DNA of 64,000 nt from NCBI GenBank assembly GCA_030537495.1, contig JAUNMH010000004.1, positions 28,509 to 92,508 of the forward strand, in the 5' to 3' direction. The DNA comes from Clostridia bacterium (GTDB taxonomy: Bacteria > Bacillota > Clostridia > Peptostreptococcales > Anaerovoracaceae). How positions within the stretch are numbered: position 1 is the stretch's first letter; the number at the start of each line of letters is the position of its first letter. The notes beneath the pieces were generated by a model. It was not told the DNA's origin and ran no database searches. It saw only the letters and a list, made by a program, of their open reading frames with translations. This document shows, piece after piece, positions 1 to 64,000 of this stretch. The translations under genes were made by a program, and so were the position numbers.

Positions 1-305
1 TGCTTCAAGTACTCTCTAGCAAAGTCATACATTTCGAAACAGCTGTCCTCGCAGCTACGATTTCTCATCTGCTTAAAATCCAAGTCCGCTAAGCATAAGT
101 GCGCGTGCAAGTCAAAGAAACCAGGTAGCAATGTGCCGCCCTCCGCGTCAACTACCTTAGCATCTCTAGCCTCAGAAGTGCCAGCAACCTCAATGCGTTC
201 AATTGTATACGCGTCAGACACCCACACGTCAGCAAGCTGATCTACATCCAAACTAACTCCTTCTGTTAATTCCGGAATCAATCTACAATTCTTAAATAAA
301 ATCAT
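1..305 (-). CDS. Amidohydrolase-family metalloenzyme, N-terminal part (runs off the window edge)
   Basis: Manual translation of the minus strand from ATG at 305: MILFKNCRLIPELTEG...VVDAEGGTLLPGFFDLHAHL, carrying the PGxxDxHxH motif. Not in the ORF track. Confidence 0.85.
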   Translation of the reverse strand, partial: MILFKNCRLIPELTEGVSLDVDQLADVWVSDAYTIERIEVAGTSEARDAKVVDAEGGTLLPGFFDLHAHLCLADLDFKQMRNRSCEDSCFEMYDFAREYLK

Positions 306-381
306 TAAATTATACCGCCCTTCCCTGATTTTAAGAAACTATTTATATTGAATTCATATTAACAGAAACAGTTTTCCCTGC

Positions 382-453
382 AAGTACCATTCTTAGAAAA
401 CTGGAATAGTCCAAGAAAAATTTCGGACTATTCAACTTATTTTTTTGGTACTT
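382..453. promoter_or_regulatory. Nested inverted repeats in the divergent promoter region; candidate MocR operator
   Basis: GAATAGTCC (404-412) and GGACTATTC (425-433), flanked by AAGTACCA (382) and TGGTACTT (446). A MocR gene lies just downstream. Confidence 0.4.
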
Positions 454-553
454 ACTGTGGAGCATAATATTCAATATAATAAAGGCAGAAATTATCTTTA
501 TGCAGCAACTATATATTTTATTCTAAATGCTGCAATCACTAGGAGGAAAACTT

Positions 554-1948
554 ATGGAAAAGAAAAAGAAGAAATTTGAGCCGAATGCCTTCGTCATTAT
601 CTTCGGAATTATGGTTTTCTGTGCAATCTTAACATGGATTATCCCTGCCGGACAGTTCGAAACAGCATTCGACGAAGTAACAGGCAGAGACCTTGTTGTT
701 CCAGGAACTTACCACCAGATAGCTAGTACGCCAGTTGGACCTTGGAAACTTGTAACATCACTGTTTGATGGTTTTGTTGATGCCGCAGACATCATGTTCT
801 TCATCGTTTTCGCATCATCTTATGTATATGTACTTACTAAGAGCAATGCAATGAACGCTATGACAGGTGCAATGTTACGTAAGATTGGATCACACGACAA
901 CCTGATTATCCCAATCTTCATGACATTCTTCGCAATCGGTGGTACAACATTCGGTATGTTCGAAGAAACTTACGCTCTAATTCCAGCGTTTATCGTTATA
1001 GCTATTACACTTGGATACGACCGTATCGTCGGTGGTGCCATCGTTTACCTGGGTATCTCTGTCGGCTTCTCAGCTGCAATCCTTAACCCATTCACAATCG
1101 GTGTAGCATCCGACGTTGCTAACGTACCGCTTGTAGGAACTAAGATTACTATCTTCCGTACAGTTGCTTTCGTTCTGTTCTTAGCACTGACTATCGGATA
1201 TCTGATGCATTATGCAAGCAAGATAAAGAAAGATCCTACAAAGAGTATTCTTTATGGACACAAGGAAGATATTACAGGTCTGCTAACTCGTGAAGAATGT
1301 ATGGAAGTTGAATTTACAACTGTGCATAAGATTTCTATGCTTGGCTTCGTTCTTCTTATTGCTATCCTTGTTTGGGGTATCATTAAGTAGGGATGGTGGT
1401 TAGGTGAAATCGCATCACTGTTCTTTGTATTCATGCTAATCACTGCATTCATCAACAAGATGACTCCAAATGAAATTGCAGAAACATTCGTAGAATCTAC
1501 AAGAGCAGCTATGTACGGAGTTCTTCTAGTAGGATTCTCAAGAGGTATCTCAATGGTAATGGCAGCTGGTTCAATTATCGACACAGTTGTTTATGCTCTA
1601 GGAAATGTAGTAGGAACACTTCCAACAACATTAACTGGTATCGGAATGCTAATCGTTCAGAACTTAATCAACTTCTTCATTCCATCCGGTTCAGGACAGG
1701 CAGTTGTTATGATGCCAATTATGGCTCCACTTGCTGACGTTGTAGGAATGAGCCGTGAAATGTCCGTAATGGCATTCCAGTTCGGTGACGGTTTCTCCAA
1801 CATGATCTGGCCAACTGCAGTTGCTACAGAATGTGGAATCATGGGACTTTCCCTTGGACACTGGTATAAGTTTGTTTTGAAGCTATTTGGAATGATGTTC
1901 GTTCTACAGTGCATCCTAATGGTTGTAGGTGTTCTTATCGGAATCTAA
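554..1948 (+). pseudogene. YfcC/ArcD-like transporter interrupted by a single in-frame TAG (1388-1390); pseudogene or readthrough
   Basis: AGGAGG RBS before ATG 554. ORFs 527..1390 and 1433..1948 share a frame: ...WGIIK*GWWLGEIASLF... Family motifs include NPFTIGVA, FFIPSGSGQA and FQFGDGFSN. Confidence 0.8.
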
Positions 1949-2022
1949 TGCAAGCAGAACACAATGCAAATTAACAGTGGAATTTTTATGAAAACTGAAT
2001 TATAATTAATTAAAAGAAAAAG

Positions 2023-2066
2023 ACAGGGCCCATTGCGTCGAAGGAATAAATTCGATTCGGCCCTGT
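2023..2066 (+). terminator. Probable intrinsic terminator after yfcC
   Basis: ACAGGGCC...GGCCCTGT stem with inner TCGAA/TTCGA hairpin, followed by TTGTTT. Confidence 0.55.
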
Positions 2067-2122
2067 TTGTTTATATGATTAGAAATATATTAACTTAGTA
2101 AGTTCAGGGGAGTGATGTTTTT

Positions 2123-3631
2123 ATGAATATAAAGATCAACCGGAACAGTGAAACACCGATTTATCTTCAGATTAAAGCAAGAATTATTAAGCTAATTACA
2201 TCACGTGAATTAGTTTCGGGGTATAAGTTGCCTTCAGAAAGAAAGCTGGCAGAAGAGCTGGGCGTGCATCGTAACACCATTGTCAAAGCATACAGTGAGC
2301 TAACCTGTGAAGGATATATATATGCATCTAGAAAGTCTCCTAAGGGATATTTCGTAACAGAGGCTCAGGATGCCCACAGCTTTACAGGGCGTTTCTTCCC
2401 TTTAGAAAAGCTCATACAGTATGACTTCAGTGAAAGAGAAAAGATATTCCTGGAAATTTTCGCTAATTCAGAAAATAAAGACTATATATCCATGGGTGGC
2501 CTGGTTATGAACAGCGACGGTTATCCCATAGACCATATTGCTGACCTTGCTCCAGGCATGTTTCATACTAGAGAAGATGAAACAGATCGTCTTAAAGGCA
2601 ACATCTGCAAACTGCTCTCAGAAGAAAATATATATGTAAGCAAGAAAAATATTCAAGTCGTATCAGAAACCAATCAGGCCATTGGATTTCTAATGGATTT
2701 ATTCCTTCACGACGGAGACTGCATAATTGCAGAAGAACCAATTGTACCGGACAATGTTTCACTTTTCAGGCTAAAGCGTCTGAAGCTGGTAACGGTGCCT
2801 ATGGAAAAAGACGGTATGGATTTAGTAGCTCTGGAGGCTTTGATCGCCAAACATAAGCCGAAATTCATTTATACCATACCGAACGGCCACAATCCGTCGG
2901 CTGTGACTATGTCTTTGGAGAAGAGACTTAAGCTCCTGGAAATTACGCAGCGGTGCGGAATTCCAATTATCGAGGAAGACTCCTTAAGAGAGTTTCGATA
3001 TACGGAGCAGCATATTCCGAGCCTCTTTGCATTGGACAAGCACAATTCCGTAATCTATCTTCACTCCTTTACTTTGACCATGCCTTACGGTGTGGGCACC
3101 GGTTACGTTGTAGGGCCTCAGGATTTGGCCGACGAGCTGGGAAGATGCATTATGGTTAACGGCTATGATTTAAAAAATGATAACCATTATCTGCTTAATG
3201 AATATATTGAGCGCGGTTATTTTAACCAGCACGCCGAATGGCTAGCCGGCTATTTCAAAGACCGCCGAGACTTCATGATTAAAGAGCTTGAGACTATTCG
3301 CCACAAAGGCATCGACTGGGATGTACCGCCTACAGGGCTTATAATCTGGTGCCGACTTGCCGACAACATTAAGGAACGCAGACTTTACCAAATTGCCCGC
3401 AGTAAAGGCTTGCTGATAATGCCCGGCTTTCTCTTCTATCCTCAGGGATATCAAGGATGCGGACATCTTCGTCTGTCATTTTCAGGATGCTCCGAAGACG
3501 AGATTCGCGATGGTGTTCGCATACTAGGTGAGGCTCTCGACCAGTGCGCCAAGGAATATGCACAAGAGCACAGTCAGGAACACGGACAAGAACACGATCA
3601 AAACCACCAACCCGAATATATAGAAGAATAG
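2123..3631 (+). CDS. MocR/GabR-family regulator (GntR wHTH + PLP aminotransferase domain)
   Basis: N-terminal PIYLQI...LPSERKLAEELGVHRNT, then YTIPNGHNP, IIEEDS and LRLSFS. Has a low-complexity C-terminal tail. Confidence 0.93.
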   Translation: MNIKINRNSETPIYLQIKARIIKLITSRELVSGYKLPSERKLAEELGVHRNTIVKAYSELTCEGYIYASRKSPKGYFVTEAQDAHSFTGRFFPLEKLIQYDFSEREKIFLEIFANSENKDYISMGGLVMNSDGYPIDHIADLAPGMFHTREDETDRLKGNICKLLSEENIYVSKKNIQVVSETNQAIGFLMDLFLHDGDCIIAEEPIVPDNVSLFRLKRLKLVTVPMEKDGMDLVALEALIAKHKPKFIYTIPNGHNPSAVTMSLEKRLKLLEITQRCGIPIIEEDSLREFRYTEQHIPSLFALDKHNSVIYLHSFTLTMPYGVGTGYVVGPQDLADELGRCIMVNGYDLKNDNHYLLNEYIERGYFNQHAEWLAGYFKDRRDFMIKELETIRHKGIDWDVPPTGLIIWCRLADNIKERRLYQIARSKGLLIMPGFLFYPQGYQGCGHLRLSFSGCSEDEIRDGVRILGEALDQCAKEYAQEHSQEHGQEHDQNHQPEYIEE

Positions 3632-3644
3632 ATAAAATAAGCTA

Positions 3645-3685
3645 AAAAATGCGCCCAGTTGTATCAAGTTACTGCGCGCATTTTT
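3645..3685. terminator. Bidirectional terminator between convergent mocR and yitT
   Basis: AAAAATGCGC...GCGCATTTTT. Confidence 0.7.
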
Positions 3686-3753
3686 ATTTTCATATTTTTT
3701 ATTTCGCCATGCGTTCTATAGTCCTATTGCTCAGCTCTATAGTGTTCAGCGCC

Positions 3754-4560
3754 CTAGTCTTCAACATCGTCATCATCGTGAATTGTCGATGTCAAGTTAG
3801 TGCTTTCAAAACCCAAACCGATAATTTCTGTAGCTGATGACTGTATAACAAAGGCTGTACGGTCATATCTATGTACAACTGCCTTTAAGCGAGGCACCTC
3901 TGAAGGCTTGATCACAACGAAAAGAATCTTTTTATCCTCATGGGAATACAGCCCTTCTCCATCAAGTAGTGTAGCCCCTCTTTCCATATCAGCTAGAATT
4001 GCATTGCTAATCTTGTCTAGATTCTTATTGGCAAAGATGTAGAACACACAAGCTTTGTTGAAACCACTGTTTAGCTTGTCTGTTACAATAGCAGCTACGG
4101 CAATTGCAAGAATCGCATAGATACCTGCTCCGATGTTTCTATAAACACAGATGGCAAGAACTACAATGGATCCATCAATCATCATCATCATCTGACCTAC
4201 AGTGATGGTTTTGAATTTAGTGATTAGAAGTTTTGCCAATAAATCCGTTCCGCCTGTGGAGATTCCCGCTCTTATGGAGAAATACGATGAAACTCCATAT
4301 AAAATTCCTCCACAAACTACGGCAACAATCTTATCCTCCGACAAACAAGGCAGAAATGCAAAAGCATCAACAATTGTAGAATATACCGCTACTACAAATA
4401 CTGTGGTAAAAACATACCTTTTCCCTTTAATGGTCATTCCCCATAGCACAATAGGTAAATTGAGTATGAATACCGTTAAGCCAACAGGGAAATTGAAAAA
4501 GTAATTTACAACCGTACCGATTCCGGCAAGGCCTCCCGCTGCAATGTTATTACCTACCAT
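3754..4560 (-). CDS. YitT/YczE-family membrane protein (DUF2179 C-terminus)
   Basis: AGGLAGI, STGGTDLLA, RGATLLDGEGLYS and FVIQSSATEIIGLGF motifs. Confidence 0.9.
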   Translation of the reverse strand: MVGNNIAAGGLAGIGTVVNYFFNFPVGLTVFILNLPIVLWGMTIKGKRYVFTTVFVVAVYSTIVDAFAFLPCLSEDKIVAVVCGGILYGVSSYFSIRAGISTGGTDLLAKLLITKFKTITVGQMMMMIDGSIVVLAICVYRNIGAGIYAILAIAVAAIVTDKLNSGFNKACVFYIFANKNLDKISNAILADMERGATLLDGEGLYSHEDKKILFVVIKPSEVPRLKAVVHRYDRTAFVIQSSATEIIGLGFESTNLTSTIHDDDDVED

Positions 4561-4584
4561 TTTTTGATATTAATTTTTCTATTT

Positions 4585-4923
4585 CTACTTGTCATCCTTG
4601 AAAATATCCCAGTCGTGGTTCACATATAAGGATTCGTCAATGTACCTTTTCTGAACATCCCACCATGCATCATTTCCCCATTCGATATCCTCTTCAGGTG
4701 GCATCGGGTCACTGAAAGTCTTAAATTCATAAGGGTCGTACTTCGGTTTTTCAATGTTATCATTTTGCTGCTGTTGAGGCTGTTCTTTCTGCCTTTTACT
4801 GCCGACAAGGAAGCTGAAAACCTTGCAAATATCCTCGAGCATACTAGCAAATATATCCATCAGTGCCCCAAGAACGAAAAGCACAATACATATTTTTATC
4901 AAAAACCAAAGCATGAAATTCAC
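4585..4923 (-). CDS. Hypothetical protein with an N-terminal TM segment and acidic, Trp-rich C-terminus
   Basis: 112-aa ORF with GTG start and GAAAGAG RBS, filling the hutG-yitT gap in the same orientation. Confidence 0.6.
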   Translation of the reverse strand: MNFMLWFLIKICIVLFVLGALMDIFASMLEDICKVFSFLVGSKRQKEQPQQQQNDNIEKPKYDPYEFKTFSDPMPPEEDIEWGNDAWWDVQKRYIDESLYVNHDWDIFKDDK

Positions 4924-4934
4924 CTCTTTCCGAG

Positions 4935-5954
4935 CTAGTCAAAATCAATAATAAGTAAGTCGTTAAGTTTGCACAATGTGTTTACCACCGTGAATATAAT
5001 TACGGCTCCTAGTTTCGCCGTTGTGTCGTCCTGGTCGAATCTCGGCGAGATTTCGCATATATCAAAACCTCTAACCTTGCGTGTACGCAGTACGTGCTTA
5101 ATAATTGGCAAAACAGCCTCTGGCTCAAGGCCCAGTGCCTGTGTAGCACTAACTCCTGGCGCGTAAGCCGCTGAAAAGACATCTGTGCAAATTGTCATAT
5201 AAGCGGAATTGCAGTTAAACAGGAAGGTATCTATCTTTTCCAGGATTATAGCATATGTGGAATTCTGAATTTCCTTAGCCAGAATGTAGTTAACATTGTT
5301 TTCCTGAGCATATCTAAATAAGCTAACAGTATTTCCGTGCTTCTGAATTCCCAGAGGCAAATAGCGATATGGTACATTCTCTTTTTTGTAAATATCTGCA
5401 ATCTGTCTAAACATTGACCCTGAAGATGGTCCATTACCGTAAGGTCTAAGGTCAAAGTGAGCGTCGAAGTTGATTATCCCCATATTAAGAGATTCTTTCT
5501 TCGCCTTAAGGTCAGCAAACTGCCCCTGGAAATGTCCAAAAGTTGTCTCATGACCTCCACCTAGGACAATTGGGAATAAATCAAGAGCAAGGATTTTTTC
5601 TACTGCTTCCCCTAGGATTTTCTGGCCTTCCTCCATGGAAATCTCATCGCAGAGAATATCTCCTGTGTCATAAAGTTTTACCTTTGAATCGAAGGTGCAA
5701 GGCAGGTTGGACATCTGTCTTCTGATAAAATCAGGTGCAAGAGCTGTACCAACACGTCCCTTATTTCTCTTTACACCCTGTTCACTGCAAAATCCGATAA
5801 AAGCAAAACCATATTCACATAAAGGCGTCTCGTATTCTTTATTTAAGTCTAGAGGCTGTACCCACTGATGCCATCTAAAAGCCTCATAGTCATCTGTAGT
5901 ATCTACTCTCCCCTTCCAGTGCTCCATGGCACTGACGTAATTCTTTAGTTCCAA
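4935..5954 (-). CDS. hutG: Formimidoylglutamase (arginase/ureohydrolase family)
   Basis: GVKRNKGRVG, LGGGHET, NFDAHFDLR, TICTDVF and DICEISPRFD motifs. Confidence 0.88.
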   Translation of the reverse strand: MELKNYVSAMEHWKGRVDTTDDYEAFRWHQWVQPLDLNKEYETPLCEYGFAFIGFCSEQGVKRNKGRVGTALAPDFIRRQMSNLPCTFDSKVKLYDTGDILCDEISMEEGQKILGEAVEKILALDLFPIVLGGGHETTFGHFQGQFADLKAKKESLNMGIINFDAHFDLRPYGNGPSSGSMFRQIADIYKKENVPYRYLPLGIQKHGNTVSLFRYAQENNVNYILAKEIQNSTYAIILEKIDTFLFNCNSAYMTICTDVFSAAYAPGVSATQALGLEPEAVLPIIKHVLRTRKVRGFDICEISPRFDQDDTTAKLGAVIIFTVVNTLCKLNDLLIIDFD

Positions 5955-6123
5955 GCAAATTCCCCTCTTTCCATAGTCGCAAATTCTAATCGTGTCTCAT
6001 TATGAAAAATTATATCATTTTTTGGTCTAGATAACAACTCCCTCTGTACACCAAGTGGGTTTTGATTTATAATTTAAAAGGTTATATTTTTGTGACAAAA
6101 TTAATTACAGTGGAGGTGTTAAA

Positions 6124-7515
6124 GTGAAGATTTTTGATAACCGAGTGCAAAAGATAAAGTATGAAGTGCTTAGAGAACTGGCCCGTCATACCTGGAACGG
6201 TGAAGACGCTTTTACTGCTTTTAATGCTATTGCCAGCAGTATTATAAAGAAGGGCGAACCGCCTATGAGATGCTGCATTTACAAGGATAGAGCAATTATT
6301 GCAGATAGAATGAGAGTAGGTCTGGGCAAATGTCTCGACAGCAAGGGGATTATTCAGGTAGTAACTATTGCTTGCGATGAATGCCCTCAGTCCGGACACA
6401 GCGTAACCGACATGTGCAGAGGCTGTATAGCAAAGAGCTGTAAGGAGAATTGCCCTGTAGATGCCATTTTTATTGACGAAAAGAAAAAAGCACATATTGA
6501 TAAAGAAAAGTGTATAGAATGCGGTAAATGCGCAGAAATGTGCCAGTACAACGCAATTACAAACCTCAGAAGACCTTGTGAAAAGGCCTGCCCTACAAAT
6601 GCGGTTTCTGCCGATGAAGAAGGTGCAGCTTCTATTGATAGAGAAAAATGCATAGCTTGCGGAGAATGCGTATGGAAGTGCCCATTTGGTGCCATTCAGG
6701 ACATTTCTTCCATAGTAGATGTGGTTAACGAGCTGAGAGATGAAAATAATAAGGTTTACGCAATTATTGCGCCTTCCATAGTGACTCAGTTCAGCCAGGC
6801 AAGATTCGCCCAGGTAATAACGGGCATCAAGGAATTAGGTTTTGTTGATGTAGTTGAGGCTGCCATCGGAGCTGACATTGCGGCGAGAGAAGATGCCGAG
6901 GAACTAGCCGAAAAGGGATTCCTGACAAGTTCATGTTGCTCAGCCTTTGTTGAGTACATCAATGTATACTTTCCTGAACTTAAGGACAAAGTTTCCACAG
7001 CACCAAGCCCAATGGCAATTACTGGTAAACTAATTAGGGAAGAACATCCAGATGCAAAGGTAGTCTTCATCGGACCTTGTATTTCCAAGAAGTACGAAGT
7101 TTACAAGGAGGGTGTCAGAGAATACGTTGACTACGTTATTACCTTTGAAGAACTTCAGGCTATGTTCGACGCAAGAGATATCGACCTTGCATCTCTTGAG
7201 ATGACTGATATTCAGGGCGGTTCTTTCTACGGAAGAGGCTTCCCTATTTCCGGTGGCGTAACTAAGGCCGTAGAGGAGGTAATTAAGGAACTGGATCTTG
7301 GCATTGAGTTCAAGCCAATTGTTTGCGATGGCATAAAAGAGTGCAAAGTTGCTCTTACTAAAGCAAAAATCGGCAAGCTGGATGCTAATTTCATAGAAGG
7401 TATGGCCTGCAAGGGTGGCTGCATCTGCGGAAACGGTACACTTATTAATAAGAAAGCTGCCGCTAAGGTCGTAGACAAGTACTCGAATAACGCAGAAAAG
7501 AAAACAATTATATAA
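6124..7515 (+). CDS. Monomeric [FeFe]-hydrogenase (group B-like) with N-terminal ferredoxin-type [4Fe-4S] clusters
   Basis: Several CxxCxxCxxxC motifs. H-cluster motifs TSSCCSAF, GPCISKKYE and EGMACKGGCICG. Confidence 0.88.
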   Translation: MKIFDNRVQKIKYEVLRELARHTWNGEDAFTAFNAIASSIIKKGEPPMRCCIYKDRAIIADRMRVGLGKCLDSKGIIQVVTIACDECPQSGHSVTDMCRGCIAKSCKENCPVDAIFIDEKKKAHIDKEKCIECGKCAEMCQYNAITNLRRPCEKACPTNAVSADEEGAASIDREKCIACGECVWKCPFGAIQDISSIVDVVNELRDENNKVYAIIAPSIVTQFSQARFAQVITGIKELGFVDVVEAAIGADIAAREDAEELAEKGFLTSSCCSAFVEYINVYFPELKDKVSTAPSPMAITGKLIREEHPDAKVVFIGPCISKKYEVYKEGVREYVDYVITFEELQAMFDARDIDLASLEMTDIQGGSFYGRGFPISGGVTKAVEEVIKELDLGIEFKPIVCDGIKECKVALTKAKIGKLDANFIEGMACKGGCICGNGTLINKKAAAKVVDKYSNNAEKKTII

Positions 7516-7568
7516 ATTAATATATAGTAGTTGATTGTTATAGTTTAATTAAAGTTTGGAGGTTTTGG

Positions 7569-8921
7569 ATGAAACAACACGAAGCAATTTATGACGCGCG
7601 CCAGCTTGGCACAGGCAAAATCATGATTCTGGGTCTGCAGCACATGTTTGCCATGTTCGGTGCAACGGTTTTGGTACCGATTATAACAGGGTTAAATATT
7701 TCAACCACCCTGCTTTTTGCCGGACTCGCAACCCTATTCATGCACTTTGTTACTAATAATAAGGTTCCTGTATTCCTAGGCTCTTCCTTCGCCTTCCTAG
7801 GCGGATATGCAGCCGTAAAACAGGCCGGAACAGATGCCGGAATGGACACAGCCCAGGCTCTTTCCTATGCATGTGTAGGTGTGGCCTGCGCAGGACTTCT
7901 GTATCTGGTTCTTTCAGCCATTTGCAAAGCTTGGGGCTCAAACAACGTAATGAAGTATTTCCCGCCTGTTGTGACAGGTCCGATTATTATCGCTATCGGT
8001 CTTAATCTGGCACCGTCAGCAATCAATAGCTGCAGCACAAACTGGTGGATTGCCCTAGTTGCCATTGTCGTAGTTATTGTCTGCAACATTTGGGGAAAAG
8101 GTATGATAAAAATTATACCTATCTTACTTGGTGTTATTGCATCCTATGTGGTAGCAGCTGTTTCAGGAAACGTTGATTTCACAGCAGTTAAAGATGCTGC
8201 TTGGTTCGGACTTCCAATCATATGGAAAAATACAGGTCTCTACGTTCTTACAAGTAGCGAAACCGACTGGGGTATGGTTGTAACCGCTATAATTACCATA
8301 GTTCCAATTGCTTTCGCAACTATGATGGAACACGTCGGCGATATTTCAGCTATCGGTGGCACAGTTGGCAGAAACTACATTAAGGATCCCGGTCTTCACA
8401 GAACCCTGATTGGAGACGGCGTAGGCACTATTATTGCTTCCCTTTTCGGCGCTCCCGCAAACACAACATATGGGGAAAACACCGGCGTCCTTGCCCTTAC
8501 TAAGGTTTACGACCCGCTAGTAATCAAAATTGCTGCATGCTATGCCATTCTGCTGTCATTCTCCCCTAAGTTCGCAGCTGTCATCGAGGTTATGCCAACT
8601 GCAACAATTGGCGGCGTTTCACTAATTCTTTACGGCATGATTTCTGCCATCGGTGTCAGAAACGTGGTGGAGAACAAAACTAACTTCCAGGAGTCAAGAA
8701 ATGTTATCGTAGCAGCCTTGATTTTGGGACTTGCAGTAGGTATCAACTTCTCCGAAGCCGGAGCAATTCCAATCGTAATCGGAGATATTACAATTAACAT
8801 GACAGGGCTTGCAGTTGCATCAATTGTGGGAATCCTGCTTAATGCGATCCTTCCTGGCAAGGATTATCACTTCGTAGAAGAACCTGATGAAACATTAGCT
8901 TCATCACTTGGAAAATACTAA
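7569..8921 (+). CDS. NCS2-family uracil/xanthine permease (UraA/PyrP-like)
   Basis: GLQHMFAMFGAT, FLGSSFAF, EHVGD and PANTTYGEN signatures. Confidence 0.92.
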   Translation: MKQHEAIYDARQLGTGKIMILGLQHMFAMFGATVLVPIITGLNISTTLLFAGLATLFMHFVTNNKVPVFLGSSFAFLGGYAAVKQAGTDAGMDTAQALSYACVGVACAGLLYLVLSAICKAWGSNNVMKYFPPVVTGPIIIAIGLNLAPSAINSCSTNWWIALVAIVVVIVCNIWGKGMIKIIPILLGVIASYVVAAVSGNVDFTAVKDAAWFGLPIIWKNTGLYVLTSSETDWGMVVTAIITIVPIAFATMMEHVGDISAIGGTVGRNYIKDPGLHRTLIGDGVGTIIASLFGAPANTTYGENTGVLALTKVYDPLVIKIAACYAILLSFSPKFAAVIEVMPTATIGGVSLILYGMISAIGVRNVVENKTNFQESRNVIVAALILGLAVGINFSEAGAIPIVIGDITINMTGLAVASIVGILLNAILPGKDYHFVEEPDETLASSLGKY

Positions 8922-8970
8922 AAAGAGACATCCTCAGGAACGTGTATCAAATTCCTGAGGATGTCTCTTT
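8922..8970. terminator. Bidirectional terminator, perfect 19-bp stem
   Basis: AAAGAGACATCCTCAGGAA / TTCCTGAGGATGTCTCTTT between convergent genes. Confidence 0.9.
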
Positions 8971-8988
8971 ATCATGGTTTTTATATAT

Positions 8989-9885
8989 TTAGGATAATTT
9001 CTTATTTTTATTAAGGTTCATAATTACAATTGATGCAAGAACGCAGCAAATTCCAAATAATTTCCAGGGACCTGCGGCCTCTCCTAAAGCAATTATTCCG
9101 ATACACGCTGCCACTACTGTTTCTATAGATGCAATGACTGGAACTCTTGAAGTTTCTAGCTTCATAGACAATCCCTTCATGTAGAAGAAATATGAACCTG
9201 CTGTTGGAATAAGTCCGTAACCAATAGCTGCCATAACGAACTTCATATTCACTCCATTATCAAACATACGCCATGGTTTTATCACTGCTCCCAGCACTAT
9301 AGCACCAAAGAGGAAGCTGTAAAAGACAATGGTTAGGGGGTGATATTCATCCATAGTAGAGCTGATAATTGTCATTAGTCCGTAAAGGAATCCAGCCATA
9401 ACTCCTGCTGCTACACCGTATAATGAGAAGGTCAGACCTCCAAAGTTGCCATTTGTAACTGTTATTACGCTGCCACAAATATTAATTATCAGGGCAAGTA
9501 GCTTAATGGCACCTATTTTCTCCTTAAAGAAAATTCTGCTCATTATGCATACGAAAACAGGCGAAGTATATAGAAGTACCGACGCCGTTGCAACACCTAC
9601 GTTCCCAATGGCCTCGTTGTAGGAGAAATTGAACATTGCCTGACTGAACAGACCCAGAACAAGGCATAGTGCCAAGCCCTTCCCATCTATTCTAAATAGT
9701 TTCGGTCCACCGAATATGAACATTATAGGAACGATTAAAATAGCTCCGACTCCAATTCTAAGGAATGCTACTGTATAAGAGTCAGCTCCTAAACTCTGCA
9801 GTATACTTACGAAGAAGCCAATGCTTCCCCATAATACACCTGCAATGAGTATCATCAAATAGCCTTTATTTTTTTTCGACGCCAT
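8989..9885 (-). CDS. EamA/DMT-family transporter
   Basis: Two EamA repeats with ~10 TM segments. ATG overlaps the upstream TAA (TAATG coupling). Confidence 0.9.
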   Translation of the reverse strand: MASKKNKGYLMILIAGVLWGSIGFFVSILQSLGADSYTVAFLRIGVGAILIVPIMFIFGGPKLFRIDGKGLALCLVLGLFSQAMFNFSYNEAIGNVGVATASVLLYTSPVFVCIMSRIFFKEKIGAIKLLALIINICGSVITVTNGNFGGLTFSLYGVAAGVMAGFLYGLMTIISSTMDEYHPLTIVFYSFLFGAIVLGAVIKPWRMFDNGVNMKFVMAAIGYGLIPTAGSYFFYMKGLSMKLETSRVPVIASIETVVAACIGIIALGEAAGPWKLFGICCVLASIVIMNLNKNKKLS

Positions 9886-11087
9886 TAACAAATCCCTTCT
9901 TCAAACTCTTTCTTCATCCTGCTCATCAGCTCACTGTCCTGACACAGTTCTACTGCTGTAAGAGAGAATCCCTCGATTACCTGTTCCATCTTTCTATATG
10001 CGGCCTCTGAATTAACAATCTTAAGCGCCGAGGGATCATGAACAACGCATGTATATTCACCCTCTGGATCCACTTCAAAATATAAAGTCGGACAGATGTA
10101 ACTTACATTTCCTAGATCTGACGAACCCGGAGTCAAGTACTCGTATCCTGGCACAAAATCCTTAATTCCACATTCAGTAAGGTTTTTCTGAACACAAGCA
10201 ATAAGTTCCTTGTTATTTCTAATATCGTCGTAAGGATTCTCGTAATGTCTATATTCCATTTTTGCTCCTGGAATCAGGGCAGCGCCTTCGGCTATGCGAA
10301 TTACTTTTTCCTGTACTTCTCGCATATATTTTCTATCTAACGCTCTCACTGAAATCTGACACTGGGCGAAATCCGGAACAATATTTGGAGCCTCGCCTCC
10401 ATGAGTAATAATTCCATGAATTCTCGCATCGCTTCTTACATGCTGTCTAAGGGAATTAATTCCACTGAACAAATGAAGAACACCATCTAGTGCGTTAATC
10501 CCCTGCTCTGGGAACTGTGCTGCATGTGAAGCTTTGCCATAGTAACTGAATTCTAGTGAATCCATTGCCAGTGTCTTCGTTTCCAAGCAAGACGCTTCTG
10601 CCAAATGTGCCTGAAGTACTACATCACAATCGTCGAAAGCACCTACCTGACAAAGATTATACTTGCCTCCTGTGCTTTCTTCTGCTGGTGTTCCGATAAC
10701 CTTTACTACGAGGCCTAACTCCTCTGCTAGTTTTGATAAAACCACGCCGCACCCACACATTGTGGCCGAAATCCAGTTGTGACCGCATGCGTGAGCAGGC
10801 TCACCATTTGGGCCGTAACCTGGTAGCGCGTCGTACTCCGCCGGAAAACCGATGGTAAAGTGTGCCGCCTCCTTGTTGCCGTACTCAGCTACGAAAGCTG
10901 TTGGCATTTCTTCCACTGGAAAAGAAACAGTAAAGCCTTGAGTCTTCAAATATTCTGTCAGGTACTTAGCAGCTTTTACTTCTTCTTCGCCAAGCTCAGG
11001 ATTGTTGAAAATATAATCGCTGATTAGTTCGAAATCTCTAATGTTGTCTGCTACGATAGCTTTTATACGTTCAGAAATCTGTGTCAT
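9885..11087 (-). CDS. M20D-family amidohydrolase (AbgB/ACY1L2-like)
   Basis: AEYDALP, HACGHN, GTPAEE, GKASHAA, GGEAPNIVPD and GSSDLGNVS motifs. AAGGAG RBS before ATG 11087. Confidence 0.9.
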   Translation of the reverse strand: MTQISERIKAIVADNIRDFELISDYIFNNPELGEEEVKAAKYLTEYLKTQGFTVSFPVEEMPTAFVAEYGNKEAAHFTIGFPAEYDALPGYGPNGEPAHACGHNWISATMCGCGVVLSKLAEELGLVVKVIGTPAEESTGGKYNLCQVGAFDDCDVVLQAHLAEASCLETKTLAMDSLEFSYYGKASHAAQFPEQGINALDGVLHLFSGINSLRQHVRSDARIHGIITHGGEAPNIVPDFAQCQISVRALDRKYMREVQEKVIRIAEGAALIPGAKMEYRHYENPYDDIRNNKELIACVQKNLTECGIKDFVPGYEYLTPGSSDLGNVSYICPTLYFEVDPEGEYTCVVHDPSALKIVNSEAAYRKMEQVIEGFSLTAVELCQDSELMSRMKKEFEEGIC

Positions 11088-11117
11088 AATACTGGCTCCT
11101 TTCCTTTTCATACTTGA

Positions 11118-11170
11118 AGTATATCACCGATTGCGAAATCAATAAAGTCATTTTTCATATTTTGAAAAAT
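11118..11170 (-). promoter_or_regulatory. sigma70 promoter of the M20-eamA unit with a palindromic operator just upstream of -35
   Basis: TTTATT-17-TGaTATACT. Palindrome ATTTTTCA-TATTT-TGAAAAAT at 11150-11170. Confidence 0.6.
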
Positions 11171-11200
11171 TTTTTTCTTCCAGCGTAATCAAAACCCCCA

Positions 11201-11250
11201 AATTCTTCGAAATCCTTCGAACTTTATCGAAATCCTTTGAACTCCTTCGA
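11201..11250. repeat. Five tandem 10-bp units, consensus A(A/C)TCCTTCGA
   Basis: aattcttcga aatccttcga actttatcga aatcctttga actccttcga, flanked by ACCCCCAA / TTGAGGGT. Confidence 0.9.
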
Positions 11251-11270
11251 ACTTGAGGGTAATTTATGCC

Positions 11271-12107
11271 TTATTCCTGTCCTGTAATTCTGTCGTACTT
11301 CTTTAAGAAGCATTCTGCCCTCTCTGGAGCCATTTCTTTAAGTTTCATAAGCAAGATGTCGCAGAAATACATTGATAATATCGGCGAATTGAAGAAGGTA
11401 TCCACGGAGCTCTTAGTCTTCACATAATCAGTTTCCACGCCAAAAACTCTCGCAGTAATGTCTGAATCTGTTATCATAAACATCTTTGCTCCAGTTTCTT
11501 TTATATACTCTCCAAACCAAAGATCACTTTCCTGCACCGATGGGAAACAAGTAAAAATAACGAAGTCATTTTCAGTCATTCCAATGACTCTATCTTTCAA
11601 GGCAATGCCCTCTTGGCCAACGAATACTGTGCGTATGCCCATAATTGGCAGGTAATTGTACAAATATTCGCAAAGAATTCTGTCACTTCCCAAACCGTGA
11701 ACATATACCGTATCAGCATCCAGAATGTTTCGGCAAAGTCTTTCCAGCATCTCCACATCCAACTTCTCACAAAACATTCTCGCGTCATTTTCCAAATGCG
11801 TATAATAGTCAGAAATCGCGTTATTATCCAAAATGGTATAAGTGTTATGGCTTTTGGATGAAACTCTCTTAACAATTGAGTGCTCGTCTTTAAGCTCGTT
11901 CCTTACCTGCAAGAATCCCTTGTATCCCAGGGTTTTAGCAAAACGAACAACGGTAGCTTCGCTAACTCCTGCATTTCTGGCTAAATCCCCACCTGAAAGA
12001 GCAAGAACTTCTTTGTAATGGTCTACCACATATTTAGCAACCTTTTTCTCCTGAGTAGAAAACATTTCATAGTCTTCTATAATTCTGTCTTTTAATATTT
12101 TTTTCAT
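11271..12107 (-). CDS. MurR/RpiR-family transcriptional regulator
   Basis: LARNAGVSEATVVRFAKTLGYKGF HTH followed by an SIS domain. Confidence 0.92.
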   Translation of the reverse strand: MKKILKDRIIEDYEMFSTQEKKVAKYVVDHYKEVLALSGGDLARNAGVSEATVVRFAKTLGYKGFLQVRNELKDEHSIVKRVSSKSHNTYTILDNNAISDYYTHLENDARMFCEKLDVEMLERLCRNILDADTVYVHGLGSDRILCEYLYNYLPIMGIRTVFVGQEGIALKDRVIGMTENDFVIFTCFPSVQESDLWFGEYIKETGAKMFMITDSDITARVFGVETDYVKTKSSVDTFFNSPILSMYFCDILLMKLKEMAPERAECFLKKYDRITGQE

Positions 12108-12183
12108 CTTTTCTTCCTATGCCGTTAAACTTCACTGTAACTAGTTAATGCTTTAAAATAAATCGCACCATTTATTAATCTAT

Positions 12184-12238
12184 ATAATAGCATCATTCTA
12201 TGCTAATGTGCAAATTATTTTTCACGTTATGTAAAGAT
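12184..12238 (-). promoter_or_regulatory. sigma70 promoter of rpiR with a second copy of the operator motif
   Basis: TTGCAC-18-TATTAT. ATTTTTCA-CGTTA-TGTAAAG at 12217-12236. Confidence 0.55.
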
Positions 12239-12275
12239 TTCAGTTTTAGTACAGGGCAAAAGCAGGTCGAAGACA

Positions 12276-12316
12276 GTGAAAGAGCCGGACGGATTCTCCT
12301 CCGCCGGCTCCTTCAC
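12276..12316 (-). terminator. Probable terminator of Opp operon 1
   Basis: GTGAAAGAGCCGG / CCGGCTCCTTCAC stem. Confidence 0.7.
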
Positions 12317-12385
12317 CTTAGTTTTATATATGAGTTTTAGACATCAGAGAATTTCAATTTTGAAATTGAAATTCTTTTCTCGATC

Positions 12386-13942
12386 TTAGAAAGACATATC
12401 TAAGAAAACAGATGTTCCATCTGCAAGTACCTTATATCCCTTAAGGTCACTTGTGTATGCAGTATATGACAATTCTTCAACTAATGGTAAAATGTTTACA
12501 TTCTTGTACATCATTAGCTGTAATTCGCCTACGATTTTAGATCTCTTTTCAGGATCCGGTTCTGAAGCAACCTTATCTCTTAATGCTTCGAACTCTGGCG
12601 TTATAGTTGGGTTGTTTGTCTTATCATAGAAGAATGTGTTAAATAAAAGCATAGGTTCAGCCCACTGTAAGGCTTCTATACCAGTGTCATAATTGTTTGA
12701 AGAAATCTTTTCGTAGATATAGTTCCAGTCAAGAGTTTCGATATTAAGCTTGAATCCAACCTTCTTTAACTGGTCAGCCATTTTCTGAATCATGTCTGTT
12801 GCGCTATCCCATGAGTAGAATGTGAACTCTAACTTCTTTCCATCTTTTTCAAGATATCCGTCACCATCAGTATCTTTCCAACCTGATTCTGCTAACAATT
12901 TCTTAGCCTGGTCTACGTCATTGGTTAAGTTTTCTGTGAACCACTTTTCAGCGTCTTCGCTGGAGCACTGAACCTTGCTGATAACCAATGAGTTTGCTGG
13001 AGCAAGCATGCCATCAGAAGTTTCAGCTATTGCTTTTCTGTCAATGGCAAGTGCTAATGCCTTTCTTACATTGATGTCCTGGAAGATGCCTTTGTCAGTA
13101 TTTAATTCAAAGTAATCAATTGAAGGGTATGACGTATCAACGATTTCGATTCCATCAACGTCCTTAAGTTCCTGATACATGTCTCCAGAAAGACTATTTA
13201 AGAAATCAAAATTACCACTCTTGAATTCCTCGGTCTCAGTGAATTCTTCTACATTAAATTTAAGATCCACGTTTTTGATCTTCATTACTCCGTGGTTTTC
13301 AGCAAGCGGATTGTTGCAGCTCCATCCCTCGTTTGCAACCAACTTTACTTCGGAACCGGAAACGTAGTCGTCAATAGCATATGGTCCATACGGATGTGAT
13401 TTCCACATTAATTCATCCTTTGACATTTTGTCTAATTCATCCTTATCGATGACTACAAGGAAACCACTTGTCAGATAATACTCTAGTTCTGATCTGTACT
13501 GGCTTAAGTGCATTGTAACAGTTCTTCCGTCAACATCCATGCTCTTGATGTTCATATAACCACTGTTATATGGGCTGACTTTCTGACCGTGCTTAATCGA
13601 TGCAACAACGTCTTCTGGTTCAACCTGCTCTCCTGTTGAATATTTCATCCCTTCAGGAACATCGAAGGTTGCAGTCTTTCCGTCCTTACTTACCTTCCAA
13701 TTTGTACACACGTAGTCTACAATCTTACCTTCATCTGGATCCCACTGGAATAAAGGTGCTGCTACCATGCCTGTGAAATTAGCTGTGCTGTCTAACTGAT
13801 AAGCGTCAATTCCGTACCATTCACTGTCTGTTCCGACAAAAGTGTCCTTCGCACTCTTTTCGCCATCGTCGCCACCGCCGCAGGCAGTCATAGTAAATAC
13901 CATCGCGAAGATTAGGCCTAATGCTAACAATTTCTTTTTCAT
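12386..13942 (-). CDS. oppA: Peptide ABC transporter substrate-binding lipoprotein (family 5), system 1
   Basis: Lipobox MTACGG. PYGPYAI, VRKALALAIDR and AKKLLAESGW motifs. Confidence 0.92.
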   Translation of the reverse strand: MKKKLLALGLIFAMVFTMTACGGGDDGEKSAKDTFVGTDSEWYGIDAYQLDSTANFTGMVAAPLFQWDPDEGKIVDYVCTNWKVSKDGKTATFDVPEGMKYSTGEQVEPEDVVASIKHGQKVSPYNSGYMNIKSMDVDGRTVTMHLSQYRSELEYYLTSGFLVVIDKDELDKMSKDELMWKSHPYGPYAIDDYVSGSEVKLVANEGWSCNNPLAENHGVMKIKNVDLKFNVEEFTETEEFKSGNFDFLNSLSGDMYQELKDVDGIEIVDTSYPSIDYFELNTDKGIFQDINVRKALALAIDRKAIAETSDGMLAPANSLVISKVQCSSEDAEKWFTENLTNDVDQAKKLLAESGWKDTDGDGYLEKDGKKLEFTFYSWDSATDMIQKMADQLKKVGFKLNIETLDWNYIYEKISSNNYDTGIEALQWAEPMLLFNTFFYDKTNNPTITPEFEALRDKVASEPDPEKRSKIVGELQLMMYKNVNILPLVEELSYTAYTSDLKGYKVLADGTSVFLDMSF

Positions 13943-13991
13943 CTTCGTTCTCCTTTTCTTAAAGTTAAACTTTGAGATTGACTCTCTCCTA

Positions 13992-14969
13992 TCACATATC
14001 CAGAGGGTGGAAGCAGGCTACCATGTGTTCCTTTGTAACCATGCGATTCTCTGGCATCGTGGTCTTACATTCCTCTGTGGCATATTTACATCTGTCACAG
14101 AATCTGCATCCCTCACCTATTTTAATAAGGCTTCCAGGGTCACCCTTAAGAAGTTCTTTTTTGCGTTCTCTCAATCTAGGATCAAGAACTGGTGCCGCAT
14201 CAAGAAGACCCCTGGTATAAGGATGCATAGCGTGATCTGCAATTTCCTCTGTAGGTCCGAACTCAACAAGTCTTCCCAAATACATAACTGCAATTTTATC
14301 ACTAATATATTTTATGACATTTAGATCATGGGTTATTACCAAATAGGTCAGACCCATTTTTTCCTGTAAATCAAGCAAAAGATTCAAAATCTGAGCTTGA
14401 ACAGAAATGTCCAGTGCACTGGTAGGCTCATCTAGTATCATGATTTTAGGATTAAGTGCCAATGCTCTTGCTATAGCAATTCTCTGAAGCTGTCCTCCTG
14501 ATAGCTGATGTGGATAGCTGTTAAGATATCGTCTATCCATCTTTACCATGTCTAAAACTTCCCCAGCTCTTTTTCTCGCCTCAGCTTTGGGCACTCCATG
14601 AATAATCATTGGTCTCATGATGGAAGATTCTACAGTGTCTCTTGGATTTAAGTTTGCTGCAGGATCCTGGAAAACTACTGCTACTTCACTTCTTAAATGC
14701 TTAAGTTCCTTTCCCTTTAGCTTCGACGGATCCTTACCATTAATACTCATAGTTCCACCGGTTTTTTTAGTCAGATTCAGTAAAACTCTTGCAAGTGTGG
14801 TTTTACCACTTCCTGACTCTCCTACCAGGCCAACTATTTCTCCTTTATTGATTGAAAGAGAAATATCATCTACCGCCTTTGCATACGTTGTCTGGGTTTT
14901 GATAATTCCCTTGGTTATGGAGAAGTACTTCTTCATTCCGTCAAGTCTAATGATTTCCTGATTTTCCAT
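13992..14969 (-). CDS. oppF: Oligopeptide ABC ATPase (OppF/DppF), system 1
   Basis: [35 protein letters not shown] and C-terminal GCRFCDRC. Confidence 0.93.
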   Translation of the reverse strand: MENQEIIRLDGMKKYFSITKGIIKTQTTYAKAVDDISLSINKGEIVGLVGESGSGKTTLARVLLNLTKKTGGTMSINGKDPSKLKGKELKHLRSEVAVVFQDPAANLNPRDTVESSIMRPMIIHGVPKAEARKRAGEVLDMVKMDRRYLNSYPHQLSGGQLQRIAIARALALNPKIMILDEPTSALDISVQAQILNLLLDLQEKMGLTYLVITHDLNVIKYISDKIAVMYLGRLVEFGPTEEIADHAMHPYTRGLLDAAPVLDPRLRERKKELLKGDPGSLIKIGEGCRFCDRCKYATEECKTTMPENRMVTKEHMVACFHPLDM

Positions 14970-15944
14970 TTAGAAGTCCTCCTTTCCATATTTATGGCAA
15001 CGGCAGAAGTGGGACTCGCTAATATTTACAGGTTGCGGAGTCTCACTGAAGCAAATTTCCTTTGCATATGGACATCTGTTTGCAAATCTACACCCTTGCT
15101 TCTTTTCTGTAATTCTTGGAACGGAACCTTCAATAATTTGCAGTCTGCCATCCTTCTTAGTGCCACTTGGAAGGGCCTTCATAAGTAGATTAGTATATGG
15201 ATGTACGGGATTTTCAAATATTTCGAAAACATCACCTGATTCAACCATTTCCCCTGCGTACATAATTCCAATCTTATCTGCAATTTCTGCTACAAGTCCA
15301 AAGTTATGGGTAATAAGCATTATCGCAGTGTTAAATTCTGCTCTCAGTTGTTTCAAAATTTCAAGGATCTGCGCTTCAATTGTTACATCAAGAGCTGTTG
15401 TAGGCTCATCTGCAATAAGTAGTTCAGGGTTTCTTGACAGCATCATGGCAATCATTACACGCTGTCTCATTCCGCCTGAAAGTTCGTGTGGAAAGCTCTT
15501 TGTTCTTTCTTCCGCATCAGGCATCTTAACATCCTTAAAAAGCTTAATAACCCTGTTCCAAGCCTCTGTTTTATCAACCTTATCAAGTAGAATAGCTTCT
15601 GCTGTCTGATCACCTACTGTATATACCGGATTCAGAGAGTCTAGCGGGTTTTGGAAAATCATTCCTATTTCCTTACCTCTGATTCCCTCCATTTCTTTTT
15701 CTGTGCATTTCCTTAAGTTCTTGCCTTTGAAAATAATATCTCCCGTAATTGTTGCATTATTTCCCGGCAGCAGGTTCATTATACTGTGCGCTACTGTAGA
15801 TTTGCCGCATCCGGACTCACCTACGATGGCAAAAACCTCACCTTTATTAATTACACAATTAATATCATTTACTGCGGAAAGATATCCATCTTTAACTTTA
15901 TAATCAATGGATAGATGATTTAGTCTCAATAATTCCTCACTCAT
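14970..15944 (-). CDS. oppD: Oligopeptide ABC ATPase (OppD/DppD), system 1
   Basis: GESGCGKS, FPHELSGGMRQRVMIA and [11 protein letters not shown]. Confidence 0.93.
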   Translation of the reverse strand: MSEELLRLNHLSIDYKVKDGYLSAVNDINCVINKGEVFAIVGESGCGKSTVAHSIMNLLPGNNATITGDIIFKGKNLRKCTEKEMEGIRGKEIGMIFQNPLDSLNPVYTVGDQTAEAILLDKVDKTEAWNRVIKLFKDVKMPDAEERTKSFPHELSGGMRQRVMIAMMLSRNPELLIADEPTTALDVTIEAQILEILKQLRAEFNTAIMLITHNFGLVAEIADKIGIMYAGEMVESGDVFEIFENPVHPYTNLLMKALPSGTKKDGRLQIIEGSVPRITEKKQGCRFANRCPYAKEICFSETPQPVNISESHFCRCHKYGKEDF

Positions 15945-15958
15945 TATCTTTCCCCCCC

Positions 15959-16810
15959 TTACTGTGATTTCATATGCGGATCCAATAGGTCTCTTAAGCC
16001 TTCACCAAGAAGATTGAATCCGAATGTTGTATATACTAGAGCGATACCTGGATATAAACTTAACCAAGGAGCTCTTGTAATATCTTTAATTCCATCTGAG
16101 ATTGCAAGTCCCCAGTCCGGTGAAGGTGGCTGTGAACCTAGTCCTAAGAAGGATAAAGTTGTTGTTGACATAATTGTTCCAGGTAGATTCAATGAAACTA
16201 AAACAATCAATGAAGGAACAATGTTTGGCAAAATGTAGCGGAACATGAGTGCAGTGTTTGATTCGCCAAATGCTTTTCCTGTCTCTACAAAGGCCATATT
16301 TCTCAGCGACAAAGTCTTAGCTCTTACAGTTCTGGCATAGCTTGCCCACGCAACTAACGAAATTGCAATAATTGTGTTAGTCAGACCTTTTCCAAGAATT
16401 GTTACAACTGCTAGTGCCAAGATAGTACCTGGAATACACCATGTAACGTCTGTCATAAATAGCAGAACCCTGTCTACCCACTTGCCGAAGTATCCGCATA
16501 GAAGACCTACAACAACACCAATTATCAGCTGCAACGAGCCACCAAGGAAGGCTACCCAAAGCGCTGTTCTAGAGCCATAGATTACTCTCGATAATACATC
16601 ACGTCCTAGCTGGTCAGTTCCGAAAAGGAACTCTGAACATGGCGGAGTAAATCTTGTGCCAACATTTTGCTCTGCGTAATCATAAGGAGCAATAACATTT
16701 GCAAAAATAGCTATTAAAATGATACTAACTAGAATGAAAAGTCCTATCATAAAACTCTTATTTTTACGGCATTCATTCAATGTCTCTTTCCACTTCTTGT
16801 TTTCTTCCAT
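15959..16810 (-). CDS. oppC: Oligopeptide ABC permease (OppC), system 1
   Basis: GTDQLGRDVLSR, EAA-like loop, LSFLGLG and PDWG. Confidence 0.93.
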   Translation of the reverse strand: MEENKKWKETLNECRKNKSFMIGLFILVSIILIAIFANVIAPYDYAEQNVGTRFTPPCSEFLFGTDQLGRDVLSRVIYGSRTALWVAFLGGSLQLIIGVVVGLLCGYFGKWVDRVLLFMTDVTWCIPGTILALAVVTILGKGLTNTIIAISLVAWASYARTVRAKTLSLRNMAFVETGKAFGESNTALMFRYILPNIVPSLIVLVSLNLPGTIMSTTTLSFLGLGSQPPSPDWGLAISDGIKDITRAPWLSLYPGIALVYTTFGFNLLGEGLRDLLDPHMKSQ

Positions 16811-17757
16811 TAATTATCACCACCACTCAAAGATAATCTAATCCTTGGATCAAGAATTCCCATAATAATATCACTAAGTAGGTTACAGATAACTGTTAAT
16901 ATAGTGATAAATAGCAAAACCGCCTGCACAACTGGCATGTCCTGAACAATAATAGAGTTCAGGAGTAGATTTCCCATTCCTGGTAATCCAAATATTTTTT
17001 CAATAACAACGGCTCCTGAAATCAGCCATGGAATTGACATAAATACTAAAGTAGTTATTAGGATAAGCGCGTTACGTAGCACATGCTTAACCATTACGTT
17101 TTTCTTCGATACACCCTTTGCATAAGCTGTAGTAACATATTTTTCATTCATTACGTCCAAAACTTCACTTCGAGTAATACGAAGAGTCGCTCCCATGCCG
17201 CCCAAAACCGTTGTTGCGACTGGTAAAATAAAGTGTGCCGGCGTCGAATATCCGCTTATCGGTAGTACTCTCAAATCTACGGCAAAGAAAATTATAAACA
17301 AAGCTCCCAGCCAAAATGAAGGAATTGCTGTTAAAAGAAGTGAAAAGTTTACAGTAAATCTGTCAAAAATCTTATCCTTCTTCATGGCACACAATAATCC
17401 CAAAGGGATTGCTAGAACAAGTTCCCAAAACATTGCCCATCCACATAACTTTAAGCTATATGGAATTCTAGCCATCATAAGGTCAGTTACCTGACTCTTA
17501 TATCTTACTGAGTTTCCGAAATCCCCATGTAAAACCTTGTTTGACCAGTCAAAATACTGAACCATAAGAGGTCTGTCGTACCCTAGTTCATGAGCTAATT
17601 CAGCCTTTCTCTCAGCAGTAACCTTACGGTCAACGACGATGTCGATAGGATCTCCCGGCATCATGTACATTAGGCAGAAGGTCAAGAAAGAAACAACTAT
17701 AACCAATAACACGCCTAATAAAATTTTCTTAATTACATAATCTTTAATAGTAATCAC
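16810..17757 (-). CDS. oppB: Oligopeptide ABC permease (OppB), system 1
   Basis: MPGDP, HGDFGNS, YVTTAYAKG and GAVVIEKIFGLPGMG. Confidence 0.93.
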   Translation of the reverse strand: MITIKDYVIKKILLGVLLVIVVSFLTFCLMYMMPGDPIDIVVDRKVTAERKAELAHELGYDRPLMVQYFDWSNKVLHGDFGNSVRYKSQVTDLMMARIPYSLKLCGWAMFWELVLAIPLGLLCAMKKDKIFDRFTVNFSLLLTAIPSFWLGALFIIFFAVDLRVLPISGYSTPAHFILPVATTVLGGMGATLRITRSEVLDVMNEKYVTTAYAKGVSKKNVMVKHVLRNALILITTLVFMSIPWLISGAVVIEKIFGLPGMGNLLLNSIIVQDMPVVQAVLLFITILTVICNLLSDIIMGILDPRIRLSLSGGDN

Positions 17758-17766
17758 TTCCTTCCA

Positions 17767-19176
17767 TTATTCCACTCTCTGGTAGAATCTGGTATAGCAC
17801 CTTACTGCCCAAGCCTTTCCTTCTCTTATAAAGAACTTGAAGGTGCTAATCCTTCTGTTAGGGTCACCATCTATAACCGCTGCAAATACCGTTCCGCCAC
17901 AGTGTAACAGTTCTACATCGCGATCAGAATATTTCGCCTTAAGTTTGCCATCCTCGTATCTTACAACGGCATGGGCAGGAACCCCTTCCTTGCAAAGGAA
18001 ATCTCCGCATAGGGCTTCCGGCATAGTAAATTCCGTACCAGTCGGTTCTGCCCACCTCAACGGCTCAGTGTAGTCCCAACCGTTAACAAAACCGTAACAG
18101 CCCCAAATAAAGTTGTCCATGTCAAACTCACCAGCGTTACAGAGAACGGCCATTGAATATCCATTACTTGTAAATCCGCCGTGACTGGATACTCCATGTA
18201 AGCCCCCAGAGTGTTCACAAACAACAATGTCTTTTACTCTTCTCTTGTCCAGTCCACAGCAATAATAAGGTTCTTTCTGTACAGGGAATCTATCTCCAAC
18301 CATTAGTTCAACAGCCTCCGCTGGAATAACCTGTTTTCCTTCATGTATCCCCTTATTGCAAAGACACATGTAATAAGCAGACATGTCCTTTGAAGTCGAT
18401 TTTACACAAGCGCAACCTCTGAATGGTGGAAGAACTGACCAGTTATCATCTTCTATGAGATTGCCGTCATCCAGCTCGAAAAGTGAAGTGATATTTCCAC
18501 CAGATAGTTTTCTCGCTTCACTGCAATCCAAATCCAAGATGCTGCGTGTCATGCCAATAGGTTTGAACACCCTCTCCATTAAGAAATCCTCCAATGGCAT
18601 TCCTGCAGCTTGATCCACAACATACGAAAGAATCGCATAGCCCTCATTAGAATAACTCATATATTCGCCAGGCATTCCTAAAGGAACATAATCCCCCTTG
18701 GAAATATATTCTACAATCTGCTCAATCTTGTCCATTTTATTAGGAGAAGTCTTAAGCATATGTCTATACCAAGAAGAGTCTCGCTCTATGCTATTCATGG
18801 CAATAGACCACTCTAGGGGTTCCATAGGCGGAATACATGCACGATGCTGCATCATCATATCAACCGTGATACACTCATCTGGTACTCCTGGAACTTTAAA
18901 GTCGGGAAAATACTTATTTATAGGGTCATCGAGGCTCATCTTGCCCTCAACATGCAAAATGCAGCACGCCAAAGCTACCATCGATTTACTCATAGACGCA
19001 ACCCCAAACATGGTATCTGTGTCTACATCTGTGTTTCTTTCGATACTTCTCTTTCCATAGGCCTTATCGAAGATTATACCCTCCGGTCCACGAATAGTTA
19101 CCGACACGCCTGGGTATTTTCCTTCTTCTACAAGTCTGCAAAGATAATTATCAAAACCTACTGAGTCGTATTTCAT
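17767..19176 (-). CDS. Cytoplasmic serine hydrolase of the beta-lactamase class C / D-aminopeptidase (PbpE-like) family
   Basis: SxxK (ASMSKS), YSN and HSG triad motifs. No signal peptide. Confidence 0.88.
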   Translation of the reverse strand: MKYDSVGFDNYLCRLVEEGKYPGVSVTIRGPEGIIFDKAYGKRSIERNTDVDTDTMFGVASMSKSMVALACCILHVEGKMSLDDPINKYFPDFKVPGVPDECITVDMMMQHRACIPPMEPLEWSIAMNSIERDSSWYRHMLKTSPNKMDKIEQIVEYISKGDYVPLGMPGEYMSYSNEGYAILSYVVDQAAGMPLEDFLMERVFKPIGMTRSILDLDCSEARKLSGGNITSLFELDDGNLIEDDNWSVLPPFRGCACVKSTSKDMSAYYMCLCNKGIHEGKQVIPAEAVELMVGDRFPVQKEPYYCCGLDKRRVKDIVVCEHSGGLHGVSSHGGFTSNGYSMAVLCNAGEFDMDNFIWGCYGFVNGWDYTEPLRWAEPTGTEFTMPEALCGDFLCKEGVPAHAVVRYEDGKLKAKYSDRDVELLHCGGTVFAAVIDGDPNRRISTFKFFIREGKAWAVRCYTRFYQRVE

Positions 19177-19217
19177 AATCTCTTTCCTTTCAGTTTTCTT
19201 GTATATCTAATCAAATA

Positions 19218-19233
19218 AGCAATTTATATGCCA
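19218..19233 (-). promoter_or_regulatory. sigma54 promoter for the serine hydrolase-opp1 operon
   Basis: TGGCAT-ATAAA-TTGCT. Confidence 0.85.
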
Positions 19234-19354
19234 TTTCCTAATATTCTTGATTAAACTGTGTAATTTAGCGGTGTACTTAATTCACTGTAATAACATCGTA
19301 TTTTCAAAATACATATTTTATGGCACATTCAATCCTATTAAACCCTATTAAAAT

Positions 19355-20365
19355 CTATTTCTTTCTTTTGTGCTTTAACATGATAAACCCTCCGATTAAT
19401 AGGATTAAAATTCCTATTCCTGCCACTATTGGCGCAACCTTCATTTTAGGTTCGAATCCATCTGTAAGTTTTAAAAGGTTTATGGTATCTATAAAATCAC
19501 CCTGAGCCCAACGACCATTTACCTTTATATCATCTCCACTCATTACAACCGAATAGTAGACATATCCGTCTTTTTCCATGCAACACGCGTAACAATAACC
19601 AGATGCCGGAATCCAACCTGTTTTGACTCCTACAATGTATTTGGAATACGGACTTTCATATACCTTATCCTGTGGGCACATAGGAGCCAAATAAGTTTTA
19701 TAAGGTGTAGGTTCAGACCTTTTATTAGAAACTGGTAGGACTCCTCCTTCACTTTTTACAATTTCTCTAAATTTATCGTTCTTCATGGCCTCACGACACA
19801 TTTTTACCATATCTGCAGGAGTAGTAACATTACTTGATGAAAGGCCACTGCTATCGTAAAAATGTGTATTTTCGCACCCAAGTTTTTCTGCCTTCTCATT
19901 CATTTTCTTAATAAAATCCCCATAGTCGTCGTACATACTAAAAGCAAATGCAGTAGTGGCTTCGTTAGCAGAATACACCAGCATAAACTTCATGCATTCA
20001 TAAGCAGATATTTTTTCACCCGCCTCCAGATGCTTATTTATATCCATCCAAGAACAGTAATAATCCTTTACTGCCCTTGGGTCAACTGTAATTTCTCCCT
20101 TTAATGCCGGGTTATCATCTAAGACAACAAGGGCTGTCATAACCTTTGTCATACTTGCTGGTGCAAGCTTCATATCCTTGTTCTTGTCGTAAATCACCGT
20201 ATCGCTAGTATCTTCATACAAAATTGCAGCCTTGCAATTTGGCGCTTGATCCTGCGTTTCCTCATTACCATATGCCTTCATTGATGTGAAGGTAAAGGTA
20301 AAGGAAAGAATAATTGCCAAAGACAAAGCAGCGACACCAATTTTCTTCATGATTGCATTATTCAT
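19355..20365 (-). CDS. D-alanyl-D-alanine carboxypeptidase (S11, DacA-like) with signal peptide and C-terminal TM anchor
   Basis: PASMTK, SAN and KTG motifs. Hydrophobic C-terminus followed by KHKRKK. Confidence 0.92.
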   Translation of the reverse strand: MNNAIMKKIGVAALSLAIILSFTFTFTSMKAYGNEETQDQAPNCKAAILYEDTSDTVIYDKNKDMKLAPASMTKVMTALVVLDDNPALKGEITVDPRAVKDYYCSWMDINKHLEAGEKISAYECMKFMLVYSANEATTAFAFSMYDDYGDFIKKMNEKAEKLGCENTHFYDSSGLSSSNVTTPADMVKMCREAMKNDKFREIVKSEGGVLPVSNKRSEPTPYKTYLAPMCPQDKVYESPYSKYIVGVKTGWIPASGYCYACCMEKDGYVYYSVVMSGDDIKVNGRWAQGDFIDTINLLKLTDGFEPKMKVAPIVAGIGILILLIGGFIMLKHKRKK

Positions 20366-20425
20366 AAGTAATTATCTCCTCTTCTCACGTCATTGCCATT
20401 GATTACAATTATGTGATTACAATTA

Positions 20426-20441
20426 CGCAAGCTTTATGCCA
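20426..20441 (-). promoter_or_regulatory. sigma54 promoter for dacA-like gene
   Basis: TGGCAT-AAAGC-TTGCG. Confidence 0.8.
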
Positions 20442-20459
20442 TTTCCTCTATAAAAACTA

Positions 20460-20475
20460 TGGCACAGAACTTGCA
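20460..20475 (+). promoter_or_regulatory. sigma54 promoter for the racemase
   Basis: TGGCAC-AGAAC-TTGCA, a perfect consensus match. Confidence 0.9.
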
Positions 20476-20540
20476 ATTTTATAATAGGTAATATAATTTG
20501 TATTAGGAAAATAAAACGACAAAGGAGAGCAGATAAGACA

Positions 20541-21239
20541 ATGGATAAACTAATCGGAGTACTAGGAGGCATGGGTTCCATGGCATCCCAGCTGTTTTAC
20601 AAAATGGTAATAGAAAGAACAGAGGCACAGTGCGACCAAGAACATGTGAGGCTTTTAATTTTAAACGATGCTTCCATGCCTGACAGAACTGGCGCCATAC
20701 TTGCAGAAAATTACGATGCAGTTGATAGCAAAATGCTAGAAGATTTCAAGCTCCTCGAAAATGCTGGTTGCAAGGCCATTGCAATTACATGCAATACGGC
20801 TCATTTCTTCGCAGACAGATTACAGGATAAAATAGGAATTCCAATTATCCATATGATAGAAGAAACATCTGAGGAAATTGCAAGGAAATATCCAGGCGGT
20901 AAAATTGCGGTTCTTGCTACAGACGGCACTATTCAAACAGGTTTATATCAGAAAAGGCTGGAAAAATACAGTTTAATCCCATTTATTCCTAATAAGGAAA
21001 TGCAGAAATCAGTTATGCATCAAATTTACGATTGCATTAAGAAAGGATTGCCTTGGGACGAAGATTCATGGATGAAATTACAAACATATATCAAGGAAAA
21101 TGGCTGTGATTGCGCCATTATGGCATGTACTGAGCTTTCTGTTATAAAAGAAGACAACCATCTGGGAGATTACTATATTGACCCTATGGATGTGCTGGCA
21201 AGAAAAGTTATTGAATTCTCCGGGAAAAAATTGAAATAA
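20541..21239 (+). CDS. Aspartate/glutamate racemase family (RacX/YgeA-like)
   Basis: IGVLGGMG, TCNTAH and ACTELS two-cysteine motifs. Confidence 0.92.
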   Translation: MDKLIGVLGGMGSMASQLFYKMVIERTEAQCDQEHVRLLILNDASMPDRTGAILAENYDAVDSKMLEDFKLLENAGCKAIAITCNTAHFFADRLQDKIGIPIIHMIEETSEEIARKYPGGKIAVLATDGTIQTGLYQKRLEKYSLIPFIPNKEMQKSVMHQIYDCIKKGLPWDEDSWMKLQTYIKENGCDCAIMACTELSVIKEDNHLGDYYIDPMDVLARKVIEFSGKKLK

Positions 21240-21336
21240 ACTTATTTAATCCTATTATCTTGTGTTATAATCGCAATATACAGCACATATTCTGTGGCTG
21301 AGAATAATCTCAAGATAAATTAAGGAGCTGACTATA

Positions 21337-23301
21337 ATGAAAAAAGTAATCCTATTTTTTAAAGACTCATATAACCCAGAGGCTATTTCCTATGTGCAAA
21401 ACAATATTGATGAGGTTTTTGCAGGATACGTTGAAACAACTGTATATTATGTCATGGATCTAGATGAGAAAACGGTTCTGGAAGCAGATGCCTTTCTAGT
21501 TGCTCAAAGTGTGGAAATGCAAAGCATTAAAGACCATGTTTCAGATTTTTCCAAGGTAATTAGGCTTACAAGAAGTCCGAACAAAGATGTTCTCAATAAG
21601 CTGTCTTACATTCCTTCGGGATCTACAGTCCTCGTAGTAAACGATAGCTACAATTCATCTTTAGAAACAACTCAGGCCTTTTACGAAGTTGGCATAGGTC
21701 ATGTAAACATGGTGCCTTTCGACGGAAGCCTCGTTAACACTGGACTTTACGATAATATACAAATTGCAATCACACCGTCTGAACCACATCTCGTACCCAA
21801 GCATATCGAAACTATTATAGACATAGGCTATAGAAAAGTCAGCTTTGAGACCATGTTTAGACTCATGAAGATTCTCAAGCTAGACGTACCTGCAGTAAAT
21901 AAAAATCTATTCAATCATGTTTATTCAGTAATTGAGCCTAATGCAGAGTTCAATTCAAACTACATAAACGGTTATCTGCAGAATGAAATGATTAATAGGG
22001 TAATAGATACGGTAAAATTAGGAATTGTTTTGGTGAGCAAATACTATGAAGTTATATTTGTCAATGATATCGCCCTTAACATTTTTCAAAAAAAGGAAAA
22101 GGAGGACATCAATCTTGCAAGATATATCCCTGCAGATACCTTGGCGTCTAAGGATGTTAATAATGACAACATTGAAATCAACGGAGATTGGTATCACTAC
22201 GATAAATATGATCTCACTTTGCTCAATGAGACTGCAGGTTACTACATTACCCTACAAAATCTTACTGATTTTAGCGCTACTGACAAGCAACGCCGAGAGA
22301 AGGGCTTCATTGCTAAGCATAGTTTCAAGGATATCGTGCATAAGTCAAAGGCCATGGATGATGTAATAGAAAGGGCCCGTCAGATTGCTCTTACAGATCA
22401 TACAGTGCTTATCAGAGGGGAAAGCGGAACAGGTAAAGAATTGATTGCTCAATCTATTCATAACGCATCATACCGAAGCCAATTTCCTTTTGTAGCAATT
22501 AACTGTGCCGCCCTACCTGAAACACTTCTAGAAAGTGAACTTTTTGGTTATGAAAAAGGGGCATTCACGGGAGCTCAGTCAAAAGGCAAAATAGGACTTT
22601 TCGAAGAAGCCAATCACGGAACAATCTTTCTCGATGAAATCGGAGATATATCGCCCGGACTTCAATCCAGGCTTCTCCGTACAATTCAGGAACGGCAAAT
22701 AATGAGAGTCGGCAGTGACAGAATAATAGACATAGACATTCGCTTAATTACCGCAACAAATAAAGATTTAGAGGAAGCAATTCAAAATGGAGAATTTCGT
22801 GCAGACCTATTTTTCAGACTTAACGTGCTACCCATAGAAGTACCTCCACTTAGAAAAAGAAAAGACGATCTGCATGATTTATTCAGTTTCTTCTTAGGAC
22901 GCGGAGTTGGTGCATTTACCGATGAAGAGAGAAGATGCCTATTAGAATATGATTGGCCAGGAAATGTCCGAGAAGTTGAAAATGCTGCCATATATTATAA
23001 AACTCTTTCTCAACTGCCATCGAATATTATTAGCAAACAATTTGATGGCAGTTACAGCAAGAATTCGGTTAACCTAGAAAAAGCCATTTTACAGATTATT
23101 GATACAAATACATCTATGTCACATGGCATTGGAAGAACATCACTTCTTCAGCAACTTAAGCAAAGGGGTGTTGTCATCAGCGATGTTAAGCTTCGTAGCA
23201 TACTAGGTGCCATGGAAACAGACGGTCATATAAAGATAGGTAAAGGTCGTTACGGCACTAGGATAACTGATAAAGGAATCGACAGAATTAAAGAATTGTG
23301 A
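21337..23301 (+). CDS. sigma54-dependent enhancer-binding protein (N-terminal sensor, PAS-like, AAA+, C-terminal winged helix)
   Basis: GESGTGKE, ESELFGYEKGAFTGA, FLDEIGD, FRADLFFRL and WPGNVRE. Confidence 0.95.
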   Translation: MKKVILFFKDSYNPEAISYVQNNIDEVFAGYVETTVYYVMDLDEKTVLEADAFLVAQSVEMQSIKDHVSDFSKVIRLTRSPNKDVLNKLSYIPSGSTVLVVNDSYNSSLETTQAFYEVGIGHVNMVPFDGSLVNTGLYDNIQIAITPSEPHLVPKHIETIIDIGYRKVSFETMFRLMKILKLDVPAVNKNLFNHVYSVIEPNAEFNSNYINGYLQNEMINRVIDTVKLGIVLVSKYYEVIFVNDIALNIFQKKEKEDINLARYIPADTLASKDVNNDNIEINGDWYHYDKYDLTLLNETAGYYITLQNLTDFSATDKQRREKGFIAKHSFKDIVHKSKAMDDVIERARQIALTDHTVLIRGESGTGKELIAQSIHNASYRSQFPFVAINCAALPETLLESELFGYEKGAFTGAQSKGKIGLFEEANHGTIFLDEIGDISPGLQSRLLRTIQERQIMRVGSDRIIDIDIRLITATNKDLEEAIQNGEFRADLFFRLNVLPIEVPPLRKRKDDLHDLFSFFLGRGVGAFTDEERRCLLEYDWPGNVREVENAAIYYKTLSQLPSNIISKQFDGSYSKNSVNLEKAILQIIDTNTSMSHGIGRTSLLQQLKQRGVVISDVKLRSILGAMETDGHIKIGKGRYGTRITDKGIDRIKEL

Positions 23302-23312
23302 GGTTATGCAAA

Positions 23313-24227
23313 ATGATTTACCCAAAAAAAATTAAGGCCGGAGCTGTAATAGGGCTCGTAAGTCCCAGCTCCTCAATTTCTAATGAAAGGCTGGATGCCT
23401 GCGTCAAAGCATTAAAAAACATGGGTTTTACCGTTAAACTTTCCGATAATATCTGCGCAGATAAAGGTGGCTACATGGCAGGGGATGAACAAATCCGCGC
23501 GAAATGGATTAATAAAATGTTTGCTGATCCAGAAGTCGATGCCATATTTTGTGTCAGAGGTGGCGATGGTGGAAACAGAGTTGCTCCCTTAATTGATTTA
23601 AATATTGTTCGTAAAAATCCAAAGATTTTCGTAGGATACAGTGACATTACCAGCTTCCATCTGTTGTTTAACCAAGAGTGCGATTTAATCACTTTCCACG
23701 GTCCAATGGTATCTTCAAACCTGGTGGACCATTACGACAGAGAAACCAAATTGAGTCTCTTCTCCTGCTTAAATGCGGAAGAAAAGTACACCTACGTCGC
23801 ACCTGACGGTTTTGATATCAAAATCGTCAGAGAAGGTTATGGCATGGGACCGTTGGTAGGCGGCAACCTAACCCTTATCAGTACATCCATAGGAACACCT
23901 TACCAAATTGATACCAAAGGAAAAATTCTTTTTATGGAAGAACTGGATTCTCATATTGGAAACATTGACAGATGCATATATCAATTAAAAAATGCAGGTT
24001 TATTAGACGAGATTAAAGGGGTTTTGATCGGACAATTTACTAATTGTAGAAACGATAGGGCATATTATGATGTTAATCGCGTTGTTGCAGACGCTCTTGA
24101 AGGCAGAAACATCCCAGTTATGAGTAATATTCAGTCTGGCCATGGCTTTCCAATGATTACTCTACCAATGGGAGCACTGTGTGAAATGGATACAGCGACC
24201 TCCTCGCTAGTCTTTTACACTAGATAA
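23313..24227 (+). CDS. LD-carboxypeptidase, S66 family (LdcA/YkfA-like)
   Basis: RGGDG, VGYSDITS, FHGPM, GGNL, LFMEE and GHG motifs. Confidence 0.92.
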   Translation: MIYPKKIKAGAVIGLVSPSSSISNERLDACVKALKNMGFTVKLSDNICADKGGYMAGDEQIRAKWINKMFADPEVDAIFCVRGGDGGNRVAPLIDLNIVRKNPKIFVGYSDITSFHLLFNQECDLITFHGPMVSSNLVDHYDRETKLSLFSCLNAEEKYTYVAPDGFDIKIVREGYGMGPLVGGNLTLISTSIGTPYQIDTKGKILFMEELDSHIGNIDRCIYQLKNAGLLDEIKGVLIGQFTNCRNDRAYYDVNRVVADALEGRNIPVMSNIQSGHGFPMITLPMGALCEMDTATSSLVFYTR

Positions 24228-24242
24228 AACTTTAATTTCTCA

Positions 24243-24289
24243 ATGCAAAATGCAGGCTGATCTTTACCTGGTCAACCTGCATTTTGCAT
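24243..24289. terminator. Bidirectional terminator, 14-bp perfect stem
   Basis: ATGCAAAATGCAGG / CCTGCATTTTGCAT between convergent genes. Confidence 0.85.
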
Positions 24290-24323
24290 GTAAAAGATTT
24301 ATGAAAGGTATTATACTACTGGA

Positions 24324-25358
24324 TTATAGAATCTCCGATAGCGCATACACTTTTTTTCCTCTGATTCCTGTTACAGTGTGAGCATGATCAAGTGAGCTGT
24401 ACACAGACTCTTCCACTGCCTCAGCCGTTGCCTGGAAGATCTTATCTATAGCTCTGTCATTTATCATTTTCATATCTACCATAGACGTATCGCCATAGTG
24501 TGGAACTCTGTTGGCTGTCGAAAAAGCAATAGCTATATCACCACTTCCATTTCCTAAATAGGACCCAGTTCTTGCAAGGGCTACAGTCGCTCTCTTAGCA
24601 ACTCTGCGAAGCTGCCTCTCACTAAGAGGAACATCAGTTGCGATTAGAATAATAACAGAACCTTTTTCAACGTCGCCGTCCTTCTTTTCAGTAATTTCCT
24701 TAACATTTATAAGTTTGCCATCAATTCTCAGGCACTCTGGAAATCCAAAATTAGAAAGAACCATAGCCCCTACTGTATAGTCTTTATCATCTATTTGAAA
24801 AACTCTTGAAGCGGAGCCGATTCCGCCTTTAAGGCCCATGCAAATCATGCCCGTACCTGCTCCAACATCTCCCTCTTCAAAGATTTCAGACGCGTTTTCT
24901 AAGGCCTTAAAAACATGTTCTTCTTCAATATGCTGTCCTCGAATATCATTTAGATCGCCGTCATTACACTCTGTTACCACACAGTTTACAGTACCAGTGC
25001 TTACTCCAATATCCTCGTTGTCCTTCAGCATGTACTTTGTCAAAGCATTTAAAGCTGTTCCCACGCTTAATGTATTAGTCATAATAATCGGTGTTTCAAT
25101 AGTGCCAAGCTCGTCTATCTGCACGAGCCCTGCTGATTTTCCAAAGCCATTAATAACCGACGTAGCAGCCATTACCTTGTCCTTAAAAATATTTCCTTCA
25201 TGAGGAATTATTGCTGTTACTCCTGTATGAATGTCTCTGGCATCATCTTTAATTGTAAAATGTCCTACTTTCACGCCTTCAACATCAGTAATTAGATTGT
25301 TTTTCCCAGGTTTGTAGACAGATGTCATTTTAACCTTACTTTCCAAAGATATACCCAT
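24324..25358 (-). CDS. dmpA: DmpA-family L-aminopeptidase/D-amidase/beta-peptidyl aminopeptidase (P1/S58)
   Basis: ITDVEGVKVGH, NGFGKSAG, ECNDG, VGAGTGM and autoproteolytic GNG/SGD site. GGAGGA RBS. Confidence 0.92.
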   Translation of the reverse strand: MGISLESKVKMTSVYKPGKNNLITDVEGVKVGHFTIKDDARDIHTGVTAIIPHEGNIFKDKVMAATSVINGFGKSAGLVQIDELGTIETPIIMTNTLSVGTALNALTKYMLKDNEDIGVSTGTVNCVVTECNDGDLNDIRGQHIEEEHVFKALENASEIFEEGDVGAGTGMICMGLKGGIGSASRVFQIDDKDYTVGAMVLSNFGFPECLRIDGKLINVKEITEKKDGDVEKGSVIILIATDVPLSERQLRRVAKRATVALARTGSYLGNGSGDIAIAFSTANRVPHYGDTSMVDMKMINDRAIDKIFQATAEAVEESVYSSLDHAHTVTGIRGKKVYALSEIL

Positions 25359-25420
25359 TGTCGCTCCTCCATGTTCGTTTCTTATCAAAGCTTAATTGTC
25401 TCGTTTTATACAAATATTAA

Positions 25421-25436
25421 AGCAAATACTATGCCA
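25421..25436 (-). promoter_or_regulatory. sigma54 promoter for dmpA
   Basis: TGGCAT-AGTAT-TTGCT. Confidence 0.85.
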
Positions 25437-25498
25437 ATTTTCCCATACTGTTAGGCCCTCAAATAAGTCCTCAGAATTATTGCAAAGTGATACCTAAT

Positions 25499-25514
25499 TG
25501 GCAAGATTTTTGCG
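25499..25514 (+). promoter_or_regulatory. sigma54 promoter for the transglutaminase-like/M19 operon
   Basis: TGGCAA-GATTT-TTGCG. Confidence 0.75.
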
Positions 25515-25599
25515 TTAAAGTATTGTATAATATAATAAATTGTGATTCTATTACACAATAATTTCAATCGTTAATTTTCAATAAGGGAAAGGTGATGAC

Positions 25600-26976
25600 A
25601 TGAGCATTAACAACACCTTTGAATATCTTTCCATTGGCTTGCCTGAGGATATTCAAAGACGAAAGATTTACGGTGATTTCGAGGGGGCGCTAAGGCTTAT
25701 AGATTTACGTCTTGCGCGAGAAAGCACTACCTACCCTCTTCGCCAATGCCTTACAGTACAAAGGGAAATCATAAAGAGACTTCCTGACAACTATCCGTAC
25801 ACAAAAGCTGAGGCCCTTGATATTATCAAGGGTAGGATTCCAGATTTCACTATGGATGAACTTGATAACTTCATTGACACCAATCAAGTGGGATGGATAT
25901 ATGTTAATGGAGAAATGCACATTTTCTCAGGTTTCTTCGCAACATTATGCAAGACAAACCACGATTTCGCAAAGAGAGCGCAGATGAATCTTTCAGGTTC
26001 AGAAAGTGATTTAAGCGAGCCGGAATATGCGGTAAAAATGAGAAAAGGGCTTAAGGAAAAGGGTAAATTTTCCAACAGAATTCGCATGAAGGCTTGGATT
26101 CAGCTTAAAGATGAGAATTTCACACCGGGAATGCAGGTAAAGGTACACCTTCCAATTCCAGCAGATTGCCATGAGCAAAGCGACATCGTCATTGAAGAAA
26201 TGTATCCAGAAAACGGATCAGTTGCTCCATCTGATGCACCTCAACGTACAGTTTGCTGGCAGGAAACCATGGAAGAGAACCACATTTTCTCAGTGGAATA
26301 TTCCTATACATATACCGCTTCCATGCACCATACGACAGGTTTAGCTGCGGATGCAGTCCAGCCAGGTTTTGATACCGAAGAGAAGGCGCCTCACATCGCC
26401 TTTACACCGTATATCAAAGCTCTCGCGGACTCACTCACTGAAGGTGTTTCTGACCCTATGGAAAAAGCCAGAATTTTCTACGACTTCATAACCCTGAACA
26501 TGAGATACACTTTCATGCCGGACTACTTCGTATTAGACAGCATCGCGGAAATGTGTGCAAGAAATTACACCGGCGACTGTGGCGTCTTCGCACTGCTCTT
26601 CATTACACTTTGCAGATGCAGCGGAATTCCTGCACGTTGGCAGAGTGGACTAGTTGCGGAGCCAGGTTTTGTTGGAGCTCATGACTGGGCAAGATTCTAT
26701 GTGGAGCCATACGGCTGGTTTTTTGCGGATCCTTCCTACGGTGTTTCTGCTGCTAGATCTGGCGACGAAGAAAGAAGAAAATTCTACTTTGGAAACATCG
26801 ATTCCTTTAGAATGATTGCTAACAGCGAGTTTCAGGCTCCTTTTACTATTGACAAGGATTTCTGGAGAGACGACCCTTATGACAATCAATATGGGGAATT
26901 TGAGTCCTCCGAGAGGGGCTTCAGAGGCTGTGACTTAAACCATGACTGTGAAATGATAAAATATGAGGTGATTTAA
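25600..26976 (+). CDS. Transglutaminase-like cysteine hydrolase, cytoplasmic
   Basis: GDCGVFALLFITLCRCSGIPAR (Cys), HDWA (His) and FADPSYG (Asp). No signal peptide. Confidence 0.88.
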   Translation: MSINNTFEYLSIGLPEDIQRRKIYGDFEGALRLIDLRLARESTTYPLRQCLTVQREIIKRLPDNYPYTKAEALDIIKGRIPDFTMDELDNFIDTNQVGWIYVNGEMHIFSGFFATLCKTNHDFAKRAQMNLSGSESDLSEPEYAVKMRKGLKEKGKFSNRIRMKAWIQLKDENFTPGMQVKVHLPIPADCHEQSDIVIEEMYPENGSVAPSDAPQRTVCWQETMEENHIFSVEYSYTYTASMHHTTGLAADAVQPGFDTEEKAPHIAFTPYIKALADSLTEGVSDPMEKARIFYDFITLNMRYTFMPDYFVLDSIAEMCARNYTGDCGVFALLFITLCRCSGIPARWQSGLVAEPGFVGAHDWARFYVEPYGWFFADPSYGVSAARSGDEERRKFYFGNIDSFRMIANSEFQAPFTIDKDFWRDDPYDNQYGEFESSERGFRGCDLNHDCEMIKYEVI

Positions 26977-27939
26977 ATGAAAAAAATTATTGACTTACAT
27001 TGTGATACTATAACTGCTTGCGATTCAGAAGACAAACTTTTCGAAAACCCAATTTTCAACGATGAATGCGTTATGGACTATAACAAAGTTCCTGGTGACT
27101 GTCGCTGGGCTCAATGCCACGCTATTTTTATGCCTGACGAATTCCGTGGAGAATCTGCTGTCAAGTTCTACGATGAAATAGTTAAACGTTACAAGAACCA
27201 AATGGAAGATTTCTCCGACAAAGTGTCTCAGTGCAGAAGTGCTTCAGACATTGAAAAAGCTTGGGATGAAGGCAAATATGCATCTATTCTTACTGTTGAA
27301 GGCGGCAGTGCTTTAGCTGGAGACGCAGACAGAGTTAAAATTCTTGCTGATGACGGAGTTAAGATGATGACTCTAGTATGGAACGGTGACAATGAAATTG
27401 CTTCAGGTCATAATACTGACAAGGGCTTCTCTGAATTCGGAAGAAAAGTTGTTCCTCTACTTGAAGAAAATGGAATCATTGTAGACGTTTCTCATCTTAA
27501 CGATATCGGCTTCAATGAACTTCTTGAAATTGTGAAGAAACCATTTGTTGCTACTCACTCCAATGCTCGTGCTATCTGCTCACATAAGAGAAATCTTACA
27601 GATGATATGATTCGCGAAATGGTTAAAAGAGATTGCTTAATCGGCCTAAATTATTACACTGCTTTTATCAGTGACTATGAGAAAGACGGTGTAGACTCTA
27701 ACTGTGATTATGCAGATATGTTCTACAGACACATTGCCCATTTCTTTGAACTAGGGGCAGAAAAGAATCTAGCACTAGGTTCCGATTTTGACGGTGCTAC
27801 TCTGCCAGAATGTTTAAGTTCTCCGGCAAAAGTTGTTGAAATGTATGATTATCTTCTTGAAAAAGGTCTATCCGAAGAACAGCTTGACGGTATCTTCTAC
27901 AAAAATGCTCTAAGATTTTTACACGAAAATATTAAATAA
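26977..27939 (+). CDS. Membrane dipeptidase family M19 (renal dipeptidase-like)
   Basis: DLHCD, TVEGG, DVSHL, ATHSN and GSDFDG motifs. Confidence 0.92.
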   Translation: MKKIIDLHCDTITACDSEDKLFENPIFNDECVMDYNKVPGDCRWAQCHAIFMPDEFRGESAVKFYDEIVKRYKNQMEDFSDKVSQCRSASDIEKAWDEGKYASILTVEGGSALAGDADRVKILADDGVKMMTLVWNGDNEIASGHNTDKGFSEFGRKVVPLLEENGIIVDVSHLNDIGFNELLEIVKKPFVATHSNARAICSHKRNLTDDMIREMVKRDCLIGLNYYTAFISDYEKDGVDSNCDYADMFYRHIAHFFELGAEKNLALGSDFDGATLPECLSSPAKVVEMYDYLLEKGLSEEQLDGIFYKNALRFLHENIK

Positions 27940-27981
27940 TCGCATTTAATAGGATTTAGAAATTTAAATTTCACGGTATTG

Positions 27982-28024
27982 AAAAATGGTTGTACTCAGC
28001 TAAGTGCTAGGTACAACCATTTTT
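27982..28024. terminator. Bidirectional terminator
   Basis: AAAAATGGTTGTAC / GTACAACCATTTTT. Confidence 0.85.
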
Positions 28025-28092
28025 TCGCTTTTTTTATTTTATATGCTCAGCATTCTTAATATACAAGTCGACCTGTAAACTACGTGAACGAC

Positions 28093-28887
28093 TTAAAGGA
28101 TAAACATTCTTGCTGTCATCATATCAGCAACATCTTTTGCCACATATCTAACAGTGTGCTCATCAACCTGTTCTGCACCTGGGTAATATGCTTTTCTAAG
28201 TGCATTTCCGTGTTCCTTAAAGTTAGCTTCAAAGACAAATTCTTCTGGAAGCTCAATCTTACATTTTTCTATATTCTTTAAAGATTCTTCTACGCCTTTC
28301 TTAATCAGTTCAACGCCCTTCTTAGGTGCCATGCTAAAAGTCGCTTCTCCAATCCCGAATTTCACACCGGCAGTCCCGATTTCGGGAACAAGTTTCCTGG
28401 CGTGATTGCAGATTCCCTCATCTCCACTTACGAAAACAACAGGCACTCCATAGCTTGCTGCTACATATGCATTAAGGTCAAACTCTGCAACCTTTTCTCC
28501 ATTAATTTTCACCCAGCAGTTGTCACGATTCATTGTGTGTGCAAGAGGGCTCGCATTTGAACCTGCCATACTGTGGTATCCAATGAAGATTGCCGCGTCA
28601 AAAGAACTATCGATTCCGGCCATCATTGATTCCGGTGTAAGTGTCCAACTTCTAATGACTGTAGCACATTCAGGAAGGTCACTGATATCAATATTTCTAC
28701 CACTATCATGAGCGTCTTTAATGTAAATCTCATCTGCTCCTGCTGCAATAGCACCTTCACATGCAGCTAGAGTTTCAAGTGTCATCTGTTTGGATGCCCA
28801 TTTATGTTCACCATTTCCCAGTTCAGTTTCTGCCCAATCAGTTACTCCAGTAGCGCCTTCTAAGTCCACGCTGATATAAACTTTCAT
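28093..28887 (-). CDS. dppA: D-aminopeptidase, M55 family
   Basis: MKVYISVDLEG, IKDAHDSG, GYHS, LAHT and VFVSGDE motifs. GAGGTG RBS before ATG 28887. Confidence 0.94.
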   Translation of the reverse strand: MKVYISVDLEGATGVTDWAETELGNGEHKWASKQMTLETLAACEGAIAAGADEIYIKDAHDSGRNIDISDLPECATVIRSWTLTPESMMAGIDSSFDAAIFIGYHSMAGSNASPLAHTMNRDNCWVKINGEKVAEFDLNAYVAASYGVPVVFVSGDEGICNHARKLVPEIGTAGVKFGIGEATFSMAPKKGVELIKKGVEESLKNIEKCKIELPEEFVFEANFKEHGNALRKAYYPGAEQVDEHTVRYVAKDVADMMTARMFIL

Positions 28888-28948
28888 ATTTTTCACCTCT
28901 GTCAAATTAATAAATCTTATCTTGTACAAAAAATACCACTTATATATA

Positions 28949-28964
28949 AGCAAAAATAGTGCCT
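28949..28964 (-). promoter_or_regulatory. sigma54 promoter for dppA
   Basis: AGGCAC-TATTT-TTGCT. Confidence 0.8.
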
Positions 28965-29106
28965 AATACTTTAATTAAGTATAACATATAGCTGTAATTA
29001 TTTGCTAGGTGATTTCTCACATGATTTACCATAATTAGTTTTCTTGCTATTAATCAAAAACTGTGCTAAACTGAACGTGTATAAGCATTATTGGAGGTGT
29101 GGTTGT

Positions 29107-29535
29107 ATGAGAACCTTAGATGAAACAGATTATAAATTATTAGAACTTCTTAGAGAAAATGCAAGAACTCCGCTCAAGGAGTTGTCAGCAGCAGTTTTTC
29201 TCTCTACTCCGGCCGTTTCTGCAAGAATAGAAAAGTTAGAAAACGATGGATTTATTACCGGTTATCACGCAACTACAGATTATGAGAAGCTTGGAAACGG
29301 AATCAAAGCTTTTATTATGATTACGGTTCGCCCTGAAGACAAAGAGGAATTCATTGACTTCATAGGCAACCAAGAATGCGTTATAGAATGCAATCATATT
29401 ACTGGTAATTACTCTATGATAGTAAAGACTATGTTTCCTTCTACAACGCCTTTAAATCAGTTTGTTGGTGAACTTCAGAGATTTGGAAAAACACAGACGC
29501 AAGTTGTTTTTGAAACAGTTATAGAACGCTATTAA
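29107..29535 (+). CDS. Lrp/AsnC-family regulator
   Basis: LDETDYKLLELLRENARTP...VSARIEKLE and ITGNYS motifs. Confidence 0.93.
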   Translation: MRTLDETDYKLLELLRENARTPLKELSAAVFLSTPAVSARIEKLENDGFITGYHATTDYEKLGNGIKAFIMITVRPEDKEEFIDFIGNQECVIECNHITGNYSMIVKTMFPSTTPLNQFVGELQRFGKTQTQVVFETVIERY

Positions 29536-29550
29536 CTACATTGATTACTA

Positions 29551-29576
29551 GCCTGCCCTTTATGGCAGGTTTTTTT
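29551..29576 (+). terminator. Intrinsic terminator after lrp
   Basis: GCCTGCC / GGCAGGT followed by a T run. Confidence 0.8.
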
Positions 29577-29591
29577 ATTTCTAAATGATTA

Positions 29592-29607
29592 TGGCATAAA
29601 TCTTGCT
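29592..29607 (+). promoter_or_regulatory. sigma54 promoter for the APC permease-rocB unit
   Basis: TGGCAT-AAATC-TTGCT. Confidence 0.85.
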
Positions 29608-29673
29608 AAATATATAGTAGACATAATAATGCAAATTACCGCATATTGATAAAACAAAAGGAGGCGTTTTATT

Positions 29674-31083
29674 ATGAGTAAACAAAATGTATCTTGCATT
29701 GAACGTGTAATGTCAAAGAGCACCGGCCTAAATCGTACAATGAAGATGAAGGCTGCCGTTATGACAGGAATAGGCGGTACAATTGGTACCGGACTGTTTC
29801 TGAGCTCAGGAGACGTGCTTGCAACAGCAGGCCCTATTGGAGCAATTGTACTTTACATTATCGGTGGATTTATCGCATGGACTATGACATGCTGTTTGGG
29901 AGAGCTATCTGCTGCAATGCCAGTTGCTGGTTCACTCCAGGCTTATGCTACTGAGTTTTGTGGTCCAGCCCTAGGCTTCACTATTGGATGGGTTAACTGG
30001 GTAGGTGGAGCTGCAACCATTTCAGCTCAGGTTGTTGCCAGTGCAATCATTATGCGCGATATTATTCCAAATTCACCAACATGGATATGGATTGTTCTCT
30101 TTGCTGTCCTATTATTTGGCGTAAATCTTTTGGATGCTAAACTATTCGGAAACATTTCTTTTTGGGTATCAACTATTAAGGTTCTAATGGTTGCTGCGTT
30201 TTTCGTAGTTGGCGGTGCAATGGTATTTGGAGGTTTTGGTAGTGAGGGTGCTGCAATTACTCATGAAAGCGTAGGAACTGGCGGTATCAGCTTTGCTACA
30301 ATGTGCGCCTGCGTTCTTACTGCATTCTATGCATATGCCGGAACTGAAATCGTTGCTGCAACAGCCGGCGAACTTGAAGATGAAAAGAAAATGGGTAAAG
30401 CTATTAACCTGACAATTGCAATCCTTATTGCAGTAGTAGTTTTGTCAATTACAATCGTATGCTTGTTATTACCTGCAGACCAGGCTAATGTCCTTGGCTC
30501 ACCATTTGTATACGTATTCAGAAATGCAGGAATGAACGGTGCAGCTTTGGTTGTAAACCTTGTAGTTTTGTCATCTGCCCTGACATCAGGTAACTATTTC
30601 GTATATGGATGTTCAAGATATCTTTGGTCATTGGCCAAGTTTGACCAGGCACCTAAAATTTTCGCGAAGACAAGTAAAAATGGCGTTCCTGTAAACGCTT
30701 TAATCGTATCTATGTTGTTTGGAATGCTTGCAATTATTGCAGAATTTGTTGCGGAAGATTCTGTTTATCTATTCATCGTATACTTCATAGGCGGTGGTAA
30801 CATCTTTATGTATTCTGTAATCTGTATTTCACAGTACAGATTCAGAAAACGCTATCTAGCCGAAGGCGGAGATGTAAAAGACCTTCCATACAAGACTCCA
30901 CTATTCCCACTAGTGCCTATTTTAGGAGTTATATCATTCCTTGCAATGCTCGTTGCAACTCTGACAGATCCCGGTGAAGTAAAGGGAATCATCGTATGTG
31001 CAGTTATGTATTCAGCTATCTACATTGGAGCTAGGTTCTATGTTAAGAAAACCGGTGGAGAGGCTATCAATATTGACCTATAA
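29674..31083 (+). CDS. APC-family amino acid permease (RocE/LysP-like)
   Basis: GGTIGTGLFLSSG, GELSAAMPVAGS, GTEIVA and KNGVPV motifs. Confidence 0.92.
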   Translation: MSKQNVSCIERVMSKSTGLNRTMKMKAAVMTGIGGTIGTGLFLSSGDVLATAGPIGAIVLYIIGGFIAWTMTCCLGELSAAMPVAGSLQAYATEFCGPALGFTIGWVNWVGGAATISAQVVASAIIMRDIIPNSPTWIWIVLFAVLLFGVNLLDAKLFGNISFWVSTIKVLMVAAFFVVGGAMVFGGFGSEGAAITHESVGTGGISFATMCACVLTAFYAYAGTEIVAATAGELEDEKKMGKAINLTIAILIAVVVLSITIVCLLLPADQANVLGSPFVYVFRNAGMNGAALVVNLVVLSSALTSGNYFVYGCSRYLWSLAKFDQAPKIFAKTSKNGVPVNALIVSMLFGMLAIIAEFVAEDSVYLFIVYFIGGGNIFMYSVICISQYRFRKRYLAEGGDVKDLPYKTPLFPLVPILGVISFLAMLVATLTDPGEVKGIIVCAVMYSAIYIGARFYVKKTGGEAINIDL

Positions 31084-31137
31084 GCATTGACCTATGAACA
31101 ATATACAGTAATTAATGCACAAAGTATGTAAGGAAGT

Positions 31138-32778
31138 GTGCCAAATATGATTGATAAGAACAGAATGTATGAAAATCTCAAGCGTCTTGTTTCTGTGCCA
31201 AGCATTTCAGGTACTCCAGACGAGGAAGCTGGAGCAGAAAAGATTCAAGAATTACTTATGGAAATACCATATTTTCAGAAGCATCCGGATCAGGTAATGC
31301 TCTTACCTATTGAGGGCGACCCTTTTGATAGGAAGTTGATTACCGCATTCCTAGAAGCTCCGGAGAAGACAAAAGATACGGTTATTCTGACAGGTCACTA
31401 TGACGTTGTTGATGTGGAGGAATTCGGCTCACTTAAAGATATTGCCTTTAATGTTGATGAGATAACGGATAGAATTAAAGAACTCCCTCTAAGTGATGAA
31501 GTTTTAAATGACTACATGAGTGGGAATTATCTCTTCGGTAGAGGTGTTCTTGATATGAAGTATGGCCATGTTGCCAGTCTCGAGCTACTACATCATTACT
31601 CTGAGACTCAATCACTTAAGGGTAATCTTCTCTATGTAGGTGTCTGCGGCGAAGAGACTAACTCAGAAGGAATGCTTGCAGCGGTTAAGTTCTTTAATAG
31701 TTTCAGAAAAGAGAAAAATTTAAACTATCGGCTGATGCTTTTGATGGAAGGTTATCTTGTTGATGGACAGGAAGCTGGAGTACGCTATATCCAGTATGGC
31801 AATGCAGGTAAAATTATGCCCATGTTCTTCTGTATTGGTAAGACAACCCATGGTGAAGAACCACTTCTTGGTCTGGATGCCAATTCACTTTCGTCAGAAG
31901 TATATAGGTTAATGCACACTAACCCTCTCTTCTGCCAGAACAATCACGGTATTACTACATCACCGCCATGTGGATTGAAACTGCAGGATATGAAAGAGAA
32001 TTATTCCCTTTCAACTACACTCTACGCTGCCTCTTATTACAATATTGCAACAATCAAACTTGATCCGGAGGACCTAATGAATAAGCTTAAGGGTATTGCC
32101 AATGAAGCCTTTGATAATGTAATAGAAATAATTAAGAAGAACGTAGATGGATTTACAAAGCTTGCAGGAAGAGTTCCAGATTATTATATGCCCGAACCTG
32201 AGGTGCAAACATTTGCGGAGTTTTACGAAGACATCGAAAATGATTTCGACGGTGATTTAGCAACAGTCGTAAAAGAAAAACTAGCTGAATTTATGAGTGT
32301 AAATCCAGAAATGCAAGATTCATGCGTTCAACTCGTAAAATATTTAGCAGGAATTTCTAAGGACAAAACTCCTAGAATAATAATTTCTATTATTCCTCCT
32401 TACTATCCAGATGTGAATCTCAATATGGAGGATCCTGATACGGTTAAAATGATGGAAAATATGCAGGATATTATTAAGTACGCTGCTGACAATTACGGTG
32501 AAACTCTTAAGACAAGTGAATACTATGGCATCTCTGATATGAGCTACACCTGGCTTGCTGATGGACTCGACTTTGATGCCCTCTTTGAAAATCTCATTGG
32601 TGTCGGTTCTATCTACCAGTTCCCCGGTGAGGATCTCAAGGAATTCAAGGTTCCAGGTATGGTTTTAGGATGTGCTGGAAAAGATATGCATAAGTATACA
32701 GAACGCCTTGAAAAGCACTATAATTTTGATGTTTTACCTAATCTTTATATCAGAGCAATCGAAAACATCATCGGTTAA
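31138..32778 (+). CDS. RocB-like M20/M25/M40 hydrolase
   Basis: TGHYDVV, GRGVLDMKYG, GEETNSEG and GKDMHKYTER motifs; ~545 aa. Confidence 0.82.
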   Translation: MPNMIDKNRMYENLKRLVSVPSISGTPDEEAGAEKIQELLMEIPYFQKHPDQVMLLPIEGDPFDRKLITAFLEAPEKTKDTVILTGHYDVVDVEEFGSLKDIAFNVDEITDRIKELPLSDEVLNDYMSGNYLFGRGVLDMKYGHVASLELLHHYSETQSLKGNLLYVGVCGEETNSEGMLAAVKFFNSFRKEKNLNYRLMLLMEGYLVDGQEAGVRYIQYGNAGKIMPMFFCIGKTTHGEEPLLGLDANSLSSEVYRLMHTNPLFCQNNHGITTSPPCGLKLQDMKENYSLSTTLYAASYYNIATIKLDPEDLMNKLKGIANEAFDNVIEIIKKNVDGFTKLAGRVPDYYMPEPEVQTFAEFYEDIENDFDGDLATVVKEKLAEFMSVNPEMQDSCVQLVKYLAGISKDKTPRIIISIIPPYYPDVNLNMEDPDTVKMMENMQDIIKYAADNYGETLKTSEYYGISDMSYTWLADGLDFDALFENLIGVGSIYQFPGEDLKEFKVPGMVLGCAGKDMHKYTERLEKHYNFDVLPNLYIRAIENIIG

Positions 32779-32820
32779 ACTCTCGTAATTTCAAGTTCCA
32801 CATATATTAAATCCTCATAA

Positions 32821-32855
32821 ATATACCTCTTGGATTATTATTCCAAGAGGTATAT
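32821..32855. terminator. Bidirectional terminator
   Basis: ATATACCTCTTGGA / TCCAAGAGGTATAT. Confidence 0.85.
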
Positions 32856-32860
32856 TATTT

Positions 32861-33841
32861 TTATTCAACTAAGTGACATGCCACAAATCTTCCAGGCTCA
32901 ACTTCCTTAAGTTCAGGTGCTTCCTGTGCGCATTTTTCTGTTGCATATGGACATCTTGTCCTAAAGAAGCATCCGCTAGGAGGATTAACTGGTGAAGGTA
33001 TTTCGCCTGAAAGCATATCTTTCTGTTCTTTTCTCCTCTCTGGGTCTGGAATTGGCACAGCCTCAAGCAGAAATTTCGTATATGGATGCATCGGGTTAGC
33101 ATATATATCTCTCGTAATTCCTAGTTCACATACCTTTCCCAGAAACATCACGCATACCCTGTCAGAAAGATATCTTACAACGGAAAGGTCATGAGAGATA
33201 AAAACATAGGTTAAATTTCTTTCTACCTGCAAATCTCCCAGAAGGTTCAAAACCTGTGATTGGATAGATACATCTAATGCCGATACTGGCTCGTCACAAA
33301 CTATAAGCTTAGGGTTAAGTGCTAAAGCTCGAGCTATGCTGACTCTTTGTCTCTGTCCTCCAGAAAATTGGTGAGGATATCTCCACATAAATTCCGGTCT
33401 AATTCCACATTTTGAAAGCAAATTTTCCACGATTTTTTCTTCTTCCTCTTTAGAACTACATACTTTATGAGTAACTAGAGGTTCCGCGACAATATCCTTA
33501 ATCTTCATTCTAGGATTAAGCGACGCGTAAGGGTCCTGGAATATCATTTGCATTCCTTTTCTTAAATCTCTTATTTCCGCAGGCTTTAAGTCATTAAGAT
33601 TCTGTCCATCGAATATCACATCTCCCCGCGTTGGTTCTAAGAGGTGTAGCATTAGTCTTCCTAGAGTTGATTTTCCGCAACCAGACTCTCCTACAACTCC
33701 TAGTGTTTCGCCCTCATATATATCCAAGGTTACATCCGTAACCGCATGAACTACATTTTTTACTCTGCCGAAGGAACTGGATTTAGTGTTGAATTCCTTT
33801 GTTACATTTTTAAGCTGTACAAGAACTTTCTTATTTTCCAC
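32861..33841 (-). CDS. oppF: Oligopeptide ABC ATPase (OppF), system 2
   Basis: GESGCGKST, YPHQFSGGQRQR, CDEPVSALD and PSGCFFRTRC. Confidence 0.94.
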   Translation of the reverse strand: MENKKVLVQLKNVTKEFNTKSSSFGRVKNVVHAVTDVTLDIYEGETLGVVGESGCGKSTLGRLMLHLLEPTRGDVIFDGQNLNDLKPAEIRDLRKGMQMIFQDPYASLNPRMKIKDIVAEPLVTHKVCSSKEEEEKIVENLLSKCGIRPEFMWRYPHQFSGGQRQRVSIARALALNPKLIVCDEPVSALDVSIQSQVLNLLGDLQVERNLTYVFISHDLSVVRYLSDRVCVMFLGKVCELGITRDIYANPMHPYTKFLLEAVPIPDPERRKEQKDMLSGEIPSPVNPPSGCFFRTRCPYATEKCAQEAPELKEVEPGRFVACHLVE

Positions 33842-34826
33842 TTTCCATTACCTCCTTATCATACAAGAAGCATCTAACCTTGTGGCCTTCCTCTGTTTCA
33901 TAAAGTTCTGGCTGATACTCTGTACATATTTTCATAGCCTTGTCACATCTAGTGCAAAAACGGCATCCTTTTGGAAGGTGCAGAAGATTTGGTACCATTC
34001 CCCTTATGGTAAATAGATGCTCCTTAGTTTCAGTCATTTTAGGTATGGAGTTCATAAGTCCAAAAGTATAAGGGTGCTGTGGATTTTTGAATAGGGCCTT
34101 AACGGACGCTTCTTCCATTATTTTTCCAGCATACATAACGTAAACATAATCGCATGATTGTGCTACAACACCCAAATTATGCGTAATCATTACAATTGCC
34201 GTGTTTTTTTCTTTCTGCAGTTGATTCATCAAGTACAAAATCTGTGCTTCTATAGTTACATCTAAGGCAGTTGTAGGTTCGTCCGCAATTATAAGTTCCG
34301 GATTACAAACCATAGCCATTCCAATCATAACTCTCTGTCGAAGTCCTCCAGACAGCTGATGTGGGTATGCTCCATATCTTTTTTCAGGCTCCGGTATACC
34401 TACCTTCCTGAAAATATCTATAGCTCTCTCCTTTGCTTCTTCCTTGGATACATTTTCGTGTGTCAAGATTGCTTCTGAAACCTGCTTGCCAATTGTATAA
34501 ACCGGGTTTAATGACGTCATCGGCTCTTGGAATATCATAGATATTCTGTTGCCTCTAATCTCATCAATCTCCTTCATGGATTTATCAAGAAGATTCTCAC
34601 CGTCTAGGAGAATTTCACCATCAACGACCTTACCAGGTTTCTGCAAAAGCTGCATAACCGACATTGCGGTCATGCTTTTCCCGCTTCCCGATTCACCTAC
34701 AAGACCTACCGCCTCTCCTTGTTTTACTGTAATGTCTATACCATCTACTGCAGGCACGATACCTTTCTTTGTGAAGAACTGGGTTTTCAGTCCTCTTATC
34801 TGAAATATTGTCTTTTTATCGCTCAT
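33831..34826 (-). CDS. oppD: Oligopeptide ABC ATPase (OppD), system 2
   Basis: [20 protein letters not shown] and ADEPTTALD. Confidence 0.94.
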
Positions 34827-34838
34827 ATTTTCACCACC

Positions 34839-35849
34839 CTAATCCTTAAGTTGTGGGTCAAGCTTATCTCTAAGCGCATCGCCCAAGAAATTGAATGCAA
34901 CTACAAGAATAAGAATTGCTATACCAGGAGCAAGAGTTGCAACTGGTGATTTAGACAAGTACTTCTTCATTTGGAATACGAGCAGACCCCAACTTGTTGA
35001 AGGAGGTTGTGCACCTATTCCTAAGAAGGAAAGTCCAGATTCTGTAAGGATGTTTCCAGGCACATTCATAGTGAACAAAACTATCAGCGTCGGTACACAA
35101 TTGGGTAATATATGTTTGAGCAAAATCACCCAGGTTTTTACACCAATGGAATTTGCAGCTTCTACGTACTCCTTTTCTTTTAGTGACAAAACTTCTGATC
35201 TAACAACTCTGGCGGTTCCACCCCAGGAAACAAAACTTAGCGCACAAAATATAGTTAGCATTCCTGCACCTAGTGTGTAGGATATAAGTATAGCCAATAG
35301 CATTGAAGGGAATGCCATAAATACATCTGCAACTCTCATTATTATGCTGTCTACTATGCCACCACAGTATCCGGCAATTAATCCTAAGATGGTACCAATC
35401 GCCATATATATACAGGTAGGCACAATTCCAACCAATAAGGAAACTCTTCCACCATACATCATACGGCTCAGTATATCTCGGCCGTAATTATCAGTTCCCA
35501 GAAGATGATGAATAGATGGCGCTGCCAGTCTATTCCCAAGATCCTGCACATAAGGATCACAAGGTGCAAATAGTGGAGCAAACAACGTTCCAATAATAAA
35601 TACTACTATTACTATAGCTGATACTAGAGCAACTTTATTATTCTTAAACATGCTAGCTAGCTGATCTTTTATCGTCTCACTTGGTGCTATCAATGCTTCA
35701 GATGCTTCTTCTATCCTTATAGGTTCCGTAGCACGTTTGGGAATCCAGTCTGTACCCTTAGGTCTGTCCTGTGCTGGAGAAAAACCAGCGACTATTCTGT
35801 CGGCAAGAATATCTACCGCTTCATTTCTTTTCTTATTATTAAATAGCAT
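34839..35849 (-). CDS. oppC: Oligopeptide ABC permease (OppC), system 2, with long N-terminal extension
   Basis: GTDNYGRDILSR, EYVEAANSIG and LSFLGIG motifs. GGAGG RBS before ATG 35849. Confidence 0.92.
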   Translation of the reverse strand: MLFNNKKRNEAVDILADRIVAGFSPAQDRPKGTDWIPKRATEPIRIEEASEALIAPSETIKDQLASMFKNNKVALVSAIVIVVFIIGTLFAPLFAPCDPYVQDLGNRLAAPSIHHLLGTDNYGRDILSRMMYGGRVSLLVGIVPTCIYMAIGTILGLIAGYCGGIVDSIIMRVADVFMAFPSMLLAILISYTLGAGMLTIFCALSFVSWGGTARVVRSEVLSLKEKEYVEAANSIGVKTWVILLKHILPNCVPTLIVLFTMNVPGNILTESGLSFLGIGAQPPSTSWGLLVFQMKKYLSKSPVATLAPGIAILILVVAFNFLGDALRDKLDPQLKD

Positions 35850-35862
35850 CTTTACCTCCAAT

Positions 35863-36783
35863 CTACTGTTCTTTAATCTTTGGATCTAGAACAGAATATA
35901 GTAAATCTGCAACCATATTTCCAAGGATAATAATCATAGTAGAAAATATTACAGATCCCTGAAGTAATGGCATATCTCTAGCGTTAATCGCTGAAACCAT
36001 TAAAACTCCGATTCCTCCAATACCAAATACAGTCTCTGTAAGAACTGCACCTGATAACAAGCTTGCAAACTGCATCGCCATCATTGTAACAACCGGAATC
36101 ATTGCATTTTTCAGTCCATGTTTGACCACAACCAAAGTCTCACCAATACCCTTAGCTCTAGCGGTTCTAATATAATCATTCTTCATTATGCCTAACAGGC
36201 TAGAGCGTGTCAGTCTTGCAATTGTACCTGACGATGCCCATCCTAGCACAAATGCCGGCAATATCATATGCTTAGCCGTTGCATATCCTGAAATTGGAAG
36301 AATTCCTAATGAGTATCCAAAAATATACTGTAATAACATTGCTGCCCAGAATACTGGAAGTGAAATTCCTACAAGAGAGAATCCCATTAAAAATCTATCC
36401 AATAAAGTGTCTTTTTTAATAGCAGATACTATTCCTGCAGGTATTCCAATAATCCACGCAACTATCGCTGAAGTGATAGCCAGCTTCAGTGTATTTGGAA
36501 ATGCATCTGCAATAAGTCCAGCTATTGGACGATTTAGTTTATATGAGCTGCCTAAATCTCCATGCACAAGATTAACCAGGTAATCAAAAAAACGTTTTGG
36601 CAAAGGATCATTTAATCCCATTTCCTCTGTAACCTTTGCTATTACCTCCGGATTTGCCTTTTCTCCCATCATAACAGCAATAGGATTTCCTGGTACTACC
36701 TGAAGTAGTAGAAATACAATCAATATAGTTACTATAATCAGCGGAATAGAAACAAGAATACGTTTTATAATATATTTTGCCAT
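35863..36783 (-). CDS. oppB: Oligopeptide ABC permease (OppB), system 2
   Basis: VPGNP, HGDLGSS, YIRTARAKG and GAVLTETVF motifs. Confidence 0.94.
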   Translation of the reverse strand: MAKYIIKRILVSIPLIIVTILIVFLLLQVVPGNPIAVMMGEKANPEVIAKVTEEMGLNDPLPKRFFDYLVNLVHGDLGSSYKLNRPIAGLIADAFPNTLKLAITSAIVAWIIGIPAGIVSAIKKDTLLDRFLMGFSLVGISLPVFWAAMLLQYIFGYSLGILPISGYATAKHMILPAFVLGWASSGTIARLTRSSLLGIMKNDYIRTARAKGIGETLVVVKHGLKNAMIPVVTMMAMQFASLLSGAVLTETVFGIGGIGVLMVSAINARDMPLLQGSVIFSTMIIILGNMVADLLYSVLDPKIKEQ

Positions 36784-36818
36784 TTCTATTCTCCTTTCAA
36801 TGTTTCATATTTTTAAAA

Positions 36819-36852
36819 AATGGGAATACCCGAAACCGTAGATATTCCCATT
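36819..36852 (-). terminator. Intercistronic hairpin after oppA2 (partial terminator or mRNA stabiliser)
   Basis: AATGGGAATA / TATTCCCATT, followed by a T run on the minus strand. Confidence 0.65.
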
Positions 36853-36881
36853 AGTATAATCCTTTCGACTATATTTTTGAA

Positions 36882-38540
36882 TTATTCGGCAGTTTCCAGC
36901 TCAACTGAGTAGTATGAGCAGTCGCCCCAACCTGCCCACTGAGGAACAAAGTTTTTAACTCTATCCTGGACAAGTCTTATCTTTTCTGCGTGCCACAGTG
37001 GTACAAATGCAGCATCATCATCTATTATTTTTTCTTCAAGATCCAGGTATTCTTTCATACGAGCATCATTATCTGTCATATGTCTTGCAGCTTCTACTCT
37101 CTTGATAACATCCTTATCCTTATAGTTTACTGACCTTTCTTTTGTTGTTGCTGTCGCAAAATATGTATACAAGAAGTTATCTGGGTCATTGAAATCTGCC
37201 CACCATGATTCAATGTGAGATGCCAATTCCCCATTGCCTCTGATATCATAATAAGATGCCTCGTCAACCTGTTCAATTTCTACTTCTACGCCAATTTCCT
37301 TCAGCTGTTCCTGAATAACTTCCAAGCACTCGCTCTTTTCAGTTGCCTTCTTTGCCAATTTCAGTTTAAATCCGTTTTCATATCCAGCTTCTTTCAGTAA
37401 CTGCTTTGCACCCTCAGGATCATACTCAATATCTGGAAGATTCTTATTGTAGCAGATTAATGTAGGAGGGAATATACCCTTAGCTAGTGTACCTGTACCT
37501 TCATATAATGAATCTATTATTGCCTGACGGTCGATACCCTTCTGTAGAGCTTTACGTACTTTTACATTGTCTAAAGGTTTAACGTTTTCATTTAAAACTA
37601 AGTAGTCTCCACCCATTATTACTGTAGAAACTATGTTATCACTCCACTGATCATCATCCTGATATGTTGGGATTAAGCTCTTCGCCTTGTCAATTTCAAA
37701 GATATCAGTCTGTCCAGATTCAAATAACATCTTTTCAGTATCTGTATCAGTAGCAACCTTAATCAAAATGCCGTCAATTTTAGGAGCACCCTGCCAGTAA
37801 TCCTTATTTGCTTCCAGATAAATGTGGTCATTTAGTACCCACTCTTTAACAATAAAAGGACCTGAACCAATAGTGTACTCTGGTTCTGAACCAAATAATG
37901 TAGTTTTCTTACCCTTACCTGCTTTATCTCCTGCATCACAAGCTTCTCTATTAAGAATAGACCATGCAGGTACACTTAAAGTTGATAAGAAAGGTGCATA
38001 TGATTCACTAAGAACTATATCAAAGTTATAATCATCGTGAATAATAATACCTTTTCCTTCTACGGTTTTCGTTTTTCCATCAAGAACATCCTTTGCGCCC
38101 TTTATCATATCCATCCAATAATAATTCATAGTCGCACGTTCAGGATCCAACATACTATCTACAGTATAGAGTACGTCGTCTGATGTCATTGGCTCACCGT
38201 TTGTAAATTTAATATCTTTTCTTAGATGCATAGAATAAGTCAATCCATCCTTAGAAACTTCCCACTTTTCTGCAGCGCAAGGTTGCAATTCGGTAGTTCC
38301 GTCATCTTTAGATACTGTCTGAACTAGCGTATCAAAACAGTTCATTGGAATAATGTAATCCGAAGTTGTCTGTCTAACGTCACCAGACTGACATTCATGG
38401 TCATAAGTAACACGAAGGACATTTTCAGCAAATCCATCGTCGTACTCAACTTTTGTTTGCTTGTCGCCGCCACAACCTGCAAGACCTCCTGCAACTAGTG
38501 TCAAACTAAGCAACACAGCACTCAATTTTTTAGCCTTCAT
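36882..38540 (-). CDS. oppA: Peptide ABC substrate-binding lipoprotein (family 5), system 2
   Basis: Lipobox LAGCGG. IGSGPF, KVRKALQKGIDR and WWADFNDPDNFL motifs. Confidence 0.94.
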   Translation of the reverse strand: MKAKKLSAVLLSLTLVAGGLAGCGGDKQTKVEYDDGFAENVLRVTYDHECQSGDVRQTTSDYIIPMNCFDTLVQTVSKDDGTTELQPCAAEKWEVSKDGLTYSMHLRKDIKFTNGEPMTSDDVLYTVDSMLDPERATMNYYWMDMIKGAKDVLDGKTKTVEGKGIIIHDDYNFDIVLSESYAPFLSTLSVPAWSILNREACDAGDKAGKGKKTTLFGSEPEYTIGSGPFIVKEWVLNDHIYLEANKDYWQGAPKIDGILIKVATDTDTEKMLFESGQTDIFEIDKAKSLIPTYQDDDQWSDNIVSTVIMGGDYLVLNENVKPLDNVKVRKALQKGIDRQAIIDSLYEGTGTLAKGIFPPTLICYNKNLPDIEYDPEGAKQLLKEAGYENGFKLKLAKKATEKSECLEVIQEQLKEIGVEVEIEQVDEASYYDIRGNGELASHIESWWADFNDPDNFLYTYFATATTKERSVNYKDKDVIKRVEAARHMTDNDARMKEYLDLEEKIIDDDAAFVPLWHAEKIRLVQDRVKNFVPQWAGWGDCSYYSVELETAE

Positions 38541-38626
38541 ATCAGAGCCTCCTTTGCTTTATCTCCTAAAAGATATTCTCATAAGATAGTGTCATCCTAT
38601 TTAATGACAACTTTGTAGCTATAACT

Positions 38627-38642
38627 AGCACAAAATGTGCCA
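38627..38642 (-). promoter_or_regulatory. sigma54 promoter for the opp2 operon
   Basis: TGGCAC-ATTTT-GTGCT, one mismatch at -12. Confidence 0.7.
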
Positions 38643-38800
38643 AATTGAAAACACTCAATGAAAATTTATAAAAATTATGGTATTTTAATGTAAAATTCAT
38701 CACCAAATCGTGACCATTTTTTTATTTACTACTTTTTCGCTTCATCAAATCACATTGATAACGCAATAAATCCCATTAACTCCTATTTTCTATACGCTAA

Positions 38801-38841
38801 GAAACCCTGAAGAATGACTATGTCTCATCCTTCAGGGTTTC
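38801..38841 (-). terminator. Terminator of the decarboxylase operon
   Basis: GAAACCCTGAAG / CTTCAGGGTTTC. Confidence 0.8.
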
Positions 38842-38908
38842 CTATTGTGTGTATGGATATCATATTAAGTTGTAGTCTTTATTTCTGATTTCCAGCGCAG
38901 AATTTTAC

Positions 38909-40312
38909 TTATACTGGATATGCCCTATTCTTGGAATCCATCAGCTCAGGATCCACCAGATGTTCCTTAGCTGCTCTCTTCTTGAAGAAGTCAACTGCCG
39001 GTCCTGGAAGCAGTGCGTATGAAAGCACGTCTTCATCCTGTTCCTTGTAAACCTTCATTTCCTCTTCAAGCTTATCAAGTTCGTTAGTCAAAAGATCTGC
39101 AGGTCTGCAAGTAATCGGTTTCTCGTCACCAATGGCCAGCCTCTGTACTTCCGGGTTAAAAGGCTTAATAGTCTTACCATATTCTCCGTGAAGAATTGCC
39201 TTGGTTTCCTTAGACATTACCTTATATCTTTCACCATATAGCACGTTCAAAACTGCCTGAGTTCCTACAATCTGTGAAGATGGTGTTACAAGAGGTGGCT
39301 CACCTAAATCCTTTCTAACTCTTGGAACTTCTGCAAGAACCTCATCATACTTATCCATTGCGTTCTGTTCCTTAAGCTGAGACATAAGGTTAGAAAGCAT
39401 ACCGCCAGGAACCTGGTATATGAGGGTTTTGATATTTACATCTAAAGTCTTAGGATTTAGAATACCCTCAGCCATGTATTTCTCTCTAATTGGGCGGAAG
39501 TAATTGGCAATCTCAACCAGTAGATTAAGGTCTAGACCTGTGTCATACTCTGTGCCCTTGAAAGTTTCTACCATAACCTCAGTTGCCGGCTGGCTTGTGC
39601 CCATGGCAAATGGGGAAATGGCTGTATCGATAATGCTGCAGCCGGCTTCTACGCCTCTTACGTAAGTAATCGGTGCAACGCCGCTGGTGCAGTGACTGTG
39701 AAGGTCGATTGGAATGCCAACGGTCTTAGTCAATTCCTTAACTAGTTCTGGTGCGAAGGTAGGTGTAAGAATTCCTGCCATATCCTTTACGCAGATGGAG
39801 TCCGCCCCCAGGCTTTCCATATCCTTGGCAAGCTTCTTCCAGTAGTCCAAAGTATAGGATTCCCCTGTTGTGTATGACATTGCCAGCTGAACGTGAGCGC
39901 CCTCTTTCTTGGCAGCTTTTACAGCTGTTTCTACATTTCGCAAGTCGTTAAGGGCGTCGAAAATTCTTAGAATATCAACTCCGTTGGCAACAGATTTCTG
40001 AACGAAATATTCTACTACATCATCTGCATAATGACGATATCCTAATAAGTTCTGACCACGAAGCAGCATCTGTGTCTTGGTTTTTTTCAAGTTTTTTCTA
40101 ATAATTCTAAGTCTTTCCCATGGATCTTCATCTAGGAATCTCATACATGCATCGAAGGTTGCTCCTCCCCAGCACTCAATGGAATAGTATCCAACTTCAT
40201 CCATCTTCTCAAGAATTGGAACCATTTCGTCTGTTCTCATTCTTGTTGCCATAAGGGACTGGTGTCCGTCTCTGATTGCGGTTTCTGTTATCTTAAGCTT
40301 TTTATCACTCAT
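38909..40312 (-). CDS. oadA: Oxaloacetate decarboxylase alpha / transcarboxylase 5S-like carboxyltransferase, no biotin domain
   Basis: RDGHQS, ECWGGATFD, KDMAG, HSHCTSG and LVTPSSQIVG motifs. Confidence 0.92.
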   Translation of the reverse strand: MSDKKLKITETAIRDGHQSLMATRMRTDEMVPILEKMDEVGYYSIECWGGATFDACMRFLDEDPWERLRIIRKNLKKTKTQMLLRGQNLLGYRHYADDVVEYFVQKSVANGVDILRIFDALNDLRNVETAVKAAKKEGAHVQLAMSYTTGESYTLDYWKKLAKDMESLGADSICVKDMAGILTPTFAPELVKELTKTVGIPIDLHSHCTSGVAPITYVRGVEAGCSIIDTAISPFAMGTSQPATEVMVETFKGTEYDTGLDLNLLVEIANYFRPIREKYMAEGILNPKTLDVNIKTLIYQVPGGMLSNLMSQLKEQNAMDKYDEVLAEVPRVRKDLGEPPLVTPSSQIVGTQAVLNVLYGERYKVMSKETKAILHGEYGKTIKPFNPEVQRLAIGDEKPITCRPADLLTNELDKLEEEMKVYKEQDEDVLSYALLPGPAVDFFKKRAAKEHLVDPELMDSKNRAYPV

Positions 40313-40348
40313 AATATTTCTCCTCTTATACCTCTGTCTCTTTTCCCT

Positions 40349-41473
40349 TTATACTCCAAATATAGCCATAAAGGTTCCGGCTGCTACTGCTGTTCCAATC
40401 ACGCCGGCAACATTAGGTCCCATAGCGTGCATCAGTAAGAAGTTTGTAGGGTCTTCCTCTGCGCCTACCTTCTGGGCAACTCTTGCCGACATTGGAACTG
40501 CTGATACGCCAGCTGCTCCAATTAATGGATTGATTTTTCCATGAGTTACCTTACACATTATCTTTCCTAAAACTACGCCGGCAGCTGTTCCGAAAGCAAA
40601 GGCCATAAGTCCTAGAATTACGATTTTAATCGTATTCCAGTTTAAGAAGGCTTCTGCGCTTGTAGTTGCACCTACTGAAGTTCCCAGTAGGATTACAACT
40701 ATATACATCATGGCATTAGATGCTGTTTCCTGTAGCTGACGAACTACTCCGCTTTCACGGAAAAGATTTCCTAACATAAGCATTCCAACCAGCGGGGTTG
40801 TGGTAGGAAGGAGTCCGCATACAACTATCGTTACAATAATAGGGAAAAGCAGTCTTTCCAGCTTGGATACCTCCCTAAGTTGTTCCATCTTAACCAGTCT
40901 TTCCTCTTTAGTTGTAAGAAGCTTCATAATCGGCGGCTGGATAATTGGAACCAGTGCCATATATGAATAAGCCGCTACAGCAATTGGCCCCATCAAATCA
41001 TTTTGGTGTAGCTTCATGGCTAGGAAAATTGATGTTGGGCCGTCAGCACCGCCGATAATTGAGACTGCCGCTGCCGCTGCATCACTGAATCCAAGAAGCA
41101 TTGCGCCTATATAGGCTGCGAAAATGCCAAACTGAGCTGCTGCTCCAAGTAGGAAGCTCTTCGGGTTAGCAATTAGTGGACCGAAGTCGGTCAAAGCTCC
41201 CACACCTAGGAAAATCAAGGATGGCAGGATGGTCCATTCATCTAGCATGAAGAAGTAGTGGAGCAAGCCCCCATCTTCCATGATTGGTGGATAAATATTT
41301 ACCAAAAGCATTCCGAAGGATATAGGAAGAAGAAGTAATGGTTCATACTTTCTTCCTATAGCAAGATACATGAAAAAGCAGGCAACTCCAATCATTATTA
41401 AATTACCGCCGGTCAAGTTGGCAAAAGCCGTCTGACCAACTAAATTACTTAGAGTTTCTGTAATGTATTCCAT
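40349..41473 (-). CDS. oadB: Na+-translocating decarboxylase beta subunit
   Basis: IIGGADGPT, AAYSYMALVP and HAMGPNVAG motifs. Confidence 0.95.
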   Translation of the reverse strand: MEYITETLSNLVGQTAFANLTGGNLIMIGVACFFMYLAIGRKYEPLLLLPISFGMLLVNIYPPIMEDGGLLHYFFMLDEWTILPSLIFLGVGALTDFGPLIANPKSFLLGAAAQFGIFAAYIGAMLLGFSDAAAAAVSIIGGADGPTSIFLAMKLHQNDLMGPIAVAAYSYMALVPIIQPPIMKLLTTKEERLVKMEQLREVSKLERLLFPIIVTIVVCGLLPTTTPLVGMLMLGNLFRESGVVRQLQETASNAMMYIVVILLGTSVGATTSAEAFLNWNTIKIVILGLMAFAFGTAAGVVLGKIMCKVTHGKINPLIGAAGVSAVPMSARVAQKVGAEEDPTNFLLMHAMGPNVAGVIGTAVAAGTFMAIFGV

Positions 41474-41516
41474 AAGTTTCTCCCATTGTTACTTTCGTTA
41501 CATTTTAAGCCGAAGC

Positions 41517-41885
41517 TTACGCTAAAACTGCTACAACCTGTCCGCCCTCTACAGGGTCACCTTCGTTAACGCAGATATCAGCAATTTTTCCGTCACAAAC
41601 AGCAACTACTGGAATTTCCATTTTCATAGCCTCCAAAATTAAGATGCTGTCGCCTTTCTTTACTTCATCGCCTACTTTAGTAACAACCTTCCAGACCTTG
41701 CCCGCAGTACCGCTTTTTACATCTGTTCCAGCCACCTTTGCCTTCGCTGCTGGTGCAGAGCTTGCGGCTGCACTTGCGCTTGCCGCGCTCTGAGTCTGTC
41801 CTGAAGTTGCTACGTTATTACCATCTACTTTTTCAACTTCTACTTCATATTCTTTTCCATTTACTCTTACAATATATTTTTCCAT
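41517..41885 (-). CDS. Biotin carboxyl carrier subunit (MmdC-like)
   Basis: VNGKEYEVEVE, an Ala-rich linker and EAMKM. Confidence 0.93.
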   Translation of the reverse strand: MEKYIVRVNGKEYEVEVEKVDGNNVATSGQTQSAASASAAASSAPAAKAKVAGTDVKSGTAGKVWKVVTKVGDEVKKGDSILILEAMKMEIPVVAVCDGKIADICVNEGDPVEGGQVVAVLA

Positions 41886-41902
41886 GTCAACCTCCCGATT
41901 GC

Positions 41903-42244
41903 TTATCTGATTCGTCTAATTGATCTTACTATGTATGGCGTTGTTCCGTTTCCTGCATTCGCTGGACTGATTCCCTTAGATGCTAGAATTGCTGCAATAA
42001 TTACTGGAACAAGTTCTTCGTCAGGGTCTGCGCCAATTTCTGTGCCCGCACCTGTACAGGCTCTAGCATCTGCCCCAGTTGCCCTGCTGGCTGTGCTTGT
42101 TGGTTTTGATATTTCTGCCTTACTCTTTGGTAAAAACTTGAAGCATGAAATCACCAGGCACATGAATATCAGCATAGCAAAGACGGTTCCCATACCGAGG
42201 GCTGTATTCAACAAAGCCTTCTCTAATATTTCACCTGTTGTCAT
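41903..42244 (-). CDS. OadG/MmdD-family anchor subunit
   Basis: GMGTVFAMLIFM TM segment and EELVPVIIAAI. GGAGG RBS before ATG 42244. Confidence 0.85.
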   Translation of the reverse strand: MTTGEILEKALLNTALGMGTVFAMLIFMCLVISCFKFLPKSKAEISKPTSTASRATGADARACTGAGTEIGADPDEELVPVIIAAILASKGISPANAGNGTTPYIVRSIRRIR

Positions 42245-42260
42245 ATGTCCACCTCCCGGT

Positions 42261-43574
42261 CTAGAATACGTTTGCAAAGGCCTCAAATGCGCCTATAACG
42301 TACTTTCTCGTATCTTTAGGACTAATTACCTTATCAACGTATCCGTGCTTTGCCAAAGCCTGAGGGCTGCAGTGTGTCTGGCGATACTCCTCCGCCTTCT
42401 TTTCAGCCTCAACTGGCCCAAGTTCCGGATACATAATTGCTACGGCATCTAAAGAATCAATGGTATTTACAGTTGCTGTATCCCACATAAATGCCAGATC
42501 ACATGAAAGGCCTTTACTATTCATCAAGCTGTAAGCACTTCCGTAAATATCTCCCGTTATCAAGTTTACCTTTGGAACATTGGCCTGAGCAAGTGCCCTT
42601 ATCAAAGCTGTTGCAGATTTTGAAAATCTCATTTCTGTTTCTATAGTTACATCATATCCCTTAGTGTCTGTAACCGTAAGAACCGGAATATTGAATCTAT
42701 CGCAAAGTCTTACAAGTCTGTTAGCTTTTTCGATTCCTTCAGCTGTCATTCTATCAGAAATACCGTCATTTCCGTATACGCCTACAACTGCGCCGTTAAG
42801 TCTCATAAGGCCGGCCACCATATCTCCGCCCCACTGAGCTTTAATCTCTATAAATCTGTGATTGTCAGCCAATTCCTTAAGAAGTGTTCTTGTGTCCTTT
42901 GTGCAATCATCTGTAAGCTCACGATTTAAATCATCCTTACATTCCTTAACCATAGGAAGTTCCTTGGTGCTGGATGGCAAGATTTCAACTAGCTTCTTAA
43001 TATATGCATTTAACTCGTCGGTCTTTAAGATGGCATCTGTATAAACCTTCTGAGTGAAAAGTTCCTGTCCGTTTAAGAAGTTCTGTGAGTTTACGAATAA
43101 TTTTCCGTGTTCCTCATCTACAAAGAGGAAGTCTGCCATATTGGCAAGGACTGAAATTCCTCCGCCACAAATTCCTGAAACAATGGCAATCTGAGGAATA
43201 ACTCCCACAGCCTTTGCCTGAGCTTTATATATTTTGGACAGCGCATTTAATCCGTCCAGTCCTTCTTCAACTCTGATTCCGCTGCAATCCAGAATTCCGA
43301 TAATCGGCGCCTGTGATTTCATCGCCAGGTTGTATAGGTTAACAATTTTTCTTCCGTGCATCTCGCCCAGTGAACCGCCCATAGAAGAACTTTCCTGACT
43401 ATATATATAGATCAGTTTTCCTCCCATTGTGGCATATCCAGTAACGATTCCGTCTCCCCCTTTGGCATGTACGGGGCTAGAGAAGTCAGTGAATCTAGCC
43501 ATTACATTTTCGCCGATTTCAACAAAACTCCCATAGTCTACCAAGTCTTCAATTCTCTTTTTCGCTATTCCCAT
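42261..43574 (-). CDS. Acyl-CoA carboxyltransferase (MmdA/12S-like), divergent
   Basis: RIEDLVDYGSFVE, DGIVTGYA, GGSLGEMHGRK and LCDRFNIPV motifs. The second-domain motifs are degenerate. Confidence 0.85.
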   Translation of the reverse strand: MGIAKKRIEDLVDYGSFVEIGENVMARFTDFSSPVHAKGGDGIVTGYATMGGKLIYIYSQESSSMGGSLGEMHGRKIVNLYNLAMKSQAPIIGILDCSGIRVEEGLDGLNALSKIYKAQAKAVGVIPQIAIVSGICGGGISVLANMADFLFVDEEHGKLFVNSQNFLNGQELFTQKVYTDAILKTDELNAYIKKLVEILPSSTKELPMVKECKDDLNRELTDDCTKDTRTLLKELADNHRFIEIKAQWGGDMVAGLMRLNGAVVGVYGNDGISDRMTAEGIEKANRLVRLCDRFNIPVLTVTDTKGYDVTIETEMRFSKSATALIRALAQANVPKVNLITGDIYGSAYSLMNSKGLSCDLAFMWDTATVNTIDSLDAVAIMYPELGPVEAEKKAEEYRQTHCSPQALAKHGYVDKVISPKDTRKYVIGAFEAFANVF

Positions 43575-43765
43575 TTCCAATCCTCCATATCTGGATTCAA
43601 CTAAATTCAATCATGCTCTTTCAAATTCTTTCGATTTAATTATACTGGTATTTTGTGATTTTTCAATGACATTTTTTGTTCAATTTACCCAAAATCCTAT
43701 TATCTTTTTTTCGAAGTTTTTCAGCCATCTCACCTAAATATTTAAAGTTTTACCATAGAAAAAAA

Positions 43766-43791
43766 GAGCCGTTTCATGTGAGAAACAGCTC
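43766..43791 (-). terminator. Terminator after udk
   Basis: GAGCCGTTTC / GAAACAGCTC with a T run on the minus strand. Confidence 0.7.
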
Positions 43792-43829
43792 CATAAATAA
43801 TCTCAATAACTAAGCTAATCCTGTTTAAT

Positions 43830-44447
43830 TTATTTTAGCAATGACTCGATTCTCTGATTCAGCATTTCCAGGGCAACAACATTAAACCCGCCTTCAGGAA
43901 TAATTATGTCTGCCTTCTTCTTGCTTGGCTCAACAAATTGCTCATGCATAAGTTTTACCGTAGTCAGATACTGTGTTACAACTGAATCTAAGGTTCTCGC
44001 TCTCTCCTGAACGTCTCTCAAGATTCTTCTGATAATTCTAACGTCGGCGTCGGTATCCACAAATACCTTAATATCGAAGCAATCCAAAAGCTCCTGATTC
44101 TCAAAGATTAAAATTCCCTCAACAATAACTACCTTAGAAGGCTTAACTATTTCAGTTTCCCCAATTGCTCTGTTATGAATTGTAAAATCATATACAGGGA
44201 TTTCTACAGTTTCCCAGTTCTTGAGTCTCATAACGTGCTCAACAAGAAGGTCTGTATCAAAAGCATCAGGATGATCATAATTCGTCTGACATCTTTCCTC
44301 ATAAGTCATTCCCTTCTGTTCTTTGTAATAGGAATCGTGACTGATTACAGTTATTGCATCTCCGAAATTTTCCTTGATTTTTTTTATTAAAGTGCTCTTA
44401 CCAGAGCCTGTTCCTCCGGCAATACCAATTACAATTACATTATCCAT
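43830..44447 (-). CDS. udk: Uridine kinase
   Basis: GIAGGTGSGKST, NYDHPDAFD and VIVEGIL motifs. Confidence 0.95.
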   Translation of the reverse strand: MDNVIVIGIAGGTGSGKSTLIKKIKENFGDAITVISHDSYYKEQKGMTYEERCQTNYDHPDAFDTDLLVEHVMRLKNWETVEIPVYDFTIHNRAIGETEIVKPSKVVIVEGILIFENQELLDCFDIKVFVDTDADVRIIRRILRDVQERARTLDSVVTQYLTTVKLMHEQFVEPSKKKADIIIPEGGFNVVALEMLNQRIESLLK

Positions 44448-46152
44448 TAATTATCGTCTCTCCTGTGTTAGTTGCCTCTTCACTTACCTCTTCCTTGCTT
44501 CTGTCCTCTTCAGTAATTGCAGAACCAAGTACTAAGGTATCCTTATCCAGTTCCTGAACAAGGTTATTAATCTTAGTGAGTTTTGCTCCTGAAATGTCGC
44601 TGGCAACGGCAAGGTCTGTAGTGTACAGAATGTTTTCAAGCTGATAGTGAATCTTTGCCAGCTGATTACGCAATCTGTCGATATCGTCGTTCTTTCTGCC
44701 TTCTTCCAGGAATTTCTCCACGTGAGTGATTTCCGCAGTGTTCATATCCAACTCGAATTCTGAGTTGCCCAGAACAACGACAGGGTCGTAGCCCAGCTTG
44801 TCAGTAATTAGTTTTGCAAAATCCTTCTTAGAGTCTTCCTCACCATGAACCAGGAATACCTGCTTAGGCTTCTTCTGGAAACCAGATATCCACGCTAACA
44901 GTCCGTTTTGATCGGCGTGGCCTGAGAAACCTTCCAGATTGTAGATTTCTGCATTAACGTGAACCGCTTCACCAAAGAGTGTAACGTCCTTTGTGCCTTC
45001 AACTAAGATTCTGCCAAGAGTGCCTTCTGCCTGATAACCTACGAAAATAACGCTGGCACGTGGGTCCCAAAGGTTGTGCTTCAGATGATGGCGAATACGT
45101 CCGGCTTCACACATTCCGCTGGCGGAAATAATGATTTTCGGACTCTTATCCATATTCAGTGCCTGAGATTCGGCTGTAGTTCTCGTAAACTTCAGGTTCT
45201 TGAAATCCAGAGGGTTGTCGCCGCGCATAATATATGCCTTAGTTTCCTCATCAAATACCTGTGCGTTTTTTCTAAAAACTTCAGTTGCTGTTGTTGCCAT
45301 AGGGCTATCTACGTAGACTTTTACCTTATCAAGCTGAGTTCTGTACTCGCTGTGTTCTTCATAGAACTTGTTAAATTCAAATATCAATTCCTGTGTTCTG
45401 CCTACTGCAAAAGAAGGAATTACAACGTTTCCGCCTCTCTTTATAGTCTTCAGAACAATATCAAGAAGCTGGTTTATGCTCGTTGAATTTTCAGGGTGAT
45501 TTCTGTTACCATAGGTAGTTTCCATAATAACATAATCGGCTTTTTTGATGATAGTTGGGTCTCTTAGAATAGGTCTGTCCATCATTCCAAGGTCGCCAGA
45601 AAATACTATTTTGGATTCCTTTCCATCTTCAGTAATCCAAAGCTCTGTAATAGCTGAACCAAGAATATGACCTGCATCGTTAAATACGATTTTCATATTG
45701 TCGTTAAGTTCAATAAGCTGATCGTAAAGAACCGGCTCTACATACTGCAAAGAGTCCACTGCATCGTTATATGTATACAGCGGTTCAACCATTGGTTTTC
45801 CTGCACGCAATGCTTTTCTGTTCTGTCTTTCGGCATCCTTTTCGTGGATATAGCCGCTATCTTTAAGCATTACGTCCAGCAAATCAGCTGTGGCATCAGT
45901 GCAGTAGATTTTTCCTTTGAAACCACGCTTCACAAGAAGTGGGATTCTTCCGCAGTGGTCAATATGGGCATGGCTCAAAACCACACATTCGATTTCTGCC
46001 GGGTCAAATGGAAACGGCTCGGCGTTCAAAGCTTCCTGCGCCTTCCCACCCTGGAACTGTCCGCAATCGAGCAGAATTTTGTGATTTTCCGTTGTCAATA
46101 AATGACATGAACCTGTAACTCCTGATGATGCTCCACAAAACTTAATCTTCAT
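44440..46152 (-). CDS. MBL-fold beta-CASP RNA-metabolising hydrolase
   Basis: SHAHIDH, AGHILGS, SGDLG, ETTYG, PSFAVGRTQE and FSGHAD motifs. Confidence 0.92.
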   Translation of the reverse strand: MKIKFCGASSGVTGSCHLLTTENHKILLDCGQFQGGKAQEALNAEPFPFDPAEIECVVLSHAHIDHCGRIPLLVKRGFKGKIYCTDATADLLDVMLKDSGYIHEKDAERQNRKALRAGKPMVEPLYTYNDAVDSLQYVEPVLYDQLIELNDNMKIVFNDAGHILGSAITELWITEDGKESKIVFSGDLGMMDRPILRDPTIIKKADYVIMETTYGNRNHPENSTSINQLLDIVLKTIKRGGNVVIPSFAVGRTQELIFEFNKFYEEHSEYRTQLDKVKVYVDSPMATTATEVFRKNAQVFDEETKAYIMRGDNPLDFKNLKFTRTTAESQALNMDKSPKIIISASGMCEAGRIRHHLKHNLWDPRASVIFVGYQAEGTLGRILVEGTKDVTLFGEAVHVNAEIYNLEGFSGHADQNGLLAWISGFQKKPKQVFLVHGEEDSKKDFAKLITDKLGYDPVVVLGNSEFELDMNTAEITHVEKFLEEGRKNDDIDRLRNQLAKIHYQLENILYTTDLAVASDISGAKLTKINNLVQELDKDTLVLGSAITEEDRSKEEVSEEATNTGETIING

Positions 46153-46214
46153 CTTGCTTCCCCCTCGTATAATATTAATTTTACCCCTATTATACTCTTA
46201 CTTTTACAATATTT

Positions 46215-47003
46215 CTATCTTTCTTTGTAATCTTCCTCAGTATGGAAATCTGAGCCTTCAGTAATATGCAGATGATACTTTCCTGCAATTGTAACCAGCT
46301 TCAGAGAATCTTCCTCGCTGGCAGATGGATGGAAGCATTCAACGCCCTTAAGCCCTGCTTTTTTCAGCATCTTAATAAGCTCATCCATATTTGCCCAGAA
46401 TTCCTCGCTGCCTTTCTCACCCAGGTTCTTAATCTTCATAGGGTGTGCCAAAACAGCAATGCCTCCCGCCGTCTTAATCAGCTCAATTGCCTCAAATGTA
46501 TCGATTTTCTTTTTCTCCACAGAGTCCAGAAGCTGCCTCATATTAGGAATGTCATAGCCCTTGGCCTTAAGCGCCCTCGCAAAGTTAGGCTTACCCACAT
46601 AAGTCTGCTTCGGTCTGGTCAGCAGATCGTCATAGCTCAGCTCGTACCCCTTCTCATTTATCAAAACCAACAGCTTATCGTTTCTCTCTTTACGATTTTC
46701 TCTAAGTTCCTTAAGCTTCTCCAAAAGTTCTTCATTTTCAATATCGATATGATATCCAAGAATATGAAGTTCCGTAATTACATCGCCAAACTTACAGTCA
46801 GTTCCAAATTCAATTCCCGGAATAACCTGCATTTTCAATGCCTCTCCTGCAATCACAGCCTCATTAATTCCATCTATTCCGTCATGGTCAGTAATTGCCA
46901 CCATGTCATATTCCTTCTCGCTGAAAAATCTGATAACTTCAGTTGGCTTCATTGTTCCGTCTGAATAATATGTATGAACGTGATAATCAACCTTGTAACC
47001 CAT
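46215..47003 (-). CDS. PHP-domain phosphoesterase (YciV/TrpH-like)
   Basis: DYHVHTYYSDG, ITDHD, LAHP and GSDFH motifs. Confidence 0.92.
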   Translation of the reverse strand: MGYKVDYHVHTYYSDGTMKPTEVIRFFSEKEYDMVAITDHDGIDGINEAVIAGEALKMQVIPGIEFGTDCKFGDVITELHILGYHIDIENEELLEKLKELRENRKERNDKLLVLINEKGYELSYDDLLTRPKQTYVGKPNFARALKAKGYDIPNMRQLLDSVEKKKIDTFEAIELIKTAGGIAVLAHPMKIKNLGEKGSEEFWANMDELIKMLKKAGLKGVECFHPSASEEDSLKLVTIAGKYHLHITEGSDFHTEEDYKER

Positions 47004-47532
47004 ATTTTACTTCCTCTGCCTTTTCCTTTCCTGATAAATATTCAATAATAGCCAGTGCAAAATCGGCGGCTACTCCAGGACCTCTACCTGTAATAATCTT
47101 GTCATCTACAACAACTTTCTCACCTGTTGAAACTGCATTAACAAGTTCTTCTTCCATGCCTGGATAAATCGTAGCTCTGTGTCCATCAAATAGTCCTGCT
47201 TTTGCAAGCACCATAGGTGCCGCACAGATTGCGGCCACTGGCTTGCCCTCTGCCACATATTCCTTAAGAACCACGTTAAAATATTTGTGGTTACAAAGGT
47301 TCGTAGTTCCAGGCATACCGCCAGGAAGAACCATCATACCACATCTTTCCGGTTCAATGTTCTTGAACATCATGTCACTTTCCACACCTATTCCGTGTGC
47401 TCCAAAGACAGTCTTATCCTCCATCAGAGAAACCGTCTTAACCTGAATTTCGGCTCTTCTCAGTAGGTCAACCACTGTCAAAGCTTCAATTTCTTCAAAT
47501 CCATGTGCTAAAAATACGTATACCATTATCAT
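46987..47532 (-). CDS. DJ-1/ThiJ/YajL-family protein
   Basis: GFEEIEA, LPGGMPG, AICAAP and TGRGPG motifs. Confidence 0.94.
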   Translation of the reverse strand: MIMVYVFLAHGFEEIEALTVVDLLRRAEIQVKTVSLMEDKTVFGAHGIGVESDMMFKNIEPERCGMMVLPGGMPGTTNLCNHKYFNVVLKEYVAEGKPVAAICAAPMVLAKAGLFDGHRATIYPGMEEELVNAVSTGEKVVVDDKIITGRGPGVAADFALAIIEYLSGKEKAEEVKYGLQG

Positions 47533-47538
47533 TATCCC

Positions 47539-48201
47539 TTAATAAAAAATTCGTTCCTGCTTAGTTAATCTCATATTCACATACGCAAATATTCCTGCAA
47601 ATATAAGTGCCACCAATGAGGCAAACAACGCATAGGTCTTAAACATAGGGTCCCCTAGAACCATTACAAGAAGGGAATCCTTTGGTAACTTGATACCAAT
47701 CCACTGGCCATAGAGCCAGTGTCTGAAAGTTTTGTTGCAGACCAAGATAACCCTTACCAGTATGCACGCCACTGTAATACCTATAGCCAAATAACCTCTA
47801 TTTCGAAGTGCTTTCGTAGACCCTCGGCGCCAAAAATGAACGTAAATGGCGACGAAAAGCCCCATTGACAAAAGGCCAAGTCCCAGCTCAATGTTCAGCA
47901 CCTTGCGCACCTGTCTCATAACTTCCTGCTCAGTACTGTTGTAAAGAGGGTCCTTGTACTTGCCATTATCCTCATAAACCTGGAATTTATCGCTGCTAAA
48001 TGACGTCAAATATCCGCTTATTTCGTCGGCCATTTCGCCTCCCTTAACGCTATAAGGTATGTCAAGAACAGCCTGACTGTCGTTAAAGTGATACACATAA
48101 GTCGCTGACATTCGCAGTACCAAGGTAGATGAAAGCATTAGTATTGCAAGAGAAATCAGCAGTACCATAATAAACGACAAAATGTAGTTTATCTGTTTCA
48201 T
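47539..48201 (-). CDS. Integral membrane protein (possibly DUF1461-like)
   Basis: Four hydrophobic segments within the co-oriented operon; the family assignment is tentative. Confidence 0.65.
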   Translation of the reverse strand: MKQINYILSFIMVLLISLAILMLSSTLVLRMSATYVYHFNDSQAVLDIPYSVKGGEMADEISGYLTSFSSDKFQVYEDNGKYKDPLYNSTEQEVMRQVRKVLNIELGLGLLSMGLFVAIYVHFWRRGSTKALRNRGYLAIGITVACILVRVILVCNKTFRHWLYGQWIGIKLPKDSLLVMVLGDPMFKTYALFASLVALIFAGIFAYVNMRLTKQERIFY

Positions 48202-48271
48202 TCAAATTCTCCTCGTATTCAAAAGGAGACAGACGAACTGGCCTATCTCCATGATTTTCTTCTGATTACGC

Positions 48272-48799
48272 CTAGCCTTCCAAATATGTAATGTATGGAA
48301 GGTTTCTGTATTTCTGATCGAAGTCCAGTCCATATCCAACTATGAACAGATCGTCAACAGTATATCCGATGTAATCCCCATATACGTCAGCTGTTCTTCT
48401 TGAAGGTTTGTCCAGCATAGTGCAAATCTTCACGCTTGCCGCTTTTCTCTCACCAAAATAATCTTTCAGGAATTTCAATGTGTTTCCTGAATCGATAATA
48501 TCTTCAATGATCAAAACATGCTTGCCTTCAACTTCCAGCTCCACGTCTAATTTAATATTAACCTTTCCAGAACTTACAGTTCCTGCGCCATAGCTACTCG
48601 CTGAAATAAAATCGATTTCCATATCTGTGTCGATATTTCTCATCATATCAGCCATCCACATAACAGCGCCTCTCAGAGTACCTACAAGTAAAAGTTTCTT
48701 GCCTTTGTAATCTTCTGTTATCTGCTTTCCAAGTTCTTCTGCTCTTCTCCAGATATCTTCCTGTGTGTATAATATAGTTCCAATTGTTTCCTTTGCCAT
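48272..48799 (-). CDS. hpt: Hypoxanthine phosphoribosyltransferase
   Basis: VLIIEDIIDSGNTL and IVGYGLDFDQKYRNLP motifs. Confidence 0.95.
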   Translation of the reverse strand: MAKETIGTILYTQEDIWRRAEELGKQITEDYKGKKLLLVGTLRGAVMWMADMMRNIDTDMEIDFISASSYGAGTVSSGKVNIKLDVELEVEGKHVLIIEDIIDSGNTLKFLKDYFGERKAASVKICTMLDKPSRRTADVYGDYIGYTVDDLFIVGYGLDFDQKYRNLPYITYLEG

Positions 48800-48802
48800 T
48801 GC

Positions 48803-49132
48803 TTACTCCTTATCGTCATCTTCTACTTTATATTCTACACCCTCTACCATGTTTTTACCACTGAATTTTCTCGACAGGTCCTCACTTTTTTCGCCCATCC
48901 AGTAGGAATCAAGTTCGTCCTTAAGTGTCCACAGAATATAAATCCATAGAATAAGGTCGTCGATAAAGCCGAAAGGAAAAAGTATCGGCGGAATCAGGTC
49001 TACAGGAAGCACAAGATATACCAGTCCGAAGATTATTAGTGCTTTCTTCCTAAAAGGCACTGTCCTATCCTTAAGCATGTAGAAAACAGCTTTTATTCTC
49101 TTTAAAATTACCCTAAAGCTGATAAATTGCAT
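48803..49132 (-). CDS. YkvA/DUF1232-family membrane protein
   Basis: YLVLPVDLIP...FGFIDDL. Confidence 0.88.
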   Translation of the reverse strand: MQFISFRVILKRIKAVFYMLKDRTVPFRKKALIIFGLVYLVLPVDLIPPILFPFGFIDDLILWIYILWTLKDELDSYWMGEKSEDLSRKFSGKNMVEGVEYKVEDDDKE

Positions 49133-49134
49133 CT

Positions 49135-49728
49135 TTAATCCTCCAGGATTTTTTCAATTTCCTCTATCAAAACATCGCACCCCGTCTTCTTAAGTGAAGA
49201 AACAGGAATAACCTTGTCCTCCTTGGACAGCTCCAGAGTTTTTCTAATCATCGCTATATTCTTCTGAGCCTCGTTTCTGGAGACTTTGTCAGCTTTGGTG
49301 CAGACAACGATACCGTCCAGACCGTAATGCTTCAGATAGTTGTACATCTGAACGTCCTGAGCAGACGGCTTATGCCTGATATCCACAAGCTGAACTACTT
49401 TCTTCAGACCCTCTCTTTTCTGGAAATATGTTTCCATCATGTCGCCCCAGTTTTCGGACATTGACTTAGAAACCTTGGCATAGCCGTATCCGGGCAGGTC
49501 TACTATTCTAAATTCATCGTTAATGATATAGAAGTTGATTGTTCTTGTCTTTCCCGGACTGCCGCTGACCCTGGCCAGCTTCTTACGACCAGTTATAAGG
49601 TTCAAAAGCGATGACTTTCCAACGTTAGAGCGTCCTGCGAAGGCAATTTCCTTCATATCATCGGGCGGATACTGGCTGGGCTTAACCGCAACCGTATCCA
49701 AATCTGATTTTACTATTCTTAGTGCCAT
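49135..49728 (-). CDS. engB: Ribosome biogenesis GTPase YihA/YsxC
   Basis: GRSNVGKSS, DLPGYGY and TKADK motifs. Confidence 0.96.
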   Translation of the reverse strand: MALRIVKSDLDTVAVKPSQYPPDDMKEIAFAGRSNVGKSSLLNLITGRKKLARVSGSPGKTRTINFYIINDEFRIVDLPGYGYAKVSKSMSENWGDMMETYFQKREGLKKVVQLVDIRHKPSAQDVQMYNYLKHYGLDGIVVCTKADKVSRNEAQKNIAMIRKTLELSKEDKVIPVSSLKKTGCDVLIEEIEKILED

Positions 49729-49737
49729 AATCCTTCC

Positions 49738-52065
49738 CTACTTTACTAACGCTTCTTCCAAAGCTCTGTCCACATTATCGATCAAAACAAATTCGAGCTG
49801 CTTTCTCACTGCCTGTGGAATATCATCGATGTCTCTCTCGTTTTCCTTCGGCAGAAGAATCTTCTTGATTCCCGCTCTATGCGCAGCCAGAACCTTTTCT
49901 CTAATACCACCAACAGGCATTACCTTTCCTAAAAGGGAAATTTCTCCTGTCATGGCAACATCACGTCTCACAGGTGTCTTGGTCAAAGCAGATATAAGCG
50001 CAGTGCACATTGTAACACCTGCTGAAGGTCCGTCCTTTGGAACAGCACCTTCTGGAACGTGTATATGAATATCATATTTCTTGTAAAACTCGTTGTCAAT
50101 TCCAAGTTTGTCGCTGATTGAGCGAATATAGCTTAGTCCGGCCTTTGCAGATTCCTGCATTACATCGCCAAGCTGACCTGTAAGCTGAAGCTTACCGCTT
50201 CCCGGAACCACTGCAGTTTCAATCTGCAGCGTGTCTCCACCAACCGCAGTCCAGGCCATTCCTGTCGTTACACCAATCTGATTTTCACCTTCAACAACGT
50301 CGTAGTGGAATTTCTTCTTTCCAAGATACTTTTCCAAATTGCTCTGCGTAATTGAGCATGATTTCACATCCTCAGTTACAATTCTCTTGGCAGTCTTTCT
50401 GCAAAGATTTGCAATTTCTCTTTCCAGATTACGAACCCCAGATTCTCTTGTATAGTAATTGATTACATCTCTAAGTGCCTTCTCCGAAATCTTCAGATTT
50501 TCAAGCTTCAGAGCATGTTCCTTAATCTGCTTAGGAATCAGATATTTCTGAGCAATCTTTACCTTTTCCTCTTCTGTATAACCTGAAACTTCAACAACTT
50601 CCATTCTGTCCAGAAGTGGTCTTGGAATAGTATCAATCGAGTTTGCAGTAGTTATAAACATTACCTTTGAAAGGTCGAAAGGTACTTCAAGGAAGTGGTC
50701 CGTAAAGGTATTATTCTGCTCAGGGTCTAAAACTTCTAGAAGTGCAGACGCCGGATCTCCCTTAAAGTCCGCACCAATCTTATCAACTTCATCCAACAAG
50801 AAAACAGGATTGTTTTTGCCCGCATCCTTTATGCATGAAATGACTCTTCCTGGAATTGCTCCAATATATGTTCTTCTATGTCCTCTAATTTCTGCTTCGT
50901 CTCTTACTCCACCCAGGGACATTCTTACAAATTCTCTTCCGGACGCTCTTGCAATGGATCTTGCAATACTTGTCTTACCAACCCCTGGAGGGCCTACTAG
51001 ACAGATAATCGGTCCCTTAATTGCCTTTGATAAATGTACAACTGCCAGGTATTCCAGAATTCTTTCCTTAACTTTTTCCATACCGTAATGGTCTTCGTTT
51101 AAGATTTCCTCAGCACGCTTTAGGTCAACATTGACTTTGGAAGCTTTGTTCCATGGAAGCGCCAAAATGTTTTCAACGTAATTTCTGATAACAGCCGCCT
51201 CTGCAGAAGACGGTGCCATCTTTGAAAACTTGCTGATTTCTTTCTTAACTTTTTCGGATGTCTTCTTCGGAAGTTTCAGCTTCTCTAATGCCTCAATCCA
51301 CTCGTTTGCCTCGACGCCCGCATCCTCTGCAACGCCTAGCTCTTCCTGGATTGCCTTTATCTTTTCACGAAGGAAATATTCCTTCTGGTTTGCATCCACA
51401 TTTTCCTTAACCTTGCGGGCAATATCCTGTTCCACCTCCGCAATGCTGTTTTCCTCAGCCAGGATTGACGTCAGCTCCAGAATTCGCTCTGAGAAAGACA
51501 TGTTCTCCAGAATCTTCTGTTTCACGCTTGTGTGCACAAGGAGTTCGTTGGCCATTCTGTCTGCAACAGCAACAGGGTCGTCTCCTGAAAGGCACTTGTC
51601 CACTGCATCTCCGCTAATCTGGTTATTCTGCGCATAATCAAGGAACTGGTCGATCAAAACTCTCATAGTCGCCTTATCTTCTGTGCTCATATCATCATCT
51701 GTAATTTCCTCATGGAAAGTTTTGATATGGCAGGAAAGGTAATCTTCCTCGGACATTGGCATTGTAATGGCAGCTCTTGAAATTCCCTCTACTAGAACTC
51801 TAACTGCATCTCCCTGAATTTTCAGCATCTGCTTTATCTTAACCAGGGTGCCGTATTCATATATGTCATTAAACGTTGGGATTAAAATATCCTCATCTTC
51901 CTGTGTCGCCACAAAGAGCAACTTGTCATCCGCCATGGCTTTTTCTAAAGCTCTGATGGATTTCTCTCTTCCTATATCAAAATGAACAACTGTCTTTGGA
52001 AAAATTGTTACTCCTCTTAGAGCGATGCAGGGAAATATTCTCTCTTCAAATTTTTCTTCACACAT
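49738..52065 (-). CDS. lon: Lon protease
   Basis: GPPGVGKTS, HRRTYIGA and PKDGPSAG motifs. GGAGG RBS before ATG 52065. Confidence 0.97.
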   Translation of the reverse strand: MCEEKFEERIFPCIALRGVTIFPKTVVHFDIGREKSIRALEKAMADDKLLFVATQEDEDILIPTFNDIYEYGTLVKIKQMLKIQGDAVRVLVEGISRAAITMPMSEEDYLSCHIKTFHEEITDDDMSTEDKATMRVLIDQFLDYAQNNQISGDAVDKCLSGDDPVAVADRMANELLVHTSVKQKILENMSFSERILELTSILAEENSIAEVEQDIARKVKENVDANQKEYFLREKIKAIQEELGVAEDAGVEANEWIEALEKLKLPKKTSEKVKKEISKFSKMAPSSAEAAVIRNYVENILALPWNKASKVNVDLKRAEEILNEDHYGMEKVKERILEYLAVVHLSKAIKGPIICLVGPPGVGKTSIARSIARASGREFVRMSLGGVRDEAEIRGHRRTYIGAIPGRVISCIKDAGKNNPVFLLDEVDKIGADFKGDPASALLEVLDPEQNNTFTDHFLEVPFDLSKVMFITTANSIDTIPRPLLDRMEVVEVSGYTEEEKVKIAQKYLIPKQIKEHALKLENLKISEKALRDVINYYTRESGVRNLEREIANLCRKTAKRIVTEDVKSCSITQSNLEKYLGKKKFHYDVVEGENQIGVTTGMAWTAVGGDTLQIETAVVPGSGKLQLTGQLGDVMQESAKAGLSYIRSISDKLGIDNEFYKKYDIHIHVPEGAVPKDGPSAGVTMCTALISALTKTPVRRDVAMTGEISLLGKVMPVGGIREKVLAAHRAGIKKILLPKENERDIDDIPQAVRKQLEFVLIDNVDRALEEALVK

Positions 52066-52158
52066 TTCCTCATCCTCCAATAAATCTGTTGTTTGTTTGG
52101 GTTCTGCTAGTTTTGCCCGCCGGCGGCTCCGCCGCAGTGTCTGCAAAATAGCAGAAAG

Positions 52159-52202
52159 GTCTCATATTTTCAGTAGACTATAGTGGACTAAAAATATGAG
52201 AC
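52159..52202 (-). terminator. Hairpin between clpX and lon
   Basis: GTCTCATATTTT / AAAATATGAGAC. Confidence 0.65.
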
Positions 52203-52208
52203 TTATTC

Positions 52209-53537
52209 TTACGAGGCGTTAGCCGCCCCCTTATCATCCTTATCGTCATTCAAATTTGCAGGATTTGCATCCTTCAAATTTTCTCTCAAAACCAATTCGG
52301 GTTCCTTTTTCTCCTCAATGGTTTCCTTAGTAATAATGCATTTTTCAACATCTTTACGAGAAGGCAGTTCAAACATTATGTCCGTCATAGCGTCCTCAAA
52401 GATACTTCTCAGACCTCTAGCTCCTGTCTTTCTCTCAATTGCTTTTTTCGCAATTGCGCGTACTGCATCATCTTCAATATCAAGTTCAACATCATCAAGC
52501 TCGAACAACTTCTTGTACTGCTTAATAAGTGAATTCTTTGGTTCCTTCATAATTGTAATCAGAGTCTCTTCAGTAAGTTCATCTAAAGTTACAATTACAG
52601 GAAGTCTTCCGATTAATTCAGGAATCAAACCAAACTTCATCAGGTCGCCTGGTTCAATCTTTGATAAAATGTTCTCATCATCCTCAACGGCTTTTGCTTG
52701 AACATTTGAATTGAAACCAATAACCTTTTCACCCATTCTTCTCTGAATAATCTTATCCATGCCGTCGAAGGCACCTCCGCAGATAAACAGAACATTAGTA
52801 GTGTCAAACTGGATGAATTCCTGCTGAGGGTGCTTACGACCTCCCTGAGGTGGCACGTTAGCAACTGTTCCCTCTATAATTTTCAGAAGTGCCTGCTGAA
52901 CACCTTCGCCGCTTACATCTCTTGTAATGGAAGGATTCTCAGATTTTCTAGCAATTTTGTCGATTTCATCGACATAAATAATGCCCTTCTGTGCCTTTTC
53001 TATATCGTAATCTGCCGCCTGTAAAAGTCTAAGCAGAATGTTTTCAACGTCTTCACCAACATATCCAGCTTCTGTAAGTGCTGTGGCATCTGCAATAGCA
53101 AATGGCACATTAAGAAGTCTTGCAAGTGTCTGCGCAAGAAGAGTCTTACCTGAACCTGTCGGCCCAACCATTACTATATTACTCTTCTGAAGTTCCACAT
53201 CACCTGACAGCTTTTCCTTATTCTTTCCGCCGATATTGTTGATTCTCTTATAATGATTATATACTGCAACAGCCAGTGCCTTCTTTGCTAAATCCTGACC
53301 GATTACATAATCAGATAAAATCTCATATATTTCTTTTGGTTTTGGAAGTTCAAACTTAACTTCCTCTGATGGATGTCCTTTATCATTTACGACTGCATCG
53401 GAAATAATGTCCATACACATTTCCACGCACTCATCGCAGATATACACACCGGGTCCTGCTATAAGACGCTGAACCTGGTCCTGTGACTTGCCACAAAAAG
53501 AACATCTCAGCTGATTGTTTTCATCATACTTGCTCAT
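52209..53537 (-). CDS. clpX: ATP-dependent Clp protease ATP-binding subunit
   Basis: CSFCGK zinc finger, [16 protein letters not shown] and GARGLR. Confidence 0.98.
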
Positions 53538-53601
53538 ATAATTCCCCCTAAACTAATGCCTTACTCATGCGTTTAATCTTGCCTGCGCCTGATTTCATGT
53601 A

Positions 53602-54183
53602 TTACTTGTGCGCAATTACCTGGTCAATAAGTCCGTAACTCTGAGCATCTTCTGCACTCATAAAGTTATCGCGATCTGTATCCCTCTCAATAGTAGCAAG
53701 ATTCTGTCCGGTGTTAGCGCTCAAAATCTTATTAAGCTTTTCTCTGGTTTTGATAATCCACTCTGCGTGAATCATAATGTCAGAAGCCTGACCCTGTGCT
53801 CCGCCTAGCGGCTGATGAATCATAACCTCCGCGTTAGGTAATGCATATCTCTTTCCTTTAGCTCCGGACGACAGAAGGAATGCTCCCATGCTTGCTGCCA
53901 TTCCAACACAAATCGTTGAAACGTCACACTTTATATACTGCATGGTGTCATAAATAGCCATACCGGCGGTTACTGAACCGCCGGGGCTATTGATGTAAAT
54001 ACAAATATCTTTCTCCGGATCCTCTGCTTCCAAGAATAGCAACTGGGCCACAACCAGACTTGCAATATCATCATTGATTTCTCCGCTCAACATGATAATT
54101 CTATCCTTCAACAATCTAGAATAGATGTCGTAGGATCTTTCCCCTTTACCTGTCTGTTCAATTACGTATGGTACTAAAGCCAT
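53602..54183 (-). CDS. clpP: ATP-dependent Clp protease proteolytic subunit
   Basis: [14 protein letters not shown] and MIHQPLGG motifs. Confidence 0.98.
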
Positions 54184-54223
54184 TCTTTCTCCCCCTTAAT
54201 AAATATCTGTATATTCGTAGTTA

Positions 54224-55552
54224 TTATTCTTCTTCAGCTACTGGTTCAACAACAGTCTTTTCCTTAACCATTTTTACGTTAGCATTGTCATAGATTAAGT
54301 CGATTGCCTTCTTAACCATTAAGTCCTTACCGAAGAATGACATGTTATCTTCTCCGATCATGCTTCTAACCTGTTCTTCTGGAACATTGTAAAGTGAAGC
54401 CATTTCCTTAATTTCAGCATCCATTTCTTCAGTTGTAACTTCAATGTTTTCTGCATCAGCAATTGAAAGAAGGATGATTCTTGTAGCAACTCTCTTAGTT
54501 GCATCTGCTCTTAATTCATCTCTGAATTCAGCCATGTCCTTCTGCATGAACTGTAAGTACTGCTGAAGTCCTAGACCCTGGTAGCTTAACTGACGGTTAA
54601 GTTCCTGAGCCATTGAATCGATTTCATCTTCAACAAGGTTCTTTGGAGCGTCAATTTCGTTAGCCTGGTAAACCTTTTCGATTGCATCGTTCTTAGCTTC
54701 GTTTAAAGTCTGATCCTTTGCATACTTTTCTAATTTTTCTTCGATTGACTTCTTTAATTCGTCAAGAGTATCGAATTCGCTTACGTCCTTTGCAAATTCA
54801 TCATCAAGTTCTGGAAGCTGTTCTTCCTTTACTTCATGCACTGTGCAGTGGAATACTGCTTCTTTTCCAGCTAAATCTTCAGCGTGGTATTCTTCTGGGA
54901 AAGTAACCTTTACGTCAACTGCTTCTCCAGCCTTTGCACCAACTAACTGTTCTTCAAATCCAGGGATGAACATTCCTGAACCGATCTTAAGTTCCTGATT
55001 TTCTGCAGTGCCGCCTTCGAACTGGTCGTCACCAACAAAACCAGCATAGTCAAGAATTACTGTATCTCCATCCTTAACTTCTCTTTCAACAGTTACAACT
55101 CTTGCATTTCTCTTCTGCATAGCCTTAACTTCGTTGTCAACGTCTTCAGCCTTAACAGCTGCTTCAACCTGTTCAACTTCTACACCCTTGTAGTCCTTGA
55201 TTTCTACGATTGGGAATACGCCAACTGTAATAGTTACTGTAAGTGGCTTGCCGTGTCCGATTTCGCTGAAATCAGCAGCTGGGCTTTCGATTACTTCTAA
55301 ATCTAATTCCTTAATTGCGGCAGGATAAGCTTCCTGGAACATGTTGTTAATAGCGTCTTCAAAGAAGATTCCTTCTCCGTAGTGCTTTTCAATAATGCTT
55401 CTTGGAGCCTTACCTTTTCTAAAACCATCAATTACAAACTGGTCCTTGCTTGCCTGATAAGCCTTAACCACTGCAGCATCAAATTCTTCTGCTGTGAATT
55501 CCATTGTAAACTTCACAACATTGTTTTCCTTTGAAAGAAGTGTTGTTTTCAT
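54224..55552 (-). CDS. tig: Trigger factor
   Basis: GFRKGKAP motif and FKBP domain (FIPGFEEQL, FPEEYHAEDL). Confidence 0.97.
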   Translation of the reverse strand: MKTTLLSKENNVVKFTMEFTAEEFDAAVVKAYQASKDQFVIDGFRKGKAPRSIIEKHYGEGIFFEDAINNMFQEAYPAAIKELDLEVIESPAADFSEIGHGKPLTVTITVGVFPIVEIKDYKGVEVEQVEAAVKAEDVDNEVKAMQKRNARVVTVEREVKDGDTVILDYAGFVGDDQFEGGTAENQELKIGSGMFIPGFEEQLVGAKAGEAVDVKVTFPEEYHAEDLAGKEAVFHCTVHEVKEEQLPELDDEFAKDVSEFDTLDELKKSIEEKLEKYAKDQTLNEAKNDAIEKVYQANEIDAPKNLVEDEIDSMAQELNRQLSYQGLGLQQYLQFMQKDMAEFRDELRADATKRVATRIILLSIADAENIEVTTEEMDAEIKEMASLYNVPEEQVRSMIGEDNMSFFGKDLMVKKAIDLIYDNANVKMVKEKTVVEPVAEEE

Positions 55553-55603
55553 TAATATATGTCCTCCTAAATTATTATCATTCGTTACGCATAGGCGTTA
55601 TAT

Positions 55604-55632
55604 ATTATATACTCTTTTTATCCGAAAGTAAA
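55604..55632 (-). promoter_or_regulatory. Probable sigma70 promoter of tig, overlapping the CYTH 3' end
   Basis: TTTACT-17-TATAAT. Confidence 0.55.
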
Positions 55633-56237
55633 GCTAAACCTCGCTTGAATTTGCTTGTATTCTCGGGATTTAGGCCATATTTTTCCGCAATTTCGTTTCC
55701 AAGGGCGGTCATATCCTCCTCGTCTCCCGAATAAAGTTCCAATTCCATCTCGCAAATAGGTGTCTCTCCACCTGCAGCTCTCACAAAGCCCCTGTCTGCT
55801 GACAACACGCAAATTGATTTTCCCGTATCCAGCCTAACCTGCTTTCTCGTGAATTCTACCGTCATCAAGTCATGCAACTCCTCATCTCCCACAAGACTCC
55901 CCAGTTCTCCGCCGACTTCGTCCTGGTTGAATATGGCAATGGTCGGAGTCTTTGCTTCTTCATCATCAAGGGTTATATTGAGTTCCTGCCTCTTATGCAT
56001 CCCCTCTGATGAGGTTCCTGCCCATTTTAGAGTTGCAATATATTCATTCCCCTCCTGCCTAATTCTAAACGCAAAACCTGCTTTTCTCAGTTTTTGATCT
56101 TTCGTATCATAAAAAACAGCCTTCATCGGAATCTTCTCTTCCGTATTCTCATCCTTATAACGCCTTACTTTTTCATCATTAAAAATCTCTTCTGCCACGG
56201 CCCACTCAGCCATAGTGTACTTTAATTCTATTTCCAT
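55605..56237 (-). CDS. CYTH-domain (triphosphate tunnel) protein
   Basis: MEIELKY (ExExK), FRIR and CEMELEL motifs. Confidence 0.92.
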   Translation of the reverse strand: MEIELKYTMAEWAVAEEIFNDEKVRRYKDENTEEKIPMKAVFYDTKDQKLRKAGFAFRIRQEGNEYIATLKWAGTSSEGMHKRQELNITLDDEEAKTPTIAIFNQDEVGGELGSLVGDEELHDLMTVEFTRKQVRLDTGKSICVLSADRGFVRAAGGETPICEMELELYSGDEEDMTALGNEIAEKYGLNPENTSKFKRGLALLSDKKSI

Positions 56238-56265
56238 AAATCTCAGTCTCCTTTATGCTTTCGGT

Positions 56266-56294
56266 ATTTTAGCACAAACCCCCAGCGCAATCAA
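56266..56294 (-). promoter_or_regulatory. sigma70 promoter of the CYTH gene, with -35 inside the arm of a GC-rich hairpin
   Basis: TTGATT-17-TGcTAAAAT. Confidence 0.6.
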
Positions 56295-56351
56295 GTGCAA
56301 CTGCGCGCCCCGCGCCTTGCCTGGCGCGTCCGGCTTGCACGCCACCGGGGG
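56279..56351. repeat. GC-rich multi-stem palindrome (REP-like)
   Basis: CCCCC..GTGCAA..CGCGCC-ttgcct-GGCGCG..TTGCAC..GGGGG. Confidence 0.7.
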
Positions 56352-56395
56352 TGTGGCTATGCTCTGCGCCCGATGTACGTGAAAAATGCCAAAAG

Positions 56396-56703
56396 CGGCC
56401 GGGCAAATGCCTGATATCACAATTTATTAAGAAAAGTACCGTGAAACATTTTTGTTTCACGCCCCCTGTGGCAAGGAATCATGAATACGGGCATGTTCAC
56501 TGGAATTTCAAGTCTTTTAACTGATCAAGCATTTAGAACCTAGCTAGGATTTCTCTATATTGCCTCGCTCACCCGGCCGGATTCGGCCAAATTGCTGCTT
56601 GGCGGGCAGTTTTCCATTACATTACAGTAAAAACTAGGTATCTGATAGATGTAGCACCGGTACAAATTTCAAAAATATTCAAAATCGGGCATTTGCCCGG
56701 CCG
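56396..56703. repeat. 20-bp inverted repeat (19/20) bounding a 308-bp segment
   Basis: CGGCCGGGCAAATGCCTGAT (56396-56415) versus ATCGGGCATTTGCCCGGCCG (56684-56703). Confidence 0.85.
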
Positions 56704-56750
56704 TATTAGAAATAAACTTCGAATCGCGGGCGCGGCCATTGAGCGGATTG

Positions 56751-57146
56751 AGAGTCTCGGGCCATTGTGCCTATTTTTCAAAAAAAGGTGCGAAAATTTT
56801 ACGTGAATTTTAAAAAAAATGGAATCGGGTGCAAGTTAGTTTTACCTAACTACCGGTTTATCGAGTCAAGGTATTGAGTTCCATTACATTGTTGTAATTT
56901 TAATCCATTTATTCTAATAACTGTATGGGTTTTCCGACCGAATCCAAGGCCTTCCGACCAGCAAACAAGGCTAGTCATGCCTAACCTTGCACCCCTTCAC
57001 TCAAATTTCAGGAATCATGTCAAAATCCCGCACCTGATTGCTCAAAAAAATCAAATCGCGTAACTTTTTTGCACCCGAATAGGCAACCGCCATAAATCAT
57101 GCCAAATTTGTCACGGTACGGCCAATTTGAGGAATATGGTGCAAAA
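56751..57146. repeat. Degenerate 41-bp repeat array in two inverted arms
   Basis: GCACC at 56989, 57030 and 57071 (period 41). GGTGC at 56787 and 56828 (period 41). Shared internal CAA and AATCATG-like boxes. Confidence 0.75.
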
Positions 57147-57173
57147 GTCTCAGAACCACCACAAAAAACCAAA

Positions 57174-57194
57174 CGGAGTCGCTCCGCGACTCCG
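57174..57194 (-). terminator. Terminator after DUF3842 / the Ni-lar operon
   Basis: CGGAGTCGC-GGA-GCGACTCCG followed by TTTGGTTTTTT. Confidence 0.85.
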
Positions 57195-57240
57195 CACAAA
57201 TTACATATGGCTTTCGTATATCTTTCATGTATCAAAGGAT

Positions 57241-57672
57241 TTATTTGTCAGCTGCGATTTCCACCATCTTTGCAATGGCATCGTCAATGAGTTCAGTGAT
57301 ATTTTGAACGTTTACTCCTGCTACCAGGTTGTCGCATCTGTTCATAGGCAGCAAGATGCGCTCCGCCCTGCTACGCGCAATGGCTAGAGCCATTCTCTCA
57401 GTTACCTCACCTAGCAAGGAATCAGCAATTACAATTCCCAGTGGTCCAATGATTATGTCAGCTCTACGGCACGCCACAACAACAGGGTTTTCTCCTGTTG
57501 CAACATCGTCTGCGCCGCCTTTGAGCATAGCGGCCGTAGCAGTTGCATTAGTTCCTACTGCTAGAATTTCCGCGTCAGGAAATTGCTTGCGCGCAGCCTC
57601 CACTAACTGTCTGCCAAGTCTACCGCCTTGTCCATCTATAACCAAAATTGTCATTTTATCTTCACATCTCAT
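57241..57672 (-). CDS. DUF3842-family protein (Rossmann-like)
   Basis: ILVIDGQGGRLG, AVGTNATATAAMLKGGAD, ATGENP and LLGEVT motifs. Start is 57672 (GAGGTGG RBS) or 57654. Confidence 0.85.
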   Translation of the reverse strand: MRCEDKMTILVIDGQGGRLGRQLVEAARKQFPDAEILAVGTNATATAAMLKGGADDVATGENPVVVACRRADIIIGPLGIVIADSLLGEVTERMALAIARSRAERILLPMNRCDNLVAGVNVQNITELIDDAIAKMVEIAADK

Positions 57673-57707
57673 ACTCCACCTCATATTTTCACCACCAAGG
57701 TTGTCCG

Positions 57708-57862
57708 GTGCCCAGGAATTTCCAGTTCTGCAGCGGATTATCTCTGCCTCAGGGATTTCGCAGAGCTTAGGATTTCCAGCTGCGTCCAGGGATTTCTCCA
57801 TATCCGGGAATTTCTAACTATGCAAAGGATTTCGCGCTGTGCCCAGGGTCCTCCAGTGCTGT
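57708..57862. repeat. Eight spaced copies of an (A/G)GG(A)ATTTC-like core with 8-11-nt variable spacers
   Basis: Cores end at 57722, 57742, 57759, 57776, 57796, 57814, 57833 and 57853. Confidence 0.8.
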
Positions 57863-57863
57863 C

Positions 57864-58598
57864 CTAGCGGCGCTGCATGCACAGTGGCAACTCCAGACCG
57901 TTGGCTTCCATCAGCTCCTTATTGCTAAGGATTTCCTCAGTGGGTCCTGTCGCAATGATTCGTCCATCCGATAATAACACCGTGGTCTCGCAGGTGTCAA
58001 GTATCATGTCAAGGTCGTGAGATGCGATGATTTTCAAGTGATCAAAAGAATTCAAAATATTAATAAGAGCCCTGCGGTTTCGCGGATCCAAGGCAATGGA
58101 AGGTTCGTCCATGAGAATGATATCAGGAGTCATGGACAAAATAGTTGCAATGGAAATAAGTTTTTTCTCGCCACCAGACATTTTGTAAATTTGATTGTTT
58201 TTCAGGTGCGTGGTGCCCGTCAGCTTTAGGGCATACTCAACTCGCGCCTCCACATCAGCTTCACTGAGTCCATAATTTCGTGGCGCAAAAGCAATGTCGT
58301 CATAAGCAGTAGACATGAAAAGCTGACTGTCAGAATCCTGAAAAACGTAGCCGATCTTCCTGCGGATTTCAGCCAGATTCTTCTTTCCCACAGGAATGCC
58401 CATGACTTTAATGGATCCCGAAAATCCAAGGTTCAGTCCCACAAGCATCTTCAGCAAGGTGGACTTTCCCACTCCATTTTCGCCGATGATACCAATAGAA
58501 TCACCATCGCGCAGGTTGAGGTTTATATCCTCAAGCACAGTTTTGCCGCACTCATACGCAAAACTCACATTCTCAATATCAATCCAAGTATCGCTCAT
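57864..58598 (-). CDS. cbiO: ECF transporter ATPase (CbiO/NikO)
   Basis: GENGVGKST, YVFQDSDSQLF, MSGGEKK, DEPS and SHD motifs. Confidence 0.92.
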   Translation of the reverse strand: MSDTWIDIENVSFAYECGKTVLEDINLNLRDGDSIGIIGENGVGKSTLLKMLVGLNLGFSGSIKVMGIPVGKKNLAEIRRKIGYVFQDSDSQLFMSTAYDDIAFAPRNYGLSEADVEARVEYALKLTGTTHLKNNQIYKMSGGEKKLISIATILSMTPDIILMDEPSIALDPRNRRALINILNSFDHLKIIASHDLDMILDTCETTVLLSDGRIIATGPTEEILSNKELMEANGLELPLCMQRR

Positions 58599-58681
58599 CA
58601 AGTTTCTCCCTTTCATAACAGTCAAACATCTCGCCTCAGAGGCGCCTCCCAGTATTTCACATTTCTCATGCGTCGATGGTG

Positions 58682-59488
58682 TCACAACAAGTTCCCCACA
58701 ACAACAATAACAGGGCACACGCGCAAAAATACAAAAAGTGCCCCGAAGAAAATCAAAAACGCAGCATCACCACTCTTAAACCTGTCCTTCTCCCCAATAT
58801 AGGTAAAATCGCCATTGTATCCACGAAGGCTCATACTTTCGTAAACAGTAGTAGCCCTGTCCATACTCCGAAGAAGAAGTTGCCCAGTCAAAGAGCCCCA
58901 CACCTTAAAATGAACGCCCTTCTGCCCCGGCGCCCTGAGAGAATAGGCCGCCGACATTCGGTTCACCTCACCCAAAAGAAGCACGACGTACCTGTATGTC
59001 AGCATAATCTGCGTCACCAGAGGCTTCGGCACATGCGCCAAACGGAAGGCATAACAAATCTTCTCAATAGAAGTCGTCGCAATGAGAAAATACGATGCCA
59101 AGACAGCGAGCACTCCCTTCAGCATTAAAGTCAGCATGGACAAAACCCCCGCAGGCATAGTCATCCCATATAACGTAACCGGTACCTTATCAAAAAATGG
59201 ATTAAATATACCTATAAAACATACTAAAGGCAGAACAATTTTAAGCCTGCCAAAGGTATCTTTTATAGAAATATCACCCAAAATAAACATGGCAATAGGA
59301 TAGACTGTCATGCCCAAAAGCCCCATAATATCATACTTGTTAAAGGATACAACAAGGCTAATATAGAACAAAGTCAAAAACAGCTTAACAAGTGGATGAA
59401 TATTATTCATCCACTTGTCCTCATCTGACATGTTGTCCAGTTTGTGAATTTCGCCAATGGCCCTATCGATTTTTTCCATAGTCTTCAA
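58682..59488 (-). CDS. cbiQ: ECF transporter T component (CbiQ/NikQ)
   Basis: IHPLVKL, TYRYVVLL and LLRSMDRATTVYESMSLRGY motifs. Confidence 0.92.
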   Translation of the reverse strand: MKTMEKIDRAIGEIHKLDNMSDEDKWMNNIHPLVKLFLTLFYISLVVSFNKYDIMGLLGMTVYPIAMFILGDISIKDTFGRLKIVLPLVCFIGIFNPFFDKVPVTLYGMTMPAGVLSMLTLMLKGVLAVLASYFLIATTSIEKICYAFRLAHVPKPLVTQIMLTYRYVVLLLGEVNRMSAAYSLRAPGQKGVHFKVWGSLTGQLLLRSMDRATTVYESMSLRGYNGDFTYIGEKDRFKSGDAAFLIFFGALFVFLRVCPVIVVVGNLL

Positions 59489-59542
59489 TCACTATCCTTA
59501 TTCTAAATGCGACTTTATATTTTTCACGCTTTACACTGCTCG

Positions 59543-60538
59543 CTATTTTCTCTTTCTCTTAAAGAACTTAAACAAGTAACAAGCTCCCACGCAAACAGCC
59601 ACTACAACGGCTCCGCCGAAAACGCCGGAGAAGGAAGTTCCCACAGCTGAGTCTGAACCCTTGAAAGCATAATCGGGAAGCACCGCTGACTTGTCCTGGA
59701 TACCTGCAAAAGTTTCGTAAATTCCGCCTGCTGCTTCAATTTCAGTAGTTCCTGCGATTCTCTCCATAGCCCATTCTAGGCCATCAGGATTTGCAGAAGC
59801 AAATAGCGAAAGTCCTCCGCCAATAAGCGCTGCAATAATTGCTAAAGTTACAACAGTCTTCTTAAAGGACATGCTGCCAGCTTTTTTTTCAGCCTCAGTT
59901 GCAGTATATAAAATTTCTGGTCTCGCTTCATATACGAAGCAAAGAACGGCAGCTGTAATTAAGCCTTCAACTGTACCAATTGCTAGGTGAATAGGCTGCA
60001 TAGTTGCAACAAAAACAGAGAACGGCAATTCAGTAATTCCTGATGCAAGGGTCTCTAGCGTTACGCTAAAAGCACCCATCTGAAGGGTAAGAACGCAGCC
60101 TAAAATAGAGGCAAGAATGATTTTTCCTTTAGACATTCCCTTACTCATAATTGGCTTCCAAATCAGCAGAGCTCCCACGAAGCAACCATAAAAGGCCATA
60201 TTCCACACGTTGGCCCCGAGAGCCAGAAGCCCCCCGTCAGCAAACATCAAACATTGTATGAGGAGAACCCCGATCATAGTAAGGAATCCGGCATAAGGTC
60301 CAAGCAGTGCAGATAAAAGCATTCCGCCGCAAAGATGTCCACTAGAACCGGTTCCCGGAATTGAAAAGTTAATCATCTGAGTAGCAAAAACAAATGCCCC
60401 CATAACTCCCATTACCGGAATTTTCTTCGGGTCGTCCTCCTCCCTTACTTTCTTTATTGAATAAGCCGCAGCCGCTCCCGCCGCAACATACATAGTGCCC
60501 GCTACTGCAGGTGCCACTAAGGCGTCAGCCATATGCAT
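59543..60538 (-). CDS. cbiM: Ni/Co ECF S component, CbiM/NikM fused to a PDGLE (NikN) domain
   Basis: N-terminal MHMAD, GSSGHLCGG and ADGGLLALGAN motifs; PDGLE motif in the C-terminal part. Confidence 0.92.
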   Translation of the reverse strand: MHMADALVAPAVAGTMYVAAGAAAAYSIKKVREEDDPKKIPVMGVMGAFVFATQMINFSIPGTGSSGHLCGGMLLSALLGPYAGFLTMIGVLLIQCLMFADGGLLALGANVWNMAFYGCFVGALLIWKPIMSKGMSKGKIILASILGCVLTLQMGAFSVTLETLASGITELPFSVFVATMQPIHLAIGTVEGLITAAVLCFVYEARPEILYTATEAEKKAGSMSFKKTVVTLAIIAALIGGGLSLFASANPDGLEWAMERIAGTTEIEAAGGIYETFAGIQDKSAVLPDYAFKGSDSAVGTSFSGVFGGAVVVAVCVGACYLFKFFKRKRK

Positions 60539-60565
60539 AAATTTACCTCCTAAATTTTTACCAAT

Positions 60566-61783
60566 TTATTTCTCAATTTTTTCTCTTACTTCCCAAAGGG
60601 ACAGTCCATTTTCCCTGGCGATTTTCGCCACGTCGTCAAACTCCGCCTTACGCCTAGTCGCGCCCTGACCCGTGCTGGTTTTAACTCTCACATCACCCCA
60701 GGGGGTTTCAACAATATCAAAACTTCTTTCCATAACGATTCTCTCGAATCGGTTGACTCTCATGCCGATTGCCGTGGTGTGAGCAAAAATTAGTTTTGAT
60801 AGACGGTCTTTGTCGCCAGGCTTGCACATGCATACAAGCTTAGTTGCCGGGCGACTTTTTTTCATGACGATGGGCTCTGCGTAGGCGTCAAGAGCGCCGT
60901 TGTCCAGGAGAATCTCCATAGCAAAACCGACTTCCTCGGCTGTCATATCGTCCAGGTTCGTTGAAATTTCAATGACATCCTCGGCCTGTTCTTCCGTTTC
61001 GCCAAGCATAACTCTCACGCAATTCGCACGTGAGAATTCCTTGGTTCCCATGCCGTAACCGTCTTTTTCCACAATCATCTGCGGCATATTTCTAAATTCT
61101 GAAACGAAGTACTTCAAAAGAGCTGCGCCTGTTGGAGTGCAAAGCTCGCCCTTAATGTCCTCGCTATAAATCGGAATACCCTGAATGATTAGCGCCGTAG
61201 TCGGCGCCGGAACTGGCAGCACACCATGAGCGCATTTTACAGTTCCGCTTCCAACGTGAACCGGTGATGCGTATACCTTCTCGATTCCCAGCGTTTCCAT
61301 AAGCAGGCAGTTTCCCACAACGTCTGCAACTGCGTCCAAGGTCCCCACTTCGTGAAAATGGATATGCTCCATGTCCTGGCCGTGAACCTGGCACTCCGCC
61401 TCAGCAATTAACTGATAAACAGCCATTGCGTCTGTTTTTACCTTTTCACTTACGTTAAGATGTCCGATTATATGCTCAATTTCCGCCATGCCCGAGTGCT
61501 CGTGGCTATGTCCATGTCCATGATCGTGATGGTGTTCATGCCCATGCTCATGCCCGTGCGCGTGCTCATGCTCGCCCTCTTCAACTCCATGAACGTGAAC
61601 ATGCATGTGAGTGCCCATGATTCCGCAACTCTCCTTAGAATCCGCGTGAACGTGAACTCCTGGAATTCCAAGAGAATTCATCTTTTCCACGAACTCCGAC
61701 TTGTCAGGCAAGAGCTCGCAAAGAGCCCCCATAAGCATGTCTCCCGCAGCCCCCATGCTGCAGTCAATATATAAAGTTCTCAT
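60566..61783 (-). CDS. larC: Nickel insertase for NPN cofactor
   Basis: DCSMGAAGDM, HFHEVG, GELCTPTGAA, GYGMG and NLDDM motifs, plus a His-rich insert. Confidence 0.95.
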   Translation of the reverse strand: MRTLYIDCSMGAAGDMLMGALCELLPDKSEFVEKMNSLGIPGVHVHADSKESCGIMGTHMHVHVHGVEEGEHEHAHGHEHGHEHHHDHGHGHSHEHSGMAEIEHIIGHLNVSEKVKTDAMAVYQLIAEAECQVHGQDMEHIHFHEVGTLDAVADVVGNCLLMETLGIEKVYASPVHVGSGTVKCAHGVLPVPAPTTALIIQGIPIYSEDIKGELCTPTGAALLKYFVSEFRNMPQMIVEKDGYGMGTKEFSRANCVRVMLGETEEQAEDVIEISTNLDDMTAEEVGFAMEILLDNGALDAYAEPIVMKKSRPATKLVCMCKPGDKDRLSKLIFAHTTAIGMRVNRFERIVMERSFDIVETPWGDVRVKTSTGQGATRRKAEFDDVAKIARENGLSLWEVREKIEK

Positions 61784-61786
61784 ATT

Positions 61787-62539
61787 CTATCCCTCCATAT
61801 TATTAATCAAATGCGCCTGATATCCGGCCCCGAAGCCATTATCGATGTTAACCACGCTAACTCCGCTGGCGCAGGAATTCAGCATAGAAAGCAAAGCCGT
61901 AACGCCACCAAGAGCCGTACCATAGCCCACACTTGTTGGTACAGCAATGACAGGGCAATCAGCCAGGCCCCCAATAACAGAGGCCAGAGCCCCTTCCATT
62001 CCGGCAATGGCAATAATCACCCTTGCATTCATAATGTCCTCAGTGTGAGCAAGGAGGCGATGAATGCCAGCAACACCAACGTCATAAACTCGCTTAACAT
62101 TGTTTCCCAGAATTTCTGCGGTAAGAGCTGCTTCCTCAGCCACGGGAATGTCACTGGTGCCACCTGTTGCAACGAGAATATAACCCTTCTGCCTTGGCTC
62201 AATCATCTGCCCCACAAGGCCAACTTTTGCGTCCGCATAATATGTAAAAGGCAAATCTTTGTCAATATATTCCGCAGCCTCCCGGCTCATTCGTGTGATC
62301 AAAATCGTGCGCTGTCCACCTTCATACATTTTGCGGGCAATAACGTCAATCTGCTCCGGCGTTTTCGACGCACCATAAATAATCTCCGATGCCCCCTGAC
62401 GCAAGCCCCTGTGGTTGTCAATTTTCGCAATGTCTATATCTTCAAAAGGTTCAAGTTTCAACCGCATCAAAACTTCCTCAGTGCTTACCGCACCTTCTTT
62501 TACCTGCTGCAGCAGGTCCCTAATTTCCTGTTGTTCCAT
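61787..62539 (-). CDS. larB: NPN cofactor carboxylase/hydrolase
   Basis: GGTSDIPVAEEA, DVGVAGIHRL, GMEGAL, PTSVGYG and VNIDNGFGA motifs. Confidence 0.96.
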   Translation of the reverse strand: MEQQEIRDLLQQVKEGAVSTEEVLMRLKLEPFEDIDIAKIDNHRGLRQGASEIIYGASKTPEQIDVIARKMYEGGQRTILITRMSREAAEYIDKDLPFTYYADAKVGLVGQMIEPRQKGYILVATGGTSDIPVAEEAALTAEILGNNVKRVYDVGVAGIHRLLAHTEDIMNARVIIAIAGMEGALASVIGGLADCPVIAVPTSVGYGTALGGVTALLSMLNSCASGVSVVNIDNGFGAGYQAHLINNMEG

Positions 62540-62563
62540 ATCTTTTCCTATCCAATCGAAATT

Positions 62564-63307
62564 TTATCTTTCCTTCAAATCAAGCATGACCTCGGTGAAA
62601 AGTGGATCCAATTTGGTTTTGATAGTCGACCTCATCTCAACTGCCTTTACCATTTGATCCGCCGGTAGTTGGATTCGTGCAGCTCCGTGGTAGAGCCTGA
62701 TGCGAAAGTCTGTAAATCCTAGGGCAAAAAGTGCATCTTCGCCAGCTTCAACTACCGCCAGCTTTTCTTCAGTAATCACCTCACCTGCTGGAATTCGCGT
62801 TGCCAGACAGGCGTAGCTCGGCTTGTTCCACGTAAAAAGCCCCGCCTCCTTAGAGAGTCTTCTCACATCGTCCTTGGTAAGGCCACATAATCGCAACGGG
62901 GAAAGCACCTTCATTTCATTGAGTGCCCTCATTCCCGGCCTGTCCTGCGCATTGTCACTGGCGTTAGTTCCGTCAATTATAAATTTATAGCCATCAGCAT
63001 TAGCCACTTCGACGATTTTACCAAATATATTGTTTTTGCAGTAATAGCACCTATCAGACGGATTTTTTCTGACCTCTTCATCAGCTAAGGCATCGCACTC
63101 TATTACCGCGAAATCTGCGCCAATGAATTCAGCCAGCTTTCTGGCATCGTCCAGCTCAAACTCAGGCTGGAACTGACTCTTGACAAAGCATGCTTTTACG
63201 TCTGCGCCATATTTTTTCGCCGCATAAAACAAAAAAGCAGAGTCCACTCCTCCTGAGAAGCCCAGTGCAACCTTTGGATACTCTGCAAAAAATTCCTGCA
63301 AATTCAT
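62564..63307 (-). CDS. larE: NPN cofactor sulfur insertase (PP-loop)
   Basis: FSGGVDS, RCYYCK, DGTNASD..RPG and KPSYACLATR motifs. Confidence 0.95.
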   Translation of the reverse strand: MNLQEFFAEYPKVALGFSGGVDSAFLFYAAKKYGADVKACFVKSQFQPEFELDDARKLAEFIGADFAVIECDALADEEVRKNPSDRCYYCKNNIFGKIVEVANADGYKFIIDGTNASDNAQDRPGMRALNEMKVLSPLRLCGLTKDDVRRLSKEAGLFTWNKPSYACLATRIPAGEVITEEKLAVVEAGEDALFALGFTDFRIRLYHGAARIQLPADQMVKAVEMRSTIKTKLDPLFTEVMLDLKER

Positions 63308-63438
63308 TTTTCCATACTCCTCTTTCATTCCTGTTTTCCCATTGTTTCAAAAAATAAAAACCATAGTCAGCCCTCCTTCTGGAGTTATCTGCCTCTGGTT
63401 TTCTTCTGAAAAACATATGACCCTTCTTGAATCATCAA

Positions 63439-63933
63439 CTATTTTCTCTTATTTCTTTCGTCTTCAGCCATTTTCTTCAGTTCTTCAACTAGCTGGATAT
63501 CCAGTGCCTGGCGAGTCGCACGAAGTTCCTCCTTAGATGCCATGTCAGTCAGCTGAAGAATCCAAATTTTACCCTTAAATACGGAAGTCTCCAAGCGATT
63601 TCTTACCGCCTGATTTATCTCTCCCGCTCTGCTTCCTGCGTTAATAAGGTAAATTCTTGCAATCAAGCCTATGCGCTTTCCACTCTTAATTTCAATGTAA
63701 TTCTCAATTCTTCCGAAGCGATTTATGGCCTCTCGAATTTCCTTGGCCAAGGCTTCGCTTATAATTCTCTCTTTGCCCTTTCTGACAATCAAAGCAAAAG
63801 AAGTTGCCGCAATAATGGAAAGTGGCATAGCCATTTCGAAGCCGAAGGCTTCCTCGGTTCCCACATACATAATCAAGCCTAAAGGAACTCCCATCCACAT
63901 TAGCAGATTTAGTCTTTTCAATGTCTTATCCAT
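63439..63933 (-). CDS. Hypothetical membrane-anchored protein (2 N-terminal TM segments)
   Basis: 164-170-aa ORF directly downstream of a consensus promoter. Alternative start at 63951. Confidence 0.75.
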   Translation of the reverse strand: MDKTLKRLNLLMWMGVPLGLIMYVGTEEAFGFEMAMPLSIIAATSFALIVRKGKERIISEALAKEIREAINRFGRIENYIEIKSGKRIGLIARIYLINAGSRAGEINQAVRNRLETSVFKGKIWILQLTDMASKEELRATRQALDIQLVEELKKMAEDERNKRK

Positions 63934-63967
63934 GCTCCAAATCCCTTTCATTTGTAGTCATTAGATA

Positions 63968-63996
63968 ATTATAAATGTTCTCTTTACGTATGTCAA
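63968..63996 (-). promoter_or_regulatory. Consensus sigma70 promoter heading the hypothetical-larEBC-cbiMQO-DUF3842 unit
   Basis: TTGACA-17 nt-TATAAT, a perfect match. Confidence 0.9.
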
Positions 63997-64000
63997 ATGC

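Follow-up and report, generated by a model that had tools for sequence, protein, structure and literature searches.

Eight sigma-54 promoters and a locally encoded winged-helix activator in a predicted region of D-amino-acid peptide catabolism from a Clostridia bacterium

The window (the whole 64,000-nucleotide stretch of DNA analysed) contains, between 12.4 and 38.6 kb, what is predicted to be a sigma-54-dependent regulon for the catabolism of D-amino-acid-containing peptides, in which six promoters devoid of a recognisable activator site, P2-P7, would be served by the same locally encoded activator as the other two. We assign this reading, which was derived from sequence comparisons, a probability of about 0.6.

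Results

Sigma-54 promoters of the region

To locate promoters, the pattern GGCA-N7-TGC was used, with TGGCA-N6-TTGC as its stricter form. The whole window yielded 17 matches to the former, versus 6.8 ± 2.9 in shuffles. Nine of the 17 are intragenic, which is about chance level, while intergenic DNA, 6.1 kb or 9.6% of the window, contains eight where 0.23 were expected (Poisson P ~2e-10). In the scan these eight start at 19219(-), 20427(-), 20461(+), 25422(-), 25500(+), 28950(-), 29593(+) and 38628(-), each at most 1 nt from an element listed in an earlier note on this DNA. The note had also placed every element in an intergenic region, correctly oriented and shortly upstream of a gene, and had seen none in the other intergenic regions; both statements hold, the distance to the start codon being 43-88 nt and all nine further matches being intragenic. 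The promoters and their transcription units are:

P1, 19219..19233, minus strand: TGGCATATAAATTGC; heads an S12 D-aminopeptidase-like gene and Opp/Dpp-type ABC transporter 1 (19176 down to 12386)
P2, 20427..20441, minus strand: TGGCATAAAGCTTGC; heads a secreted S11 DD-carboxypeptidase/endopeptidase gene (20365-19355); no proximal upstream activator site (UAS)
P3, 20460..20474, plus strand: TGGCACAGAACTTGC; heads a racemase gene (20541-21239)
P4, 25422..25436, minus strand: TGGCATAGTATTTGC; heads an S58 (DmpA-type) aminopeptidase gene (25358-24324); no proximal UAS
P5, 25499..25513, plus strand: TGGCAAGATTTTTGC; divergent from P4; heads a transglutaminase-like gene (25600-26976) and an M19 dipeptidase gene (26977-27939)
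P6, 28950..28964, minus strand: AGGCACTATTTTTGC; heads an M55 (DppA-type) D-aminopeptidase gene (28887-28093)
P7, 29592..29606, plus strand: TGGCATAAATCTTGC; 3' of the AsnC terminator; heads an amino-acid permease gene (29674-31083) and an M20 peptidase gene (31138-32778)
P8, 38628..38642, minus strand: TGGCACATTTTGTGC; heads Opp/Dpp-type ABC transporter 2 (38540 down to 32861)

Within TGGCAC-N5-TTGC, the GG-to-GC separation is exactly 10 nt in all of P1-P8, and six of the eight fit the strict pattern, the exceptions being P6 (AGGCAC) and P8 (ending GTGC). Agreement with the published sigma-54 consensus, TTGGCATNNNNNTTGCT (PMC6615313), extends to 9-12 of its 12 specified positions. The -12 GC lies 43, 62, 67, 64, 87, 63, 68 and 88 nt from the start codon for P1 to P8, respectively, the value for P4 being counted to the ATG at 25358 (34 nt to an upstream TTG). 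P2 and P3 stand back to back, with 19 bp separating their -24 boxes; in the divergent pairs the -24 boxes are 8-63 bp apart, and an enhancer therefore cannot fit inside them.

Eight of the nine transcription units between 12.4 and 38.6 kb, or nearly every one, as had been claimed, possess a sigma-54 promoter, the exception being the AsnC/Lrp gene (29044-29535). The local density is indeed unusual: eight of ~22 credible sigma-54 promoters in the genome fall in the window, versus one or two neighbouring each of the other activator genes. The genome encodes RpoN (PF04552 at positions 5657-6133 of contig C31, 220 bits, open frame of 456 aa). With so short a pattern, and with the many sigma-70-like hexamers of AT-rich intergenic DNA, one might suspect chance matches or sigma-70 promoters and no sigma-54 regulon; yet the eight intergenic matches (0.23 expected) are all correctly oriented, are conserved across species, and are accompanied by rpoN, an activator gene and an upstream site, and we give this suspicion almost no credence. 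We conclude that P1-P8 are genuine -24/-12 sigma-54 promoters.

Conservation in related genomes

Proteins of the window and of two relatives, G004 and G024, are 67-88% identical, and for P1-P6 the -24/-12 boxes are the sole conserved intergenic blocks among the three. The P2-P6 boxes are intact in the three species amid flanking intergenic DNA diverged beyond alignment, and therefore appear to be under purifying selection. P7 is not conserved: its G024 orthologue has a degenerate element (TTGGTA..GTGC) and a sigma-70-like promoter. It is the least supported of the eight. P8 draws support from its UAS and from G025, where the operon orthologous to ABC transporter 2 has promoter, UAS and activator gene side by side. 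Elsewhere in the genus, promoters were found on matching gene families in ~20 loci with shuffled gene order; a locus labelled Emergencia timonensis likewise has sigma-54 promoters on matching families, and S12 orthologues keep a promoter upstream in all loci examined. Judged by these comparisons, the sigma-54 promoters of the region, except for the non-conserved P7, are maintained by selection.

The local activator

A single PF00158 gene is present in the window, in agreement with the note's statement that only one enhancer-binding protein is encoded locally. It and the gene that follows are:

Sigma-54 activator (EBP), 21337..23301, plus strand: 654 aa; AAA+ with GAFTGA
S66 LD-carboxypeptidase, 23298..24227, plus strand: 4-nt overlap between its start and the activator stop

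The protein consists of an alpha/beta domain (residues 1-200), a PAS domain (~229-308), an AAA+ domain (333-501) and a winged helix (584-650). Its AAA+ domain matches PF00158 at 3e-70 with Walker A GESGTGKE and GAFTGA present, and its fold matches the FleQ, ZraR, NtrC1 and PspF structures. The Fis-type HTH profile (HTH_8, PF02954) gave no match at the C-terminus; residues 584-650 match winged-helix HTH_12 weakly (21-26 bits), and 19 of 24 homologues have an HTH_12-like C-terminus. Matches to the NCBIfam NifA and PrdR models (315 and 303 bits; equivalog cut-offs 529 and 795, not reached) run through the AAA+ core only. The activator is predicted to be a one-component, cytoplasmic protein of an uncharacterised subfamily. 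Members occur throughout Emergencia-like gut anaerobes, and more distant relatives adjoin peptide transporters in Acidobacteriota. A paralogue lies ~27 kb before the window start, and the genome has ~9 other activator genes, two of which share the winged-helix type of C-terminus. The gap between the racemase and activator genes (21239-21337) was searched for a terminator, and none was found; the P3 transcript probably continues into the activator and S66 genes.

Upstream activator sites

An activator motif derived from nine genomes consists of direct repeats of AAATAGGAT with a 10-bp period, 70-150 bp upstream of promoters. In the genus, 16-17 of 35 promoters have this UAS, always co-oriented and within that distance. 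Three of the four best matches in a genome-wide PWM scan fall in the window, where the following sites were located:

P1 UAS, 19330..19363, minus strand: three phased units, TTTTAATAGGGTTTAATAGGATTG plus one more; among the top four genome PWM matches
Weaker UAS-like array in the racemase gene, 20964..20997, minus strand; a second one at 20817-20840, plus strand
Orphan UAS, 21237..21260, minus strand: AGATAATAGGATTAAATAAGTTTA; directly past the racemase stop, ~80 bp before the activator start
Single UAS unit, 27934..27957, plus strand: TTTAATAGGATTT; directly past the M19 stop, 5' of a bidirectional terminator
P8 UAS, 38768..38791, minus strand: AGAAAATAGGAGTTAATGGGATTT; best PWM match genome-wide

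The position of the P1 UAS is kept in G004 and G024, as are those of the orphan UAS (at 1943 and 19473, respectively) and of the single unit (8571 and 26048), which is possibly a half-site of the activator. The orphan UAS overlaps the best sigma-70-like match (21231-21258, plus strand). The array inside the racemase gene, with a G004 counterpart at 1670, may reflect coding constraint.

The note had proposed that one activator drives all eight promoters. The presence of its UAS supports this for P1 and P8, but P2-P7 have not even a half-site: no UAS unit was found within -300..+120 on either strand of P2-P7 or of their counterparts in G004 and G024, and a looser unit-array detector likewise revealed none. 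Nor was an alternative motif common to these promoters found. UAS-less promoters match the core at 10.2 of 12 positions, versus 10.75 for UAS-bearing ones; not being closer to consensus, they do not compensate for the missing site through the core promoter.

Activation of P2-P7

Three observations tie P2-P7 to the local activator: co-localisation, orthologues that have both promoter and site, and the lack of a second activator of the same subfamily in the closest genomes. In seven genomes (G007, G009, G012, G014, G016, G022 and G008), racemase, S58-M55 and S66 orthologues combine a promoter with the site. S58 orthologues in G013, G015 and G018, genomes without a close activator homologue, have no sigma-54 promoter. 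The winged-helix-family activators of G024 (near-complete) are the counterpart of the local one and one distant paralogue, with no others, and the same two were found in G004 (85% complete). It is thus probable that the same activator opens P2-P7 at a distance or from solution.

The activator would sense a cytoplasmic signal via its alpha/beta and PAS domains, and its winged helix would bind the repeats, opening P1 and P8 by looping. On P2-P7 the activator would act either from solution, as PMC3844500 describes for an activator without a DNA-binding domain, or from a handful of conserved sites at 0.8-2.4 kb. Transcription from P3 into the activator gene would provide positive feedback, and the UAS over the sigma-70-like promoter before that gene would allow autoregulation. 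A more specific proposal, which we put forward tentatively, is a regulon in two tiers under one winged-helix activator, with enhancers at the two transporter operons and none at the six enzyme promoters, which would be activated either by protein in solution or via shared sites as far as ~2.4 kb off. Sharing of, or independence from, enhancers would then be an evolved design in which transport comes first and degradation later. With -24 boxes only 8-19 bp apart, back-to-back pairs leave hardly enough room for two holoenzymes at once.

Control might instead be split, the local activator governing P1, P8 and itself, and a different activator encoded elsewhere opening P2-P7 through sites that escaped recognition. 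This would account for the lack of the local activator's site at P2-P7 and could draw on the ~9 other activator genes, including the two with a winged-helix C-terminus; G019, G006, G021 and G023 even have two tandem activator paralogues, and the promoters closest to one of the two lack a UAS. However, a tree revealed these paralogues to be recent lineage-specific duplicates and not an old A/B split, and some of the seemingly UAS-less promoters there have variant repeats (AATAGGTTG, AATAAGTTG, AAAACGGTT). A second close paralogue is absent from G024 and from G004 (85% complete), the remaining activators of the genome each adjoin one or two promoters of their own, and P2-P7 have neither a shared alternative motif nor the distant-paralogue motifs ATCCTATT (scanned) and CCAAAAA (by eye). 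We therefore consider split control unlikely.

Gut metatranscriptome contigs cover 12353-19151, the P1 operon, and end there; another reaches 38576, inside the P8 leader, with nothing farther upstream, contig ends being weak evidence. Coverage of the P2-P7 units by gut metatranscriptome RNA is low. Low coverage would be expected had P2-P7 lost their enhancers or activator during genome reduction and become silent or weak remnants, their genes using other promoters. At 1.9 Mb the genome is small, it contains a dead gene of this activator family beside another UAS-less divergent sigma-54 pair (contig C15, ~53.5-53.75 kb), and sigma-70-like matches occur nearby, all in keeping with such decay. 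The latter matches are, however, not conserved and near chance in number (78 vs 60 ± 7), and the purifying selection indicated by the intact P2-P6 boxes of three species makes decay very improbable.

Gene content and proposed pathway

The ~20 genes under the eight promoters belong to Pfam families that include S66, S11, S12, S58, M55, M19, M20, SBP_bac_5/oligo_HPY and Asp_Glu_race. The note had called them otherwise heterogeneous. This description does not hold: by family assignment, every one is a gene for peptide transport, for a D-stereospecific or cell-wall-type peptidase, or for a racemase, with most NCBIfam scores below equivalog cut-offs. LD-carboxypeptidase, DD-peptidase, D-aminopeptidases, peptide ABC importer and racemase are all encoded together; a signal sequence is present in S11, and lipoboxes in the ABC binding proteins.

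From these assignments, the secreted S11 DD-peptidase would trim peptides outside the cell, and two lipoprotein-dependent Opp/Dpp-type ABC transporters and the amino-acid permease would import the products. In the cytoplasm, the S66 LD-carboxypeptidase, the transglutaminase-like protein with M19, and the M20 peptidase would dismantle the peptides, three D-stereospecific aminopeptidases (S12, S58 and M55) would also cleave them, and the Asp/Glu-type racemase would convert the D-amino acids set free. The substrate would most plausibly be peptidoglycan stem peptides. The island adjoins a biotin-dependent Na+-pumping decarboxylase operon, and the host is a small gut anaerobe, an amino-acid fermenter.

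Discussion

In Klebsiella nif, a local activator, NifA, serves seven or eight -24/-12 promoters in ~20-25 kb, all of one pathway, and a Fis-type HTH recognises an inverted repeat, TGT-N10-ACA, at each promoter. The region described here is similar in that one activator encoded in the cluster would tie many operons into one pathway. It differs in its direct-repeat site, presumably bound by a winged helix, in the lack of a site at six of eight promoters, and in serving peptide catabolism, not nitrogen fixation.

Murein-peptide recycling in E. coli involves MppA/Opp, LdcA, MpaA, YcjG and PepD, and the dpp/dciA operon of Bacillus subtilis combines the M55 D-aminopeptidase DppA with a Dpp-type transporter; these systems depend on sigma-70/sigma-A and function in recycling or under nutrient limitation. 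The region described here shares with them the pairing of Opp/Dpp-type uptake with LD-carboxypeptidase and D-stereospecific peptidases, and an M55 gene beside a Dpp-type transporter. In contrast, the system proposed here would rely on sigma-54, is much larger, with three D-aminopeptidase families, a racemase and two transporters, and belongs to an amino-acid fermenter.

One-component PAS sigma-54 activators of Clostridiales include PrdR, and XcyR and YpdR represent 'peptide degradation' groups (Nie et al. 2019, PMC6615313). Like these regulators of amino-acid or peptide breakdown in anaerobic Firmicutes, the local activator is predicted to be a cytoplasmic protein with PAS and AAA+ domains; it ends in a winged helix and reaches the PrdR model via the AAA+ core only. 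The reconstruction in PMC6615313 was based on the Fis-type HTH (335 of 490 proteins), and the groups in its Table 1 have one or two operons each. The terms 'peptidase', 'D-amino', 'dipeptid' and 'oligopeptide' are absent from its text, and a D-peptidase/LD-carboxypeptidase regulon is therefore not listed there. Activators reported to work without an enhancer are Borrelia Rrp2 (PMC3037356) and a truncated DctD (PMC3844500). Sigma-54 promoters without a nearby activator site are common to both and to P2-P7, whereas the DNA-binding domain, absent or unused there, is present in the local activator and apparently used at some promoters.

If confirmed, the regulon would define an activator subfamily that binds DNA through a winged helix and recognises direct repeats. 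D-amino-acid and cell-wall peptides are abundant in the gut, and for many organisms no use of them is known. A role of sigma-54 in scavenging such peptides, unmentioned in two surveys (PMC6615313, PMC12316311), would follow. The enhancer-less promoters, especially the compact divergent pairs, would offer a natural test of the need for a nearby enhancer, and the site and promoter models permit regulon prediction in uncultured relatives.

Sigma-54 promoters and the genes they precede

A pattern search of the window returned 17 matches to GGCA-N7-TGC, compared with 6.8 ± 2.9 in shuffled sequences. All eight sites that an earlier note had reported as sigma-54 (-24/-12) promoters were recovered, each at most one base from the position reported, and six of the eight fit the stricter TGGCA-N6-TTGC. 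The note had seen none in other intergenic regions, and indeed these eight are the sole matches in the 6.1 kb that a simple gene map assigns as intergenic (0.23 expected, P ~2e-10); the remaining nine matches are intragenic, at about chance level. Every site is correctly oriented, with a start codon 43-88 nt downstream; for P4 and P6 the true starts, each an ATG preceded by a ribosome-binding site, are at 25358 and 28887. A sigma-70 scan gave matches at about chance level and without conservation, with the exception of one preceding the activator gene.

Sigma-54 promoters of the window and the genes that follow them
P1, 19218 (-): cytoplasmic S12 "beta-lactamase-fold" D-aminopeptidase-like protein and an ABC importer of the Opp/Dpp type whose binding protein is a lipoprotein
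P2, 20426 (-): secreted S11 DD-carboxypeptidase/endopeptidase
P3, 20460 (+): Asp/Glu-type racemase, then the activator, then an overlapping LD-carboxypeptidase (S66)
P4, 25421 (-): S58 DmpA-type aminopeptidase
P5, 25499 (+): transglutaminase-like protein and M19 dipeptidase
P6, 28949 (-): M55 DppA-type D-aminopeptidase
P7, 29592 (+): amino-acid permease and M20 peptidase
P8, 38627 (-): second Opp/Dpp-type importer

Families were assigned with Pfam and NCBIfam, and N-termini were inspected separately. The genes had been called heterogeneous; the assignments instead reveal one coherent theme, the uptake and hydrolysis of peptides containing D-residues. Directly after the regulon lies a biotin-dependent Na+-pumping decarboxylase operon (38909-43610 (-); carboxyltransferase, gamma, biotin carrier, beta, alpha-like) without a sigma-54 promoter, which would fit fermentation of glutamate released from peptides.

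The divergent pairs are tightly spaced, with 19 and 63 bp between their -24 boxes in the window. The 19-bp gap is that of the S11/racemase pair (P2/P3); in the closest sister-species genomes it is 8 bp (G004) and 10 bp (G024) (back-to-back promoters at 20427-20474 in the window, 1152-1189 in the G004 locus L093, and 18680-18719 in G024). Two holoenzyme footprints should overlap at such a distance, and the two promoters may therefore be mutually exclusive or require a special geometry.

Conservation of the promoters

For promoter comparison, orthologous loci were taken from the same genus. The G004 and G024 activators are 73-75% identical to that of the window, the same promoters precede the same genes, and in intergenic alignments nothing but the -24/-12 boxes stands out as a conserved block. 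At some 20 further loci with shuffled gene order, TGGCA-N6-TTGC is kept at the S12-ABC, racemase, S58-M55, S66, S11 and second ABC operons; it also precedes the corresponding genes at a locus with an activator annotated as Emergencia timonensis. The layout is most fragmented in the lineage of the window, the same genes forming one to four longer operons in more distant relatives. P2-P6 are clearly under selection, and something must therefore open them.

The genome (1.92 Mb, 41.5% GC, 99.9% complete) contains rpoN and about ten PF00158 genes. A promoter matrix trained on foreign promoters alone gave 32 matches genome-wide, of which about 22 are credible, eight of them in the 12.4-38.6 kb stretch of the window; one or two credible promoters adjoin every other functional activator gene.

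Local differences between the species were also observed. The permease (29674-31083) is 94% identical to its orthologue on G024 contig C111, compared with 67-91% for neighboring genes; the orthologue lies 17 kb away, with a sigma-70-like promoter in place of the sigma-54 promoter. An extra 545-aa amidohydrolase gene follows M55 in G004 (L093, 8609-10246 (-)) and in its G024 counterpart; the window lacks it and has a bidirectional terminator (27985-28025) in its place.

The activator

As had been claimed, the window encodes a single activator, at 21337-23301 (+). This one-component protein begins with an alpha/beta domain (residues 1-200) that has no Pfam match; in a structure search it resembled periplasmic-binding-protein or LacI-like structures weakly at best (TM ~0.3), too little to name a ligand. 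A PAS domain (residues 229-308) is clear in the structure of the N-terminal half. The AAA+ core carries GESGTGKE and GAFTGA and matches FleQ, ZraR, NtrC1 and PspF structurally, while the C-terminus is a winged helix in place of the usual Fis-type HTH. No NCBIfam equivalog cut-off was reached.

A locus search with the whole activator was dominated by the AAA+ cores of proteins in unrelated phyla, with full-length matches only at loci L001 and L030, and relatives were sought instead within the genus, with the N-terminal 333 aa as query. Emergencia, Ihubacter and Fimisoma-like gut anaerobes commonly encode homologues; one from a Holophagaceae genome, 34% identical, likewise has a sigma-54 promoter and a peptide ABC operon downstream of it.

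The upstream activator site

Word enrichment over 35 promoter regions revealed a site, here called the UAS, at 16-17 of them. It is a direct repeat, AAATAGGAT-n-AAATrrGAT, of two or three units with a 10-bp period, always co-directed with the promoter; the unit closest to the GG lies 70-140 bp upstream of it. The window holds three of the four best matrix matches genome-wide (the first three lines below).

UAS matches in the window
19330-19363: UAS of P1
38768-38791: UAS of P8
21237-21260: orphan UAS just past the racemase stop, ~80 bp before the activator start
27934-27957: lone unit directly past the M19 stop, kept in the window, G004 and G024 alike

The orphan site keeps its position in G004 and G024 and overlaps the region's top sigma-70-like match (21231-21258 (+), TTGAAA-16-TATTAT). 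This overlap suggests a candidate basal, autoregulated promoter that would serve the activator alongside read-through from P3. One strong matrix match, at C15:14709, falls within dltA-like coding sequence and was discounted as a chance occurrence.

The same site core, in the opposite orientation, precedes the promoter of a distant paralogue, a 698-aa winged-helix activator ~26 kb before the window (C1:428-2524 (-)). There, three or four ATCCTAT(T) units stand ahead of a sigma-54 promoter at C1:2701 (+), which leads into genes for a sodium:alanine-symporter-like protein and an amidohydrolase.

Does one activator serve all eight promoters?

The earlier note had a single activator driving all eight promoters. 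P1 and P8, which carry the site, fit this reading, but no UAS unit was found on either strand between -300 and +120 at P2-P7 or their G004 and G024 counterparts, and a looser unit-array detector still found none at P2-P7. The UAS-less promoters yielded no other shared motif (a k-mer search gave AT-rich words only) and no stronger core in compensation (10.2 versus 10.75 matches in UAS-less and UAS-bearing promoters, respectively). The strict matrix did overlook variant repeats in relatives: AATAGGTTG, AATAAGTTG and AAAACGGTT, among others, occur at some promoters of other species first taken as UAS-less. Such variants were not found in the lineage of the window.

We nevertheless favor the local activator for all eight promoters, with a probability of about 0.6. 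Orthologous genes in relatives have both promoter and site, and S58 orthologues lack the sigma-54 promoter in three genomes that lack an activator of the local type. The selected promoters P2-P6 need something to open them, and a conserved site is found 0.8-2.4 kb from each; for sigma-54 activation without an enhancer, a precedent is described in PMC3844500. The main alternative, that a second activator and not the local one opens P2-P7, would accommodate the missing units, but appears unlikely: no second close paralogue was found in G024 (98% complete) or G004 (85% complete), and where some relatives do have paralogues, these arose by recent duplication. The tree rejects an old split of the activators into one subfamily for each promoter class: within-genome paralogues come out as recent sisters.

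A dead activator gene elsewhere in the genome bears on the choice. At C15 ~53505-53750 (-), a relic of the same winged-helix family has lost its AAA+ core in frame (~residues 347-489), which shows that the lineage has been losing activators; this fits takeover by the remaining activator, or orphaned promoters. A three-unit UAS-like array lies at C15:53914-53947 (-). The relic adjoins a UAS-less divergent sigma-54 pair, C15:54690 (-) and 54744 (+), heading a membrane protein and an operon of two SpmA/B-like membrane proteins and an LD-carboxypeptidase, respectively. C15:54744 and C35:20795 (+) are the promoters of paralogous operons, each with two membrane proteins and an LD-carboxypeptidase; the latter has one AAATGGGAT unit ~105 bp upstream.

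Expression

RNA evidence comes from assembled metatranscriptome contigs; runs of organism A labelled "RNA?" had even, DNA-like coverage everywhere and were left out. In four gut metatranscriptomes, contigs cover the P1 operon in full, to 19151, and none lies over the gene after it; on the P8 operon they extend to 38576 in its leader and no further. The P2-P7 units had barely any contig coverage. The contig ends at the P1 and P8 operons are consistent with the promoters, and are not to be read as start sites.

Comparison with known systems

Dense local multi-operon sigma-54 regulons with their own activator are known in principle, the classic case being the nif cluster and NifA. Clostridial PAS-type activators of amino-acid catabolism are also known, each assigned one or two operons (PMC6615313). 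The window differs from both in that a winged-helix domain is predicted to bind the DNA, at a direct-repeat site, and in that most of its promoters have no site nearby. Text searches of two sigma-54 regulon surveys (PMC6615313 and PMC12316311) found no mention of peptidase, carboxypeptidase, aminopeptidase or peptidoglycan; the predicted D-peptide pathway sets this regulon apart from those described there. The obvious natural source of peptides with D-residues is the stem peptides of peptidoglycan, which, judging from the gene families, would be the probable substrate.

Follow-up and report, generated by a model that had tools for sequence, protein, structure and literature searches.

A phased 41-bp array in a gene-free gap of a Clostridia genome belongs to a dispersed, species-restricted family of repeats with MITE-like features

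Within the 64,000-nucleotide stretch of DNA analysed here (the window), a CYTH-domain gene and a DUF3842 gene are separated by 1003 bp (56238-57240) that hold no credible open reading frames and in which gene callers predict nothing (Table 1). No tRNA or tmRNA genes were found within the window. A BLAST comparison of the gap with its own genome (37 contigs, 1.92 Mb, 99.86% complete) found it to consist mostly of dispersed repeat, and its contents can be resolved into a 3' relic of dapB, one copy of a repeat family designated A and one copy of a second family designated B. The intrinsic terminator of the operon that ends with the DUF3842 gene has a stem of 10 pairs, seven of them GC, followed by TTGGTTTTTT.

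Table 1. Features of the gap and its borders in window coordinates, with the positions of two dispersed repeat families elsewhere in the genome
Feature	Position	Strand	Basis or remark
CYTH-domain gene	55605-56237	minus	borders gap; tig, clpP, clpX next
dapB relic, last ~27 codons and stop codon	56269-56346	minus	tblastn with congener DapB
Family A copy, ~375 bp	56366-56739		nine genomic copies (nhmmer)
Family B, whole copy	about 56750-57151	plus	nhmmer, model of six copies
Left-arm 22-nt site L1	56787-56808	minus	motif scans; minus strand reads ATTCACGTAAAATTTTCGCACC
Left-arm core L2 (GGTGC) and hairpin GTTAG-N6-CTAAC (56835-56850)	56828-56850	minus	L1-L2 spacing 41 bp in 6/6 copies
Variable AT-rich centre with hairpin TTACA-N4-TGTAA (56884-56897)	56851-56969		six-copy alignment
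Right hairpin GCTAG-N6-CTAAC (56970-56985) and unit 1, core R2 (GCACC) at 56989	56970-57029	plus	
22-nt site R1a, AATCATGTCAAAATCCCGCACC	57013-57034	plus	exact pattern match; GCACC at 57030 opens unit 2
22-nt site R1b, AATCGCGTAACTTTTTTGCACC	57054-57075	plus	exact pattern match; GCACC at 57071 opens unit 3
Degenerate fourth site R0' (AAATCATGCCAAATTTGTCAC)	57094-57114	plus	another 41-bp step on
Terminal inverted core R0 (GGTGCAAAAGTCTC)	57138-57151	minus	alignment columns 430-441; mirrors left terminus
Intrinsic terminator of lar/cbi/DUF3842 operon	57173-57195	minus	outside repeat; terminator scan
DUF3842 gene	57241-57801	minus	other gap border; preceded by cbiO, cbiQ, cbiMN, larC
Other family A copies	C8:67139; C13:10315 and 10513; C20:28071; C25:3739 and 15325; C29:51002; C32:157032; C33:11069		
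~420-bp family	C18:1040-1462, 5980-6348, 12711-13133 and 16976-17390; C37:6283-6700; C11:21585-21909		

The dapB relic spans the first ~110 bp of the gap, and what can still be made out of the gene is its final 27 codons with the stop codon. It lies at the syntenic position of dapB in congeners and on the same strand, and aligns as GGVQAGRARQG--AGRAVALDCAGGLC against GAVQAAHWLKGKPAGIYNPLDCISGLC (13/27 identities, E 2e-4 in a small tblastn search of 56238-56420). The gene order in the three closest congeners is cbiO-DUF3842-(0-1 gene)-dapB-CYTH-tig, and dapB is found immediately upstream of the CYTH gene in every congener examined, more distant ones included. Searches with six congener DapB proteins (tblastn) detected no other copy anywhere in the 99.86%-complete genome, which suggests the loss of de novo diaminopimelate/lysine synthesis. 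Because congener synteny is conserved and the genome lacks dapB, the gap is a deletion scar of this gene filled with repeats, and the distinctive trait of the locus is the loss of dapB with A and B in its place. An earlier note on this DNA had placed the gap at a junction between core genes and a Ni/lar cassette; the closest congeners keep the same gene order around dapB, so the Ni/lar genes are not an inserted cassette here and the gap is not the border of a Ni/lar island.

Two further observations were made in this region. On the minus strand, the dapB relic contains a promoter-like sequence with an extended TG, TTGATT-17-TAAAAT (56266-56294), which is just upstream of the CYTH-tig genes and may now drive them. 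The closest congener (G004, L014:2085-2957) has a 290-aa open reading frame between DUF3842 and dapB, of which the window's genome encodes up to four paralogues (C37:44743-45516 at 52% identity, C1:121715-122512, and on C25 and C32).

The array to which the earlier note had drawn attention lies within the family B copy. Its three units (starting at 56989, 57030 and 57071) are invariant in 15 of 41 columns (1-5, 14-16, 25-28, 31, 34 and 38), all of which had been listed correctly, and 41 is the best period within the gap. At this period none of 500 dinucleotide-preserving shuffles reached 15 invariant columns (mean 6.95, sd 1.2), so that the periodicity holds against shuffled sequence; with a free choice of period from 20 to 80, 18 of 500 shuffles equalled the observed best fraction of invariant columns. 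Tandem Repeats Finder did not report the 41-bp array, the units having diverged too far. The mirror units proposed for the minus strand were recovered as GGTGC cores at 56787-56791 and 56828-56832, 41 bp apart. The left and right arms are indeed inverted with respect to each other, with 32 matches in 50 positions where 33 had been counted. Also present are the 9-bp inverted pair formed by GGTGCAAAA (57138-57146) and TTTTGCACC (57067-57075) and the TTCCATTACATT pair at 56612 and 56879, which is 84% identical over 19 nt. The 40-bp relative placed at 56949 lacks the GCACC core and falls in the poorly conserved centre and a hairpin, and is not a unit.

Searches with the six-copy model place the window copy at C1:85244-85664 (window 56736-57156, E 2.6e-114) and detect five other full copies with E values of 1e-97 to 1e-108. 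Together with one partial copy these are distributed over five contigs, and all are intergenic. This makes the array part of a repeat family that is dispersed and species-restricted. Where the earlier note had offered a multi-site platform or a decayed repeat family, the repeat family and the transposon-end or foldback-like architecture stand, and the existence of six full copies and one partial copy leaves no place for a platform confined to this locus. Family B is ~400-430 bp long and non-coding, with no open reading frame conserved among its copies, which are 63-76% identical to the window copy.

The window copy is built, in order, of the terminal sequence GAGAGTCTC-GGGCC, a left arm, a hairpin, a variable centre, a second hairpin, a right arm and the terminal core R0. 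The repeated element of the arms is a 22-nt site of the form AATCRYGT-N9-GCACC. Sites and termini are the conserved parts of the six-copy alignment, with column conservation of 0.85-0.93, compared with 0.2-0.6 for the centre and most spacers. L1 falls within the best-conserved block (columns 51-70, identity 0.93), and a block reading ATAAATCATGCCAAATCTG at R0' is conserved at 0.93 as well. The spacer sequences between sites differ from copy to copy. Both hairpins appear in the six-copy alignment as GTTAG-N6-CTAAC, with a conserved stem and a loop that varies among copies. The centre, ~120 nt long, is the least conserved part of the element (column identity 0.17-0.75, with several indels), and two copies are not alignable there. 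The termini of other copies read GAGACTTGCGCC... and ...GGTGCAAGAGTC, and in several copies GAGACTTGCRCC at the left end and GGYGCAAGTCTC at the right end form a terminal inverted repeat.

The arms are unequal: the left has two inward-facing sites, and the right has three good sites and one degenerate one. In both arms, the outermost core has the opposite orientation to the inner sites. The constancy of the left-arm spacing across copies (Table 1) extends to the right arm, in which the R2-R1a-R1b spacing is 41/41 in five of the six copies. The exception, the copy on C20, carries an 11-nt duplication that is the sole change of arm length in the family, and the number of units is identical in all six copies. 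Forty-one base pairs correspond to about four turns of the helix, which places the sites on the same face of the DNA. We consider this cross-copy conservation to be much stronger evidence for the array than the shuffle statistics of a single copy.

In its own genome the 22-nt site is found solely within B copies. With one mismatch permitted, the pattern gives 18 matches there, 0-1 per genome in 25 congeners and no more than two in any of 400 genomes from 160 genera of the order, and reversed-pattern controls give 0-1 matches. BLAST detected no B copies among 40 relatives and no similarity to B in 72,556 plasmids or 50,697 phage records, and among metagenome contigs a two-site pattern matched a contig of the same species and otherwise gave only chance hits. 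The species itself is found in gut and manure metagenomes of several studies. Contigs that span the gap in eight metagenome runs are collinear with the window, from which they differ by 1-11 substitutions. The same 1003-bp gap stands in all 8 places listed among 22 contigs encoding a CYTH protein identical to the window's, these being the contigs covered, with 57 index blocks listing the protein. Two further B copies are likewise present in other strains, and no empty site or insertion polymorphism was found at the three B loci across strains that are ~99.5% identical. Family B is thus species-restricted and fixed in the strains examined: it is absent from all congeners, yet it occupies the three tested loci in every strain, and the comparison at these loci gives no sign of recent movement.

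Some local irregularities were observed around individual copies. The C19 copy shows 12 transitions in 400 bp, compared with 2 changes in 955 bp downstream (L005). In three other metagenome runs the strains are missing 37 bp immediately beyond the right end of this copy (L005:1707-1745, equivalent to G000 C19:7028-7064), and these strains also have different sequence upstream of L005 position 1016. At C15:236277-236340, a ~48-nt duplicate of the left flank and left terminus of the C8:67765 copy abuts a family-C element, which suggests that a B terminus was once the target of an insertion or the site of a rearrangement.

In a scan that covered all but three of the flanking open reading frames, the genes beside B copies encode NUDIX, ParE, DUF815 ATPase, TPR, pilin, prepilin peptidase and Xre-type HTH proteins. 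The orientation of B relative to its neighbours is inconsistent. Since these neighbours share no common theme or orientation, a regulon or operator was rejected. The copies lie at unrelated intergenic sites. A CRISPR array was also rejected: the units form two inverted arms with a period of only 41 bp, and the "spacers" of different copies are homologous.

The other repeat in the gap, family A, has copies detected at nhmmer E values of 1e-58 to 1e-104, all of them between open reading frames. Its terminal inverted repeats are ~90 nt long (CGCGCCCGAT... / ...ATCGCGGGCGCG), and its interior contains a hairpin, CGTGAAACA-N4-TGTTTCACG, which in the window lies at 56440-56461. Four of the six B copies lie less than 300 bp from an A copy, with the short arm of B always toward A. 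The earlier note had taken the sequence at 56654 for a further copy of the array. This is the right arm of the A element, and its likeness to B comes down to a 31-nt local match that 2 of 1000 shuffles equalled; the profiles of the two families do not match each other, and a kinship of A and B is unproven. In every A copy the hairpin stems correspond to the two halves of the Firmicute parS palindrome (TGTTTCAC|GTGAAACA) swapped in order, with variable loops; this could be a coincidence or could indicate a link to ParB.

The genome contains several further non-coding dispersed repeat families of 330-420 bp with terminal inverted repeats. A third MITE-like family, unrelated to the others, is ~330 bp long and has ~12 copies (C5:28243-28623, C5:61112-61492, C15:32350-32679, C37:20070-20395 and ~8 more). 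Its terminal inverted repeats read TTCTATCA..TGTGGCACATT..CAGTACCAAAA, and its interior is strongly conserved (TTGTAT..TTTCTATGCAAGAATTGTCCCTTT..ATGTGGGTAAA); this conserved core might be an RNA. Another dispersed family, of ~420 bp, is represented by 7 copies, and a single contig carries four of these in a stretch of 17 kb (Table 1). Multi-copy sequences of ~1 kb, considered as possible IS elements, proved instead to be paralogous surface protein and lipoprotein genes. Clustering of different small bacterial repeats has a precedent in the BOX, RUP and SPRITE elements of pneumococci (PMC3049150).

We infer that family B spread by transposition, given its size and lack of coding sequence, the inversion of both its arms and its termini, the scatter of its copies between genes, the fact that all relatives lack it and the presence of other MITE-like families beside it. 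The reading to which we give moderate confidence is that B is a MITE-like foldback element whose arms would have been multi-site binding arrays for a transposase or recombinase acting in trans. Bacterial MITEs are 50-800 bp long, non-coding, intergenic and multi-copy, with terminal inverted repeats and no transposase of their own (PMC11602168, PMC3049150). Family B fits this working definition save for the target-site duplication and the parent element (PMC11602168, PMC3049150): its length and lack of coding sequence fall within these bounds, its arms and termini provide inverted repeats beyond the 10-15 bp taken as the minimum, and its copies are multiple, dispersed and intergenic. Like RUP, Correia/NEMIS, Nezha and MITEAba12, it is small and AT-rich, with a strongly base-paired predicted fold and the restriction to a species or genus that is often seen in such elements (PMC11602168, PMC3049150). 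It differs from them in its arms, which consist of ~90-170 bp of strictly phased 22-nt sub-repeats rather than a simple inverted repeat of 15-40 bp, and in the age of its copies, which show no presence/absence variation among strains.

The two missing attributes were searched for directly. No consistent target-site duplication was found at any offset for lengths of 3 to 9, with at most two of the six copies sharing a 3-mer, and the AGTCTC pair that borders the window copy belongs to the terminal repeat. No autonomous partner or parent IS with matching ends was found: the 22-nt site flanks no gene in the 99.9%-complete assembly, and in ~425 related genomes it occurs at most twice per genome. 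No rve-type (PF00665) transposase is present at B sites, and the sole match to this domain in the genome is the orfAB of the single IS3-family element, which has unrelated ends. This element (C32:439-1604, orfA and an orfB with the rve domain) lies near a contig start. The genome encodes six tyrosine recombinases, none of which is linked to the 22-nt motif.

Other known systems share single aspects of this organisation. The BOX elements of Streptococcus pneumoniae (boxA-boxB(n)-boxC) are modular, with a tandem internal unit of ~45 nt and no transposase gene, and cluster with other repeat families (PMC3049150) as B does with A. However, the number of boxB units varies by locus and strain, whereas unit number and spacing in B are constant save for the one duplication; the units of B share only about a third of their columns, and there is no sequence similarity to BOX. 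Several transposase-binding sites of ~20 nt per end, inverted and in unequal numbers, are known from the TnsB sites of Tn7, the L1-L3 and R1-R3 sites of Mu, IS21, Tn552/Tn402, and eukaryotic foldback or sub-terminal-repeat transposons. Family B resembles these in its inverted and unequal sets of sites (two as against three to four). Unlike these ends, it has no cognate transposase, its outermost cores are inverted, its regular 41-bp spacing is peculiar to it, and 5'-TG...CA-3' termini are not clearly defined. The unequal arms fit a picture of multi-site transposon ends, and the inverted outermost cores do not. The phased sites are read most simply as multiple cis sites of a mobilising enzyme. 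Under the foldback-element reading they would be sites to which a transposase or recombinase provided in trans bound cooperatively; this enzyme would have spread B after the species split from the sampled relatives and would since have been lost from the genome; the copies would now be immobile relics, at most co-transcribed with their neighbours.

That sites and spacing are so strongly conserved in old copies could just as well reflect selection for a host function, which is the main rival to the foldback-element reading. The six arrays would then be selected platforms for a host DNA-binding protein of a nucleoid-organising, silencing or partition type, with the 41-bp phase allowing cooperative dimer loading on one face of the helix. 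The uneven conservation would permit this, as sites and spacing were kept when spacers and centre diverged almost to randomness, and the fixation of B in all strains examined and the lack of both a target-site duplication and a transposase also speak for it. We nevertheless consider it unlikely, given that the 22-nt motif is missing from the 25 congeners and the 400 genomes of the order, so that a new invention in one species would be needed, and given that the copies lie among functionally unrelated neighbours, one of them within the pilin/prepilin-peptidase operon; conserved cis sites would also be expected in descendants of diverged active master elements. Neither parS nor another known site occurs in B: the 16-bp palindrome TGTTNCACGTGAAACA is found in the genome only at C9:82622 (exact) and C9:80835 (one mismatch). 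With this and the unrelated neighbourhoods, the centromere-like site and the silencer that the earlier note had entertained find no support for this element. A wider proposal, in which the six arrays and possibly the nine A elements would be working platforms on whose 22-nt sites a lineage-specific DNA-binding protein loads cooperatively to organise, silence or tether these chromosomal regions, appears improbable to us as well, although a platform role under selection would explain intact sites and spacing amid decayed intervening sequence.

It is similarly improbable that B acts as RNA, either as a structured non-coding RNA family or as a co-transcribed stem-loop of the ERIC/BOX/Correia kind that alters transcript stability or termination. 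The plus strand folds at -105.6 kcal/mol (z -4.05, compared with -1.99 for the minus strand), the hairpin stems are constant where their loops vary, and the copy in the pilus operon lies between two co-oriented genes. A good fold is, however, expected of any inverted repeat, and the RNAalifold covariation term of +1.23 gives no net support, as the pairs are mostly invariant positions of the inverted repeat. Rfam with permissive filters gave no match at E up to 1, and no promoter or terminator conserved across B copies was found; the orientation to neighbours is inconsistent. Three runs labelled RNA-Seq have the library source GENOMIC, and their coverage is low and equally even over genes and gap, as it would be for DNA. 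Far less credible is an origin of the arrays as relics of iteron-type origins or att sites of integrated plasmids or phages, with the 22-nt sites serving as initiator or integrase arm sites on either side of an AT-rich unwinding region. Iteron origins do have direct, helix-phased sites of 17-22 nt beside an AT-rich segment, and inverted sets of 22-nt sites around an AT-rich centre resemble them. Yet none of the B copies has a rep, par or integrase gene next to it, there are no initiator genes or DnaA boxes and no plasmid or phage relatives, the GC-skew trend does not turn at the locus, and six origins in a 1.9-Mb chromosome are implausible. There is next to no chance that the periodicity is fortuitous or a local, decayed tandem duplication, possibly at an island border. 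The silence of Tandem Repeats Finder and the free-period shuffles would allow it, but units and spacing recur in six independent copies, a cross-copy conservation that refutes this explanation, and the synteny kept across the gap in congeners leaves no island border.

In conclusion, the odd gene-free gap of 1 kb is explained as the scar of a dapB loss that holds two interspersed repeats. Family B is a newly recognised repeat family whose general kind is known, sharply restricted to one species of little-studied gut and manure bacterium, for which it could be a marker. Its unusual trait is an exact 41-bp phase kept in copies that are otherwise 25-37% diverged. If there is no binding protein, B would be an unremarkable leftover from an earlier burst of transposition in a small genome with several such families. 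If the arrays are instead platforms, selection would act on their sites and spacing, and they would not be dead transposon relics. Should a binding protein exist, family B would offer a compact natural case of cooperative binding that depends on helical phase.
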